Positions 1-57,082 are shown, counted from the first letter of the stretch. The stretch: 57,082 nucleotides of DNA from Candidatus Woesearchaeota archaeon (GCA_018303625.1 JAGVXV010000003.1:1-57082), one strand, 5' to 3'. Notes: generated by a model from the sequence alone, not told the origin. Program-made: numbers and translations.

Positions 1-460
1 TTCTCCTGACTAAATTCTTTTTCTCAAAACCAGTAAGAATCTGGCTTACTTTTGCCTTTGAAAGGTCTGTCCTAAAGCGCAATGTTGTCTGGGTTATGCC
101 ATCCTGCTCTTTTATTGCATTAATGATCTTTTTTTCATTGTCATCAAGCATTTTCAGCATGAGCTCAAACTTATTAAGCTCAAGCTTGGTGTTTTTTTCC
201 TCTTCCAGCCTTTTCAGGATTGCTTCTTCGCCTTTGTTAAAGAACAATAAATAAAAGCCCAGTGCAAAAATAAAGGAAATAAGGCCAATTGCAATATGGG
301 ACATGTTGAGCAAAGAGCCAACTCTCTGGCAGCCTTCCTTGTTTTGGTAGCAGCCCAATTCACTGCCCTGCACATTCAGCCTGCCCATATAGCTGAATAA
401 AATGAAAGCAATGACTACTGCAAATCCAGTTAAAAGAAATCCAAGCTTCTTGTTTTCCAT
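1..460 (-). CDS. Membrane-anchored winged-helix transcriptional regulator (2 TM + C-terminal wHTH); runs off window start
   Basis: Manual translation MENKKLGFLL...GCYQNKEGC...LDDNEKKIINAIKEQDGITQTTLRFRTDLSKAKVSQIL; RBS GGGGGG; paralog of 11481..12023; absent from ORF track. Confidence 0.85.
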   Translation of the reverse strand, partial: MENKKLGFLLTGFAVVIAFILFSYMGRLNVQGSELGCYQNKEGCQRVGSLLNMSHIAIGLISFIFALGFYLLFFNKGEEAILKRLEEEKNTKLELNKFELMLKMLDDNEKKIINAIKEQDGITQTTLRFRTDLSKAKVSQILTGFEKKNLVRR

Positions 461-485
461 AATCCCCCCTTTTACCGTGAATTAT

Positions 486-3110
486 TTACTTTGATATAAA
501 AATATTGTGCTTTTTAAAAGGATACAAAACCCCTGCGGCAACCGGGATGCCAATTATATTGTAAATAAACGCCCAGAACAGGTTTTGCTTTATTTTTTTC
601 AAGGTATAGCGGCTTAAGTCAATAGCTGTGACAACATCCCTTAGGTCATTTTTAATCAAGACTATGTCTCCAGTTTCAATTGCGATGTCAGTCCCGGAGC
701 CTATTGCAATGCCCAAATCTGCCTGGGCCAAAGCAGGCGCGTCATTTATTCCATCGCCTACCATTGCAACCTTTTTCTTTTCTGCCTGCAGTTTTTTGAT
801 TTCATTTGCCTTCTCCTGCGGCAGAACTTCTGCCAGAACCCTGTCAATTCCAAGCTGCCTTGCTATTGCATTCGCAGTCCTTTCATTATCGCCGGTTATC
901 ATTGCAATTTCCTTGCCCATTTTATGCAATTGCCTTACCGCTTCCTTTGAGTATTCCTTTAAAGTGTCAGCCACTGCAATCATGCCTATAATCTTTTTAT
1001 TTAAAGCTACAATCATTACTGTTTTTCCCTCTTCCTCCAAAATTCTTATTTTATTTTCTAAATTTTCAATATTAATTTTATTTTTCCCAATTAATTTTCT
1101 ATTTCCCAATAAAATCTTATTATTTTTATAAAATGCCTCAACGCCTTTTCCTGTTATCGAATTGAATTTTTTTGGCTCGTCAATTTTTATTCTCAGATCT
1201 TTTGCCTTGTTCACAATTGCTTCTGCCAGAGGATGCTCCGACCTTTTTTCTGCAATTGCCGCAAATTTCAAGACATCTTTTCCCTTTCCATTTTTAATTG
1301 AAATTATGTCAGTAACTTCTGGCTTTCCTTTTGTTAATGTTCCAGTCTTGTCAAAAATAATTGTCTGTATGCTTTTAGCCAGCTGCAGGCTTTCAGCATT
1401 CTTGAACAAAATGCCGTTTTTAGCTCCTAAGCCGGTGCCTACCATTATGGCTGTCGGTGTTGCAAGGCCTAATGCGCAGGGGCATGCTATAATCAGAACA
1501 GCAATAAACACTGTTAAGGCAAAAACAAAGCCAAAGCCCAGAGAATACCATGCTAAAAATGCAATTACGCCTATAACAGCAACAATCGGCACGAAATAAG
1601 CTGAAATCAAATCTGCTAATCTCTGTATGGGAGCCTTGCTTCCCTGGGCTTCCTCAACCATCCTTACAATATGCGCCAGAACAGTATCTTTTCCCACCTT
1701 TGTTGCCTTGAACTTGAAGCTTCCAGTTTTATTTATAGTTGCTCCTATAACCTTGTCACCTTTTGCTTTTTCAACAGGGATGCTTTCACCGGTAACCATG
1801 CTTTCATCAACAGAGCTGTGGCCGTCAACAATAACTCCGTCAACAGGTATTTTTTCGCCAGGCTTGACAATAATTATGTCATTAACCACGACATCATCAA
1901 CATTAATTTTTTGCTCCCTGCCGTTTCTTATAACAACAGCGGTTTTTGCCTGCAACCCAAGAAGCTTTCTTATTGCTTCGGATGTTTTTCCTTTTGCAAT
2001 CGCCTCAAGCAGTTTTCCCAATAAAATGAACATAATAAGCAGGCCTGCAATTTCATAATACAGGTCATGAGCGCCGTAACCCTTCCCAAAAAACCAGATC
2101 AGCATCGAAATCACAAGGCTATAGGCATATGCAGCCCCTGTGCCAAGCGCAATTAAAGTATCCATGTTTGCAGTCCTGTTTTTTATCAGGCTCCTGAAGC
2201 CCCTCAAGAAGAATTCATATCCTACAACCATTATTGGTGTGGTTAATAAAAATTGTATAATAACGAGATTTTGCCCGATGTATCTAGGAATCTCCAGTCC
2301 AATCTGAGGCGCCATTACAAAATAAAGCAGGGGCAATCCCAAAACCAGAGAAATAAAAAATTTCCACTTTAATGCCTTTATTTCCTGCTGCCTGGCTTCC
2401 TTTTCCCTGTCAATATCCTCTTTAAATTCTTCAGGCTCGTAGCCTGCGTCAACTATTATTTTTTTTATTTTTTCAATTGAGACTTTTTCAGGATCAAAGT
2501 CAATTATCGCCCTTTCAATCGCAAAGCTCACATCAATGTTTTTTATTCCATCCAGTTTTCTCAGGCTGCTTTCAACCACGCCAGCGCAGTGCTGGGATGA
2601 CATGCCGCGGACGCGCAAAGTAATCATTCCTGTTCTGCCGCCGGTTTTAATGACATTATAGCCGACATCCTCAACTGCCTTTTCCAAATCATTTTCATTC
2701 GCTTTTCCGGCATCAAACTCAACAGCGGCTTTTTCAGAGGCAAAGTTTACATTTGCATCTTTTACTCCAGCAATTCTTTTCAGGGATTTTTCAATTGTCA
2801 TTGCGCAAGAAGCGCAATGCATTCCCTTTATGGGCAAAATTATCTTTTTTGTTTGTCCGTCAGATTCTTTTTTTATTATTAAATTCGCTGGAAAATCCTT
2901 TGGATTTTCGGCGTCCCGAAAATCTTCGATTTTCGTGGATTTTATTGATTCGTCTTTTAATGGTTTTTTAGATATTGTTACCTTCCTTTGACTTAAAAAC
3001 TTATCATAGCAGTTTTTTGAGCAGAAATAGTATTCTTTCCCTTTTCTAACTAGCTTGAACTTTGCCTTTTTTTCATCAACTTCCATTCTGCAGACTGGGT
3101 CTCTTGCCAT
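486..3110 (-). CDS. copA: Cu(I)-type P1B ATPase (YHS + 2 HMA domains), C-terminally truncated
   Basis: DPVC..YFCS YHS domain; GMHCASC; degenerate second HMA GMSSQHC; TGES, CPC, DKTGT, EHP, GDGIND, YN motifs; final helix with MxxSS missing. Confidence 0.95.
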
Positions 3111-3131
3111 TTATTCTTTGCAATCTCCTGT

Positions 3132-3332
3132 TTATTGGCTTTTATTGTTTATGCCAAGCAAATTGTGCAGCCAGCACCAGCCGAAAAAGCTCTCGACCAA
3201 TGCAATCCAGCCAACAACAAAAATCGCCCAGTTTACCCATTCAATGCTGTATTGCAGCTTCCATGGCCCCAGCCACCAAAATGCCAGTGCAAACCTCAAA
3301 ACCCTGTCCGTTTTGCCCAAATTTTGCTTCAT
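3132..3332 (-). CDS. DUF2892/YgaP-like small membrane protein
   Basis: MKQNLGKTDRVLR...FGWCWLHNLLGIN pattern; start chosen from RBS GGAGG. Confidence 0.8.
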   Translation of the reverse strand: MKQNLGKTDRVLRFALAFWWLGPWKLQYSIEWVNWAIFVVGWIALVESFFGWCWLHNLLGINNKSQ

Positions 3333-3371
3333 TTTTTCGCCCTCCTGCTTTGCAAAAAACATCAGTCTATC

Positions 3372-3878
3372 TCAATAGTCCTTAGCCTTATCTGTTACAG
3401 ATTCCTGCTGCTTTCTTATTTCTTCTTCGCTTTCAGCTCCGTAAGTTACCAGTATTTTGTCCAAATCATTTATGACGTAATCAGCAGGGCTGTATAACTG
3501 CTCCCAATTTCCGCCTTGGGGATTGAGGTAAACTTTTAATGTAGCGCTTCCAAGGCTGCAGTATTTGTTTCCAGCGTCAACCTTAATGCATTCATTGTCA
3601 ATTTCAAAGTTCAAAGTTTTCAAAAAAAATCCTAGTGCAATGCCGGTTGCATGCGTATGCAGGACATCGCCGTCATTGTTCTCTACATGCGTTAAATCAT
3701 GCTTTACCATGTATTGCGGCCTTGAAAAGTCAAGGGCATTTCCCAAGATATATACTTTGAAGTCAGCATGCTGATGCGCAGAGTTTAAAGGGCCAAACTT
3801 TTCTTTTTTCGCGCAGCCTGTTACAACTATAATAAAAATTAATAAAAAATAAAGTGCTATTTTATTTGTTTTTTTCAT
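3372..3878 (-). CDS. Lipoprotein with HxH...H...HxH motifs, function unknown
   Basis: Lipobox VVTGC; HQHADFKVYI, THVE, VLHTHA; paralog of 13388..14146. Confidence 0.8.
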   Translation of the reverse strand: MKKTNKIALYFLLIFIIVVTGCAKKEKFGPLNSAHQHADFKVYILGNALDFSRPQYMVKHDLTHVENNDGDVLHTHATGIALGFFLKTLNFEIDNECIKVDAGNKYCSLGSATLKVYLNPQGGNWEQLYSPADYVINDLDKILVTYGAESEEEIRKQQESVTDKAKDY

Positions 3879-3911
3879 TTAATTATTGTTTATTTTATGA
3901 TTTAAAATTTT

Positions 3912-4073
3912 TTATTGGTGCTTTCTGATTTTTTTAATCTCAGCCAAAAGCTTCGAAGGCATGGGCATGCATGAGCATTTTTTTGCATGCTCAATGTGCC
4001 ATTTAATCCTTTCCTCTGTTGTTGCATTTTTTGGCATTTTATGGTTTTTATGCCACTCTTTGTTTATTTGCAT
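3912..4073 (-). CDS. Small 53-aa His/Cys protein
   Basis: MQINKEWHKNHKMPKNATTEERIKWHIEHAKKCSCMPMPSKLL...; fills the operon gap 3 nt after the SDR stop. Confidence 0.75.
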   Translation of the reverse strand: MQINKEWHKNHKMPKNATTEERIKWHIEHAKKCSCMPMPSKLLAEIKKIRKHQ

Positions 4074-4076
4074 CTT

Positions 4077-4835
4077 CTATCTTGCTGTCCATCCGCCATC
4101 AACAACTAAGTTGTGGCCTGTTATGAAGCTTGATTCATCCATGGCCAGAAAAACAGCGGCATTCCCTATGTCTTCAGGCTGCCCAAACCTCCCGACAGGC
4201 GTATTCTCCATAAGCGATTTATTTGTTTTTTTATCCCCAAGCATGCCTTTTGTCATGTCGGTTACAATAACTCCGGGATTGATTGCATTAACTGTTATGC
4301 CGTCTTTTGCATGGTCTAAAGCAGCTTCCCTTGTGAATTCAGTCACGCCTCCCTTAGATGCGCAGTAAGCGCTTATTCCAGGAAAGCCAACCAAACCGGC
4401 AATTGAGGATATGTTAATTATCCTTCCCCCGTTTCCCTGCTTTTTCATTTGCTGGACTGCATACTTTGTGCCGAAAAACACGCCTTTGAGGTTGACTGCC
4501 ATCTGCCTATCCCATTCTTTTTCTGTCAATTGCTCCACAGTGCCAAAAACAAGGATTCCTGCATTATTCGCCATTATGTCCAGCTTTCCGAATTTTTCAA
4601 CAGCTTTTTTTATTAAATTTTTCATGTCTTTTTCCTTTGAGACATCGGCCTTCACAAATATTGCGTCGCTGCCGAGATTTTTTATTTCCCTGACAACCTC
4701 GTCTGCATCTTTGCCATGCACATGCGAATTAACAACAACCTTGCATCCTTCATTCGCAAATGCGATTGCAATGCCTTTTCCAATTCCGCGATTTGAGCCT
4801 GTCACAACTGCAACCTTGCCATTCAGCCTTTTCAT
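4077..4835 (-). CDS. Short-chain dehydrogenase/reductase (FabG/glucose dehydrogenase-like)
   Basis: TGSNRGIG, NNAG, YCASK, VDGG; RBS GAGGTGG. Confidence 0.95.
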   Translation of the reverse strand: MKRLNGKVAVVTGSNRGIGKGIAIAFANEGCKVVVNSHVHGKDADEVVREIKNLGSDAIFVKADVSKEKDMKNLIKKAVEKFGKLDIMANNAGILVFGTVEQLTEKEWDRQMAVNLKGVFFGTKYAVQQMKKQGNGGRIINISSIAGLVGFPGISAYCASKGGVTEFTREAALDHAKDGITVNAINPGVIVTDMTKGMLGDKKTNKSLMENTPVGRFGQPEDIGNAAVFLAMDESSFITGHNLVVDGGWTAR

Positions 4836-4851
4836 TTTTTCCACCTCGTTT

Positions 4852-5286
4852 TCAAGCCCATTCAAATACCCTTTCCTCAATATTGGGAATACCATTTATA
4901 ATTATTTTGAAATTTTCCGGCAATTTACCGATATTAAATATTAATTCTCCTGAGGTGTGATGGCCGCTTAGTGCCGGCGCTGATGAAGGCTTAATCTGAT
5001 TTTCATTATACTCCAAAGTTGTTAGCTGCATCAAATCAAACCGGCCAAGGTCTACTGAATGGGTGTTGGCTACAAGATTAACTACAAATTTCCCGTCTTT
5101 CATGCCAGCAGGTGTTAATTCAATCAAAACATCATTCATTTGAGTGCTGCCCGTAGCAACAGTGTTTAATTTCTTGTTTTCAATTGCATTTTGGCTGTTT
5201 TTCTGCAATTCCGGGCTGGTGCACCCATTAATCATTAAAAATAAAAAAATAACAAGTAGAATAATAATGGCTCTTTTATTTTTCAT
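4852..5286 (-). CDS. Lipoprotein, THSVDL/GHH motif, function unknown
   Basis: Lipobox MINGC; NTHSVDL and SGHHTSG motifs. Confidence 0.75.
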   Translation of the reverse strand: MKNKRAIIILLVIFLFLMINGCTSPELQKNSQNAIENKKLNTVATGSTQMNDVLIELTPAGMKDGKFVVNLVANTHSVDLGRFDLMQLTTLEYNENQIKPSSAPALSGHHTSGELIFNIGKLPENFKIIINGIPNIEERVFEWA

Positions 5287-5698
5287 GCTCGCACCTTTTT
5301 TTCTCTATTTTTTCCTTAATAAAAAATGAAATTCCTGCTAATGCCAGAATTCCCCCTATAGTCCAGAAAAAAACTGAAAATTTCTGCAATGGCTGGAAAG
5401 GGATTCCTGCTACAAGGAGGCCAGAATTCAATATAATTAAATTCTTAGAAATGCATTTTTTCCTTGTGTAAATTAAAATTGTAACAAAAAGCAAAATGAC
5501 TGCAATAGTCCACATCGGAACTGCTATCTTTGTAAAAAAGAGCAAAGGCATTCCGACAACTGTTATTCCTATAACTCCAAGCAATGCTATGAGCCCTAAG
5601 CAGATATTATGGCAGACCTGCCACGAGCCCAGGATGCTTGCAGCTCCTGATAAGCTCCCTGTTGCCCCTATTATTTTTTCCTTCAGGTTTTTTGCCAT
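5276..5698 (-). CDS. Multi-TM membrane protein with QVCHNxC motif
   Basis: Hydrophobic; paralog of 12958..13386. Confidence 0.8.
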   Translation of the reverse strand: MAKNLKEKIIGATGSLSGAASILGSWQVCHNICLGLIALLGVIGITVVGMPLLFFTKIAVPMWTIAVILLFVTILIYTRKKCISKNLIILNSGLLVAGIPFQPLQKFSVFFWTIGGILALAGISFFIKEKIEKKRCEHEK

Positions 5699-5760
5699 GC
5701 ATTCCAAAATTAATAATTTTTTATTCAATTAAAAAATAAAGTACATAAAAAAATAAAAAT

Positions 5761-5793
5761 TCAGCAGCAGCCTTTTGTTTTTCCTTTTCCCAT
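5761..5793 (-). CDS. Candidate 10-aa micropeptide MGKGKTKGCC
   Basis: GGAGGT RBS just after the OsmC stop; ATG...TGC TGC TGA. Confidence 0.45.
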   Translation of the reverse strand: MGKGKTKGCC

Positions 5794-5809
5794 TTTACCA
5801 ACCTCCAAA

Positions 5810-6319
5810 TTACTTTATTTCCAGCTTTATAGCATTAGTCAGGCAATAAACCCCAGGGCATCTTTGTCCTGCCAGTTTTTTGATTTCATCCAAGTTCTCC
5901 CCCTTTTCTCCTGAGGCTTTTACTTCTAAGATAGCTTTTTCGACAATTGGCTCGTTGCTTAATCCTAAAGCCTTGCTTAAGTTCACCTTGTTTTCAGCGG
6001 CAACATTCAACTGCTTAAGCTTAATGCCTTTTTCCGCAGCTATAGAGGCAAATGTCTGCGCATAGCAGGCTGCCAGGCCAAACAGGCAGTACTGCACCGG
6101 ATCCGGCTTAATTCCAGAGCCTCCCATAAAAACAGGTCCATCTGCTTCAACAACTGTGGAGCCCTGCGCATGCTCTAAGGTCGAAGTAAACTGGACTTTT
6201 CCATCTTTTAGGTTCCAAGTTCCTTCGATTCTTTTAATTTTCAGCGCTTTGCTTTTGTCCTTTTTGGCCTCTTCAACAAATGCGGCTGCCCTTCCTAAAT
6301 CTACATTGTTTATTTTGAT
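5810..6319 (-). CDS. OsmC/Ohr-family protein (probable ATC start)
   Basis: Open frame IKINNVDL...ADGPVFMGGSGIKPDPVQYCLFGLAACY...RCPG; frame extends 64 codons upstream of the first ATG. Confidence 0.85.
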   Translation of the reverse strand: MKINNVDLGRAAAFVEEAKKDKSKALKIKRIEGTWNLKDGKVQFTSTLEHAQGSTVVEADGPVFMGGSGIKPDPVQYCLFGLAACYAQTFASIAAEKGIKLKQLNVAAENKVNLSKALGLSNEPIVEKAILEVKASGEKGENLDEIKKLAGQRCPGVYCLTNAIKLEIK

Positions 6320-6321
6320 TT

Positions 6322-6942
6322 TTAAACCCCCTTTCCTTTGAATACGCTATATATGAAAATTTGACTAACTCCCCAAGGAGTTGTATGCTCCTCTTCAAAG
6401 CTTTTTATATGCTCAAAATCACTGAACAGTTTTTTCATAGAATCTTCAGAGTATTGATTTATATCCAGCCCACTGCATTTTTTTGGCCCATTCTCTGAAA
6501 ATGTTGAAAGAATTAAGCAACCATTTGGTTTTAAGGATCGCCTTACAACTTCTGCATATTTATTAATGTCCTCTTCTCTTGTTAAGAAATGAAGCACCGC
6601 CCTGTCATGCCAGAGGCCATATCTGTCGCTTGTTTCAAATTCCCTTAAATCAGATACCACCCATTTAACAGCGTTTGCTCTATTCCCTAGCCTTTTCTTT
6701 GCTTTTTCCAACGCCGCAGATGATACATCTAAAATAGTTATATTTCTAAAACCAATATTAAGAAGATTATCTACAAGATTTGAATCTCCAGCGCCAATGT
6801 CAATAATCCTACTATCTTTATCCAAACCGGTTTCAGCTATCAAATTAAGCGACGTTTTGGGTTTTTCCTGATACCAGCTTACTTCATTAGGCTTTTTTGT
6901 TTGATAAATGCTTTCCCAGTGTGCTTTTGCATCATACGTCAT
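6322..6942 (-). CDS. Class I SAM-dependent methyltransferase
   Basis: IIDIGAGDS, WHDRAVLHF, GPKKCSGL motifs. Confidence 0.9.
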   Translation of the reverse strand: MTYDAKAHWESIYQTKKPNEVSWYQEKPKTSLNLIAETGLDKDSRIIDIGAGDSNLVDNLLNIGFRNITILDVSSAALEKAKKRLGNRANAVKWVVSDLREFETSDRYGLWHDRAVLHFLTREEDINKYAEVVRRSLKPNGCLILSTFSENGPKKCSGLDINQYSEDSMKKLFSDFEHIKSFEEEHTTPWGVSQIFIYSVFKGKGV

Positions 6943-6954
6943 TTTTTGTTGCCT

Positions 6955-7503
6955 TCATTTTTCCTGCTTTTTCTTGGGCAAGCTTCTCCATAGCTTTATA
7001 ATCCACAAGTAGACCAGGATAATGAGCCCAATGACTAAAACCAGGTATAGAAAATTAAAAAATCCCCAGTAGCCGTAGCCTCCCATCATTCCAGAGCCGT
7101 AATTTCCCATCATGCCGTATCCCATCATTCCACCTCCATAGTTTTTTCCATAACCCATCATTCCTTGCCCCATCATCATTCCCATCATCCCATACTGCGC
7201 CATTCCGCTTATGTCATTGCAATATATTCTTTTTGCCATTGCAATGTGCATTTGTTTCAAGCTTTCAGAGCCCTCGCCGCCCATCATCTCGTCCATAACC
7301 TCATGCGCTTCCCCGGGGTGCATCTGCTCCATATAATAATCGCCCATAGCCTCAAGCTGGCTTTCGCTTAATTCTGAGCATGGGGTCTTGGCGTCAATAA
7401 TCTGCTTTGCCTCTTCAAATTCCTCCATATCGGCAAAAACAATCCCGATACTAAATAAAGCAATCAAAACATACAAAAAATAATTTTTTTTCAAATTAAT
7501 CAC
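6955..7503 (-). CDS. Exported Met/His/Gly-rich protein with C-terminal TM helix
   Basis: Signal peptide; MEQMHPGEAHEVMDEMMGGEGSESLKQMH; GMMG repeats; start may be TTG a few codons downstream. Confidence 0.8.
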   Translation of the reverse strand: MINLKKNYFLYVLIALFSIGIVFADMEEFEEAKQIIDAKTPCSELSESQLEAMGDYYMEQMHPGEAHEVMDEMMGGEGSESLKQMHIAMAKRIYCNDISGMAQYGMMGMMMGQGMMGYGKNYGGGMMGYGMMGNYGSGMMGGYGYWGFFNFLYLVLVIGLIILVYLWIIKLWRSLPKKKQEK

Positions 7504-7567
7504 CTCAAGTTAATATGTCCTACTTTGGTGCTTTGTAATACCATCTTATATTTAAACTTTTTGATTT

Positions 7568-7584
7568 ATATCCGATTTGGATAT
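7568..7584. promoter_or_regulatory. Palindrome ATATCC-N5-GGATAT in divergent promoter, candidate PadR operator
   Basis: Inverted repeat between two oppositely oriented TATA-like boxes. Confidence 0.5.
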
Positions 7585-7630
7585 GTCAAAAAAAGAAAGA
7601 TATTTATATCCAATTGAATTAATTGTAGTT

Positions 7631-8053
7631 ATGCCAAAGGTGAAAGTAAACAATATGGTGAAATTCTGCACCTTGTACCTCCTGGCTTCCGGCCCGAAGC
7701 ATGGCTACGAATTAATGAAGGAGCTTGAGGACAAATTGGGAAGAAACATAAGCGCGAGCAATGTCTACCCTTTTCTGGATACATTGATAAAAAATAAGCT
7801 GATAAAAATTAAAAAAACTGGGAAAAGGGAGAAAAAAACCTATGCTCTGACAAATGAAGGCAGGAAATTTGCAAAAAACATGTTTAACAGGTTTGGAGAT
7901 TTGATTGACATTGCTATAGAGCCTAGATTAACTGCATGCGCTCACTGCAACTGCAAGGTATTTGAAGGTGGCCACACAGAGAAAGTCAAAGGAAAAGCAT
8001 TGAAATTCTGCTGCATGCACTGCGCAAGCTCCTATAAAAGGCACCATAATTAA
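7631..8053 (+). CDS. PadR-family regulator with C-terminal Cys-rich (TRASH-like) domain
   Basis: PKHGYELMK...VYPFL...KKTYALTNEG; CAHCNC...FCCMHC; start chosen from TATA position. Confidence 0.88.
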   Translation: MPKVKVNNMVKFCTLYLLASGPKHGYELMKELEDKLGRNISASNVYPFLDTLIKNKLIKIKKTGKREKKTYALTNEGRKFAKNMFNRFGDLIDIAIEPRLTACAHCNCKVFEGGHTEKVKGKALKFCCMHCASSYKRHHN

Positions 8054-8054
8054 A

Positions 8055-8216
8055 ATGGTAAAAACAATAGAAAAAAACAACAAAAAATATTTTCAGTGCG
8101 AAATATGCGGATTTGTGTATAAAACTAAAGAATTAGCGCAGAAATGCGAAGTATGGTGTGAGAAATACAAAAGCTGCAATGTGGAAATTACAAAGTATGC
8201 TGTCAGTCTTGAGTAA
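8055..8216 (+). CDS. Small Cys-rich zinc-finger-like protein (53 aa)
   Basis: MVKTIEKNNKKYFQCEICGFVY...AQKCEVWCEKYKSCNVEITKYAV; starts 1 nt after the PadR stop. Confidence 0.8.
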   Translation: MVKTIEKNNKKYFQCEICGFVYKTKELAQKCEVWCEKYKSCNVEITKYAVSLE

Positions 8217-8220
8217 ATTC

Positions 8221-8604
8221 CTACTCAAACCCGAATCCTTTATTTGCCCAGTCTATTGTGCCGCCAAGATGGTTGTAGACATTCTTGTAGCCGAGCTTTG
8301 CAAGGGTTTCAGCAGCAGTTTTGCTCATGCTGCCCGAGCGGCAGTATAATGCTATTTTTGCGTTTTTATCCTTTGGCAACCTGCCAGTGTTCTGCTCTAT
8401 CTCATTATACGGAATAAACGCATCTGTGCCTTTTATGTGTTTTTGCTCGGGGATATGGACATCAACCAGAAAAATATCTTGTTCATTCATTAAATTGTTG
8501 AGTTCCTCGCTTGTAATGTCCTTATAGCCTGTTATTTTTTCGTCAGAAGCGCAGCCATAAACCAATGTAGGCAATAAAATCAAGATTATCAACAAATTTT
8601 TCAT
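8221..8604 (-). CDS. Rhodanese-domain lipoprotein
   Basis: Lipobox LVYGC; HIKG, YCRSGSMS active-site loop, LGGTIDW. Confidence 0.9.
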   Translation of the reverse strand: MKNLLIILILLPTLVYGCASDEKITGYKDITSEELNNLMNEQDIFLVDVHIPEQKHIKGTDAFIPYNEIEQNTGRLPKDKNAKIALYCRSGSMSKTAAETLAKLGYKNVYNHLGGTIDWANKGFGFE

Positions 8605-8698
8605 TTTCTTCCTTTTTAACAATACCCCTGTATCTTTTGTGCGAAGCACATATTTAAAGATTTACTTCCCAAACATAAACAACAAATGATTTAAACTC

Positions 8699-9202
8699 TT
8701 ACCATTCCTTGCAGCAATCAATGATTTTTTTCATTAAATCCGACAATTTTGAAAAATATGTTTTCTCCTTGCTGAAATTTTCATCAGCAATTAATTTTTC
8801 CGGCTTAATCATCTTGAGGTTTATTGCAAAAAACAATGAATAAAGGTTAAACGCCTGTGTAAAGAATTTGTTTGCTTCCTCTTTATCTCCTTTTGAAAAC
8901 TCTTTTGTCCCTACTTCAATAAGGCGCATGCTTGCTGCAAGGAGATGCTTGCTTATGCACCATTCCTCGCCTTCAGGGTTTTTTACAATTTTTTTCATCA
9001 ATTCTTTCCTTGTTTCCCTTACGGAATGAAGCATATTGAGGTATTTCTGGTCTTCTGTCTTTACGGCAGTAAAGAAAAAATGCTCCTCAAGGCTTATAAG
9101 GTTCATCAATGCAATGCTTAAATCCTCGTCCCTTGACAGATCAACATTGCCGTTCTTTATTTCCTGGATTTTCTCCATCCATTGCTTTACTTCATTTTCC
9201 AT
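8699..9202 (-). CDS. Hypothetical helical protein (EEH...WCISKH...DCC)
   Basis: Long ORF in operon; potential metal ligands. Confidence 0.75.
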   Translation of the reverse strand: MENEVKQWMEKIQEIKNGNVDLSRDEDLSIALMNLISLEEHFFFTAVKTEDQKYLNMLHSVRETRKELMKKIVKNPEGEEWCISKHLLAASMRLIEVGTKEFSKGDKEEANKFFTQAFNLYSLFFAINLKMIKPEKLIADENFSKEKTYFSKLSDLMKKIIDCCKEW

Positions 9203-9203
9203 T

Positions 9204-9728
9204 TTAGATTATAACCTCTGCTATCAGGCTTGAAATAATCAATAATAAGAATGTAAGCAAAATTCCCTGGAAAGGAACAAATTTTCCATGCCTTAAGTGC
9301 GTTATTTTTTCACTTAGCCATGGAGTTAGTGATGTTATAATACCTCCGAAAATGCTGCCCAGCAAAAACAAATTAATCAAATAAGTTCTATTGAGCAATG
9401 TTCCATACTCCCCGAAAAGAAAAATTCCCAAGGGATACTGGCTTTCCACCATTGGCATTAAAGGGATTACTGTTGCAAAAAATGAAAACAGTATTATTGC
9501 AGATTTTTGCAACGGAATAAATTTTCTTTTTATCAATTTTGAGGAATACCATCCAATGGAAACTGCAAATGCGCCTATAAAAATCCCAATTATTGCTTTA
9601 TTTAACCCGAAATATGATGCAGTTCCTGCTGCCGCTGCAGCGCCTATTGTGCATAATGGGCAATGCGCATATGCCGTTTTCAGCAATAAGGGAAACAGAG
9701 CAAAAGAAAGCAGTTTTTTCTTTCCCAT
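9204..9728 (-). CDS. Membrane protein with N-terminal AHCPLC motif
   Basis: Signal-like segment, HCPLCT, about 4 TM helices. Confidence 0.8.
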   Translation of the reverse strand: MGKKKLLSFALFPLLLKTAYAHCPLCTIGAAAAAGTASYFGLNKAIIGIFIGAFAVSIGWYSSKLIKRKFIPLQKSAIILFSFFATVIPLMPMVESQYPLGIFLFGEYGTLLNRTYLINLFLLGSIFGGIITSLTPWLSEKITHLRHGKFVPFQGILLTFLLLIISSLIAEVII

Positions 9729-9747
9729 TTTAATGTACTCCCAGCCC

Positions 9748-10224
9748 CTATATCCTCATAAATTCAGATGTGGAGCCGTCTTTGTTTATTGCGTAAACAA
9801 TAAAAGGCCCCTGTTTTGACCCGGGCATTCCCGGGCTTCCTGATGGCATGCCGGGCAATGCAATCCCCTTGATATCGGGCTTTTCAAGCATTAATTTTTC
9901 AACAGCCTCAATGGGAACATGGCCTTCTACAAAATAATCCCCAATAACTGTTGTATGGCAGCTTCGCATTGAATACGGAATTCCGTATTTTTCTTTTACT
10001 GATTCCATATTTGTGGTTTTTGTATCAGCATTAAACCCTTTTTTCACCATATAGCTTACATAAACATCGCAGCATCCGCATGAGGAATCTTTGAGTATCG
10101 TGACAGAATCTGCTGCAACAGAGTTTCCCGTTATTGCATTTGAATTTCCTTTTGAGCAGCCTGCTGTTATCAAGGCTAAACTTAGGATTAAAATTATAAA
10201 AAAGTATAATCTTTTACCCGCCAT
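9748..10224 (-). CDS. DUF411/CopG-like metal-binding lipoprotein
   Basis: CGCC, SCHT, VEGHVP, PGMPSGSPGM; lipobox ITAGC. Confidence 0.92.
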   Translation of the reverse strand: MAGKRLYFFIILILSLALITAGCSKGNSNAITGNSVAADSVTILKDSSCGCCDVYVSYMVKKGFNADTKTTNMESVKEKYGIPYSMRSCHTTVIGDYFVEGHVPIEAVEKLMLEKPDIKGIALPGMPSGSPGMPGSKQGPFIVYAINKDGSTSEFMRI

Positions 10225-10225
10225 A

Positions 10226-10423
10226 TCAGCATCCCCCAACCATCTGAGGAACATTTGCGGCAGGCTGGTTGTAGGTATTTATGGCACTGGGGTTAGATTG
10301 CGCGACAACAGCGCTGCTATCCCCACTAAAGCTTTTCTTTATATTGTTAATCTGGGCGCTTTGCACAAAGCTGATTATCACCAGAATTGCCAATAAAAAA
10401 ACTATCAAAATTTTCATGTTCAT
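10226..10423 (-). CDS. Short membrane-tethered MVGGC-terminal protein
   Basis: TM, VQSAQI, flexible linker, PQMVGGC*. Confidence 0.85.
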   Translation of the reverse strand: MNMKILIVFLLAILVIISFVQSAQINNIKKSFSGDSSAVVAQSNPSAINTYNQPAANVPQMVGGC

Positions 10424-10424
10424 T

Positions 10425-10679
10425 TTAACAGCCTCCAACCATAGATGCGCTGGCTGAACCGCCTTTACCAAACCTTGCTGGGATTATGCCATGCATATCA
10501 TAGTTCATTATTTCATTCTCGGTCCAACCCGCGGTATCAATCTGGTCTGTTCCTGTAGCGGCTACTGCGCCAGTCGTTGACAGCCTATTTTTTAGCCCAT
10601 TCAATTGGAAAGCCTGCACAACAGACACTATAAGCACAGCACCAAGAAAGATCACTATAACCCTGTTTTTTATGTTCAT
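10425..10679 (-). CDS. Short membrane-tethered MVGGC-terminal protein
   Basis: TM, VQAFQL, YDMHG, SMVGGC*. Confidence 0.85.
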   Translation of the reverse strand: MNIKNRVIVIFLGAVLIVSVVQAFQLNGLKNRLSTTGAVAATGTDQIDTAGWTENEIMNYDMHGIIPARFGKGGSASASMVGGC

Positions 10680-10680
10680 T

Positions 10681-11355
10681 TTAACAGCCTCCCACCATTC
10701 CTCCTGCAGATAGACCCTGCTCAATTCCCCTGTATTTGTTTGATGCTAAATTAATATAATTTAACTCAACTCCCTGCTGGCTTAGAATCTGGGCTTTTGC
10801 CTGTATCTGCCCGGGAAAAAACAAGGTTTTCCATTTTCCAAGCTCCTCTAAAATTTCATCATCGCTAAACTCATTCGGATGGTTTCTTATAATGTATTTT
10901 GCAACGCCCCTCATTGCATAGCTATGGGCGCAACCGCATGCCGCCTGTCCATTCGAAAAAATTATTGACTCTGCGCCGCAGCAGTACTCGCAGCTTATTT
11001 TTGACGCTATGCCAATATACCTCTTCATCTGATCTTCGTTTAATTGTGTTGCATCATCAAGATAGCCAAGCCTTCTTATTGTTGTGTCAGCTTTTTGCTG
11101 GTCAATCGGGCTTATGTCATCGTAGCTTACTTTTAATTCCTGGCCGTAAATTTTCGGAATTCCAGTTGGAACTACACTTGCTCCGAGTGTTTGTACATTA
11201 TTGGTTGCTGCCCCGTTATTAGTAGCAACTGCAAAGCCAGTTGGGCTTATTTTTAATACAGCATTTATTTGCATCTGGTTGTAAGCTAAAATAACCGTCA
11301 ATACAGCCATAAGCAAAATGATTGCCCTGTCAAGATTTTTTTCCTTCATCTTCAT
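10681..11355 (-). CDS. Membrane-anchored CxYCC/CGCAHS-domain protein ending in MVGGC
   Basis: TM with NQMQI; CEYCCG...CGCAHS...SDDEI; GMVGGC*. Confidence 0.85.
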   Translation of the reverse strand: MKMKEKNLDRAIILLMAVLTVILAYNQMQINAVLKISPTGFAVATNNGAATNNVQTLGASVVPTGIPKIYGQELKVSYDDISPIDQQKADTTIRRLGYLDDATQLNEDQMKRYIGIASKISCEYCCGAESIIFSNGQAACGCAHSYAMRGVAKYIIRNHPNEFSDDEILEELGKWKTLFFPGQIQAKAQILSQQGVELNYINLASNKYRGIEQGLSAGGMVGGC

Positions 11356-11434
11356 TTTTTATTTTTATAATTCAGTTGGGATATATAATTAACTTCTAAA
11401 ACTATTAATAAAATAAGAGTTTTGGTATTTAATC

Positions 11435-11465
11435 AAGCCTTTTTATTGTTTACAATTGTTCAGAA
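11435..11465. promoter_or_regulatory. Degenerate copy of phased upstream box (GTTTA-N5-GTTCA)
   Basis: 22/31 ungapped match to the 17381-17411 region copy; GTTTA lies 67 bp from ATATATA at 11381. Confidence 0.55.
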
Positions 11466-11480
11466 TTCAAAAATAAGCAT

Positions 11481-12023
11481 TTATAGTGCTTTTTTCATGA
11501 AAATATTGTTTATTTTCCCTTTTTTAACTTTTGCGATAAGCCCTTTTTTCTCAAGCTGCGATAACACTATTGATAATTTGGTTTTGGACAAATCAACCCT
11601 GTACATCAATGTTGACTGTGAAATGCCGTCCTGCTCCTTAACTGCCTGTATGACTTTCTTTTCATCTTCGTCCAGCCCTGTTAATAGAATTTTGAACCTT
11701 TCTTCTTTTGATTCCTCTGTTTTTGCAGCCTTAATGTTTTTGAGGATATTTTCTTGAACGTTTTCAAAAGACTTGGCTGTTCTGGAAAATAATACCAAAT
11801 AAGCCCCAAGGCTTAATGTAAGCGCTATTGCCGCAATACCAATGCCGAAAGGCAGAAAGCTCCTCTCATGGATGCATTTTCCGCTCTCCAGCACGCAATT
11901 GCCGCTGCCCAGATTCATCAACTGGTCGTTCATCTGGTTAAGCTGGATTTTCAGAATAGATAAGATCACAATAAATATTATGCCTATAAAAACAACTAGA
12001 TAGCCAATTTTTTTATTGTCCAT
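11481..12023 (-). CDS. Membrane-anchored winged-helix transcriptional regulator
   Basis: 2 TM with CVLESGKC loop; LDEDEKKVIQAVKEQDGISQSTL...LSKTKLS...LEKKGLI wHTH. Confidence 0.88.
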   Translation of the reverse strand: MDNKKIGYLVVFIGIIFIVILSILKIQLNQMNDQLMNLGSGNCVLESGKCIHERSFLPFGIGIAAIALTLSLGAYLVLFSRTAKSFENVQENILKNIKAAKTEESKEERFKILLTGLDEDEKKVIQAVKEQDGISQSTLMYRVDLSKTKLSIVLSQLEKKGLIAKVKKGKINNIFMKKAL

Positions 12024-12065
12024 AGTTTTAAGGTAATTCAATCCTTTATAAAAATCTTATTGATT

Positions 12066-12521
12066 TCATTTATTTTTTGATTTATTATCTAAACTTAAAA
12101 TGCCTGCCCCCGAAAATACCACTGAAAGGGCCATTAAGCTTAATCCAAAGTCTCTTATTGCAATGTCGTTGTAGCCAAGCGAAAATGCAATTGAAAGCAA
12201 ATGCAAAGCCGCAATAAAGGCAGTTAATCTTGTATAAAACCCCATCAGCAATAACAATCCAAGAAGAGTATCAGCAATCCCGTTAAATGTTAAAACCACG
12301 TGCACTGAAGGCTTTGGAATGTTATGCATAAGCTGCAATGGATGCTCGTGCATCATTTGCTGCGGATGCTCATACATCCATTGCGGAATGTACCCTAAAA
12401 AAGATTCCGGGTTAATGAGCTGGCTGATTCCAAACCACAATAAGACCAAAGCAAGGCTCATCCTTACTATAAATATTGAATAATCCTTGTTTTTGATAAA
12501 AAAATCCTTTATTTTTTCCAT
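12066..12521 (-). CDS. DoxX-family membrane protein with His/Met-rich loop
   Basis: RMSLALVLLWFG...LLLMGFYTR...RDFGL...GAGILSLD. Confidence 0.85.
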   Translation of the reverse strand: MEKIKDFFIKNKDYSIFIVRMSLALVLLWFGISQLINPESFLGYIPQWMYEHPQQMMHEHPLQLMHNIPKPSVHVVLTFNGIADTLLGLLLLMGFYTRLTAFIAALHLLSIAFSLGYNDIAIRDFGLSLMALSVVFSGAGILSLDNKSKNK

Positions 12522-12568
12522 GGGCTAAAATCAATTTTAATGTTGTTTATACTTATATGCTTTTGAGG

Positions 12569-12961
12569 TTATTTTACTGTTAAATCCCCTTTCATGGAGC
12601 TGTGGCCTTCCCCGCAGTAAACAGTGCATAAAAACGGGAAAGTTCCCTGCTTGCTTGCGGTAAACTCTATTGTTACCTGCTTTCCTGCCGGCACCTGCTC
12701 GTTGATGTTGAAATCCGGCAGTGCAAAGCCATGAGCAACATCCTGGCTTTTTATTATCAACCTTACCACTTCACCTTTGTTTACGATTATGGTATTTGGC
12801 TCGAAATTGAATCTGGATGCTTTGATATTAATAACTCTTACATTATCATCAAATTTTCCAGAGCCGTCTAATATTTCCGGGCTTTTTGTGCAGCCAAAAA
12901 TAAATATAATAGCTGCTAAAAATGTCGCTAAAATTATCTTTCTCATAATGAATTTAATCAT
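12569..12961 (-). CDS. Cupredoxin lipoprotein with CuA-type ligand set
   Basis: DVAHGF...CTVYCGEGHSSM; lipobox FIFGC. Confidence 0.92.
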   Translation of the reverse strand: MIKFIMRKIILATFLAAIIFIFGCTKSPEILDGSGKFDDNVRVINIKASRFNFEPNTIIVNKGEVVRLIIKSQDVAHGFALPDFNINEQVPAGKQVTIEFTASKQGTFPFLCTVYCGEGHSSMKGDLTVK

Positions 12962-13386
12962 TTTATTTTTATTTTATTTTTTTGAAATTTTCCTTTGATA
13001 TAAAAGAGCAGGCTCAAAACAAACAAGGTTCCTCCAATTATCCAAAATATTGCCAAATAGCTTTGCAATGCTTTGAAAGGAACACCTGCTATTATGATTC
13101 CGGAATTCAGCATTAATAAATTTTTTGAAATGCACTTCTTTTTAAAATAAAAAATTAATGTAATTGCAAATAGCAAAACAGCAGCTGTCCAGAATGGGAT
13201 TGCAACTTTCTGCAAAAAAAGCAAAGGCATTCCAACTATTGTAATGCCTATAAATGAAAGCAATGCAATTATGCCTAGGCAGACATTATGGCATACCTGA
13301 TAGCCTCCCAGGAAGCTTAATGCCCCTGACAGGGAGCTTGAGAAAGATGTTGCCTTCTCTACTATAAACTTTTTTGCCTTATCCAT
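12958..13386 (-). CDS. Multi-TM membrane protein with QVCHNxC motif
   Basis: Paralog of 5276..5698. Confidence 0.8.
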   Translation of the reverse strand: MDKAKKFIVEKATSFSSSLSGALSFLGGYQVCHNVCLGIIALLSFIGITIVGMPLLFLQKVAIPFWTAAVLLFAITLIFYFKKKCISKNLLMLNSGIIIAGVPFKALQSYLAIFWIIGGTLFVLSLLFYIKGKFQKNKIKIK

Positions 13387-13387
13387 T

Positions 13388-14146
13388 CTAATGATTTTTT
13401 GAAAAATCAGTTATTGAGCTAATTTGCTGCTTTATTTCTTTCTCGCCCTCATCCCCATAACTTACCAAAATCTTGTCATTATCATTAAATACATATTCTT
13501 CATATTCAGGATTTTCAATTCCGTTAACAAAAAATTTCAAATTATTATTCCTGTCATTGCAATAACTTTCTTTATTATCTAAAACAAAACATTCTTTGTT
13601 AAATTTTATTCCAATGCTCTTGAAGAATACCCATAATGGGACTCCTGTTGCATGCATATGGATGACATCGCCTTCTTTTTCCGGGAATGAGGCTCCTTTA
13701 TCAAAGTGAATAAAGCTGCTGGTTATCCGGCTGTCCATTTTTGACATATCCATAGCCAGCGGCCCTAACACATTTTCATCCAATACATTCCCCAATATAT
13801 ATATTTTCAAGTCGGCATGAAGGTGCTGCGAGCCTAAAATGCCAATAGTTGACTTTGAATCCATGTTGCATTGAAGCTGCCCAGAACTAATGCACATATC
13901 TACTGGCATTCCGCAGCTGTCGCATTGCCCGTCATTATTTTTGTCCATAAACTCCTTTGCTAATTGGGTGTCAAATGGCGTGAGCGACATTGCACTCATT
14001 CTCGATCCCATGCCCGATATTGTATTTGAATTTGGATTAATTTGCGATGGAAAAAACAATGATTTTGAAACATAAAATAGTGAAAAAAGAGCTACAATAA
14101 TAGTTAATACTATAAAACCTGTTAATATTTTCTCTGCATTAGCCAT
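13388..14146 (-). CDS. Membrane-anchored protein: CxxCGM..C module plus HxH/HxH domain
   Basis: CDSCGMPVDMC; HLHADLKIYI; VIHMHATG; paralog of 3372..3878. Confidence 0.8.
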   Translation of the reverse strand: MANAEKILTGFIVLTIIVALFSLFYVSKSLFFPSQINPNSNTISGMGSRMSAMSLTPFDTQLAKEFMDKNNDGQCDSCGMPVDMCISSGQLQCNMDSKSTIGILGSQHLHADLKIYILGNVLDENVLGPLAMDMSKMDSRITSSFIHFDKGASFPEKEGDVIHMHATGVPLWVFFKSIGIKFNKECFVLDNKESYCNDRNNNLKFFVNGIENPEYEEYVFNDNDKILVSYGDEGEKEIKQQISSITDFSKNH

Positions 14147-14149
14147 TTT

Positions 14150-14623
14150 TCAAGTTGTATCAATATTCTCTCCGTATGGATGTATCAATTTCCATCCTGG
14201 AATTACATCCCCTTGCCTGTATTTTAATGTGAATGTTCCGTCAAATTTGCTTTTTGCCCCGTTTGCAAAGGAAAACTCTACGCTATAATCAACCGCCGCT
14301 GTATTGCCATCATTTGAACTTTCTTTTATTGACAATATTCTTGCATTATCAATGCCCTGCGATTCTGCATATTCTTTGAATGCCCCCAAATCCTTTGCTG
14401 TAGGCTCTATTTTCTTAAAGCCGTCTGAAATTGCAGCGTACATATCCGGATAATTCTTATTGCTCCATGCAGTAAAATACTGCTCAACTACCTTTTCAGG
14501 CGATGGTGTTTCATATTCTGGGATATTGTTTTTTTTAGTAAGCGTTATGTAAGCAATGCCTGCAATCAAAAACGCAATAAAAACCAAGATTGTTGCCAGA
14601 TTTTTCCCCTTCATCCCAACCAT
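14150..14623 (-). CDS. Membrane-anchored NTF2-like (DUF4829/DUF4878-like) protein
   Basis: SPEKVVEQYFTAW...GWKLI pattern. Confidence 0.65.
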   Translation of the reverse strand: MVGMKGKNLATILVFIAFLIAGIAYITLTKKNNIPEYETPSPEKVVEQYFTAWSNKNYPDMYAAISDGFKKIEPTAKDLGAFKEYAESQGIDNARILSIKESSNDGNTAAVDYSVEFSFANGAKSKFDGTFTLKYRQGDVIPGWKLIHPYGENIDTT

Positions 14624-14638
14624 TTTAATGATATAAGT

Positions 14639-15766
14639 TTATTGCACTTGTACAATTTCCCCTGATGCCAAGTCTTTGTAAGTTCCCAAACTTTCAGGCT
14701 TTCTCATGACATACCAGCCATCACCCTCAATAGTGCCAACGCTTTGCCATACCTGGACAAAAGCAGGATACTCCGAAACCTCTGGCGACAATAGAAGCGC
14801 AGGAACTTTTTCTATATTGTACTTCGCAATTAATTCCCTGACCTCATTTGAAGAAACATCATAAGCCTCTTCTTCATTTACAAAAACCCCGAACCTTGGA
14901 AGTATCTGCTTGTTTATACTGACATCATAGCATTCCCCGCATGAGCTGTCATCAAGCAGGATTATTTTTACCAAGCCAATAACTTTTCCCTGTTTTAAAT
15001 CCCTATAAGGCGCTGATGTGGCATGCAACGCATAAAAGCCATTTTTCTCTTCAGCAAGCTGCTGAATTTGCTCTTTAACATCATAATAATTAACTTCGTT
15101 TGATATTAATATTGCTGGAATTCTGCTGATGTCAAACCTGTTAATAAGCCCTATGCCTTCACTGGAAAAATACTCATAGGTCTTTTCTTCTGTTATTGCA
15201 ACACCTGACTGTTTCAAGGCATCTGCAACCTGGCTTAACGGTATGCATTCCTCACACAAAGAATCCACAACATTTATTACCGAGACTTTTCCTACAACTC
15301 TAGACAAAGTAACATCATAGTATGGGGGCTTTAGGCTCGTAAAAACCACATTTTTTTCATCTGGAAAATCTCCGATATTGCCAAAAAAAGACTTTAGCTG
15401 CTCTGTCTTGTTTGTTTCCCCTGAAATTATTAATGTCGGAATTTTTTCAATATTATACTTATCTATAATTTCTTTTGCATAATTCTCATTTAAGTAAATA
15501 GTTCTTTCTTCAGTCACATTGACATTCTGCTTTTTTATGCTTTCCAATGCAGTTTCTATGTCAAAGCATTCTTCGCAGTCAGAAAGCAATATTTTTGTCA
15601 CTTCTAATTTGGCGGGCCTTAGAAACTCTTTAGCTATTTCTTTTGCCTCATTAACCTTTTCTGCCCTGCCTTGAATAATGTAAATATTCATTAAGGATAT
15701 TGCTCCTATTAAGGCAAGCATCACATATAGCAATACCTCTACTCTGTTTTTTTTCAATCCAACCAC
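14639..15766 (-). CDS. Membrane-anchored protein with three tandem thioredoxin-like CxxC domains
   Basis: CEEC/CEEC/CGEC, each followed by a KIPT/RIPA/KVPA cis-Pro-like loop. Confidence 0.8.
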   Translation of the reverse strand: MVGLKKNRVEVLLYVMLALIGAISLMNIYIIQGRAEKVNEAKEIAKEFLRPAKLEVTKILLSDCEECFDIETALESIKKQNVNVTEERTIYLNENYAKEIIDKYNIEKIPTLIISGETNKTEQLKSFFGNIGDFPDEKNVVFTSLKPPYYDVTLSRVVGKVSVINVVDSLCEECIPLSQVADALKQSGVAITEEKTYEYFSSEGIGLINRFDISRIPAILISNEVNYYDVKEQIQQLAEEKNGFYALHATSAPYRDLKQGKVIGLVKIILLDDSSCGECYDVSINKQILPRFGVFVNEEEAYDVSSNEVRELIAKYNIEKVPALLLSPEVSEYPAFVQVWQSVGTIEGDGWYVMRKPESLGTYKDLASGEIVQVQ

Positions 15767-15777
15767 TCCCTAATTCA

Positions 15778-15987
15778 TTAACAGCCGCCAACCATTGAAG
15801 GCAGATTTTCCAAACTGGCGGGAGTTGAAACTCCAGAACTTACACCAGTCGCGCTTGGAGCTGCGCTGCCTCCAGATGTTACAACAACCGGATTGTTGCT
15901 TAAAGACACCAACTGCACTGCCTGAACAACTGTTGTCAGGACTAAAACAGTTATCAGCACAATCAGCAAAATTTCTTTTCTTTCCAT
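15778..15987 (-). CDS. Short membrane-tethered MVGGC-terminal protein
   Basis: RBS GAGGTG; TM, VQAVQL, Ser/Gly/Pro linker, PSMVGGC*. Confidence 0.88.
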   Translation of the reverse strand: MERKEILLIVLITVLVLTTVVQAVQLVSLSNNPVVVTSGGSAAPSATGVSSGVSTPASLENLPSMVGGC

Positions 15988-16005
15988 TTTTTCACCTCAA
16001 AAATT

Positions 16006-17244
16006 TTAAACTTGAGCCTCTAATAGGATTCTTTTGACAGTAGGACCTGGATACCACAAGGCATACCATCTTGCCATCTCCCCATAAATTTCCTCATCAG
16101 AGTAGCTGCTGCCGTAATTTTTAATGAACCACTTTGCCATGCCTTGTGCTGCCAGTGAATGCGCGCAGCCGCATCTTGTTATTATTGTCGGGTTTTGCGG
16201 GCTTCCGCAGCAGTAATCGCATGTAAATGAATTCACAATTCTGCCCCATCTCTGCTCTTCCTGCGGGCTTAATTGTATTGCTCTGCCTTTTGCCCATAGG
16301 TTTTGCGCTGTTATAGGATCGTCAAAGCTTACTCCTGCTTGCTGCCCATACCAAGGAGTTCCGCTTGGCACAACATTATTCACTAAATCCTGGGCAGCAT
16401 TCCCTGTCAAGGGCTTCATTTGAAGCTCGCTTATGGTTGGAATGGGCTTTACCTTTGATCTGTAGCCTTGTATTGCAGGCTGCTCGCCCTGAGCCAAAGG
16501 CATTGGCTTCAAGGTTATTTTCGGGCCATATTCAAAACTTCCCAAATTGGCTGTGCCTCCAGATACTGAAGATAAAGCAGTTGTCGCAAATGCCTTGGGT
16601 ATCATTAAATTGTTAAAAACAAGCAAAAGTGTCAGAACAACAAGGCTGCCAAAAGCTATATTGTTTTTGTATAAGAACATTTCCTTATTTTTATCATGCC
16701 TCTCAACCTTTACCTCGCAGCTTTTGCATTTTTTGCTGTGAATACTATCGGCTTTGAAATAAACAGCCATTCCAAGCAATCCAATAGAAGCAACTTTTAA
16801 AAAGCCAAGATACGGCGTTAAAAAGGCAGTAGGAATGTTAAGCAGTGTGCTTCCAAAAGCAACTATTCCTATGCTTTGGCATACTGGGCATATTGCCCCT
16901 ACAATTCCTGCAAATCCACCGCCAACCCCGCCTATTGAAGATGCTGAAGCAAGCTTACTCCTTCTCTCATACAAGAACAACGATAAAAAAATGGATGTAA
17001 GGGCAGAAACAGCAATGACAAACAGGTAATCAAAAAATCCAATGCCGGATAGCCTGTTAATTCCAAAGTCTATAATAGGTATTTTCCAGAATCCATACAG
17101 GAAACTGTAAACTATCAAAAAAGCAGTTATAGATATCAGTAGAATTTTCTTGCTTTCTTCCCTTTTTAGAATTTCAATACTGGTTGAGAGAATATTTTCC
17201 TTTTTCTCTTCTTTCATGGCTTTGTGTTTTCCTTCTGATTCCAT
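16006..17244 (-). CDS. Multi-TM protein (CPVC, CKSC) fused to CxYCC/CGCAHS domain
   Basis: ICPVCQ in TM region; CDYCCG...CGCAHS...SDEEI shared with 10681..11355. Confidence 0.82.
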   Translation of the reverse strand: MESEGKHKAMKEEKKENILSTSIEILKREESKKILLISITAFLIVYSFLYGFWKIPIIDFGINRLSGIGFFDYLFVIAVSALTSIFLSLFLYERRSKLASASSIGGVGGGFAGIVGAICPVCQSIGIVAFGSTLLNIPTAFLTPYLGFLKVASIGLLGMAVYFKADSIHSKKCKSCEVKVERHDKNKEMFLYKNNIAFGSLVVLTLLLVFNNLMIPKAFATTALSSVSGGTANLGSFEYGPKITLKPMPLAQGEQPAIQGYRSKVKPIPTISELQMKPLTGNAAQDLVNNVVPSGTPWYGQQAGVSFDDPITAQNLWAKGRAIQLSPQEEQRWGRIVNSFTCDYCCGSPQNPTIITRCGCAHSLAAQGMAKWFIKNYGSSYSDEEIYGEMARWYALWYPGPTVKRILLEAQV

Positions 17245-17375
17245 TTTGCTGTAATTATCAATACTTATTAATATTTTATTCCTTAAAACTGAATTTTAAT
17301 AATTAAACTTTTATAATGTATTTGATATATAAACCTTATCTTAAAAACAAAGAAAAGTATAAGGCTTTGTTTTGC

Positions 17376-17414
17376 CTGAAAAGGCTTATTTGGGTTTATT
17401 ATCGTTCATAAGGG
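17376..17414. promoter_or_regulatory. 39-bp upstream box, copy 1
   Basis: 36/39 identical to 35866..35904; 10-bp-phased GCTTA/GTTTA/GTTCA units. Confidence 0.7.
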
Positions 17415-17436
17415 ATTATTTTTGCTTTTTTATTAA

Positions 17437-18204
17437 TTAAAGTACCTTATATCTCTTATGCAAAAAATAAAACCCAATTCCAAACATAATAATGCTTAAA
17501 ATCTGCCCCATTGAAAGCCAGCCAAAAAAGAAGCCAAGCTGCTCATCAGGCTGCCTGAAAAACTCGACAACGAACCTCAAAAATGAATACATTGTGACGA
17601 AAAGCCAGAAAAGAAAGCCTTTTGGCAGCTTCTTGTCCTTAACATTCCATAAAACGGCAAAAATAAAAAGATTTTTCAGGGACTCGTAAATCTGGCTCGG
17701 ATGGCGAAATCCTTCCGCATCCTGGAACTGGACAGCCCATGGCACATTTGTTATGCGGCCGTAAAGCTCGCCATTTATAAAATTCCCAAGCCTGCCCAAA
17801 GCCAAGCCCAAGGCCAGCGGGATGACAAAAATATCTGCCAATTCATAAAAATCAATTTTTCTTTTTTTTGCAAAAATTATGCCTGCAGCTACCGCTCCCA
17901 ACAAGCCGCCGTGAAAGCTCAAGCCGCCGTGCCATACGGCAAAAATTTCCAATGGGTTTGCAAGGTAGGATTTCAGATTGTAAATGAAAACATAAAAAAT
18001 CCTGGCGCCCAATATCACCCCGATTATTTCATAAAGCAGAAAGTCTGAAATGTCGTCTTTTGTAAGGCTAAGGCGCCTTTTATTTGCAAGGTATGCAAGC
18101 ATGAAATATGCAATAATAAACCCCAAAACAAAGAAAAGCCCGTAATAGCGTATTTCAAAAGGACCCAGCCTCAGAAGAACCGGATTAATATTGTGGTAAA
18201 ACAT
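17437..18204 (-). CDS. lgt: Prolipoprotein diacylglyceryl transferase
   Basis: IRYYG, GGLSFHGG, GRLGNFINGELYGR, RHPSQIYE, RFVVEFFR. Confidence 0.95.
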   Translation of the reverse strand: MFYHNINPVLLRLGPFEIRYYGLFFVLGFIIAYFMLAYLANKRRLSLTKDDISDFLLYEIIGVILGARIFYVFIYNLKSYLANPLEIFAVWHGGLSFHGGLLGAVAAGIIFAKKRKIDFYELADIFVIPLALGLALGRLGNFINGELYGRITNVPWAVQFQDAEGFRHPSQIYESLKNLFIFAVLWNVKDKKLPKGFLFWLFVTMYSFLRFVVEFFRQPDEQLGFFFGWLSMGQILSIIMFGIGFYFLHKRYKVL

Positions 18205-18219
18205 AATGCCTTTTTGCAG

Positions 18220-19008
18220 TTATTTTTTTAAAAATTTTTCCTTTACAATTAAATAAAAATACGCCCTGTTGAAGAATATTATCAGGTAAATGACAATGCC
18301 TGTCAGTATTGTAAATACCTTTAGGTAAATATTAAAGTACATTGCATAAGACTGGATTTTGCTCAATGCAGAGCCTACCAAGTAATATACGGCAAAATAA
18401 ATGCTGAAAATAATAATGCCGCTTAAATAAATTCCTCCATAGGATTTTATGTTTGTGAAAGCTATTTTTATTGTTTTTTCCAAAATTTCCCTTATTTTTG
18501 TTAAATTAACGAACAAGGAATGCGCAATGTTTATTATTGCATAGGAAAAGAATGCAAATGGCACTAAAATCAATAAAAAAACATACGGGGCTATCTGGCT
18601 TTTGACATTAAGCAGAAGTATGCCGTTCAGCGCAATAAATATGCCAAATAAGGACAGCATTATAATAAAATTCAATAAAAGAAAGCTTCCAAACCTTTTG
18701 AAATTTATTTTTTCACTGCCAAACATTTTTTTCAGGTAATGCAGGACAATAAACTTAAAGAAAGAATAAATAACAATCAAAATCAGATAATAAGCCAGGA
18801 TAAAAGCCATCAAAGGCGCTGTTGAATATGACTGCAACGGCTGCCTGAATAAGCTTATGCCTAAAGATTCCGCAAGGTTCGTAAACAGCAATAAGGCTGC
18901 AAAAAACCATACGTCAAAGATAAAAATCAGGAATGCATTGTCTTTATTGTTTTTTAACAAGTAAAAGGTCTGCCTGAAATAGCTGGTTTTTAGTTTTTTT
19001 ATTGCCAT
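18220..19008 (-). CDS. Multi-TM hypothetical membrane protein
   Basis: Long hydrophobic ORF. Confidence 0.75.
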   Translation of the reverse strand: MAIKKLKTSYFRQTFYLLKNNKDNAFLIFIFDVWFFAALLLFTNLAESLGISLFRQPLQSYSTAPLMAFILAYYLILIVIYSFFKFIVLHYLKKMFGSEKINFKRFGSFLLLNFIIMLSLFGIFIALNGILLLNVKSQIAPYVFLLILVPFAFFSYAIINIAHSLFVNLTKIREILEKTIKIAFTNIKSYGGIYLSGIIIFSIYFAVYYLVGSALSKIQSYAMYFNIYLKVFTILTGIVIYLIIFFNRAYFYLIVKEKFLKK

Positions 19009-19095
19009 TTAAAATAATAATTTCCTCTTTTGTTTTTAAATTTATTGAATTTTTAGGATAAGATGTTAAAATACTTTGTTTCTACTTTTTACTGT

Positions 19096-20211
19096 TTACT
19101 TGCTCTCCAAAGCAGCTACTCTTGCTTTTAATTCCTCTATCTGCTTTTGCTGTTCCTGCATTGCCTTTACTAAAATAGGTGTTAAGCCACCATAACCAAT
19201 GCTCATATTCCCTTCCTCTCCATAAACAATCTCAGGAACAACATTTTTTAATTCTTGTGCTATAAACCCAAAGCTATGGTTTCCTGTTTCCTTATAATCG
19301 TATTCTCTTGGCTTAATTTGCATAACTTCATTGAGTCCATATTTTGTCATATCGATTATGTTTTCTTTTAAAGATAAATCACTTTCAACAGTCCAGCATC
19401 CTGCTCCATCGCATTCTGCCTGTCCTTCAACATCTAATTCTATTCCAGAAGTAGGAGAAGTTGTGCCGATGCCGATATCACCAGTGCTGTCAATGGTCAT
19501 CCTTGTAGAGCCGTCTGCTGTTCTAAAGTAAATGTTAGGGTTAATATGCCCCAAATAAACATCATCAGCACTTAGCCCAACCATAAATATATCAGCAGTA
19601 TTAGCGGCATTTCTCGCATAAATATATCCTTCTGCGGGCAATCTTAAACTGCCTGTTGTTGCGGCATTTGCCCCTATTGATACTGCGCTCCTGACATCAA
19701 GCGCTGCTGTTGGGCTGCTTGTCCCAATCCCTACGTTGCCTGTGGGAAACACCACTCGGTTATTAGCGCCCCCATCAGCATAAACGCCAAGATATTCTGC
19801 CAGGACGCCACCGTTTGCAACTGACAAATTAAATGGATGGTTAGAGTTATATGGTGAGTGCAATGTTGCATAGTAATTAGCTGCATCAGAGCTTGTTTCT
19901 ATCCTCAGCTGCCCTGAATCGGATTTAAGCGTTAACAGCTTGCTTGGGCTCGTTGTTCCTATGCCTACCCTGTTGTTAGCTGAATCGGCATATAATGTGT
20001 TTGTGTTGACTAATAAATTGTTTGAGACATTTAAGGCGCCATTCTCTACAATTACATTACCTGCATTGATAAACAAAGCTGCCATTAAGAATAGAGCTAA
20101 CGCTAAGGTTAGCTTTAATATCGAGGTGAAAGAAAAGAATTTTGATGTTTTATTTATTGTATACTTTTGTTTTTTGTTATTTTCCATATATGCTCTATTT
20201 TCTTTTTTCAT
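19096..20211 (-). CDS. Membrane-anchored fibre protein with GNVGIGT repeats and C-terminal peptidase S74-like chaperone domain
   Basis: VGIGTTSP repeats; SDLSLKENI...GFIAQEL...LVKAMQEQQKQIEELK; RBS GAGGTG. Confidence 0.88.
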   Translation of the reverse strand: MKKENRAYMENNKKQKYTINKTSKFFSFTSILKLTLALALFLMAALFINAGNVIVENGALNVSNNLLVNTNTLYADSANNRVGIGTTSPSKLLTLKSDSGQLRIETSSDAANYYATLHSPYNSNHPFNLSVANGGVLAEYLGVYADGGANNRVVFPTGNVGIGTSSPTAALDVRSAVSIGANAATTGSLRLPAEGYIYARNAANTADIFMVGLSADDVYLGHINPNIYFRTADGSTRMTIDSTGDIGIGTTSPTSGIELDVEGQAECDGAGCWTVESDLSLKENIIDMTKYGLNEVMQIKPREYDYKETGNHSFGFIAQELKNVVPEIVYGEEGNMSIGYGGLTPILVKAMQEQQKQIEELKARVAALESK

Positions 20212-20239
20212 TTGTTTTCACCTCAAATAAAATTTAATT

Positions 20240-23200
20240 TTATGGGTTTCCATTTTCCGTCAAAGTTCCTTTTAGGAAAACATAACCCGTTTCATTAACA
20301 TTTATCATTAGAGTTCCATTATTTTTAATCCTAAAATCATTTCTGTTAATGTCAGAATTTATTGTTGCTTGATTTTCCTGCAAAGTTCCATCAATATACA
20401 TGCTGCCATTATTTTCAATTATTAAAACATCATTTGCATTGTTTCTTATTACAAAGGCAAAATTAGAAGTTCTTTGGAAGTTTGAGGATTGTTCTAGGGG
20501 ACCTTTAAGAACTATATTTCCTGCATCTCCGAACCATGCTATGTTGTTGCCTGTATTGTCTTTGATGAAGAATTTGTTTTGGTCGAGAAGTGTAGTTATA
20601 TTAACAGTAACAGTAAAATTACTATTGCCCCAATCGCTTTGAGAAACATTATCGTAAGCTAAACAGTTCCAGATATAATTTCCATTAGGAATATTATTTA
20701 TTGCGAAGGTTTCATAATCTACTGTTCCTGTTAATGTTTTTGTTTCATTTGATGACCAAATTCCAGAAATATTATGGTATAAGGTTATATTAGCTAAATT
20801 ATTGTCATCAGTTGCCGAGCAATTGAAGAGTATGTTTCCTGTTGTGCTTACATTGTTATTTTGTGGATTTACTAGGGTTACATTTGGAGGATCGTTCACT
20901 GGATTCACAGTCATCCTAAAGGTATCTGTATCAGTCAATGAACCAGTATCTGTAACTTTAACGGTAACATCAGAATAGCCGTACTGATTTTGGGCTGGTG
21001 TACCACAATCCACATACCTGTCTGAAACCACAGTACAACTAATCAACGAAGAGTTTGATTGAGAGTCTATAGAGAAAGTTAGCTGTGCGTCCGTATCCTC
21101 TATATCGCTGGCATTGGTGTACAAATCTATAAAGTTATCAGGTGGGGTCACATCCTCGTCTGTCGACTTGTCTGGTATTCCAGTCAAGACTGGAGCATCA
21201 TTCACAGAATTTACGGTTACCCTAAATGTATCGGTATTAGAACCCCCATCACTATCATCAACCTGAACCGTAATATCTGAATAGCCATATTGATCTTGTG
21301 CTGGAGTTCCGCAATCAACGTACCTGTTTGAATCTATGGAACAGTCTATCAACGACGAATTAGTTTCAGAAATTATTGCATATGTCATAAAAGAATCCCC
21401 ATCCTCTGTATCACTAGCATAACTATACAAATCTATCCAGTTATCTGGAGGAGTTGTATCCTCATCTGTATTTTTGTCAGGTACCCCAGATAGTGAAGGC
21501 TGGTTATTTGAAACTATTATAACATCGTTTTGTGTAGTCCAGGCAGATGTTCCTCCATCAGTATCTGTAAACATGCCACTTATATCCCAAGTTCCCAACT
21601 GAGAGTCAGCTGTTGTAGTTGTGACCGTACAATACCATCTGTGGTTACCAGAATCCCAATACTCAGTGCAATCATTCCATCCAGGATTTCCAGGTAATTG
21701 GTACTGGATGGTTGATGTTAGCTCAGATTCTGCATCTTCGGTATCAGAACCATGCAAATAGATTGTGAAACTTTGGGTTCTATATAGAGATGTTGTTGAT
21801 TTATCTAAGCTAACAACTGCTGGATTGTTATTTGAAACTGTTACAGTATTGTAATTATAAGTCCATCCAGACTCTTCTATACTATCGTTAACTTTCGTCC
21901 TAGAATCCCAAGTTCCCAATTGGTTATCGTTGATAGTTGTCGTAATATCACAATACCATCTGTGGTTTCCTGAATCCCAGTACTCTGTACAACTATTCCA
22001 CCCATCATTTGCAGGTCTTTGATATTCTATTGTAGATGTCAGACTGCTTTCAGAAGTTTCAGTGTCACTGTAGTGGGCATAGATCTTGAAGGTCTGAGTC
22101 CTGTAAAGGCTTGTTGGGGTTTGGTCCAAGCTTGTGACTGTTGGAGCATTGTTCATGTCAACACCACGATCCCAGAAAATTGGATTCATTTTTTGGAGCT
22201 CATTATAGTTGAAAGCTGGATCAAACCATCCATCCCAAAACTGAGTTATATTCCACGGATGGTTATTAGGAGCAGGATCGGGAGGATTATAGGTAGTAGA
22301 AACAGCCCATATTTCATTAAAATCTTCCCATAGAGTATCAGTGCCAGCTATATTAACAAAGTTATCTTGGTTATTATCATAAATATCCCAAAGAATAGAT
22401 GCAACTGCACCTTCAACATCATCTCCCCTAGGATTTCCCTCAAGTCCAGGAAGCTCAAGAGTCACATTCCATATTGTTTCAACATACCTATCAGAATCTG
22501 AATAATTAAAATGATCTCTAACTGCAGATTGGAAAAAATCTGGCCAACCTTCAATCCAAGCAGTTTCAGGATCTTCATGGGATGTCCACGAATGTGAGCA
22601 GGGAGGTTCCCAAGGATCATGACAATAATCCACATTCGGAGGATTTAAGTCTGCATAGTTATCCGTAATGAAATGACCATATTCATGCAGTATTACAGAC
22701 TCATCCCATTCGTCAGGGTCGCTTGAACTAGGGCCTTCTATATAGACCACGTTGTTACTATATCCTGAAAAATTATCAGAATCTGTATCAGGCCATTCTG
22801 CTCTTACTTGAGATGGAGCAGTATCAAAAATGTCCGCATACTGATATCCTTGAGTTATTGTATTGAGAATGTTATAAGCACCATCATGTGCATCTGGGAC
22901 AGCCTTATTTTCCATATTATAAGACCCATCAGGCACATCATCAACAGGTGGATCTGTTTTAGCAACATATAGATTATTATTGCTGTCTGTGACATTAACA
23001 GCAGAAGCCTCAGCTTTAACCTTTACATAAATATCTTGCCTCCCAAATAGAAAACCTTCCCAATTACTAACCGGACCGAGAGAATAGTATCCTGCCGAAT
23101 TTGTCGAACCTGTTTTGAGTAGATCATCATCCAACGGAAACAGGTCATCGTCCCACAATTCCACCGCGGCGTATTTTACTGGTTGATAAGATGCACTATC

Positions 23201-24322
23201 ATCATCCCAATAATAGAAGTAACCATAAACAGTTATCTCTCCTGCTAAAACACCTTCTACTTCTATATCATCAATATACCACCCTTCATTCCTTACAGAA
23301 GAATCGGTGTGGAAATTCCATTCTATTGTGGCAGTGCTTCCAACATAACTGCTTAGATCTATTGTTTCTTTTGTCCAGGAAGTGACTGTAGTGTCATACC
23401 TTTCTACTTCAGCTCCATTCACTTTGAATTGTCCATAATCATATGGGCTTCCTTCTATTGTGGGCATGAGATGCCAGAACTCGACGGAGGCATTAATATA
23501 ATCAGTTAAATCTATTGTTTGCTTCATATAGGCATCCATATTATCATCATATCTATGTAATTGTGAGTTAGCGGTAGTTTTAGTAGCTGTAAGTGTTACG
23601 TCATCAACATATGCCCCTTCATAAGTATTACTATAGTCTGAATAGAAGTAGAATCCTATGCTGAATTGAGAGGTTAAATACTGAGATGGAATGCTCACGC
23701 TGTGATATCCCCATCCACTGCTGCCATCTAATTTATCTCCAATCAAATACCAATTAGTCCCACCATTTCCAGTAACTCGTACTTGGAGATAATCATAATT
23801 ACTTTCAGTTTCGTACCAAGCATAATATGTTAAAGTAGCTGAATCCCAATCGCTTGCATCTGTTAGATACTTCCTCACCATATAAGCTTGCATGTCATTA
23901 TCATAGCTTACACAGTCAGTTTGATCTCCAATATCAGCAGACCATGCACTCCAACTTCCCCAATGTGATTTACAGGATAAATCATCCCAATAGTCTTCGC
24001 CACTATTTGCGTTGGAATCTCCAACTAACCAATTGTCACCAGGAAAAGCACCCTCAACATCTTCTGTGAAAACCGTAATTGTTTCAGTTTGATATCCAAT
24101 ATCAGCAGACCATGCACTCCAACTTCCCAAATGAGCATTATAGGATGTATCATCCCAATAATCAGATCCATCATTGCTATTGCTATCACCAACGGTCCAA
24201 CTACCTGGAAATGCCCCTTCGAAATTTTCAGATAGTATCGTAGCACTTTGAACAGGGGACACAATCAATAAACTTATAAGAAGCATGTAAACGAGCAAGG
24301 AGTATCTTTTTAGATTTATCAT
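20240..24322 (-). CDS. Large secreted zinc metalloprotease-like protein (jelly-roll repeats, HEYGH, Ig/cadherin-like repeats, shared C-terminal module)
   Basis: Signal peptide; GWYIDD/GAYVDD repeats; LHEYGH...AWIEGW; VNDAP/VNDPP repeats. Confidence 0.85.
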   Translation of the reverse strand: MINLKRYSLLVYMLLISLLIVSPVQSATILSENFEGAFPGSWTVGDSNSNDGSDYWDDTSYNAHLGSWSAWSADIGYQTETITVFTEDVEGAFPGDNWLVGDSNANSGEDYWDDLSCKSHWGSWSAWSADIGDQTDCVSYDNDMQAYMVRKYLTDASDWDSATLTYYAWYETESNYDYLQVRVTGNGGTNWYLIGDKLDGSSGWGYHSVSIPSQYLTSQFSIGFYFYSDYSNTYEGAYVDDVTLTATKTTANSQLHRYDDNMDAYMKQTIDLTDYINASVEFWHLMPTIEGSPYDYGQFKVNGAEVERYDTTVTSWTKETIDLSSYVGSTATIEWNFHTDSSVRNEGWYIDDIEVEGVLAGEITVYGYFYYWDDDSASYQPVKYAAVELWDDDLFPLDDDLLKTGSTNSAGYYSLGPVSNWEGFLFGRQDIYVKVKAEASAVNVTDSNNNLYVAKTDPPVDDVPDGSYNMENKAVPDAHDGAYNILNTITQGYQYADIFDTAPSQVRAEWPDTDSDNFSGYSNNVVYIEGPSSSDPDEWDESVILHEYGHFITDNYADLNPPNVDYCHDPWEPPCSHSWTSHEDPETAWIEGWPDFFQSAVRDHFNYSDSDRYVETIWNVTLELPGLEGNPRGDDVEGAVASILWDIYDNNQDNFVNIAGTDTLWEDFNEIWAVSTTYNPPDPAPNNHPWNITQFWDGWFDPAFNYNELQKMNPIFWDRGVDMNNAPTVTSLDQTPTSLYRTQTFKIYAHYSDTETSESSLTSTIEYQRPANDGWNSCTEYWDSGNHRWYCDITTTINDNQLGTWDSRTKVNDSIEESGWTYNYNTVTVSNNNPAVVSLDKSTTSLYRTQSFTIYLHGSDTEDAESELTSTIQYQLPGNPGWNDCTEYWDSGNHRWYCTVTTTTADSQLGTWDISGMFTDTDGGTSAWTTQNDVIIVSNNQPSLSGVPDKNTDEDTTPPDNWIDLYSYASDTEDGDSFMTYAIISETNSSLIDCSIDSNRYVDCGTPAQDQYGYSDITVQVDDSDGGSNTDTFRVTVNSVNDAPVLTGIPDKSTDEDVTPPDNFIDLYTNASDIEDTDAQLTFSIDSQSNSSLISCTVVSDRYVDCGTPAQNQYGYSDVTVKVTDTGSLTDTDTFRMTVNPVNDPPNVTLVNPQNNNVSTTGNILFNCSATDDNNLANITLYHNISGIWSSNETKTLTGTVDYETFAINNIPNGNYIWNCLAYDNVSQSDWGNSNFTVTVNITTLLDQNKFFIKDNTGNNIAWFGDAGNIVLKGPLEQSSNFQRTSNFAFVIRNNANDVLIIENNGSMYIDGTLQENQATINSDINRNDFRIKNNGTLMINVNETGYVFLKGTLTENGNP

Positions 24323-24403
24323 TCTTTTTGTCCCTCTTTTATAATCTTGAGGTGCTTATTTTCCTCAGACGGTTTCCAGCGGATCATTAAGGTACATCAC
24401 AGA

Positions 24404-25399
24404 TTACTTCCCCTGATTTAGGGGTAGATCGATTGTCGTTGCAATTGGTATCTCATAGTTTTTTTGTTGCTGTTGTTGTGGAGTAAGACTACTGACGGTG
24501 ATTTCACTACCTGATGCATTTATATACAAATAATTAGCCTGTTCGTAAGACTGCTTCCCAACACCTACCTTTATTTCCCAATACCCTTCTTTGACTACTT
24601 TAATAGTGGTGTCGAACTGTACCTTTTCTCCTTTAGCCACGGGACCTTCTATTTTTTTTATTAGATCTACCTCATCAACAATACCTTCAGGTAGCACTTT
24701 CCCTCCAGGTAGAACTATACCCTCAGGCAGCAACATCCCTATTACAAAGTCAGGACTATCTGAAGTGGGTGTTACAGTAACTCTAAGATTAACTGGATTG
24801 TTCAAATAAGGAGTTTCAGTGAGTTCAAGTTTAATGTCATAATCAAAGATTCTTTCTTTTCGTTTAGTAGGATCTGGGTAATCAAAAGGAAGTTGCCTTA
24901 CTTCCCCTGAATTTTCAGATACATTAATGTATAGAGAATCCCGATTTGTAAAATCCCCCCCCAGAGGATAGTAATTTATCACCTTCGCTTGAATTACCCC
25001 CATACCAGTTTCAGTTGCTTTTACCAAAGATTTGATTTGAACTTTCTCACCTGCAGATACCTCTCCATTAAAGGTTAAATTTCCGTTGACTAGAACAAAC
25101 CCTTCAGGTAAAAATATATTCATTGTTACATTTTTAGCATTGAAATCAAATTTAGAACTGAAAGTAAGCTCCACCACTTGACCCAATGATGGCACCCCGG
25201 ACATAGACAAATCTGCCGTAATGGGGGGTGATTGTTCACCTGATTGTGGTATCTTTTCTTTTGGTAGTGTGGTTATACTTTTTTTTGAGATTGGTGTTTG
25301 TGTTTCTTTTGCTACACATCCCACTCCAAAAATAACAACCAACAATAAACCAAATACTAAAAACCTGCATTCCCATTTTTTTAATTCATTTTTTTTCAT
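24404..25399 (-). CDS. Lipoprotein with two Ig-like (LPEG) domains
   Basis: Lipobox GVGC; paralog of 25411..26052. Confidence 0.8.
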   Translation of the reverse strand: MKKNELKKWECRFLVFGLLLVVIFGVGCVAKETQTPISKKSITTLPKEKIPQSGEQSPPITADLSMSGVPSLGQVVELTFSSKFDFNAKNVTMNIFLPEGFVLVNGNLTFNGEVSAGEKVQIKSLVKATETGMGVIQAKVINYYPLGGDFTNRDSLYINVSENSGEVRQLPFDYPDPTKRKERIFDYDIKLELTETPYLNNPVNLRVTVTPTSDSPDFVIGMLLPEGIVLPGGKVLPEGIVDEVDLIKKIEGPVAKGEKVQFDTTIKVVKEGYWEIKVGVGKQSYEQANYLYINASGSEITVSSLTPQQQQQKNYEIPIATTIDLPLNQGK

Positions 25400-25410
25400 T
25401 TTTATCAACC

Positions 25411-26052
25411 TCATTTATTTGTATCTATGTGTTGAGTGGGTGATGGAGTGGAAATATTTTCGTCTGATGTTTCATTTACTGATGGTGTAATAAGATTAGG
25501 AGGTAGTTGTGCGGTCATTGTCTTATTGGAGCGAGAATAAATTTGTAGTGGGGATTCACTGACACTTGCTGTTGTTTCAGATATATTGGTGAATAGTTTA
25601 TCTGTTTTTCCAAAGCCAAATTTCATACTTCTTGCAGACGCTTCAATAGTCCAATACCCCGTTTCAACTGATTTTACAGTTGCGTTTAATTGAAAAACCT
25701 CGTTTTTGGAAATATTACCTTTCCAAGACAAGTCTCCACTTACTAAGGAAAAGCCTGTAGGCAACTGAATGTCAACGACAGTATCGGGAGCATCAACAAG
25801 CGGCATTACAGTAAAAATTAAATCAACAGGCTGATTTAGTAAAGGTGTTCCAATCATAGACAAATTTACAATCATTGGAGCAGAGGGTTTGTCGCCTAAT
25901 GGTACTGGTGTCTCTTCTTGTTCTGGTAACGTCTTTTCAGGGACTTCTTTGGATGATACCTTCTCCACACACCCAAATTCAGAAATAACAACTAACAACA
26001 AACCAAATATCAAAATTACACTTTTCCAGTTTTTCAATTTAAGGTTATTCAT
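25411..26052 (-). CDS. Lipoprotein with one Ig-like (LPxG) domain; IS inserted directly before its ATG
   Basis: FGC lipobox-like; LSMxGxPxLxQxVxLxF shared with downstream paralog. Confidence 0.8.
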   Translation of the reverse strand: MNNLKLKNWKSVILIFGLLLVVISEFGCVEKVSSKEVPEKTLPEQEETPVPLGDKPSAPMIVNLSMIGTPLLNQPVDLIFTVMPLVDAPDTVVDIQLPTGFSLVSGDLSWKGNISKNEVFQLNATVKSVETGYWTIEASARSMKFGFGKTDKLFTNISETTASVSESPLQIYSRSNKTMTAQLPPNLITPSVNETSDENISTPSPTQHIDTNK

Positions 26053-26705
26053 TTCCGTAGGCAAGGATACTCGCAGACTTTAGTCTGCAGATGAATTGCC
26101 TTGCTACCTCCATAAACTTTTTCTACCATTTTTATCATAAAGCAGGTGCGCAACGCACTCGGCGCACGCACCCACAAAACCCATTTAGCGTGAGCTGTAA
26201 AAAATTCGTTGCGCGGAGGCAACGAAAATGGAATATGTAAACATTGAATTGGAGCATTACAACCATAAGGTTGGCATAAACTTCTGGCATCTGACTTGGC
26301 AAACCAAGTACCGCTACAAGATGTTTGCCAAGTTTGAATATAAAAATCTTTGCGAAGCTTCAATTCGCAAAGCAGCTTCAAGGCATAACATCAAAATCCA
26401 TATCCTTAATGTTCTACCAGACCATTTACACACACTTGTTACATTGCCAAAAGGCATGGCTGATGAAAAAGCCATGCAGCTTTTGAAAGGCTGTTCTGCA
26501 TACAGCTTCTTCAAAAACCACCCTAAAGCCCGTCTTAGATATCCGCAAGGACATCTTTGGAGCAGAGGCGGTTCTGCCGTGACAGTTGGCTATAACCAAC
26601 TGAGCGATACCATTTTGTACATCTTAAACCAAGCTAAGCATCATGGTTTAGCTTGAAATTCCCGACGCGGGATACTGCGGACTTTAGTCCGTCAGAGGAG
26701 GTCAT
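26053..26705 (+). mobile_element. IS200/IS605-family element (tnpA only, about 650 bp)
   Basis: Subterminal hairpins GCAGACT-TT-AGTCTGC and CGGACT-TT-AGTCCG, both preceded by GGATACT; TCAT at the left target (26049-52) and right end (26702-05). Confidence 0.85.
26228..26656 (+). CDS. tnpA: Y1 HUH transposase
   Basis: WQTKYR, PDHLH (HUH), LKG.SA, LWSRG, YILNQ. Confidence 0.95.
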   Translation: MEYVNIELEHYNHKVGINFWHLTWQTKYRYKMFAKFEYKNLCEASIRKAASRHNIKIHILNVLPDHLHTLVTLPKGMADEKAMQLLKGCSAYSFFKNHPKARLRYPQGHLWSRGGSAVTVGYNQLSDTILYILNQAKHHGLA

Positions 26706-26739
26706 TTTTTCTCTATGCAAGCTTATTCGGACAATAACT

Positions 26740-26949
26740 TTATTCAGTACTATTTTTTTCAAGAGCACTTATAATTGCTTCTTTTATTTGCTCTTTTAAT
26801 TCTTCACTTTGATTTACAGACGTTTGATTCATCACTATATTTTGATTTCCTTGAACACTTCTTACTGTAACCTCTTTTTCAATTCTCTGTCCGACACACC
26901 CACTTATGAGTAAAATAACCATTAATATTATTACAGTTTTTATCAACAT
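26740..26949 (-). CDS. Small lipoprotein
   Basis: Lipobox LISGC. Confidence 0.65.
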   Translation of the reverse strand: MLIKTVIILMVILLISGCVGQRIEKEVTVRSVQGNQNIVMNQTSVNQSEELKEQIKEAIISALEKNSTE

Positions 26950-26958
26950 TTTAATTTA

Positions 26959-27969
26959 CTATTCCGATTTATTGGAAGGAGGATGCATTACCTGTAAGGA
27001 TTCGCCTGTGGGAGGTGTAACCACTATAGGTGTAACATATTCAGATTTATCACTTGTCTGGGTTTCTTTAGATTCCTCATCCTGAAAGGTGACATTTGAA
27101 AATGATGATACGTTTAGCTGTGATTTTTGAGATCCATCTCCTTCTTTGACCTTTGGGATAGGAAGTGATAGAGTTGCTTCGCTTTTTATTAAACCTAGCA
27201 TGTAAGCATCGGGAAGACCAACTGATCTGGAGATGTTCTGTATTTTATAAACTGGGCATAACCCAGTAGATTTACTATAGGTTAAATTACCTAGATTTTT
27301 CTTTAGGTAATAGATGTTCCTGCCAATGATTTCCTCATAGCACACATCAAGCACATACACGCTTATCTCTTCTATGATAGGTTCCCCTGCTTTGTCTTGA
27401 TTTATCACTTTATCTTCATTGTCCCTTATGGGAACGAATAGTTCTGTTTTGTTCCCTTTTTTGTAGTATTCTCCTGTCCAAGTTAATTGGGTTATATTTC
27501 TTCCAGTTTTATATTGAACTGGCACGATACTCATACTAGACTTTGGGATATCTATCTCTCCAGATTTTGTGAACACTAAATCCAACTCAAAGCTGCCAGA
27601 ACGACTCCAAAGCTCTCTTAATATAGGTAAATGTTCCAAGGTTCCATTGCTTCTTTCTTCTAAGAAATAATGGTATCTTGCGGTGCCTGCAAGAATTGCC
27701 TCGTCACCAAATTCAAAGTAAAATATTGGATCAGTCCATTCCGTTTCCGGAGCACCCAGCTTGTGAAGCCTTACTGCTCCAAATATGAAATATTCTGGAT
27801 ATCCACTGGGACCAATCATATAACCATCTATTACATAGACTACATCTATATTATTGAATTCAATTCCACTCATTTTCTCCGTAGAAAGGTCTTGACTAGA
27901 AACTAAACTAATAAACATAAATAATATTATAGTACACAAAAATATTATTTTTTTACACACATTAACCAA
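26959..27969 (-). CDS. Secreted hypothetical protein
   Basis: Signal peptide; RBS GGGGGG; long ORF. Confidence 0.75.
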   Translation of the reverse strand: MVNVCKKIIFLCTIILFMFISLVSSQDLSTEKMSGIEFNNIDVVYVIDGYMIGPSGYPEYFIFGAVRLHKLGAPETEWTDPIFYFEFGDEAILAGTARYHYFLEERSNGTLEHLPILRELWSRSGSFELDLVFTKSGEIDIPKSSMSIVPVQYKTGRNITQLTWTGEYYKKGNKTELFVPIRDNEDKVINQDKAGEPIIEEISVYVLDVCYEEIIGRNIYYLKKNLGNLTYSKSTGLCPVYKIQNISRSVGLPDAYMLGLIKSEATLSLPIPKVKEGDGSQKSQLNVSSFSNVTFQDEESKETQTSDKSEYVTPIVVTPPTGESLQVMHPPSNKSE

Positions 27970-28003
27970 CCCCCCTTTATGCTATTCAGATATGAACTCC
28001 TAT

Positions 28004-31000
28004 TTAAACATTCTGCGTTAAAGTTCCTTTCAAAAATAAATAACCAGTTTCATTTACATTAATAACCAAATTTCCATTATTTTTAATTCTAAAATCATTT
28101 CTGTTTATATCAGAAGTTATTGTTGCTTGGTTTTCTGCTAAAGTTCCGTCAATATACATGCTGCCATTGTTTTCTATAATTAGAACATCTTTTTGATTGT
28201 TTCTTATCACAAAGGCAAAAGTAGATGTTCTTTGGAAGTTTGAGTTTTGCTCTAGAATTCCTTTTAGGACTAATTTTCCGGTAGTACTGAACCTAGCTAT
28301 ATTGTTTCCTGAACTATCTTTAATATAAAATGGCTTGCAGGAAGTATCAGAACTACAATCACTATCATCACAATCTAAATTACCATCATTATCATTGTCT
28401 ATACTATCGGCACATGTATTTTGACAGACAGAATAGCTATCTACACATATAGATGTACCCTCGCCACCTTCTGCTTTATCACAAGTAGGACTAGAACTTC
28501 CATAATCACAACCACCAGTGCCATCACAAAATCCCTGACTTGGAATTTTGTAATCTAAATTATTGTATGCATTATTTCCCCCAGATGAACCAGAGCATGC
28601 ATAATTAGAATTGCATAATGAAGATGTACCATAGAAACTGCAGCTTCCTAAGGCAGTTCCAGTGCAGCTAGAAGAATCAATAAAGGTACATGTACTACAA
28701 GAATATTGCGGCTGATCATTTGATTGAGTGCTGCAATCAACTGTGTTGGCATCTTTACAATTTCCAAAACCTTCACATCTATTTGAAGTTATATCTTGCT
28801 TATTGTAACAAGTCTCTGTTGCAGTGGGGCTTTCTGTGCCTGATTGAGCATAGTATCCTCCACACTCTATTACTCCGCAAGCAGTATCATCTAATGGAGT
28901 TCCTGAGCAGGTTCCCCCAGAACAGGTCATGCAAGTTCCACAGCTTTGGCCATTACAAACAGAATCAGCACAATCTGTTTGGCTATTGCAATTGTTGTCT
29001 TTACTATCACCGCAAATCTCAGGCCTTCCAGGATATATGTTAGGATCATTATCATCACAATCGGTTCCTAACGAACAATCTTGTCCGTAACCGTCTCCAT
29101 CATTGTCTGTGCAAGGCTTACAATACAATATCTCTACTGTTGCATCTCCAGCATTCTGCATGTACCATTCATCTTGAGCTGGTTCAGGCCACCAGGAATA
29201 AGCCATTAACCAATCTTTTTGTCTCCATAACTCATCCTTATACTGTTCAGTTACATCTAAATTATTAAATCCAATCTTACAATTTCCTGCTCCTTCGTCA
29301 ACTTTTTCATAATTGGATTTATCTGTAAGTTTCTCCTCATAATTTTCTGCGTCATCAAGGTTCTCCTCATTTTTTATATAAAAATAAAGATCTGTATTCT
29401 TGCAACTACTTGCTCCAAAATTATTATACCATTCTAAATCTACATCTACAATATCATTTTCCTTTGTTTCGTCTAGGTAATTATCGCAATCATTTATATC
29501 AAAACTTGCTGCATAACCAAAATCCTCATCACAGTCGTCTCTGCCGCATACCAATACGGGAGCTGAACTGCCTATATTATGTGCTTGTTTGGCAGTTATC
29601 TCTAACTCAACCATTGATGTTGGATCATGTTCACACTGCTCTAATGTCTCATCATCCCTACATTCCCATGGATTCCCACATGAAGTATCAAATACACATC
29701 TTGATTCTGTGTTGCAACTAGAAGGGTTGCAGCTTCTAGTTTGCAACATTTGGTTTGAGTCACAGCTGCCAGCACCACAACCAGCATCAACATAACTGCC
29801 GCATAAACATACACTTCCTCCACAATCTGAATCACTTCCATCCGTCAATAAATCACAATCATTGTCTTTTCCATCGCTGCATAACGTTTCAGCAGAGTTT
29901 GGATGTATTGTTGAATCAGCATCATTGCAATCACTAGCACTGCAAAAGCCGTCATTGTCTGCATCTGTCGTACTTATCTCTACCCAGACAGGATTTGTGT
30001 AAATTCGGTACTCATTATTGCTTCCACCAATGCATTCTGCTCGGTAATACGAATTTTGAGTGACAGAAGGATCCTCTCCGACAACTGTTGGAGGCTCTGG
30101 ACCAGTGCCAGATTTAGAGCCAAAATTAAAACCAGTTGGATCTTCACTTCCTTGATCTATTCTCCCTTTAAATACAACTAGATTACATGTATCTTGTACA
30201 TTACTATAATGAGGCCGAATGGTAACTTTATCACCTGAACAAACAGTAGCTGTCCCTCCTTGCATTGTATAGCCGGCTTGGTTTTGTCCTTTAGCTTCAA
30301 TCCAGACAAGGCCGTTGTTGGAGACTGTTACTTTGCCAGAGACTGTTACTTTGCCATTACTAAGAGCAGATTTTAGATTCGCCTGAGTCAAACTTCCATC
30401 TAGGTAAACACTATTATACACATATAATGGTATGACCTCATCATGAGAATCTGAACCACTATAAGCATAGACTTTTACATTGTTTTGTAAAAGATTAATC
30501 CAAGCGTTTAGAGAATCCTGATTATCTTCGCTCCAAACACCATTCCACACTTCAATACCTGTTTCGCCAGCAATTTCAAACATAGACTCAAAATCTATAA
30601 ATCTTCCTTCTGGTTGAGGATGATTAATAATTGAAATTCCATTTTCATTAGTGATGTTGTTAATACCTCCTTGATTTGTTGGGTTTGTGGGGCAGTGGCG
30701 ATTTCTCGGAGTCTGCTCTATAAAATTATCAATGCCATAAGCACCAATATGTGCCTCTCCTAGAGTACCTTCACAAGTATTAGAAAGTTCTAGGATTATT
30801 TCATTATCATTTAATCTATCTGAAACACTCAACTCTTCACCTACTAAGCAAGTAAAATCGGGATCATTATCTGCAGCACTGCAGTTTTGATTTACTATTT
30901 GAAATTCTGTTTCATTGATACAATATGAATGATCTGAAAATCCCAAAAAATCTAAATTAGCCTGTTCTGCTTCAACTGCTAGGTCCAAAACAGTTCTTCC

Positions 31001-31198
31001 GTTGTCATGCCCCTCCAAAATTCTTGGCAAGCAATCATCTTCAGGAGTATCAGAATTTCCGTCATATCCATGGTCTGTACTAAATCCAGTATGTTGATGA
31101 AGGCTGCCATAATACCATCCTGCGGCCAAAGCTTTTGTGGAGATTAAAATAATTAAAATAATCAAAAATATTACAAATAAATGATTGTTTAGTTTCAT
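28004..31198 (-). CDS. Secreted PHP-family (CehA/McbA-like) metallohydrolase with Cys/Asp-rich repeats and shared C-terminal module
   Basis: LHQHT, SDH, GEE, INHP, GIEVWNG, GSDSH; DCNDADSTIHP...DGKDNDCD repeats. Confidence 0.85.
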   Translation of the reverse strand: MKLNNHLFVIFLIILIILISTKALAAGWYYGSLHQHTGFSTDHGYDGNSDTPEDDCLPRILEGHDNGRTVLDLAVEAEQANLDFLGFSDHSYCINETEFQIVNQNCSAADNDPDFTCLVGEELSVSDRLNDNEIILELSNTCEGTLGEAHIGAYGIDNFIEQTPRNRHCPTNPTNQGGINNITNENGISIINHPQPEGRFIDFESMFEIAGETGIEVWNGVWSEDNQDSLNAWINLLQNNVKVYAYSGSDSHDEVIPLYVYNSVYLDGSLTQANLKSALSNGKVTVSGKVTVSNNGLVWIEAKGQNQAGYTMQGGTATVCSGDKVTIRPHYSNVQDTCNLVVFKGRIDQGSEDPTGFNFGSKSGTGPEPPTVVGEDPSVTQNSYYRAECIGGSNNEYRIYTNPVWVEISTTDADNDGFCSASDCNDADSTIHPNSAETLCSDGKDNDCDLLTDGSDSDCGGSVCLCGSYVDAGCGAGSCDSNQMLQTRSCNPSSCNTESRCVFDTSCGNPWECRDDETLEQCEHDPTSMVELEITAKQAHNIGSSAPVLVCGRDDCDEDFGYAASFDINDCDNYLDETKENDIVDVDLEWYNNFGASSCKNTDLYFYIKNEENLDDAENYEEKLTDKSNYEKVDEGAGNCKIGFNNLDVTEQYKDELWRQKDWLMAYSWWPEPAQDEWYMQNAGDATVEILYCKPCTDNDGDGYGQDCSLGTDCDDNDPNIYPGRPEICGDSKDNNCNSQTDCADSVCNGQSCGTCMTCSGGTCSGTPLDDTACGVIECGGYYAQSGTESPTATETCYNKQDITSNRCEGFGNCKDANTVDCSTQSNDQPQYSCSTCTFIDSSSCTGTALGSCSFYGTSSLCNSNYACSGSSGGNNAYNNLDYKIPSQGFCDGTGGCDYGSSSPTCDKAEGGEGTSICVDSYSVCQNTCADSIDNDNDGNLDCDDSDCSSDTSCKPFYIKDSSGNNIARFSTTGKLVLKGILEQNSNFQRTSTFAFVIRNNQKDVLIIENNGSMYIDGTLAENQATITSDINRNDFRIKNNGNLVINVNETGYLFLKGTLTQNV
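30321..30356. repeat. Perfect 18-bp tandem duplication (in frame)
   Basis: GAGACTGTTACTTTGCCA x2, giving GKVTVSGKVTVS. Confidence 0.9.
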
Positions 31199-31506
31199 GT
31201 AGTTTTTATCTTCATTTTTTCTTCGATTAAATATGCAATAACTGCCCCAATTATGACCCATAAAATTATATTTGATAAAATTGAAGTGATTAGAATAATA
31301 TTTGTCATAGTTGATGACAACCCAGACTCTGCTAATCCCAAAAGTGGGGATATCAGTAAAGACATAGTGAACATAGACATTTTAAAGGGGATTAACCATA
31401 TTTGGTTGATATAAGCTTTAAGAAAAATTTGAACTATAGTGGGTATTAAAGCGTATATCCCTCCGATAATCCCTCCGATAAAAATATCTTTATGTTTTAT
31501 TTTCAT
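31195..31506 (-). CDS. Small membrane protein
   Basis: Hydrophobic; ATGA overlap with the PHP gene. Confidence 0.7.
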   Translation of the reverse strand: MKIKHKDIFIGGIIGGIYALIPTIVQIFLKAYINQIWLIPFKMSMFTMSLLISPLLGLAESGLSSTMTNIILITSILSNIILWVIIGAVIAYLIEEKMKIKTT

Positions 31507-31631
31507 GTTCGTATTCCCCCACTCAGTAAAATATTGAGTTTGTACCACCTACACCACAGTACAATTAGAAGTATTATACTAATAAAAGGTAGTACAGTTA
31601 ATAACGAGACGTTTTTTGTCATTTTAGTTGA

Positions 31632-34214
31632 TTAAATCCAAATTCCTGAACGTATTGTTATAGTAATATTATCCGTCGTTTCATACTCTTTTCCTTGATG
31701 ATAATATTTAATTGAAAAATTCAATCCAGCCGTATTGTTAACAGTAAAATTATTGTCAAATATTTCATTAGGTGTTATATTGATTAATTGCGGATGAATT
31801 ATAAGGTAGTTACTATTAAAATTTGAACCGCTGGACATATTTTTCGAATAATAAAGATCTCCATCAGCCTCATAAATGTTAAGAAGGCCTAAGGTCAAGG
31901 AATTATTTAGGTATTCGCTGTAACTCAACACAACATATTTGGATGTATTAATATTGTTCACTATCCAACTACCAATATGGTGAAGTAAGTTTACCTCAAT
32001 ACTAACATTAACATCAAAAACATCACTCCATTGCTCCTGGGAAGAATTATCTTTTGCAACACATTCCCACTGGTAATTTCCATTTGACAAATTAGTTACA
32101 TTAAACATAACACCATTTGTTAATCCAGATAATGGTTTAGTTTCACGCAAAGTTAAATTTCCAGTCAAATTAAAATACAAAGACATATTTGTTAAAGCAT
32201 AGTCATCAGTAGCATTGCATGAAAAGAAAATATAGCCGTCAGTATCAACTGTATTATTTGCAGGAGAAGTTAAAATGAATCTGGGCTTGGTATCACTGCC
32301 TTCATAAACAGTAAAAGTGGCATTATTGCTGCTTATATTCATCCCATGTTTATCAAATGTGGTAAAAACAACAGTAACATTTCCAAACCAGTTTTTAGCC
32401 GATTCCAAAACAGCAATATTACTTTCATTATTAAGCATAATAGTAACATTTCCAGTATGTTTTTCAATATAAGTTAAATCGTCTCCTTTAGGATCTGAAA
32501 AATAGTTGCTCAAATTCAAAGTTAAAATTCCATCTTCTGTCCAGAATAAGTTGGGAATGGTGGAAACTGTAGGAGGATACTTATCAACTACAAGCATAAA
32601 ATTGGAAAACCCTCCCCAATCAGAGTTTGGAACCCGTGCATCATCATAGCAAATAACGTTCCAGTCAAATTCCCCACTCGGAACATTATTTATAGTAAAA
32701 TACAAAGAAACGTTTGTCTGCACAAAAGTGTTTGATTGGTTTGGTAAAAAAGAGCCGCTAATGTTATGGTACAAAGTGCAATTCCTAAGCAAGCCATCAT
32801 CTTGAACTGTATAGTTAAATGTAATATCTCCATCATTGTCATCAGAGCCATAAATAGGTGTGTTTAGAGTTACAACAGGCTCTTTATTTACTATTAACTC
32901 CCATGAATTTGAAGAGCCGACATTAGCATTTGGAGACGTATCTGTGCAGTTTATTCTCCACTCATAGCTGCCATAATTAAGATTTTTAATAGTAAAATTT
33001 TGCCTTTCTAGTTCAGTTATAGTGGTATTGGTTTGGTTTGTTATGTCATCAATAATCAGCCTACAGCTAGAAACATCATAGCTAAAATCGCTAACCATGT
33101 ACTCAAATGTTACATTTCCTAAAATATCTATTTCACCATTTTCTGGCTCTATAAGAGATATAACTGGGGAAGAATTATCCCTAACTTCAAAACTTCTTTG
33201 TACAGAGCTGCCAACATTTGCGTCTGTTGACAAATCAGTGCAATTAACAGACCAAGTGTAGTTGTTATCTTTTAAACCTATTAAACCAAAAAACTGTGTT
33301 TTAGATTCCAAAACTAATGAATCAGTCATATTTATTTTACCATTAATAATTAAGGAACATCTATCAATGGCAGAAGTTACATCTGATACATTATAGCTAA
33401 ATATTATTGCTCCATCAGAATCTGTTACTGAATCTGCTGGTTCCACTAAATTTACTGTTGGAGTTTCTAAATCATCGCCAATCTTAAAGCTATTATTTAT
33501 TCCAAATGCAGAAAATGACTCATTATCATAAGCCAAGCAGCTCCATAGATAATCTCCATTTGGAATATTGTTTAATGTCAAGGTTGTAGTATTAACAGTT
33601 CCTGATACCAATGTTGTTTGGTTTAATCGCCATGCTCCACTTACATTATTATATAAGGAAATATTAACAAGTTTGTTGTAAGTTCTAGAAGTGCAATTAA
33701 AAATCAAGCTACCATCCTTATCAGTTGTTTGATTCAAAGGTTTATTTAGAAAAACTTCGACAGGATTTACAGGCTCTGCAATGAAAATGTAATCAGTCAC
33801 ATTTAATAGATCATAACCAGATTTAGAACCGTTGCAAAGCACGTTCCAGCTATTATTTCCGCTTGCATTAATTTGTCTTTCAAACCTGTATAATTTTCTA
33901 AAAGAATTGTAGCTCATGTTTTCTAAAGCAGTCCAGCTTCCGCCGATATTAAATCTTATTTGGCAAAAAGATGCTGCATCTGAAATCGGTTCTCCAGTTG
34001 AATTATCCGTAAAATTAGCGGAAAATGTAACAAATTCTTGAATTAGTATTGTCCTATTGCCTCCTTCCACATCTACTTCATCCCAAATAACCAATTTGGA
34101 ATTATTTCCTTGAGTTTCAGAAATAGCATACACTAATAAGATAGAAACAGCTAATAACACAACTATAGAAAATATAACTAACTGGCTCCTCTTTTCACCA
34201 ACCGTCAAAACCAC
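31632..34214 (-). CDS. Surface protein with repeated disulfide-containing Ig-like domains
   Basis: N-terminal TM; repeats F.(C/Y)...G.Y.W...C.D; many N-x-S/T sequons. Confidence 0.8.
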   Translation of the reverse strand: MVLTVGEKRSQLVIFSIVVLLAVSILLVYAISETQGNNSKLVIWDEVDVEGGNRTILIQEFVTFSANFTDNSTGEPISDAASFCQIRFNIGGSWTALENMSYNSFRKLYRFERQINASGNNSWNVLCNGSKSGYDLLNVTDYIFIAEPVNPVEVFLNKPLNQTTDKDGSLIFNCTSRTYNKLVNISLYNNVSGAWRLNQTTLVSGTVNTTTLTLNNIPNGDYLWSCLAYDNESFSAFGINNSFKIGDDLETPTVNLVEPADSVTDSDGAIIFSYNVSDVTSAIDRCSLIINGKINMTDSLVLESKTQFFGLIGLKDNNYTWSVNCTDLSTDANVGSSVQRSFEVRDNSSPVISLIEPENGEIDILGNVTFEYMVSDFSYDVSSCRLIIDDITNQTNTTITELERQNFTIKNLNYGSYEWRINCTDTSPNANVGSSNSWELIVNKEPVVTLNTPIYGSDDNDGDITFNYTVQDDGLLRNCTLYHNISGSFLPNQSNTFVQTNVSLYFTINNVPSGEFDWNVICYDDARVPNSDWGGFSNFMLVVDKYPPTVSTIPNLFWTEDGILTLNLSNYFSDPKGDDLTYIEKHTGNVTIMLNNESNIAVLESAKNWFGNVTVVFTTFDKHGMNISSNNATFTVYEGSDTKPRFILTSPANNTVDTDGYIFFSCNATDDYALTNMSLYFNLTGNLTLRETKPLSGLTNGVMFNVTNLSNGNYQWECVAKDNSSQEQWSDVFDVNVSIEVNLLHHIGSWIVNNINTSKYVVLSYSEYLNNSLTLGLLNIYEADGDLYYSKNMSSGSNFNSNYLIIHPQLINITPNEIFDNNFTVNNTAGLNFSIKYYHQGKEYETTDNITITIRSGIWI

Positions 34215-34320
34215 CCCTAATTCTCATTCCCGCGGTAAACTTATATTTATAATTTTCTCTTATTCTAAATTATAAAGAAATCTGGCGCATGAAGAATTTA
34301 TTACTAAAAATTTTATCTTT

Positions 34321-34788
34321 TCATTTAATTGAGCATCCTGTCAGTTCAGAAAGCCTGTCAAATGACTGGACTCTTTCAACTAATCTTCCATTAATTTCCC
34401 ATGTCGGGGTTATCCTTACATCAGGATTTTCGCTGAAGTCTTTGTAGTTTATGAATTTAAAAGATTTGCCGAACATGCCTTTCTGCGCACTGGAGTACTG
34501 GCAGAAAGAAGCGCCATACATTACAGCACCCTTTTCAGTCAGGCATTTCGCGAAATTATCATAGCTTCCAGGTTTTTTTGCATTAATGAATGCATAAGCC
34601 CCTATAAAAACAATAAGAATAGAAAAAACAATTGCTATTATTATATAAACCCTCGTTTTTTTGCTTTTTGCAGCCTGCTGTTCTTGAGTTTCTTTGTGCT
34701 TTTTCTGCTCAAACTCAAGCCTTGACTGCTCGCTTTGCTGCCTTAGCTTCTCCAGCCTTAGCTTTTTTCTTTCTTCCCTGCTAAGCAT
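34321..34788 (-). CDS. Membrane-anchored thioredoxin-like protein (CxxS variant)
   Basis: AKCLTEKGAVMYGASFCQYSSAQK...PTWEING. Confidence 0.8.
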   Translation of the reverse strand: MLSREERKKLRLEKLRQQSEQSRLEFEQKKHKETQEQQAAKSKKTRVYIIIAIVFSILIVFIGAYAFINAKKPGSYDNFAKCLTEKGAVMYGASFCQYSSAQKGMFGKSFKFINYKDFSENPDVRITPTWEINGRLVERVQSFDRLSELTGCSIK

Positions 34789-34789
34789 T

Positions 34790-34993
34790 TTACAGGTTTG
34801 TTGCTGCCGGACTTACAACTGGAGTTCCTGTATTTTCAGCAGGCGCAACTCCGCAGCCTCCGCCATAGTACTGGTTGGGGTTTTGCTGCTGCTGCGGATA
34901 TGCCGCATAGCCTGTTGGCGCGTTGCTTCTGGCGCATCCTACAACCAATAATGCCAGCACTAAAATCAAAACTAAAATAGCGCTTTTCTTCAT
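34790..34993 (-). CDS. Small lipoprotein with GGGCGV motif
   Basis: Lipobox VVGC; RBS GGAGG. Confidence 0.8.
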   Translation of the reverse strand: MKKSAILVLILVLALLVVGCARSNAPTGYAAYPQQQQNPNQYYGGGCGVAPAENTGTPVVSPAATNL

Positions 34994-35002
34994 TTTAACC
35001 TC

Positions 35003-35737
35003 CTAGCTTGACAATTCAGTATCTATTATCTGCTTGAAGCTCTCGTAAGGATGAGCTCCGACAAGCTTTATGCCATTAATAAAAAAGGTTGGGGTTCCTG
35101 AAACACCGACCTGAGACCCATAGTTGAAGTCGTCCAGTATTTCCTGCTTATATTTGCTGCTGTCCAGGCATTCATTAAATTTCTTTGTGTCCAGGCCAAT
35201 TTTTTGCGCAAATTGCTTGTATGCAGCATTGCCCATGCTATCCTGATTTTGGAATATTGAGTCGTGCATTTCCCAATACTTGCCCTGCTCGCCTGCGCAA
35301 TTTGCAGCTTCGGCTGCCGGCTCGGCTTCAGGATGGAAGCTTAATGGGAAATCGCGGTAAATATACTTTACTTTTCCGGTGTCTATATAATCTTTCTTTA
35401 TCAGCGGGAAAGTCTGCTGGAATGCCCTTCCGCAGAACGGGCATTGGTAGTCTTCAAACGATACTATTGTGACAGGGGCATTTTTATCGCCCAAAGTAGG
35501 ATCATCATCTTCATCAATTGTAAGCCTTAATTGCTCGCCCGAATCCTGCGGCTGTTGCTGAGTCGGCACTTGAGCCTGGGCAGGAGCTGCTTGGTTGCTG
35601 CCGCCAAACTTTCCAAAAAACATAACTATAATCACAATACCTAATACCGCGGCTATGCCTTGCCATACCCTCTCTTTTTTAATCACATAAACTTTATCGT
35701 TTTTAGCTGCATGATGCGCATGCTCATTGTCTTCCAT
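35003..35737 (-). CDS. DsbA-family thiol-disulfide oxidoreductase
   Basis: DYQCPFC, RDFPLSFH, GVSGTPTFFING. Confidence 0.93.
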   Translation of the reverse strand: MEDNEHAHHAAKNDKVYVIKKERVWQGIAAVLGIVIIVMFFGKFGGSNQAAPAQAQVPTQQQPQDSGEQLRLTIDEDDDPTLGDKNAPVTIVSFEDYQCPFCGRAFQQTFPLIKKDYIDTGKVKYIYRDFPLSFHPEAEPAAEAANCAGEQGKYWEMHDSIFQNQDSMGNAAYKQFAQKIGLDTKKFNECLDSSKYKQEILDDFNYGSQVGVSGTPTFFINGIKLVGAHPYESFKQIIDTELSS

Positions 35738-35865
35738 TTTAACACCCCATTTTTGTTGTTGAAACTTTTGTTTTTATATAAATTTTTCTTATTTTTGGTA
35801 TTTTAACAGAATAACTATATATAGCTAACTTTGGAAACCATGCTTGAAAAAACGCCTGTTTTCCG

Positions 35866-35904
35866 CTGAAAAGGCTTATTTAAGTTTATTACCGTTCATA
35901 AGGG
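35866..35904. promoter_or_regulatory. 39-bp upstream box, copy 2
   Basis: 36/39 identical to 17376..17414; enclosed by inverted repeat GCCTGTTT/AAACAGGC. Confidence 0.7.
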
Positions 35905-35922
35905 CTTAAACAGGCTTTTTTA

Positions 35923-36678
35923 TCATTCCAAAAATATCAAAGCAACCATTACCAAAATTCCTAAAATCAACGCAATAAGCTGCATAAATGAAATTATCGG
36001 CTTTGTCTCTTTATGGAGTTCTGGAATCAAGTCAGAGCCTGCAATGTAAATAAAGCCTCCTGCTGTAAATGGCACAAGGAAAATGGAAAATTTTTCTACA
36101 GAATTGCCTATAATTAATACTAAAACAGCACCTATTAAAGCCAAAATTGCGGACAAGAAGTTAAATGCCAGGGCTTTTTTCTTTGTAAAGCCGCCATGCA
36201 GCAAAATCCCAAAATCGCCAATCTCCTGGGGAATCTCGTGCAAAATAACAGCTATGGTTGTTGCAATGCCTAATGGGATTGAGGCAATATAGCTGCCTGC
36301 AATTATCATGCCATCAAAGAAATTGTGCAGGCCGTCTCCGATTAAATTCATGAAAGCCAATGGGTGGGGATGCTCATTTGTTGTCGGCAGGTGGCAGTGC
36401 CTCCAGTGAATGAACTTTTCCAATATAAAAAAAATTAAAATTCCCAATAATAAGTAAATTGATAATTCTAATGTGAATCCAGATTCCTCAACAGCTTCAG
36501 GAAGCAAGTGTATGAAAGAGTCCCCAAGCAATGCGCCTGCTGCAAAGCTGACTAAAAACAATAAAATATTTTTTAAATTGATTTTCTTGAATAATAGCGT
36601 TAATGCGCCTATCAGTGAAATAAAGCTGACTAGCAAAACGCTTATTATTGAGTAAGCCCAGATGCTTGGCATAACCAT
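35923..36678 (-). CDS. ZIP-family divalent metal transporter
   Basis: HLLPE, HWRHCH, LHNFFDG, HEIPQEIGD. Confidence 0.95.
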   Translation of the reverse strand: MVMPSIWAYSIISVLLVSFISLIGALTLLFKKINLKNILLFLVSFAAGALLGDSFIHLLPEAVEESGFTLELSIYLLLGILIFFILEKFIHWRHCHLPTTNEHPHPLAFMNLIGDGLHNFFDGMIIAGSYIASIPLGIATTIAVILHEIPQEIGDFGILLHGGFTKKKALAFNFLSAILALIGAVLVLIIGNSVEKFSIFLVPFTAGGFIYIAGSDLIPELHKETKPIISFMQLIALILGILVMVALIFLE

Positions 36679-36706
36679 AGATAAACAAGCCAGTTTTAAA
36701 AGCTTT

Positions 36707-37438
36707 TTATTTTTTTGCTATAGCCCAAAAATGGTTAAAGTAAGATCTAAAGGAATCAGATACTTTCTTGCTTGTAATAAGAATGTTAAACATTGGCTTT
36801 TCCCAGATTGTAACTTGAATTTTACTATTGTAGATTAAAACTGTTACAGGGCTTATTAATTCTTTTGGAAGATATTTAAAAAAAGAGTTTTTGGATTTTT
36901 CTATTTTTCCCCTTAAATCTTCCCTTACCAGAACATTTTCTTTTTTTCTTTCTCTTTCAAGCCTTTTTAGGTATTGTTTGTATATTATCGGATAATTTTT
37001 TTGTGCCTGCCCCTGCTCTCCAAATACGAGAAAAATTCTTTCTTTGCTTTTGAATATGTCATTCAAAACTGCCTTCATCCCTTCTACTCCTTTATAAATA
37101 TCAACTTTAACTTCCTCTTCATAGGGCTGTTTCATTAAGGTTTGTAACGCAGGCAAAATTCCTTTCAACTTAAGTTCTTTTTCTTTCAATTCTTCTAAAA
37201 TCTTTTCAGGATTGGCAGCAGAATAGTATTTCACATTATTTTTTAATTTAAAGCTAACTAGACCTTTATTAATGAGTTTTTCAATGATATAATACACCAA
37301 TGTTCTTTCTATATTGGTTTCTTTTGATATTTTTGTAGCTGTTGTTTCTCCTATTTTTGCCAATGCTAAATATACTTGTGTTTCTTTTTCATCAAATCCA
37401 ATTTCTTCCAGTGTTTTCTTTATAGTTTCTATTTCCAT
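36707..37438 (-). CDS. TrmB-family transcriptional regulator
   Basis: IGFDEKETQVYLAL...RTLVY...KGLV; YKGVEG; FRSYFNHFW. Confidence 0.9.
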   Translation of the reverse strand: MEIETIKKTLEEIGFDEKETQVYLALAKIGETTATKISKETNIERTLVYYIIEKLINKGLVSFKLKNNVKYYSAANPEKILEELKEKELKLKGILPALQTLMKQPYEEEVKVDIYKGVEGMKAVLNDIFKSKERIFLVFGEQGQAQKNYPIIYKQYLKRLERERKKENVLVREDLRGKIEKSKNSFFKYLPKELISPVTVLIYNSKIQVTIWEKPMFNILITSKKVSDSFRSYFNHFWAIAKK

Positions 37439-37536
37439 ATCAGCAATGAATAATTAAATAGTATTTAAATATTGTGGAAAAAATTTTACAACATAAATTA
37501 TTAAAGTCTGAGAGTTATCTAAATCAAGTAATAAAA

Positions 37537-38619
37537 ATGTCAATCGAACCGTTTTCAGTTGAAAAAATATGGGTGCCCACGGATTTTACTGAGTTTGGAA
37601 AGCCAAAAGAAAATTTAGTGAATGTTGCAGGATGTGAAAACAGCCATACATCGGGAATTGTAATGAAAGTGCTTCAAGAATCTTTAGGCAGTAATCCTGC
37701 ATTGCTAATAGACCATTGGCAATCTCAAGACACAACTTTAAGGAAGAAATTGGCGGAATTGCACGATGTTGCGCTAGAACAAGTTTATCTGACTGCTGGA
37801 GCTCTTGCTGGAATTCAATATTCTTTTGGAATTTTTGTTAATGAAAATACAAATGTTGGCTTATTAAAGCCAGATTTTCCAGGCTTTGTTTATTTTTCTA
37901 AATGGAAGAAGGCTAATACACATTGGCTAAAAAATACAGAATTTCCATTTTATATTGGAAATAGGGATATTGCTGATTTTGTAAGAAAAAATATCGTAGA
38001 TTTTTTAATATTATCAAACCCAAGCGCTGTAATGGGCACTCAAAAAGAAACAAAAGAAATTGAGGATTTAGTTAAAGCTTCTCCCAATACGATTTTTATT
38101 GTTGATGAAGCAGACTCAATCCATCCTGATTCTTCCAGTGCGCACTTATCCAAATCTTATAATAATGCAATATTCTTGGGAAGCTTCTCTAAATTCTATG
38201 GCTTGTCTGGATTAAGGGTGGGTTATTTAATCACTCCAAAAAAATTTTCTGAGCATTTTGACAGAACAATAAGTCCAGCAGAATTAACAAGCCTTGCGAT
38301 ATTAGCTGCAACTCACGTTCTTGATGATAAGCAATATCAGCGGGAAACTCAGGAAAAGGTTAGAAAAAACTTATCCTCTTTGGAAAGTGCTTGTGAAGGT
38401 ATTCCTTATAGGGTTGTTCCCGGAAGCAGATGCTTTGCATCTTACTTATGGGCAGATGGAGGAGTTGAGGATCCGTATCAAACACTTCAAGGATACGGAA
38501 TTAAAATTTTAAAGGGCTCAAATTTTGGAATAGAAAGAGGAGGAAGAGTAAACTTAAGCAGTACTGAAAATATTGGTAAATTAACCGGTGCAGTTAAACA
38601 AATCTTTCCCACCAGATAG
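37537..38619 (+). CDS. PLP-dependent class I/II aminotransferase (HisC/CobD-like)
   Basis: SNP, VDEA, SFSKFYGLSGLRVGY. Confidence 0.85.
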   Translation: MSIEPFSVEKIWVPTDFTEFGKPKENLVNVAGCENSHTSGIVMKVLQESLGSNPALLIDHWQSQDTTLRKKLAELHDVALEQVYLTAGALAGIQYSFGIFVNENTNVGLLKPDFPGFVYFSKWKKANTHWLKNTEFPFYIGNRDIADFVRKNIVDFLILSNPSAVMGTQKETKEIEDLVKASPNTIFIVDEADSIHPDSSSAHLSKSYNNAIFLGSFSKFYGLSGLRVGYLITPKKFSEHFDRTISPAELTSLAILAATHVLDDKQYQRETQEKVRKNLSSLESACEGIPYRVVPGSRCFASYLWADGGVEDPYQTLQGYGIKILKGSNFGIERGGRVNLSSTENIGKLTGAVKQIFPTR

Positions 38620-38624
38620 GATTA

Positions 38625-39443
38625 CTACTTTTTCAAATTCCTGTCCAAAAATGCAACTGTTTTTTTCCATGCATCCTCTGTCTTTTCGGGATCATGCCCG
38701 GGGTTTGAGGGGTTTGCAAAGGCATGGCCTACACCCTCATAAATGTAAATCTCATTTTCAACACCAAGGTCATCAAGTGCAGCATCAAATTCATTCACCG
38801 AGGAGACAGGAATTCCAGTATCCTCTTCTCCAAACACGCCCAAAACAGGCCAATTTATATTTGACAATTTGCTTTCATTGGTTTCAAGGTTTCCGTAATA
38901 AATCACTGTCGCAGCCAAATCCTCGTTTAAAGAGAGCTGCAATGACATCCCGCCGCCAAAGCACCATCCCATCGAAGCAATATTGTCTTTTGAAACAAAG
39001 TCGCTTTCCCTTAAAAATGAGACTGCGCTTTTCAAATGCCATAGGGTCCTGTCCATATTGTTTCTTGCCTTGCTTGAATATCCCCTTGCCTCTTCCGGAG
39101 TTTCAGCAACTTTTCCATCAAACAAATCAACTGCCAAGACAACATAGCCCTGCCCTGCAAGCTCATGCGCCATGTTCTTTATATTCTGGTTTAAGCCCCA
39201 CCATTCATGTATCATAATGACTGCCGGAAATCTGCCTTCTCCAAGCGGCTTTACAAGATAATCTTTGAAATTATCGCCGTAAGTGACCCATTCTGCGTTC
39301 ATGGCTTCTTCAGGCTCGACAACAAGGACTTCGGTGCCGTGCTCATCGCCCTGCAAATCAGGAGGGACCTCAGGCTCAATCTGAGTGCATGCGGCAATAA
39401 GAAACAAAACGGATAAAATTATAAAACTATATTTCATCAACAT
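38625..39443 (-). CDS. Dienelactone hydrolase-family lipoprotein
   Basis: IHEWWGLN, GWCFGG, GHAFAN; IAAC lipobox. Confidence 0.93.
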   Translation of the reverse strand: MLMKYSFIILSVLFLIAACTQIEPEVPPDLQGDEHGTEVLVVEPEEAMNAEWVTYGDNFKDYLVKPLGEGRFPAVIMIHEWWGLNQNIKNMAHELAGQGYVVLAVDLFDGKVAETPEEARGYSSKARNNMDRTLWHLKSAVSFLRESDFVSKDNIASMGWCFGGGMSLQLSLNEDLAATVIYYGNLETNESKLSNINWPVLGVFGEEDTGIPVSSVNEFDAALDDLGVENEIYIYEGVGHAFANPSNPGHDPEKTEDAWKKTVAFLDRNLKK

Positions 39444-39511
39444 CAGCCCCCTTTTATTTGTTTTTAATAATTATTTTAACAAATTTTTATAATGTTTTTA
39501 AAATTTTTGGT

Positions 39512-40474
39512 TTAATCTCCGATGTACTTTGAAACCAGCGATTTTGCCCTTTCAGGGCTTTTTTCCTTTATTAAAACCCTGCCATCATTAAAAATTGCCA
39601 TATCCTCAAAAAACAAGCAAAAATCTGTTTCCTTTACCTTTCCGATTTTTTTTAATTTATTTTTAATTTCATTGAAATTTTTGTTTTTCAAATAAAACTG
39701 GTAATTATTGTTTCCACAGTATATTACTATACCTTTTTCTTTTTTCCCCTGCAAATACTCGTAAATTCCATTGCACACAGGGCATTTTTCATTTTTACTT
39801 ACTTTTATTTTTGTAATGTCATTATCCCAAATGTCAAATCTTATTAATTCCTGCTCAATTTTTTCATTTAAAATCAGCTTTAATGCCTGCGTGACAGCTA
39901 TGCTTGCAATTGCAGTTGATACAGTATTTATAATCCCTGCTGTGTCGCATGTTTCATCGCTTTCTGCCTCATTGAAAACGCACCTGAAGCAGGCTTTTTC
40001 CGGCAAAACTGCCATAACATTCCCATAACCCTTTACTGCAGCAGAATAAACCCATTTAATTCTGCTTTTTTTGCAGTAATCGTTGATTAAATATCTCGTA
40101 TAAAAGTTGTCGGTGCAGTCCAGGATAATGTCTGCAAAAAGCAGTTTGCTTATATTTTTGTGGTTTAAGTCAGAGACAAAAAAATCTATTTTAACATCGG
40201 AGTTTATTTTTTCCAGCTTCTTTGCAGCTGTTTCAGCCTTGAATTTTCCAATATCCTCTTCATTGTAAAGAGCCTGCCTCTGCAAATTGCTTTCTTCAAT
40301 GAAGTCCCTGTCTATCAAAATCAGCTTTCCAATGCCTGCCCTTGTTAATTGCTCGGCAGCAACAGTGCCTAAAGCCCCTAAGCCGACTATTGCAATTGAA
40401 GCCTTTCTTATTTTTTCCTGGCCTTTCCTGCCTATCTTATTGAATATTATTTGTCTTGAGTATTTGTTGTCCAT
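39512..40474 (-). CDS. ThiF/MoeB-family adenylyltransferase
   Basis: YSRQ, GLGALG, SNLQRQ, DCTDN, CFRC, CPVC. Confidence 0.93.
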   Translation of the reverse strand: MDNKYSRQIIFNKIGRKGQEKIRKASIAIVGLGALGTVAAEQLTRAGIGKLILIDRDFIEESNLQRQALYNEEDIGKFKAETAAKKLEKINSDVKIDFFVSDLNHKNISKLLFADIILDCTDNFYTRYLINDYCKKSRIKWVYSAAVKGYGNVMAVLPEKACFRCVFNEAESDETCDTAGIINTVSTAIASIAVTQALKLILNEKIEQELIRFDIWDNDITKIKVSKNEKCPVCNGIYEYLQGKKEKGIVIYCGNNNYQFYLKNKNFNEIKNKLKKIGKVKETDFCLFFEDMAIFNDGRVLIKEKSPERAKSLVSKYIGD

Positions 40475-40575
40475 ATAACTCCATCCCCTTTGGGTATAAT
40501 CCAGGCTTATTTAAATGTTTTTTGTGAGGGAAAGGAAATCACAAAATTTATATAACTTATTCATAAAATTTGATT

Positions 40576-41190
40576 ATGGAAGAACAGACTACATTGAAAC
40601 TGATGCTGGCATTTACCATTGGTTACCTGTCTGTATTTACAGTTTTGGCGCTTTTGAACAAAAATTACGAATTTTTATATTACACGATTGTTATGTCTAT
40701 AGCGCTTTTTGTTATAATATTATACCACAAAAAAGTGCATTTGTCATCCCATGTCATGGCAGGCTTAACCATTGTCGGGGCTATGCACATCTTTGGAGGG
40801 AATATTTACCTGAATGAGACAAGGTTGTACGACTTGTGGCTTGTTCCTAACTTGTTTAAATATGACAACTTTGTGCATTTCATAGGGACATTCACTGCGA
40901 CATTTATTGTGTATAGCTTGCTATACCCCCATTTAGACAAAAAATTAGAGCATAATAAAATATTATTGTCCATCCTACTGATTATGATTGCTTCAGGCTT
41001 TGGGGCATTCAATGAAGTCCTAGAGCTGGGCGCTGTTGCCTATTTGAATGCAGCCAAGCAGGTTGGCGATTATTTCAACAATGCATTTGACCTTCTGTTT
41101 AACATGCTTGGCTCGATAATTGCGTGCTTTTTTCTAATGCGCTACCATAAATATAAAAAATCTTATTCTGCCATTAAGCGGCAGGCATAA
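40576..41190 (+). CDS. DUF2238-like membrane protein
   Basis: HIFGG, YDNFVHF, NEVLE, DLLFN. Confidence 0.75.
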   Translation: MEEQTTLKLMLAFTIGYLSVFTVLALLNKNYEFLYYTIVMSIALFVIILYHKKVHLSSHVMAGLTIVGAMHIFGGNIYLNETRLYDLWLVPNLFKYDNFVHFIGTFTATFIVYSLLYPHLDKKLEHNKILLSILLIMIASGFGAFNEVLELGAVAYLNAAKQVGDYFNNAFDLLFNMLGSIIACFFLMRYHKYKKSYSAIKRQA

Positions 41191-41323
41191 TCCATTAAAT
41201 CCAGAACTCTTTTTTATAAGCAAAATCCCTTTTTTATATAATTCCTGACAGATTTTTATATAATTTATAAAAGATAGATTTAAATATAAGCTCTTCTTTT
41301 ACTGAGTTTAATGATACAACACT

Positions 41324-41425
41324 ATATGGCTAGGCAAGTGGAACCTACTTTTACATTTACACTTAGCCATATTATTATGTGTTGAGTCATCCTGAGCTTC
41401 TAACGATTTTTGACTCAATACATAA
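41324..41425 (+). ncRNA. Candidate structured RNA: two tandem long hairpins
   Basis: 41324-40 pairs with 41360-72 (4-nt bulge); 41375-89 pairs with 41411-25 (14 WC + 1 GU). Confidence 0.4.
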
Positions 41426-41458
41426 CTAAAATCTATAATATGCTCGAGGTGAAAAAAC

Positions 41459-41560
41459 ATGAAAAAGCAAAAACTATATGCGAAAGATGAAGATTACATA
41501 GAGAAGCTGCTGGACTCGGAAGCCAACAGAAATGTAGTTGAAGATTTGAGCCTGAAGTAA
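41459..41560 (+). CDS. Small 33-aa ORF
   Basis: RBS GAGGTG; MKKQKLYAKDEDYIEKLLDSEANRNVVEDLSLK. Confidence 0.5.
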   Translation: MKKQKLYAKDEDYIEKLLDSEANRNVVEDLSLK

Positions 41561-41664
41561 AATGCCCATCTTCAAGGCCCAAATCCGGTTTATTGTAACT
41601 GATTCACATAGCTATAATAGGCAAAAATATTTATATTGTTGCTAGTTCTGGTAGTTTTACTTAT

Positions 41665-41772
41665 GCGAGGGTGCCCAAGTGGCTAAGGGGCGCGGCTGCA
41701 ATTTATTGCTGAGCCCGCGTATTCATGGGTTCGAATGTTCCAAGATTGGATCCGAATGTCCCATCCCTCGCT
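41665..41772 (+). tRNA. tRNA-Cys(GCA) with two introns (37/38: 41702-41713; 59/60: 41736-41758)
   Basis: GCGAGGG/CCCTCGC acceptor, CGCGG/CCGCG, ATGGG/CCCAT, U73 discriminator; BHB-like structure at the T-loop. Confidence 0.9.
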
Positions 41773-41973
41773 TTTAATATCAAGTTCCATTGACAGCAGA
41801 AATGGCTTAAAACACAAAAAGGTGTATTAATTTAGTGATTTACAAAGTTATTTTTTCATTTTTTAAAAATTTTAATAAAAAAATAATAAAAAATTAAAAC
41901 ACAATCAAAAGCGCAATTATTTGTTAATGTATTTGTGAGCCTAATGTTAAAAATTAATCAATGCTAATAAAAA

Positions 41974-43332
41974 ATGGCCCTAAAAGTCTATAATACCCTG
42001 ACAAGGAAAAAAGAAATATTTAAACCACGTAAAGATAAAAATGTCAACTTTTTTTGTTGTGGAATTACACCATACGATTTTGCGCATATAGGGCATGCAA
42101 AAACCTATGTGCAGTTCGATGTTATTGTTAAGTATCTGAGATACAGCGGCTATGATGTTTTCTACCTGCAGAATGTTACTGATATAGATGACAAGATAAT
42201 ACAAAGGGCAAAAGAGAAAAATCAAAAACCAATGGAACTGGTAAGAAATTATGAAAAAGAATATCTTAAGGATATGGAAGCGTTGAGCATTAATTCTGTA
42301 AACAAGTTTGCAAGGGCAACAGAGCATATAAAGGAAATAATAAAGCAGGTCAAAACATTAATGGATAGGGGCTTTGCATACATCATAGAAAATGACGGGA
42401 TTTATTTCGACTTAAGCAAATTCCCTGAGTATGGGAAGCTCTCAGGAAGAAAGACAGAAGAGGCTGAAGATGCTGTAACAAGGATTGATGAAAGCGTGAA
42501 TAAAAGGAATAAAGGAGACTTTTGCCTTTGGAAAAAATCAAAAAAAGACGAGCCAAGCTGGAAAGACCCTTGGTTTAATAATGGCAGGCCCGGATGGCAT
42601 ATTGAGGATACTGCAATAAGCGAAAAATATTTCGGAAAGCAGTATGATGTGCATGGCGGCGCTCGCGACTTAATTTTCCCCCACCATGAGGCGGAGATTG
42701 CGCAGATGGAGGCAGCATCGGGAAAAAAGCCGTTTGTAAAGTACTGGCTGCATACAGGCTTCCTAAATGTAAAAGGCCAGAAGATGGCAAAGTCTTTGGG
42801 CAACTTTATCACAATAAGGGATGCCCTGAAAAAATACGATGCAAAAGCGCTGAGGCTTTTTTACATTTCAGCGCATTACAGAAGCCCGATTGATTTTTCC
42901 GAGGAATTATTGGAGCAGGCAAAAAACAGCCTGCAAAGGCTCAATGATTTTATTTTAAAATCAAAAAATAGCGAAGAAAAGGATGACTTAAAACTGATTG
43001 AAAAGGCAAAAAAAGAATTCATAAAATGCATGGATGACGATTTTGACACTGTAAAGGCATTGGCTGTTATTTTTGATTTTATAAGGGAGGCAAACAAAAA
43101 AGGGGCTGGCAAGAAGAGCTATGAATTAATGCTGGAATTTGATAAACTCTTCAATGTTTTAACCTTGGAAGAGACTGAATTAAGCCCAGAAATAAAAAAG
43201 CTGATTGATGAAAGGGAAAAGGCAAGAAAAGAAAAGGATTTTGGCAAAGCCGATAAAATAAGGCAGGAGTTAAGGAAAAAAGGCATTGTTCTTGAGGACA
43301 CTAAGGAAGGAGTTAGGTGGAAAAAAGCGTAA
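41974..43332 (+). CDS. cysS: Cysteine--tRNA ligase
   Basis: HIGH, GRPGWHIE, FPHHE, KMAKS. Confidence 0.97.
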   Translation: MALKVYNTLTRKKEIFKPRKDKNVNFFCCGITPYDFAHIGHAKTYVQFDVIVKYLRYSGYDVFYLQNVTDIDDKIIQRAKEKNQKPMELVRNYEKEYLKDMEALSINSVNKFARATEHIKEIIKQVKTLMDRGFAYIIENDGIYFDLSKFPEYGKLSGRKTEEAEDAVTRIDESVNKRNKGDFCLWKKSKKDEPSWKDPWFNNGRPGWHIEDTAISEKYFGKQYDVHGGARDLIFPHHEAEIAQMEAASGKKPFVKYWLHTGFLNVKGQKMAKSLGNFITIRDALKKYDAKALRLFYISAHYRSPIDFSEELLEQAKNSLQRLNDFILKSKNSEEKDDLKLIEKAKKEFIKCMDDDFDTVKALAVIFDFIREANKKGAGKKSYELMLEFDKLFNVLTLEETELSPEIKKLIDEREKARKEKDFGKADKIRQELRKKGIVLEDTKEGVRWKKA

Positions 43333-43403
43333 GTTTTATAAAAGCATTAACTATCCTATTTCCTAAAATTTATATAAATTATATAAAAATAAGGTTTGAG
43401 AGA

Positions 43404-43865
43404 ATGTTTCATTTAAGCGGTTATTTAGGGCTTACAGGAGGGAGTGTTGAATTAATTCAAGCTAGATTGAAGCAGGCTCAAGAAAATCCTTTAGAAAGCA
43501 GAGTATTACAAGAGGCCATGAACGGTTCTGCAAGGCATTATGTTGGCAGAGGTCAGGAAACAATAAATCGGCAAGTAGCAAGTGTAGAGACCGAAGGCAT
43601 TCACGCAACTATAGTCCCATTCGATTCAGATGATATTGTCTACATGAACCAATTTTTATGCGGAAGGAATGGCTGGAAAAGAGAGACAGTCCTAGAGGAC
43701 GGTGCTGATCACAGAGGCTTATTAGTGTTTAAATACGACCCTTCTCAAGTTAAATTGACTTTGGGCCAGGAAGTAATTAAGTGGGCGAGACATCACCATA
43801 GATATTGGGATGAAAAAGGAAGAGAGCCTCCTACATTCACGCCTTCATTATTTTCTGAGAAATAA
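43404..43865 (+). CDS. Hypothetical protein
   Basis: ORF after TATA-like TTTATATA; no recognised motif. Confidence 0.6.
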   Translation: MFHLSGYLGLTGGSVELIQARLKQAQENPLESRVLQEAMNGSARHYVGRGQETINRQVASVETEGIHATIVPFDSDDIVYMNQFLCGRNGWKRETVLEDGADHRGLLVFKYDPSQVKLTLGQEVIKWARHHHRYWDEKGREPPTFTPSLFSEK

Positions 43866-43924
43866 TTACTTATTTTTTTAATTAATTTTATACAACATTA
43901 TACCAAATTCTTTAAAATAAGAAT

Positions 43925-46339
43925 CTAAATCTCAATAACCGTCTCATAATCCATCTTGGACTCTTTCAGCAGCTTTTCAAAAACAATTTCCTCTGCATTT
44001 GTTACTGCAGCCAAATCATCTTTTATCTGCAGGAATTCCTCCTTGGCTATTTTGCCCTTTGCTATAATTTTTCTGACGGGCTTTTTCATTGATAAATTTT
44101 TCTCTGCTTTTGCCTTCCTTACATCCTGCAAGATTGAAATGAAAAAATCGCCGATTTTTTCCGCATCTTCGTCAATCATGCTGAAAGAGGGCCATTTTGA
44201 GATATGGACGCTTTTGCTTTTCTCAGATTTCCTGAAATATAACTGGTACAATTCTTCTGTTATGTGCGGCATTATAGGCGCCATGAGATTTATTATTGTT
44301 AATAGGGTATGGTATAACCCATATTGCGCGGACAATCTTGCTTCTTTTCCCCTTTTGTCGGCATTGTAAAGCCTGTCCTTGGCTATCTCAAGATAGTTGT
44401 CGCAAAAGATGTGCCAGAAGAATGTTTCTGTCTCAAGTTTTGTGTGGGAATATTCATAGTTCAGGATATTCTCTGTGGCAGTCTTCACAACTTTGCTGAG
44501 CTTTGACAAAATCCACCTGTCCATCGGCTCCAGTTTTGCAGGCTTTTGCCCTTTGTAATCGTCAAGGTGCATGAATGCAAATTTTGAGGCATTCCATATC
44601 TTTGTTGCGAACTTCTGCCCCGTAACCAAGTCTTTTTCCTGGAACGGCAAATCATCTCCAAGCCTTGAGCCTGCTGCCCAAAACCTTAATGAGTCAGCAG
44701 AGTACCTTGCAATCATCTCCCTTGGGTCAATCACATTTCCCTTGCTCTTGCTCATCTTTTTGCCGTGTGGGTCTAAAGCCCATCCTGAAATCATTGCATT
44801 GCGCCATGGAATTTCTTTGTGATGAAAATAGCTTTTCACAACTGTGTTAAACAGCCAGAATGTTATGATGTCATGCGCCTGAGGCCTTAGGCTCATTGGA
44901 AGCAGTCTTTTGTATATTTTTTTATCTTCAAACAATTCAACTGCAATGTCCGGAGTCAAAGAAGAGGTTGCCCATGTGTCAAGAACATCTTTTTCCCCAA
45001 CAAATTCATTCGAGCCGCATTTGCATTTTTTTAACGGCTTGTCAACCAATGGATCAATTGGCAGCTGCTTTTCATCCGCAACAACAACTTCATTGCATTT
45101 TTTGCAGTACCATACGGGAATCGGGATTCCAAAATGCCTCTGCCTTGAGATGTTCCAGTCCCATTTCAAACCCTTGATCCAGTTTTCATACCTTGCGCGC
45201 ATATGCTCAGGATACCATTTTATTTTTCTCCCGTATTCTATGAACTCATCTTTCAGGTCAAGGTACTTTATGAACCACTGGTCTGTTGTCAGGATTTCAA
45301 TATCTGTTTCGCACCTTTCATGGACATTGACAACGTGCTTTATCGGCTCGATTTTTGCAATTCTGTTTTCCTCTTCCAGCGCCTTTATTACAGCGTCCCT
45401 TGCCTTCTTCACGTGCAGCCCCTTGAATTGCCCTGCCTTTTCATTCAAAGTGCCGTCTTTGTTCATGATTTCAATCGGCTCTATCCTGAATTCCTCCATC
45501 CACTTGACATCATCCATGTCGCCGAAGGTGCAGTGGTAAACAATGCCTGAGCCGAATTCCATGTCAACATCCTTGTTTGCTGTGATTGTAACTTCCCTGC
45601 TTGAAAAAGGTATTTTTGCCTTTGCGCCAATGAGATGATTGTGCTTTTTGTCATCAGGATGAATATGAATTGCAACACAGGCTGGCAATAATTCCGGGCG
45701 AGTCGTTGCGATTGTTATTTGCTCCTTTAAGCTTGTGTCAAACTTCATGTAAACAAGTTTGCTTTCCCTTTCGCTGTCTTTCATCTCCACCTGCGCAATT
45801 GCAGTCTGGCATTCAGGGCACCACACAAAAGGGGCTCTTTTTTTGTAAATCCTTTTCATTTTGTATAATTCAATAAAAGAGCGCTGGGAAATTTTTTGGG
45901 AATGCTTGTTGATTGTTGAATAGAAAATATCAAAGTCTGCGCTTACTCCAATTCCCTTCCAATCCTGAACGAAGTCGTGCCTTATTTCTTCCACAGTCTG
46001 ATAACATAGCTTTACAAACTCCTGTCTGAGCATAAATTGCCCTTTAACATTCTTCATTTTTTCAATCATTCTTTCAGTGGCTAACCCGTTATCATCCACT
46101 CCAAACGGATAAAACACATTTTTTCCAAGCATCCTATGAAACCTTGCAATGAAGTCCTGCTGTGAATAGGAAAAAGAATGCCCGAGGTGCATCTTGCCGG
46201 AAACAGTAGGCGGCGGAGTGTCTATAGAATAAATTTCAGCCTTGCTTTCAGGGTCAAACTTATAGATTCCCTGCTCTTCCCAGAACTTCTGCCATTTCTG
46301 CTCAGATTCCTTTGCATCATAATGCTTTGGCAATTCCAT
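43925..46339 (-). CDS. valS: Valine--tRNA ligase (archaeal type)
   Basis: DTPPPTVSG, HLGH, WNISRQR, RPQAHDII, KMSKS. Confidence 0.97.
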   Translation of the reverse strand: MELPKHYDAKESEQKWQKFWEEQGIYKFDPESKAEIYSIDTPPPTVSGKMHLGHSFSYSQQDFIARFHRMLGKNVFYPFGVDDNGLATERMIEKMKNVKGQFMLRQEFVKLCYQTVEEIRHDFVQDWKGIGVSADFDIFYSTINKHSQKISQRSFIELYKMKRIYKKRAPFVWCPECQTAIAQVEMKDSERESKLVYMKFDTSLKEQITIATTRPELLPACVAIHIHPDDKKHNHLIGAKAKIPFSSREVTITANKDVDMEFGSGIVYHCTFGDMDDVKWMEEFRIEPIEIMNKDGTLNEKAGQFKGLHVKKARDAVIKALEEENRIAKIEPIKHVVNVHERCETDIEILTTDQWFIKYLDLKDEFIEYGRKIKWYPEHMRARYENWIKGLKWDWNISRQRHFGIPIPVWYCKKCNEVVVADEKQLPIDPLVDKPLKKCKCGSNEFVGEKDVLDTWATSSLTPDIAVELFEDKKIYKRLLPMSLRPQAHDIITFWLFNTVVKSYFHHKEIPWRNAMISGWALDPHGKKMSKSKGNVIDPREMIARYSADSLRFWAAGSRLGDDLPFQEKDLVTGQKFATKIWNASKFAFMHLDDYKGQKPAKLEPMDRWILSKLSKVVKTATENILNYEYSHTKLETETFFWHIFCDNYLEIAKDRLYNADKRGKEARLSAQYGLYHTLLTIINLMAPIMPHITEELYQLYFRKSEKSKSVHISKWPSFSMIDEDAEKIGDFFISILQDVRKAKAEKNLSMKKPVRKIIAKGKIAKEEFLQIKDDLAAVTNAEEIVFEKLLKESKMDYETVIEI

Positions 46340-46411
46340 AGCCTTTTGTTTTTCTCAGCTATTTATAAATTTTAAGGAAAATTTAATAAAATCACTGATA
46401 ATCCCCGGTTT

Positions 46412-47620
46412 ATGCACCCTTACACCAAGAAGTATATTCCTGAAAAAAGCTCTGATATAATAGGCCAGGACGCAGCCCTGAAGGAGTTGAAGGATTTTGT
46501 AATTAACTTTAAGAGGAAAAAAAACAAGGCAGCCTTGCTCTACGGCCCTTCCGGAACAGGAAAAACGGGCAGCGTTTATGCAATAGCGAATGAGCTGGGC
46601 CTGGAAATACTGGAGGTTAACGCTTCTGATTTCAGGAATGCTGAGCAGATAGATTCTAGGGCAGGAATGGCTGCAGGGCAGCAAAGCCTGTTCTTTAAAA
46701 GCAAGATAATCCTCGTTGATGAAGTAGATGGCTTGTCAGGAACGCAGGACAGGGGAGGCATACAGGCAATAATAAAGCTGGTTGAAAAAAGTGCTTTTCC
46801 TATAATCCTGACTGCAATGAACCCCTGGGACCATAAATTCGCAGCATTGAGAAGAAAATCAAATATGGTCGAATTCCAGCCTCTTGATGCAAACTCAATT
46901 TTTAGAATCCTTAAAAAGATATGTGATGAGGAGAAAATAAAGCACGAAGAGGAAGTTCTAAAAGGGCTGGCAAGAAGAAGCGCCGGGGATGCAAGGGCTG
47001 CAATAAACGATCTTCAAACATTAACTATTGAAAAAAACGAGCTGACAAAAGAAAGCCTTGAGGAGCTGCACGAGAGAAACAAGGTTGACAGCATCATCAA
47101 TGCATTAATAAAAATCTTCAGGACAACCGACCCTAAAATTGCTTTAAGCGCATTTGAAAATGTCGAGGAAAATCTCGATGAGCAGCTGTTGTGGATAGAC
47201 GAGAATCTGCCAAGGGAATACACCAAAGCAGAGGACCTTGCAAATGCCTATGACAAGCTGAGCAAGGCGGATGTTTTCAGCAGGCGCATAAGGAGGTGGC
47301 AGCATTACCGCTTTTTGGTTTATATAAATGAGCTGATAACGGCAGGAATTGCCCTGTCAAAGGAAAAGAAATACGAGCATCATGTCCAGTACAAGCCGAC
47401 CGGCAAATTATTGAAGCTGTGGTGGGCAAAGCAGAAGTCAATGAAGAAAATGGCAATAGCGGAAAAAATAGCTGAAAAGACGCATACTTCAAAAAAAAAG
47501 GCTCTGCAAAATACCCTGCCCTACATGCAGGTTGCATTTAAAAAGAATAAGGAGTTCAGGGAAAATTTCATCCGGGAGATGGACTTGGGCGAAGAGGAGA
47601 TTGAGTGGCTCAAAAAATAG
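46412..47620 (+). CDS. rfcL: Replication factor C large subunit
   Basis: KYxP, GPSGTGKT, EVNASD, DEVDG, GDARAAINDLQ. Confidence 0.95.
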   Translation: MHPYTKKYIPEKSSDIIGQDAALKELKDFVINFKRKKNKAALLYGPSGTGKTGSVYAIANELGLEILEVNASDFRNAEQIDSRAGMAAGQQSLFFKSKIILVDEVDGLSGTQDRGGIQAIIKLVEKSAFPIILTAMNPWDHKFAALRRKSNMVEFQPLDANSIFRILKKICDEEKIKHEEEVLKGLARRSAGDARAAINDLQTLTIEKNELTKESLEELHERNKVDSIINALIKIFRTTDPKIALSAFENVEENLDEQLLWIDENLPREYTKAEDLANAYDKLSKADVFSRRIRRWQHYRFLVYINELITAGIALSKEKKYEHHVQYKPTGKLLKLWWAKQKSMKKMAIAEKIAEKTHTSKKKALQNTLPYMQVAFKKNKEFRENFIREMDLGEEEIEWLKK

Positions 47621-47693
47621 CTTTTTGGTGGTTTTTAAATTACATTAAAACAAACAACAAAATTTATATAACCATAAAAAACTTTTTCTCATT

Positions 47694-49217
47694 ATGGCAC
47701 TCTCGATAGAAGAAATGGCAGTTTTCTGTAAAAAGAAAGGCTTTGTTTACCCCAGCAGCGAAATCTACGGCGGATTTTCTGGCTTTTTTGATTACGGGCA
47801 CCTGGGAGTCGAGTTGAAAAACAATATCAAAGCCCGGTGGTGGAAAGCCTTTGTGCAGCAGAGGGAGGATATTGTCGGCATTGACGGGAGCATTATAACC
47901 CACCCAAGCGTATGGAAAGCATCAGGACATCTTGATGGCTTTGCTGATGTCATGGTTGAATGCAGGAAATGCGGCTCGAGATTCAGGGCAGACCAGCTTA
48001 TAGAAGACAAGCTCAGGATTCCCACAGCAGGCATGACAATAGGGGGAATGCATGCTGAAATAAAAGAAAATAAAATAAAATGCCAGAAATGCGGCTCTGA
48101 TTTAGGAGAGCCAAAAAAATTCAATTTGATGTTTGCGACAAATGTGGGGCCTGTGCAGACAAGCAGCTCTGCCGCTTATTTAAGGCCTGAGACAGCCCAG
48201 GTAATATTTGCGAATTTTAAGTTAGTGCAAGAAAATGCAAGGCTCAAGCTGCCTTTTGGAATTGCGCAGATTGGAAAGGCGTTCAGGAATGAAATATCCC
48301 CAAGGGATTTCCTTTTCAGGATGAGGGAATTTGAGCAGATGGAGATTGAGTATTTTGTGCACCCTGAAAAGCAGGATGAATGCATATTCATTAATGAAGT
48401 TTTGGATTATGAATTAAATGTCTTATCTGCTGATATGCAAAAAAACAGCAAAAAAATGCAGAAGATGAAAATAAAAGAATGCCTAAATAAAAAGATAATA
48501 AAAACAAAATGGCATGCTTACTGGCTTGCTATGGCGCACAAGTGGTTTGTTGAGCTAGGCGCCAATGCAGAAAATTTCAGGATAAGGCAGCATGTCAAGG
48601 ATGAGCTTTCGCATTACGCTTTGGACACTTGGGATTTGGAATATGAGTTCCCATTTGGATGGAAGGAGCTGCAAGGGCTTTCCAACAGGACTGATTTTGA
48701 CTTAAAGCAGCATATGCAGCATTCAAAAACAGACTTAAGCATTTTTGATGAGGAAAGCAAGAAGAAGATTCTGCCGCATGTCATCTGCGAGCCTTCGCAG
48801 GGAGTTGACAGGGCTTTCTTAGTCTTTATGTTTGATGCCTATAGCTATGATAAGGAAAGGGGAAATGTTGTTTTGAGATTGCATCCTAAACTGGCTCCGG
48901 TTAAAGTTGGGATTTTTTCATTGGTTAATAAGTTAGATGAAGAAGCCAGGAAAGTTTATGATTCACTGAAAAAGGAATTTGCCTGCACTTTTGACAGGAG
49001 CGGAAGCATTGGAAGAAGGTATGCAAGGGCGGATGAAATTGGAATTCCTTACTGTGTTACAATTGACTTTGACACTTTGAAGAATAAGGATGTCACTATA
49101 AGGGACAGGGATACAACAGAGCAGATAAGGGTTAAGATTGACGATTTAAAGAAAACAATGAGCAAATTAACCAATTCTGAAATTGAATTCGGAAAAGCAG
49201 GCAAATCGATTAAATAA
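47694..49217 (+). CDS. glyS: Glycine--tRNA ligase (alpha2 type)
   Basis: EIYGG, LRPETAQ, FRNEISPR, REFEQME, SIGRRYAR. Confidence 0.97.
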   Translation: MALSIEEMAVFCKKKGFVYPSSEIYGGFSGFFDYGHLGVELKNNIKARWWKAFVQQREDIVGIDGSIITHPSVWKASGHLDGFADVMVECRKCGSRFRADQLIEDKLRIPTAGMTIGGMHAEIKENKIKCQKCGSDLGEPKKFNLMFATNVGPVQTSSSAAYLRPETAQVIFANFKLVQENARLKLPFGIAQIGKAFRNEISPRDFLFRMREFEQMEIEYFVHPEKQDECIFINEVLDYELNVLSADMQKNSKKMQKMKIKECLNKKIIKTKWHAYWLAMAHKWFVELGANAENFRIRQHVKDELSHYALDTWDLEYEFPFGWKELQGLSNRTDFDLKQHMQHSKTDLSIFDEESKKKILPHVICEPSQGVDRAFLVFMFDAYSYDKERGNVVLRLHPKLAPVKVGIFSLVNKLDEEARKVYDSLKKEFACTFDRSGSIGRRYARADEIGIPYCVTIDFDTLKNKDVTIRDRDTTEQIRVKIDDLKKTMSKLTNSEIEFGKAGKSIK

Positions 49218-49266
49218 ACCGTTTTTCAGCATAATCTTTATAAACCTAATTAGAAAACTATACCCT

Positions 49267-49725
49267 ATGGCAATCAAGGACTTGAAAATAAGGCAGGGCA
49301 ATGTCGATGTTACGGTTGACATTGTTGACGTTGGTGATACAAGGGAATTTGAAAAATTCGGAAAGCGTGGAAGGGTTGCGACAGCTGTAGCCAAGGACGA
49401 TACAGGGGATATAAAGCTTACTTTGTGGAACGAGGACATTGACAGGATAAAGCCGGGAGATAAGGTGCACATAACCAACGGCTATGTTTCCGAATGGCAG
49501 GGCGAGCCTCAATTGACAACAGGGAAGTTTGGAAAGATAGAAGTAATGGGAGAAAGCAAAATAGCAAAAGAGGAAATGACAATGCCCCCAGATGAGGAGG
49601 AGGACAAAAGGCTTTACAGGGAAGCGGAGAAAAAGACAAAAAAGGCTGAAAAGGAGGCGTACCACGAGGAAGAGGGAGAATTAAGCGAGGAGCCTGTTTT
49701 TGATGAGGAGCAGATTGAAGATTAA
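49267..49725 (+). CDS. Single OB-fold ssDNA-binding protein with acidic tail
   Basis: DDTGDIKLTLW, NGYVSEWQG. Confidence 0.88.
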   Translation: MAIKDLKIRQGNVDVTVDIVDVGDTREFEKFGKRGRVATAVAKDDTGDIKLTLWNEDIDRIKPGDKVHITNGYVSEWQGEPQLTTGKFGKIEVMGESKIAKEEMTMPPDEEEDKRLYREAEKKTKKAEKEAYHEEEGELSEEPVFDEEQIED

Positions 49726-49776
49726 TTCTTAAAAACATAACATATTTAAACCAAAAATAAATTCATTTTCTTTATT

Positions 49777-49863
49777 GGGACCGTAGCTCAGTCTGGGAGA
49801 GCACTACGCTGAAGAACTGCTTTTGAAACGTAGGTGTCGTGGATTCAAATTCCACCGGTCCCA
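49777..49863 (+). tRNA. tRNA-Phe(GAA) with 13-nt intron at 37/38 (49815-49827)
   Basis: GGGACCG/CGGTCCC, CTACG/CGTAG, GTGGA-TTCAAAT-TCCAC, A73. Confidence 0.92.
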
Positions 49864-49889
49864 TTTGCCTTTAAACTTCTTGCAGCAGC

Positions 49890-50459
49890 CTAAAACGCAT
49901 TTGGCCCTTCTTTTAACGATTCCGGATCAGGTATTATCCTGTCTATCATCTCAATGACAAAATATCCCAGAGGGAAGAACAGCACAACAGAAAAGACGAA
50001 TTGCCATGTTAATTCAACCACATTGTAAAATATAGGAGTGAACACAATAACAATATAAGTGACAATGCGGATCCTGCCAATATACTTTGTCAGCGCTTTC
50101 CCTTTCGCGCCTTTGTAAATTATGAAGATTCCATACAGCAGCACAAAGACGGCCACCAAAAACTTCCCCGCGATTTGCTTCCATGTCATTTTTGTTCCTT
50201 CAATGAGGGCGTTAGTTGTCGTTCTGGTCCAGTCAATGCCCACCCACAGTGCAATTACGCCGTTGGAAATCGCATTCCCTATCGATGTGCCTTTTTTCTC
50301 CTGAAAAACTTCTGTAAAAAGCCAGCCGAGGTAGATTGGCACCAAAACCCACAGCATGTTTAGATTTTCAAAAGGGGCAACAAAAATGGCATGGAGCCAA
50401 AGCTTCAGCAAAGCCCACAGGTACAGACCTATAGAACTCAGTATTGATAAAAAGCTCAT
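49890..50459 (-). CDS. Hypothetical membrane protein
   Basis: Multi-TM ORF. Confidence 0.75.
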   Translation of the reverse strand: MSFLSILSSIGLYLWALLKLWLHAIFVAPFENLNMLWVLVPIYLGWLFTEVFQEKKGTSIGNAISNGVIALWVGIDWTRTTTNALIEGTKMTWKQIAGKFLVAVFVLLYGIFIIYKGAKGKALTKYIGRIRIVTYIVIVFTPIFYNVVELTWQFVFSVVLFFPLGYFVIEMIDRIIPDPESLKEGPNAF

Positions 50460-50670
50460 GCGGCAGATGTTGAGGAAGTACTATAAATAATTTGTTGTAA
50501 ATTCCAAAGGCTGGCTCTTTGATTTTCTTTGGGAGGGTTTGATATTCCTAAAAGAATAATTTTAACATAAAAATATTTATATAGGAATAATCCTATATAG
50601 CAGGAGAGGTGGTGAAATTCGAGATTATAAGTGAGATTTTAAGGAGCAAAGGGCTGGTTATAGGGCCTAT

Positions 50671-52845
50671 TTAGGCATTCAGCGTGGTAGTCAGGATTGT
50701 AGAGGCAAGTACATTGAATAGTATCATTACAATCAGCGATATAATGCAGTAAAGAATCGTGCTTTTTGTCAGATTCTGGCCTAATTGGTATTTTTCCATC
50801 AGCGTGTCAGAGCCGTTTTCAATGCCGTTTGCCAAAACTGTCAGTATATACGTAATCTGGACAACATAGATGCCGACAATTATCTGGAAATGATATGTGG
50901 GGATGCCTTCTCCGAAAAGCCCGACTAAGCCTATATTCGCCCCTTCGGTGCCTTCTGATGTAAGCTGCCCGAGCTGCTGCCCAAGCTTTCCCAGAATTGT
51001 CCCGACCATAGATGTTATGCCTATCACGATTCCTGCTATTGCAGGCGTCAAAAACTTGATTTGAGAAACCATGGAAGAGATTATATCAGCCATCAGGTCT
51101 TTGAGGCGCTCATTAACCTTATGTATCTCTTTGATGTACCTTGAAACATTTGTCAGCGCCTGGGCTGCTATCAAGGGACCTTTTTTCAATGACTGCGTTA
51201 AGACCTTCATTGAGCTTTCAATCAGGTTGGATGGGAACTTTACCAAAGCGCCATGCAGCGGGTCAAAAATAGCGGTTTGCACGGACATGCCAAGCTTTCT
51301 TATGTTTGTGCTTACAAGCTCGAAAAAGCTTCCTGAGACAGTCCCTTCCATGACTGAAGCGACTTTGCCGAATGCAATTTCAGCCGGAAGCCCGTCGCCA
51401 AGCCTGTTGCCCAGCTGGAACATGGCATTTGCAAATTCAAGCTCAAGCTGCTTTGACCTTTCCCTTATCTTGATTATATTCTTTGACCTCAGCTTGTAAA
51501 ATATGCCTATTGAGAGGCCTAATGCCAAAGTAACAGATAAGCTCAGTAGCGCAGCCCCCAATCCATAAGGCCCTGTTTCCTGCCCGGTAGTTTCATTTTC
51601 CCTGTAGCTTAGCAGGCAAAACTTTTTTCCGCAGCTGCTGGTTAAGTCCTCCTCGCCAAATCCGATATCGGGGGAGTTTACTGCATGCAATATCAATGGG
51701 CTTAAGCCTAAAATCAGCAGAAAAATGCCCAGCAGCACGCTTACTACGAGGGGGCTGAGGCTTAATTCAGCATTTCCTACCTTTATTATTATATTCTTGT
51801 ACCTTTTTAATTCAGGATTTTCCTCTGAAATGTCATTTTCCCCGTAACCAGTAGGCCTTCTGCTGAGTATGTTTTTGCCCAGGAAATAAACTGCAATCGG
51901 CAATGTTACATTGTAGATTGTTGCGATATGGTACCATTTCGCATTTTCCATAAATGCCACGACCAACGGCAGAATGACCAAGCCCAGAATAGGCAGGATT
52001 ATCCCAAGCATGTGCAGCATTGTTATCGGGCTTTGCAGATTATGGGCGTAGTGCAGCATTTTTTCATAAGTTTCGTCCAGAATAACATCAAGGGCCTTGT
52101 CAAGGGAGTTAAGCCTGCGGCTTTCAGAAGTCTCGTACAATGATGCCTCAACCAAATGGAAAGACTCTATAAACTCCAGATTCCATTTTTTCCATGTTTC
52201 AAGGTACATGTCCATGCTTTCCTTTATTGATGCATACTTCTCAGACTCAACATCCCATAAGACTTTTTTAAGGTCGAGGCTTAAGGGGGGCGCCAGGTGC
52301 TCTGACGCGAATTCTATTGCATTCTCAAGATTAGAGGTGTGCCTCATGTAAGTCACGACATAGAAAGTGCACAAAACCATCTGGTTTGAGGCTTTCAGGC
52401 GCCAGCTGTTGGCGGCATATTCAGGAAATTTTGCCAGCGGCCTCATCAAAGACAGGCCGACAATGAAGAAAAACATTATGAAAAATGTCGACTGCAGCAG
52501 GGCAAATGAGAGCAATGAGCCGAAAAGTATTATGAATATCGGCGCAAAGTAGGAAAAGGAGAGCACTCCTGCGGGCGTTGCATTTAAGTGCGCAATGCTG
52601 ATATTTTCCTGCATTGATTGCGCATTTTTTTCATTTGGCTTTACCTTTATGAATTTCTCGCTTAGGCTGCATAATTTTTCGTACAGGCTCAAATGCCGGG
52701 GCATGTATTGCTTCTTGAATTCCTGGTACTCTGTTGAAGAAATCTGCTTGGGCTGCTGCAGCTTTGCGCCTAGCTCGCGCTCTATGTTCCTCTTGTAAAC
52801 CTCAACAAGATTCCTTAATCTCTCCCTGTCTATCTCGGATGGCAT
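50671..52845 (-). CDS. Type IV pilus/archaellum-like platform membrane protein (ArlJ/TadC-like)
   Basis: Multi-TM with two soluble domains; directly downstream of the secretion ATPase. Confidence 0.8.
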   Translation of the reverse strand: MPSEIDRERLRNLVEVYKRNIERELGAKLQQPKQISSTEYQEFKKQYMPRHLSLYEKLCSLSEKFIKVKPNEKNAQSMQENISIAHLNATPAGVLSFSYFAPIFIILFGSLLSFALLQSTFFIMFFFIVGLSLMRPLAKFPEYAANSWRLKASNQMVLCTFYVVTYMRHTSNLENAIEFASEHLAPPLSLDLKKVLWDVESEKYASIKESMDMYLETWKKWNLEFIESFHLVEASLYETSESRRLNSLDKALDVILDETYEKMLHYAHNLQSPITMLHMLGIILPILGLVILPLVVAFMENAKWYHIATIYNVTLPIAVYFLGKNILSRRPTGYGENDISEENPELKRYKNIIIKVGNAELSLSPLVVSVLLGIFLLILGLSPLILHAVNSPDIGFGEEDLTSSCGKKFCLLSYRENETTGQETGPYGLGAALLSLSVTLALGLSIGIFYKLRSKNIIKIRERSKQLELEFANAMFQLGNRLGDGLPAEIAFGKVASVMEGTVSGSFFELVSTNIRKLGMSVQTAIFDPLHGALVKFPSNLIESSMKVLTQSLKKGPLIAAQALTNVSRYIKEIHKVNERLKDLMADIISSMVSQIKFLTPAIAGIVIGITSMVGTILGKLGQQLGQLTSEGTEGANIGLVGLFGEGIPTYHFQIIVGIYVVQITYILTVLANGIENGSDTLMEKYQLGQNLTKSTILYCIISLIVMILFNVLASTILTTTLNA

Positions 52846-52913
52846 TTTAATTCAGAATTGAAGAAATTCCAATGTTTTTATCACCTCTTTTCAAAAATTT
52901 TTATTAGCAATCC

Positions 52914-55202
52914 TTAAATATTCATTTTCTTGGCTGTCCTTTGCAGCCACTGGTTCCATTCCGCAAGTATCCTTTTTGAGTCCAGAGCGCCAACTTCTTC
53001 CTTGATTTTATCAGCAATTTTGTGGTACTGGTCGTTTGAGTTTATTACAAAATCGGCTTCGAGCAAATTCGGCATTTTCGCCTTATCGGAAAATTGCACA
53101 AGCGTTTCCTTGATTTTTGTCCTTAGCAGGATATTATCCCAGACAGCATCCCAGTTGCCTGCCCATTCCTTTACATTTCCCGCAACACCTTTTAGGATTT
53201 CGCTCTCGCCATTAATCAGGTCATCGCTGGGCTCTAACTGGTCTGTTCTTGAGTCGTATTTCATCAGGTCGGAAAAGCCGTTTTCAAGCAATGGATCCTG
53301 CTCCCAGTGCTTCCTTACTTCAGTTAATTGAGTGACTCTGCGCCAGCGATGCAGCCCGTCTGCGCTTCTTATAGGATTTGCAACAACAATAATGTCTGTT
53401 GCCTTGAAGCTTGTCCTTGGAACCTGCAAATCATTGACAACCCTGTCAAAAACGCCATATGGGGAATCTCCATGAATTGTTCCTGCCACGACATTAGCCA
53501 AAGCTCCTATCCTCATTGCCTCATATAGGGCAAGAGCTTCTTTGCTTCTTATTTCACCGACAATTAAAGCAGAGTCTCCCATTCTTAGTGTAGTCCTTAT
53601 GCCCTCATCAGCGGGAACTTCAGAGCCACCTTTAGACAAAGCAGCTGCAACTTTCATCGCCTGTATATTATAGCCTAATTTTCTTAATGATGATGTTGGC
53701 AGTTCTAGTGTATCCTCAATCGTTATAACGCGGTATTTTCTCATTAATTCAACAAGCAATGCCCCAAGCAAAGAGGTTTTTCCTGCTGACCTTGTTCCAG
53801 CGACAAGTATTGTTCTCGCGCCGTCTATCAAAAAGCTCAGGATTCCTGCCGACAGCGGGTTTATCATCCTGTTTTTTATAAACAGAGGAAGTGTCCACGG
53901 CTTATCGCGGTGCCTTCTGAATGCATAAGCCAGCCCAAAAGGGTTTAATGGCGGAGCAACAACAGCAACTCTTGCCCTCGCTTCCGGAATTTCCAGCTCT
54001 GTGTCCAAAATCGGGTTGGCTTCGTCCAGAGGCCTGCCGGAAATCAATCTTAATTTTGAAGCCCAGCTTTCCGCCTCTGGTATTGTCGGCACGATATTTG
54101 TCCTGCAGTCAGCATAATCCTGGTGCACAATAAACATAGGAACCTCGCCCATAGGCGAGTTTATTGTTATATCCTGCACTTTTTCATCCTTAAGCAAAAG
54201 CTCTATAAGCCCGAAACCGACTGTGTATCTCACCAGAATTTCGGTCAGCTGCTCGATTTCCTCTGCCTTGAGCTTTAAATTCCTGTAGCTGCTTAGCTCT
54301 TCAATCAAGTCTTGGCCTACATTGGAGAAAACCTGCCTCATCCTTTCAGGATTCACAAATTCGTCTTTCGATGGCTTGTGCTCTGCCATTATCTTTCTTG
54401 CAGTGTCCAGAATTTCATATTTTTCCTCTGAAAGCTTGAATTCAGGAGGCACCATGTGATAAAGGTAATGCACGCTGTCCGGCAGCTCAAAAATAGTCAC
54501 TTCCGTGTCGCCTACAGTGTATGTATCAATCTCTTCTGCATCGTGCGGAAAAGTTGCCATCAGCCTTGTAAACATAAAGTCAGGCCTTATCGTAGCTGCG
54601 AAGATTTTACTGTAAACTGACCTGTCACCTATTTTATAGCCGGCAATGTATGGCTTTGCAATCGCTATAAGCCTTGTTTTTTCCAGCAGGCCTATCAGGT
54701 AGTCAATCAGCGCCGTATATTTCTGGGTGCATTTTATATACTGCTGGTCAGGGGATTTTTCCGAGCTTATCCTTTCTTCCCTGCTCAGCCTTACCAATTC
54801 AACATAAGCCCCTATCGGATCAGCCCTTAGCAAATTTGAGATGGTGTTTTGTATCGAGGCATACCATGTATTGGCCCATTTCCCGCAGGTTATATCTGAA
54901 AGAAGCGCAGTATAGCTGAAAAAATCCTTTCTTTTTGTCAGCTGCTTGTATAAATTCGCGATTTCCTGTATAAGAAGAGTTTGGCCGTAGTCATACTCAT
55001 AGTTCCTTTTCTGCAGGAAAACGATCTTTGTTATTTTTCCCGACTCTATTATCAGGTCGCATGTTTTTGCCATCACAACAGGGTCATCTTCCAGAGAAGG
55101 GACTTTTTGGTATTCTTCCAAGTCTATCATCAATATCGTCTCTTCGCCTTCCCTTACTATGTCATAGCTGAAGGGCTTCTTGCTCTCTCCAAACAAAGCC
55201 AT
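52914..55202 (-). CDS. Type II/IV secretion-family ATPase (ArlI/VirB11-like)
   Basis: GTRSAGKT, IEDTLEL, LIVGEIR, GTIH. Confidence 0.93.
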   Translation of the reverse strand: MALFGESKKPFSYDIVREGEETILMIDLEEYQKVPSLEDDPVVMAKTCDLIIESGKITKIVFLQKRNYEYDYGQTLLIQEIANLYKQLTKRKDFFSYTALLSDITCGKWANTWYASIQNTISNLLRADPIGAYVELVRLSREERISSEKSPDQQYIKCTQKYTALIDYLIGLLEKTRLIAIAKPYIAGYKIGDRSVYSKIFAATIRPDFMFTRLMATFPHDAEEIDTYTVGDTEVTIFELPDSVHYLYHMVPPEFKLSEEKYEILDTARKIMAEHKPSKDEFVNPERMRQVFSNVGQDLIEELSSYRNLKLKAEEIEQLTEILVRYTVGFGLIELLLKDEKVQDITINSPMGEVPMFIVHQDYADCRTNIVPTIPEAESWASKLRLISGRPLDEANPILDTELEIPEARARVAVVAPPLNPFGLAYAFRRHRDKPWTLPLFIKNRMINPLSAGILSFLIDGARTILVAGTRSAGKTSLLGALLVELMRKYRVITIEDTLELPTSSLRKLGYNIQAMKVAAALSKGGSEVPADEGIRTTLRMGDSALIVGEIRSKEALALYEAMRIGALANVVAGTIHGDSPYGVFDRVVNDLQVPRTSFKATDIIVVANPIRSADGLHRWRRVTQLTEVRKHWEQDPLLENGFSDLMKYDSRTDQLEPSDDLINGESEILKGVAGNVKEWAGNWDAVWDNILLRTKIKETLVQFSDKAKMPNLLEADFVINSNDQYHKIADKIKEEVGALDSKRILAEWNQWLQRTAKKMNI

Positions 55203-55345
55203 TATTTATCAACCTCTTTTTTCAGATTATCCAGTGCAATTTCAATCAAATGGGACTTGTTCCTGTAGCTTTTTTTGCCTTTAATCTCCTTTTCAATCCA
55301 TTTAATGAGCTCTTCGTCAATTGTGGCGCTTATTGGCTTTTTCAT
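55202..55345 (-). CDS. Ribbon-helix-helix protein (47 aa)
   Basis: MKKPISATIDEELIKWIE...YRNKSHLIEIAL; TAATG overlap with the ATPase. Confidence 0.8.
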   Translation of the reverse strand: MKKPISATIDEELIKWIEKEIKGKKSYRNKSHLIEIALDNLKKEVDK

Positions 55346-55594
55346 TATATTATGATATATATTTTATATTTTTTACAATATTTTTTATTATTTTATATAC
55401 TTTATAATATATCAGTATTTAAAGGTTTTGGTCACAAAATATTAAAAGCCGAATTAAAAACCAGCTATAGCAAATGACTTTAATAATCGTAAGTTTAAAG
55501 ATTCTCAAAAGTCATTTGCTTATTAGGAAAAGATATTAAGTATCTTAAGCAATCATACGAAAATTAATGTCTTTTCCTATATGTTGATGACAAA

Positions 55595-55831
55595 ATGGAA
55601 TATAACACTCTAGTTGAGAAAATTGAAGGCATTCTTAATAGCTACGTTCGTAATTCCCAACGTATTGTAAATGAATTTAGAAGGGAATCTTCTATACCCG
55701 GAATATGGAGAGCTATGTACCCTAATGTTTACATAGCAAAAGGCATAAGGGAGGCTGTAATGTTTGCGGTAAATCCTTCTGGCAGAATTGAAAAATGGGC
55801 AAAATATTATAAAAATACCGGTAAAAAATGA
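55595..55831 (+). CDS. Hypothetical protein
   Basis: ORF only. Confidence 0.5.
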   Translation: MEYNTLVEKIEGILNSYVRNSQRIVNEFRRESSIPGIWRAMYPNVYIAKGIREAVMFAVNPSGRIEKWAKYYKNTGKK

Positions 55832-55934
55832 AAACAAAAAAGCACTAACCATTTTTTATAAATTATATAAAAAAATTAAAATCCGCAAGGTTTATATATA
55901 ACCTTTTCCAGAGAATATTGTTAAGCATTTTACT

Positions 55935-56348
55935 ATGGCAGAGCAACCGCTTAATGAAACATTTTTTGTTTTTGTCAGACAAAGAGGACCAGCTATAGAT
56001 TCTCGGTATGCTGTACTGTCTGTATCCACTAATCCAGATCAACTTCTGCCTTCTTATGATGGGCATGAAGGATAGGCAGATGTGAAAGGAGGCATTACAT
56101 TTCACTTTCGCCAATTCTTTGCACCTGATAATTATTTGGCAGCTATTGGACTGGATTATTTTAAAAAGGGCTTAACGACTATTTATGCTAAGAATAAGGG
56201 CAGTGGAGAATTTGATTCTGTATTATTTAGAGGGGCTGATGAGTACATCAATACCATTATTGGTGGTTTAAAAGAGAAAGTGTCAGAACCTCTTCCGGAA
56301 GATCCTTCTTTAGAGCCTATTGTTCAGGGAGAATTTGAAAATAGGTAA
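55935..56348 (+). pseudogene. Hypothetical gene interrupted by in-frame TAG at 56073-56075
   Basis: ATG after TATA-like TTTATATA; frame continuous across a single TAG into ORF 56082..56348. Confidence 0.5.
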
Positions 56349-56352
56349 CTAA

Positions 56353-57082
56353 CTATCTTAATACCTTTTCAACCACCAATCCATAAACAGCCGCATGAAT
56401 ATTGTAATTTTTGTATTCTTCGGAAAAAGCCAATAAGATGCTTTCTGCCATTTTCTTGAATTCATCGTTGTTTTTGATTTTTGACAATCTATCTCAATAA
56501 ATTCTCTGCTGCTATGGAATTCTCAATAATAGGCTTGTCCCTGAATTTCAAAAAGCCGATGTCATCTTTTGCCTCAATCTTGTCAAAAAATGCACCGTCC
56601 TTCTCATCAAAAAAGTTTTTTATTGCAAAATCATTCAGCTTTTCAGCAAATTCAAGGTAGTAATTGTCTTTTGCGGCTTCAAAAGCGTCCAGCAGGGCTT
56701 TGATAAAATAAACATTATCTGCTAAAATCCCCGGCAAGAACTTGTTTTTTCCGTCAAAGTAATGGAACATTCCAAAATTCTCATCATATGAGTTTTTTAT
56801 GAGAAATTTTATTGTCTTTAATGCAAATTCCTTGTAAAAATTGTCCTTTAAAACATTATAGGCTTCAAAAAACGTGCCCAGCATCATTGAATTAAAGTCC
56901 GTGTAAATATTCCTGTCAATAAAGGGCTTTTTTAATTTTTTTCTTTCAGTTAAATTTAGTTTATAATACTCTTCGTCAGCATTCTGGCTGCCATAAAAGC
57001 CACCCTCAATGTTAATTAAATTATTTTTTAAATAATTAAAACACTTTGATGCTATTTCTTTGTAATTTTTGTTTTTTGTTAT
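56353..57082 (-). pseudogene. YyaL/SSP411-like (DUF255) protein, 3' part, frameshifted by a 4-bp duplication
   Basis: GGFYGSQNAD, FDEKDGAFFD, PIIENSIAAENLLR; ATCT x2 at 56487-56494; frame runs off window end. Confidence 0.8.

Follow-up and report, generated by a model that had tools for sequence, protein, structure and literature searches.

Three sites in the window analysed here, a 57,082-nt stretch of DNA from Candidatus Woesearchaeota archaeon (GCA_018303625.1 JAGVXV010000003.1:1-57082), are best explained as copies of one conserved archaeal promoter module of ~110-115 bp, an explanation that, taken as a whole, we hold somewhat likelier to be right than wrong. The module precedes cysteine- and copper-handling operons in this archaeon and in many relatives, and a membrane-anchored regulator, often encoded next to it, probably docks at its box. 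What stood of the three-operon regulon proposed in the initial annotation is a shared cis-element at a fixed distance from a TATA-like element, ahead of three operons of one functional system.

All three modules and their operons are on the minus strand. Module A (17320-17436; 71.4 bits, E 7e-20 with the module model R1) serves the operon starting at 17244 and contains a TATA-like element (17325-17332) and the phased units GGCTTA (17383-17388), GTTTA (17394-17398), CGTTCA (17403-17408), GATTA (17414-17418) and GCTTTTTT (17424-17431). Module B (35812-35926; 73.9 bits, E 1e-20) serves the DsbA operon starting at 35737, with a TATA-like element at 35816-35823 and the units GGCTTA (35873-35878), GTTTA (35884-35888), CGTTCA (35893-35898), GCTTA (35904-35908) and GGCTTTTTT (35913-35921). 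Module C (11376-11490), a diverged subtype, serves the operon starting at 11355; its TATA (11381-11388) lies 26 nt ahead of the ATG, its units are GTTTA (11448-11452) and GTTCA (11458-11462), and its R1 score of 46.9 bits comes from a model whose training set included the C row.

According to ORFs, Pfam matches and translations, the operon behind module A (12569-17244) encodes a TM protein with a CxYCCG..CGCAHS domain (16006-17244), an MVGGC peptide with the C-terminus LPSMVGGC (15778-15987), a triple thioredoxin-like protein (14639-15766), further ORFs (14150-14623, 13388-14146 and 12958-13386) and a cupredoxin (12569-12961). It is followed by DoxX (12066-12521, minus strand), which has its own TATA-like element in the gap sequence, and by the regulator gene 11481-12023, whose own TATA-like element 29 nt ahead of the ATG means that autoregulation through module A would not be needed. 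Translations of the start of the operon behind module B (34321-35737) give DsbA (35003-35737; Pfam Thioredoxin_4 and DSBA), a GGGC lipoprotein holding YYGGGCGV (34790-34993) and a 155-aa membrane protein (34321-34788), and the same three genes stand behind the box in the related genome G003. The operon behind module C (8221-11355), also in the same gene order in G003, comprises a Cys-rich protein ending in MVGGC (10681-11355), two peptides that both end in MVGGC (10425-10724 and 10226-10471), DUF411 (9748-10254), an HCPLC membrane protein (9204-9728), a further ORF (8699-9202) and a rhodanese (8221-8649). Each operon thus encodes at least one GGC-motif protein, as had been annotated.

Boxes A (17376-17414) and B (35866-35904) are identical at 36 of 39 positions, the figure claimed at the outset and reached again on recount. 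When the whole genome (1.34 Mb) was searched by blastn-short with the A region, the B copy was found at E 7e-9 and no other match appeared below E 0.1; likewise, a scan of 2.67 million positions with the 36 positions common to A and B as consensus gave 36/36 matches only at these two boxes, the next best places reaching 25 and 24. Ungapped similarity extends over 108 nt (17326-17433 versus 35816-35923, 70%), and the likeness is concentrated in the box because only 29/54 positions beyond it are identical. The distances between the starts of ATATATA (17325, 35817 and 11381) and GTTTA (17394, 35884 and 11448) are 69, 67 and 67 nt in A, B and C, in agreement with the annotated values.

Box C (11435-11465) matches box A at 22/31 positions; this count was correct in the initial annotation, but the site is a diverged subtype rather than a plain degenerate copy. 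With a 29-nt matrix built from six A/B-type boxes it scores 8.6 bits and ranks ~141 in the genome, and with a model trained without C-type rows it scores 14.1 bits (E 0.05) and ranks sixth, so that box C is not significant by sequence alone (14 bits, E 0.05). The combination GTTTA-N5-GTTCA occurs only five times in the genome, and three of these occurrences are boxes A, B and C. Furthermore, G003 (27/29), G019 and G002 have the box C block at the orthologous position and G009 retains a degenerate version there; this conservation spans four other genera.

An alignment of 19 modules is essentially without gaps and reveals a common layout. Four to five (G)G-Y-T-T-A repeats, read on the strand opposite to the gene-sense strand, stand exactly 10 bp apart, the strongest being GTTYA-N5-(C)GTTCA; they are followed by a ~40-bp spacer with phased A/T tracts and then by a purine/A-rich BRE-like stretch and a TATATA-type TATA. 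A TGAAA(A)C element is conserved 8-12 nt away from TATA. Read along the gene-sense (minus) strand, the core is TGAAC-N5-TAAAC, and the boxes are direct repeats, not inverted ones, with a weak dyad around the invariant CG of the core discernible by eye. The 10-bp period of 5-bp units that had been annotated recurs in every row aligned: units 2 and 3 are tandem direct repeats 10 nt, or one helical turn, apart in 47/47 rows. Similarly constant is the distance from TATA to unit 2, which is 66 (1 row), 67 (23), 68 (21) or 69 nt (2), so that the loose TATA spacing named beforehand as evidence against a regulon is not seen in any of the 47 rows; in five or six more distant modules it is 57-59 nt, one helical turn shorter. 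Conservation in the CGTTCA columns reaches 98 percent for G, 100 for each T, 79 for C and 96 for A. Over 48 distinct modules, G+C-rich columns (42-43, 52-53, 61-63, 71-72, 81-82, 91-93 and 101-103) follow a period of 10 through seven helical turns, with an autocorrelation of 0.61 at lag 10 and 0.45 at lag 20.

In archaeal BRE/TATA promoters a purine/A-rich BRE adjoins TATA on the 5′ flank, and transcription starts ~25-30 nt downstream of TATA. Across this genome, TATA hexamers are most frequent at -30 to -26 relative to start codons (266 per 5-nt bin versus ~40; 725 starts), and general promoters carry an A-rich stretch immediately 5′ of TATA on the sense strand. TATA-type octamers are present in all modules, with the same A-rich stretch 5′ of TATA on the gene-sense strand, and the start codon lies 9-27 nt beyond the TATA-side module end in 27 of the 47 modules with an ORF. 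These features point to a promoter polarity directed at the downstream genes. In most relatives the start codon follows TATA by ~25-30 nt, therefore implying leaderless mRNA; modules A and B here have a ~55-nt leader. If transcription starts ~25 nt after TATA, the repeats would lie at roughly -70 to -115.

Model R1, which was trained on the same family and whose alignments lean towards the model, finds 48 near-full-length copies in 27 of the 41 genomes of the Woesearchaeota-type family, one to three in each; the box is thus present upstream in many of the relatives, where its absence from orthologous operons had been named as a warning sign. Nor is the motif scattered, another such sign, as R1 detects three modules in the own genome and the next match has 16 bits. 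Among 148 genomes of other families R1 gives five more matches, four of which look real by their downstream genes, and the first downstream genes outside the family include CopZ-like HMA chaperones. In addition, 11 further family genomes have GTTYA-N5-GTTYA (at most one mismatch) ahead of homologous genes, with proteins only 28-59% identical. Module A has orthologues in G003 and G013, and in the same two genomes the orthologues of module B precede DsbA with a different upstream neighbour; coding DNA is 70-79% identical there, whereas intergenic DNA other than these orthologous boxes cannot be aligned. Such conservation of the module goes well beyond what neutral evolution would leave. Its upstream neighbours vary (Lgt, ZIP, CcdA-like, VIT-like and others). 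Behind the 48 modules, the first gene is of the MVGGC type in 19 cases, of the 16006-17244 type in five, DsbA in four, cupredoxin-like in nine, a GGGC lipoprotein in three, CcdA-like in one and unclear in seven. The first downstream genes form one functional set, and the box goes with the downstream gene. The cupredoxin-like first genes are lipoproteins.

The best candidate for the binding protein is the membrane-anchored DUF7343 winged-helix family, represented locally by 11481-12023 (minus strand; identified by Pfam PF24034, family alignment and AlphaFold2) and by its paralog 2-460 (minus strand), the C-terminus of which is cut by the contig end. The regulator ORF (11481-12041) matches PF24034 (DUF7343) with 45.9 bits and the paralog with 29.9 bits, against a cut-off of 27.6 bits. 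The protein consists of a TM helix, a short outside loop of ~20 residues in which two Cys (CX6C) are invariant, a second TM helix that continues as a long cytoplasmic helix, and a C-terminal winged helix (AlphaFold2 model, pLDDT 76); the paralog is 40% identical, with the same layout and CX6C loop, and the CopA gene (486-3110) lies 26 nt upstream of it. All but four fragments among the 102 relatives found carry PF24034. The initial annotation had taken the local regulators for OmpR/ToxR-type proteins, a class assignment that is not upheld: Pfam (E ≤ 0.01) assigns DUF7343, MarR, TrmB and HTH_24 to 11481-12041 and 2-460 and no Trans_reg_C, and the matches listed from a PDB profile search and Foldseek include MarR, HlyU/ArsR, MecI and RPC39 and neither OmpR nor ToxR. 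The likeness to OmpR/ToxR is therefore an analogy of site layout only, and the uncharacterised DUF7343 family is MarR/ArsR-like.

The two local winged-helix genes singled out in the initial annotation are members of the one regulator family that turns up repeatedly right next to the module. The stop codon of 11481-12023 lies 13 nt from box C, and G000, G003, G019 and G023, as well as four other families (G047, G073, G111 and G172), have a DUF7343 gene whose end directly adjoins the box. When 80 loci were fetched by the protein alone and then scanned with R1, 21 matches were obtained in 18 of them, and in 16/80 the module begins at the regulator stop codon in the expected orientation. The 41 family genomes, whose relatedness makes the counts non-independent, divide into 22 with regulator and module, four or five with the module only, two with the regulator only and 12 with neither; G004, G014 and G015 have target-type genes with neither regulator nor module. 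Against the linkage, the regulator gene adjoins no module in the largest genus (g11).

We rather favour, by a modest degree, a module that acts as the activating site of the membrane-anchored DUF7343 regulator and so co-regulates envelope thiol/copper genes; binding, signal and sign of control are what we infer from sequence here, whereas the module's conservation, copy numbers, spacing and phasing, the genes behind it and the regulator gene's linkage to it are direct observations. The regulator (11481-12023 and/or 2-460) would bind the repeats in tandem on one helix face, its outside loop with the two invariant Cys would sense thiol-oxidising or copper stress at the envelope, and the upstream-bound factor would most likely aid TBP/TFB/RNA polymerase, thereby co-regulating these genes; activation is suggested by the upstream position of the box. 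Several points count against this. Winged helices of the MarR, ArsR and BlaI kinds generally occupy dyad sites as dimers, which, like the weak dyad in the core, speaks against tandem binding, and a near-consensus TATA would also suit a promoter that needs repression, not help. Moreover, the repeats at -70 to -115 are further upstream than the ArnR boxes, placed at -43 to -84 in the available text of PMC6396743.

The same regulator at the same site might instead repress, nucleating on the GTTYA units, spreading along the weaker phased spacer units or looping to BRE/TATA until envelope stress frees the factor, a reading that we take seriously but consider clearly less probable. The TATA is near consensus and the BRE-like stretch matches the general promoters of the genome; the 10-bp periodicity runs through the spacer to columns 42-43, with a conserved C (column 27) beside TATA; and the relatives of the regulator include MarR, ArsR and BlaI/MecI, which are mostly repressors. 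However, more than 40 bp separate TATA from the best-conserved units upstream, and protein bound at that distance cannot block TBP/TFB by itself; moreover, the spacer is poorly conserved between A and B (29/54). It is improbable that the module works as structural DNA without a dedicated regulator, curvature or histone/nucleoid-protein positioning setting promoter strength: G/C positions followed by T or A tracts do recur over seven turns and the spacing classes differ by one helical turn, but curvature alone does not need the near-invariant letters of CGTTCA, only one to three copies per genome exist, all ahead of one functional gene set, and one regulator family is tightly linked to them. 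Equally improbable is binding by a different factor, namely the PadR-TRASH protein (7577-8053), the TrmB-like protein (36707-37438) or an unlinked one, with DUF7343 a mere neighbour. TRASH domains are metal-binding, a TRASH protein adjoins one module in G017 and the DUF7343 gene is unlinked in g11; yet tblastn against all fetched module loci finds PadR-TRASH only at G017 (C-terminal part) and TrmB-like only at G000, whereas in at least five families a DUF7343 gene is immediately next to the module.

Action as RNA, whether as 3′ UTR/terminator of the upstream gene, small RNA or 7-codon mini-ORF (minus strand, ATGAACGxTAATAAACxxAAATAA), is very improbable. In A, B and C alike the box begins 13-23 nt past the stop codon of the upstream gene, most modules have a sense-strand T run after unit 1, and box B alone is enclosed by an 8-bp stem with T6, which A lacks. 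The downstream genes, however, stay the same where the upstream ones change, G003 retains the box ahead of DsbA although ZIP is missing, and the ATG of the mini-ORF falls on a column without conservation. The modules have no match in an Rfam 15 scan of the window, in which a tRNA (49777-49863) is the only match at gathering score; single-sequence fold z-scores range from -0.1 to -1.9, and the RNAalifold result for 48 modules is an open chain whichever orientation is folded. An RNA element is disfavoured by this absence of an Rfam match and of a shared fold. Finally, A and B could be read as att-like scars, direct repeats that arose when the intervening 18.5 kb was inserted or recombined, since 39-bp direct repeats flank a ~15 kb block of giant surface-protein genes that is absent in G003 and G013. 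This is scarcely credible: 48 modules occur in 27 genomes among unrelated neighbours, Pfam identifies no integrase between the repeats (17437-35737), and the reading is refuted by G003 and G013, which hold both boxes at the same places without the insert.

An upstream activating site with a one-component regulator, as favoured here, is rated as a known kind of system, not described so far in DPANN archaea. OmpR/PhoB response regulators bind several head-to-tail sites, spaced by about one helical turn, ahead of the core promoter; the site layout is alike, but here there is no receiver domain and no Trans_reg_C, and the promoter is archaeal. Archaeal CopR/CopT are soluble metal-binding TRASH-domain regulators of copper-handling genes, acting at the cop promoter. 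Copper-handling genes of an archaeon are concerned here as well, and a PadR-TRASH protein is encoded in the window (7577-8053), whereas the box is linked to membrane-anchored DUF7343 and covers thiol-relay genes, DsbA and cupredoxins. ToxR of Vibrio cholerae (with TcpP and CadC) recognises the tox-box TNAAA-N5-TNAAA according to the available part of PMC8517210, and shares with the present system a membrane-tethered winged helix with extracytoplasmic Cys and, ahead of promoters, an AT-rich direct repeat in which 5-bp units recur every 10 bp; as described there, however, ToxR is bacterial, its DNA-binding domain is an OmpR-type Trans_reg_C, and a single TM helix connects to a periplasmic domain that is folded, in contrast to the MarR/ArsR-like domain, the TM hairpin with a ~20-residue loop and the predicted archaeal TBP/TFB promoter of the present system. 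In the accessible text of PMC6396743, ArnR/ArnR1 of Sulfolobus acidocaldarius is a one-component regulator with two TM helices whose paired boxes at the arlB (flaB) promoter lie upstream of BRE/TATA, and ArnR is needed for promoter activity. Anchoring by two TM helices, candidate upstream boxes and the archaeal one-component design are thus common to both. As far as that text describes it, ArnR begins with an HTH, continues with a HAMP-like and sensor part and ends in TM helices, whereas here the domain order is reversed, a TM hairpin with the Cys-pair loop being N-terminal and the winged helix C-terminal; ArnR-type membership is ruled out by this order, by the lack of a match between the NCBIfam ArnR model and 11481-12041, and by the direct boxes. 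The ArnR boxes in that source are inverted (TCGAC-N5-GTCGA) and its regulon covers archaellum and pili, while the repeats described here are direct, have a 10-bp period, lie further upstream and precede envelope thiol/copper genes in another lineage.

Modules A (17320-17436), B (35812-35926) and C (11376-11490), all on the minus strand, combine a TATA box with repeats phased at 10 bp and precede the operons beginning at 17244 (first gene 16006-17244), 35737 (DsbA) and 11355, respectively. The sequences 17376-17414 and 35866-35904 are, as the initial annotation had stated, identical at 36 of 39 positions, and its positions for the ATATATA and GTTTA elements were all reproduced, together with their spacings of 69, 67 and 67 bp. 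In a blastn-short search of the whole genome (1.34 Mb in 58 contigs, 38% G+C, the window being one entire contig of 57,082 bp), the second copy was the sole significant match (E = 7e-9; all others, E of at least 0.1), and beyond A and B the best genomic site shares at most 25 of the 36 common letters. The third copy has the 22/31 identity ascribed to it and is weak by sequence score, reaching 8.6 bits (rank about 141 of 2.67 million positions) with a matrix built from six A/B-type boxes and 14.1 bits (E = 0.05) when C-type rows were left out of model training. Genome-wide, GTTTA-N5-GTTCA, the exact core, is present only five times, three of these being the sites first noted, and a 29-nt matrix scan of the genome gave no additional site above noise. 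R1, a sequence-only model of the module, finds exactly three strong matches in this genome (73.9, 71.4 and 46.9 bits; the next, 16 bits). Weak leave-out matches at C21:1490-1571 and C42:6375-6452 (contig and positions) were set aside, as they resemble chance matches to A/T tracts. Boxes A and B are alike at 38 of 45 positions and each matches its own ortholog at 33 of 45, a difference in sequence likeness that may reflect homogenisation or co-evolution with a factor.

The geometry of the module is nearly rigid. In an alignment of 48 distinct modules, which was fitted to R1 and hence leans towards that model, the distance from TATA to unit 2 is 66-69 nt in all 47 rows with a TATA column, and that from unit 2 to unit 3 is invariably 10 nt. 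GGCTTA, (G)GTTTATT, CGTTCA, GG.TTA and GGCTTTT are the sequences of the repeat units, and columns rich in G+C return with a period of 10 between columns 42 and 103; thus the helical phasing of 5-bp units proposed initially is borne out, over more turns than first noted. In five or six distant modules beside regulator genes the spacing is 57-59, shorter by one turn, as counted with a crude TATA finder and by hand. The short-spacing modules (loci L158, L154, L134, L167 and L199) carry the heptamer CTGAAAC twice between TATA and repeats, and the modules of the window's family have a related TGAAA(A)C 8-12 nt from TATA, with column 27 being 83% C.

Gene content and order are shared with two relatives, G003 and G013, which belong to another genus. 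The 16006-17244 proteins of these two are 82-86% identical to that of the window (coding DNA, 70-79%), and each keeps both boxes before the orthologous genes, the remaining intergenic DNA being not alignable. In G003 a gene other than ZIP lies upstream of the DsbA box, and the box therefore travels with its downstream gene. Box C is matched at 27 of 29 positions in G003; G019 and G002 have it too, along with the same TATA sequence (GATATATAATTAAC), and in G009 it is degenerate. GTTYA-N5-GTTYA, with at most one mismatch, stands upstream of 16006-17244 or 10681-11355 homologs in eleven more genomes of the family, where protein identity is only 28-59%. All 19 repeat-anchored sequences have a TATATA-type element at equal distance, and their MAFFT alignment over 120 nt contains one gap column. 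R1 gives 48 near-full-length matches in 27 of the 41 family genomes, with one to three per genome; outside the family it gives five among 148 genomes (drawn from 150 sampled genomes, with filters set more strictly), and four of these five look genuine by their neighbour genes. The literal box pattern with up to three mismatches found no match among 60 relatives outside the window's genome, and blastn of the 121-nt A region against 300 genomes of the order returned nearly all short AT-rich chance matches, the lone real one being G003:C26:5993-6028 (E = 0.005). An exact GTTTATTATTGTTCA in a kinase-like gene, at its 3′ end (G003:C21:52216), lacks a TATA element at the right distance and was regarded as chance. 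In G003 (L053, G003:C26, 2160-2420), about 250 bp with hairpin-like repeats, such as ccaccaatcagagattggtgg and ggcggaattc..gaattccgcc, have been inserted between the module A TATA and the start of the 16006-17244 ortholog.

General promoter features of the genome bear on the direction of the module. Over 725 starts taken from crude gene calls, TATA-like hexamers peak at -30 to -26 of the start codon (266 in this 5-nt bin vs about 40 elsewhere), and a Shine-Dalgarno-like motif accompanies only 141, about one in five. From these sequence counts, the mRNAs of this organism appear to be leaderless as a rule. Its promoters in general have an A-rich stretch immediately 5′ of TATA on the sense strand, and the modules carry such a stretch on the gene-sense side (AAGTAAAA-TATATATA in genus g11). 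An ORF follows 47 of the modules, and in 27 of these its start codon is 9-27 nt past the TATA-side end of the module; the layout of module C is leaderless in this way, its ATG at 11355 lying 26 nt after TATA. Extra leaders of about 50-270 nt are present behind modules A and B and their G003 and G013 orthologs, that of DsbA containing the Shine-Dalgarno-like GGGGTG. If transcription is assumed to start about 25 nt past TATA, the repeats would lie at about -70 to -115. A search for RNA sequencing runs covering 10500-18500 listed none.

Cys-rich proteins ending in MVGGC are the most frequent products of the genes that come first after the 48 family modules (19, one of them MQGGC), followed by lipoproteins ending in FCSVFCGSGHSxMKG (nine, cupredoxin-like by eye only), proteins of the 16006-17244 type (five), DsbA (four), small GGGC lipoproteins (three) and a CcdA-like protein (one); seven are short, cut or unclear. 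In other families this place is taken by, among others, CopZ-like HMA chaperones, DsbA, small Cys-rich proteins and a protein resembling DUF411. These tallies identify the regulon as an envelope thiol and copper set, in agreement with the label "GGC/thiol" that the initial annotation had given it, and the module may be a portable cassette providing promoters for thiol and copper genes that are not homologous to one another. Behind the module at 651-760 of L074 (G334:C9), the first frame is a Cys-rich 47-codon ORF (..CCAGGVCPACDCCVCIC..), which may be a small metal-binding peptide or a non-gene.

Almost every gene of 1-37 kb is carried on the minus strand, and these mostly minus-strand genes encode CopA, DUF411, cupredoxin, DoxX, thioredoxin-like, rhodanese, DsbA and ZIP proteins together with several unnamed Cys-rich proteins and peptides with a C-terminal MVGGC; TrmB, RFC, TRASH and DUF7343 domains are encoded in the window according to Pfam and give its gene set an archaeal look. 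The motif H(Q/R)HAD(F/I/L)K(V/I)Y(I/V)LGN marks an unnamed family of lipoproteins that recurs in copper/thiol clusters (3372-3878 and 13388-14146; L077 of G005). A member is once the first gene behind a module (G005:C41b), and a Pfam search with it gave no match. A block of about 15 kb (19096-34214) between the DsbA-operon genes and an lgt-adjacent gene holds very large surface-protein genes, among them those for a 1360-aa InhA-like MAM protein, a 1085-aa MopE-motif protein, an 860-aa Ig-like protein and a Peptidase_S74-domain protein; the block is absent from G003 and G013, where its flanking genes are adjacent. The 3′ ends of the two largest genes, 20240-24322 and 28004-31261, include a 300-nt direct repeat (20251-20550 vs 28009-28308, 81% identical), so both proteins have a C-terminal part in common. 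On the strand opposite to its neighbours, 7577-8053 (+) fuses a PadR-type winged helix to a C-terminal metal-binding TRASH domain; it is a second candidate metal-responsive regulator.

The upstream neighbours of the module vary, and one family recurs among them, that of small DUF7343 membrane proteins. From PF24034 (DUF7343), the family alignment A3 and an AlphaFold2 model (pLDDT 76.4, pTM 0.40), their layout is a transmembrane helix, an outside loop with two invariant cysteines, a second transmembrane helix running into a long helix and, at the C terminus, the winged helix. The initial annotation had compared the site with those bound by OmpR/ToxR-type proteins; the winged helix here resembles those of MarR, ArsR/HlyU, MecI and RPC39, and not OmpR/ToxR. 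The window encodes two such proteins, 11481-12023, whose stop codon lies 13 nt from box C, and 2-460, located 26 nt behind copA. Box C is directly behind the 11481-12023 orthologs in every case examined, and a DUF7343 gene ends at the box in G000 (the window's genome), G003, G019 and G023, as well as in G047, G073, G111 and G172, which represent four other families. When 80 loci on one-genome-per-species contigs were fetched by the protein alone and scanned with R1, 21 matches at E of 0.01 or less were obtained in 18 loci. Sixteen of these begin about -20 to +70 nt from the regulator stop codon in the expected orientation; two of the other five lie at 0.6 and 1.1 kb, and the remaining three are these sites matched again on the reverse strand. 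Across the 41 family genomes, which are related and partly incomplete (one of them, G011, is flagged as unpublished and counts as a negative), regulator and module occur together in 22, the module only in 4-5, the regulator only in 2 and neither in 12; G004, G014 and G015 possess target-type genes and lack both. The PadR-TRASH and TrmB-like proteins were rejected as binders since they are not recurrent module neighbours. As a guess, there may be two regulator/box pairs, the C-type box with the 11481-12023 type and the A/B-type with the 2-460 type. A separate TATA-like element lies 29 nt before the ATG of 11481-12023, so that autoregulation through module A is possible and not required. The 102 cluster representatives of the family are annotated as hypothetical, "uncharacterized membrane protein" or similar, and no paper on DUF7343 was found in a search of the open-access literature.

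The repeats are predicted to be a tandem binding site of the membrane-anchored DUF7343 factor. Their position upstream of BRE/TATA and their constant or whole-turn spacing point to action from one helix face, and a factor so placed would act on the basal machinery, most simply by activation. Activation by the bound factor is what we infer from the sequence, and a repressor that spreads or loops from the same site to the TATA box also fits, for the TATA box is strong, the spacer is periodic and the kin of this fold are rich in repressors. The two invariant loop cysteines and the content of the regulon suggest that the signal would be thiol oxidation or copper at the cell surface. It is possible, if rather doubtful, that the whole constitutes an undescribed archaeal device, in which a membrane-tethered winged helix with a two-Cys loop senses surface redox or copper and controls envelope genes through a rigid seven-turn element, acting from one face with the TATA distance kept in whole turns (67-68 or 57-59 bp). 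Readings of other kinds were dropped. For an RNA element, Rfam at the gathering score matched only a tRNA in the window, folding either strand of A and B (z of -0.1 to -1.9) revealed no common structure, and RNAalifold left the 48 modules as an open chain in either orientation, which also made its column-shuffle control uninformative. A mini-ORF is contradicted by an ATG column that is not conserved, and att scars of an island by the presence of both boxes in relatives without the insert.

DPANN archaea cannot yet be cultured alone, and to our knowledge almost nothing is known about their gene regulation. In searches of the open-access literature on DPANN and Woesearchaeota promoters, regulons and copper, none of the papers listed describes the module or the regulator. 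The module offers a sharply defined and testable cis-element with a named candidate regulator for this group, and it flags which uncharacterised Cys-, His- and Met-rich envelope genes share one response: those for MVGGC peptides, CxYCCG proteins, DsbA, cupredoxins and CopZ-like chaperones. It is also a clean natural example of helical-phase dependence at an archaeal TBP/TFB promoter, and the factor would be a second membrane-bound transcription factor architecture in archaea, beside ArnR. ArnR/ArnR1 of Sulfolobus is the nearest archaeal case found and has the idea in common with the present system. These are membrane-bound activators that use two inverted-repeat boxes at -43 to -84 (PMC6396743); the present system differs in protein family, domain order and site type. 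The nearest in site layout is ToxR, whose tox-box is a direct repeat TNAAA-N5-TNAAA (PMC8517210). The present system has the idea in common with ToxR as well and departs from it in protein family, domain order and transcription machinery.
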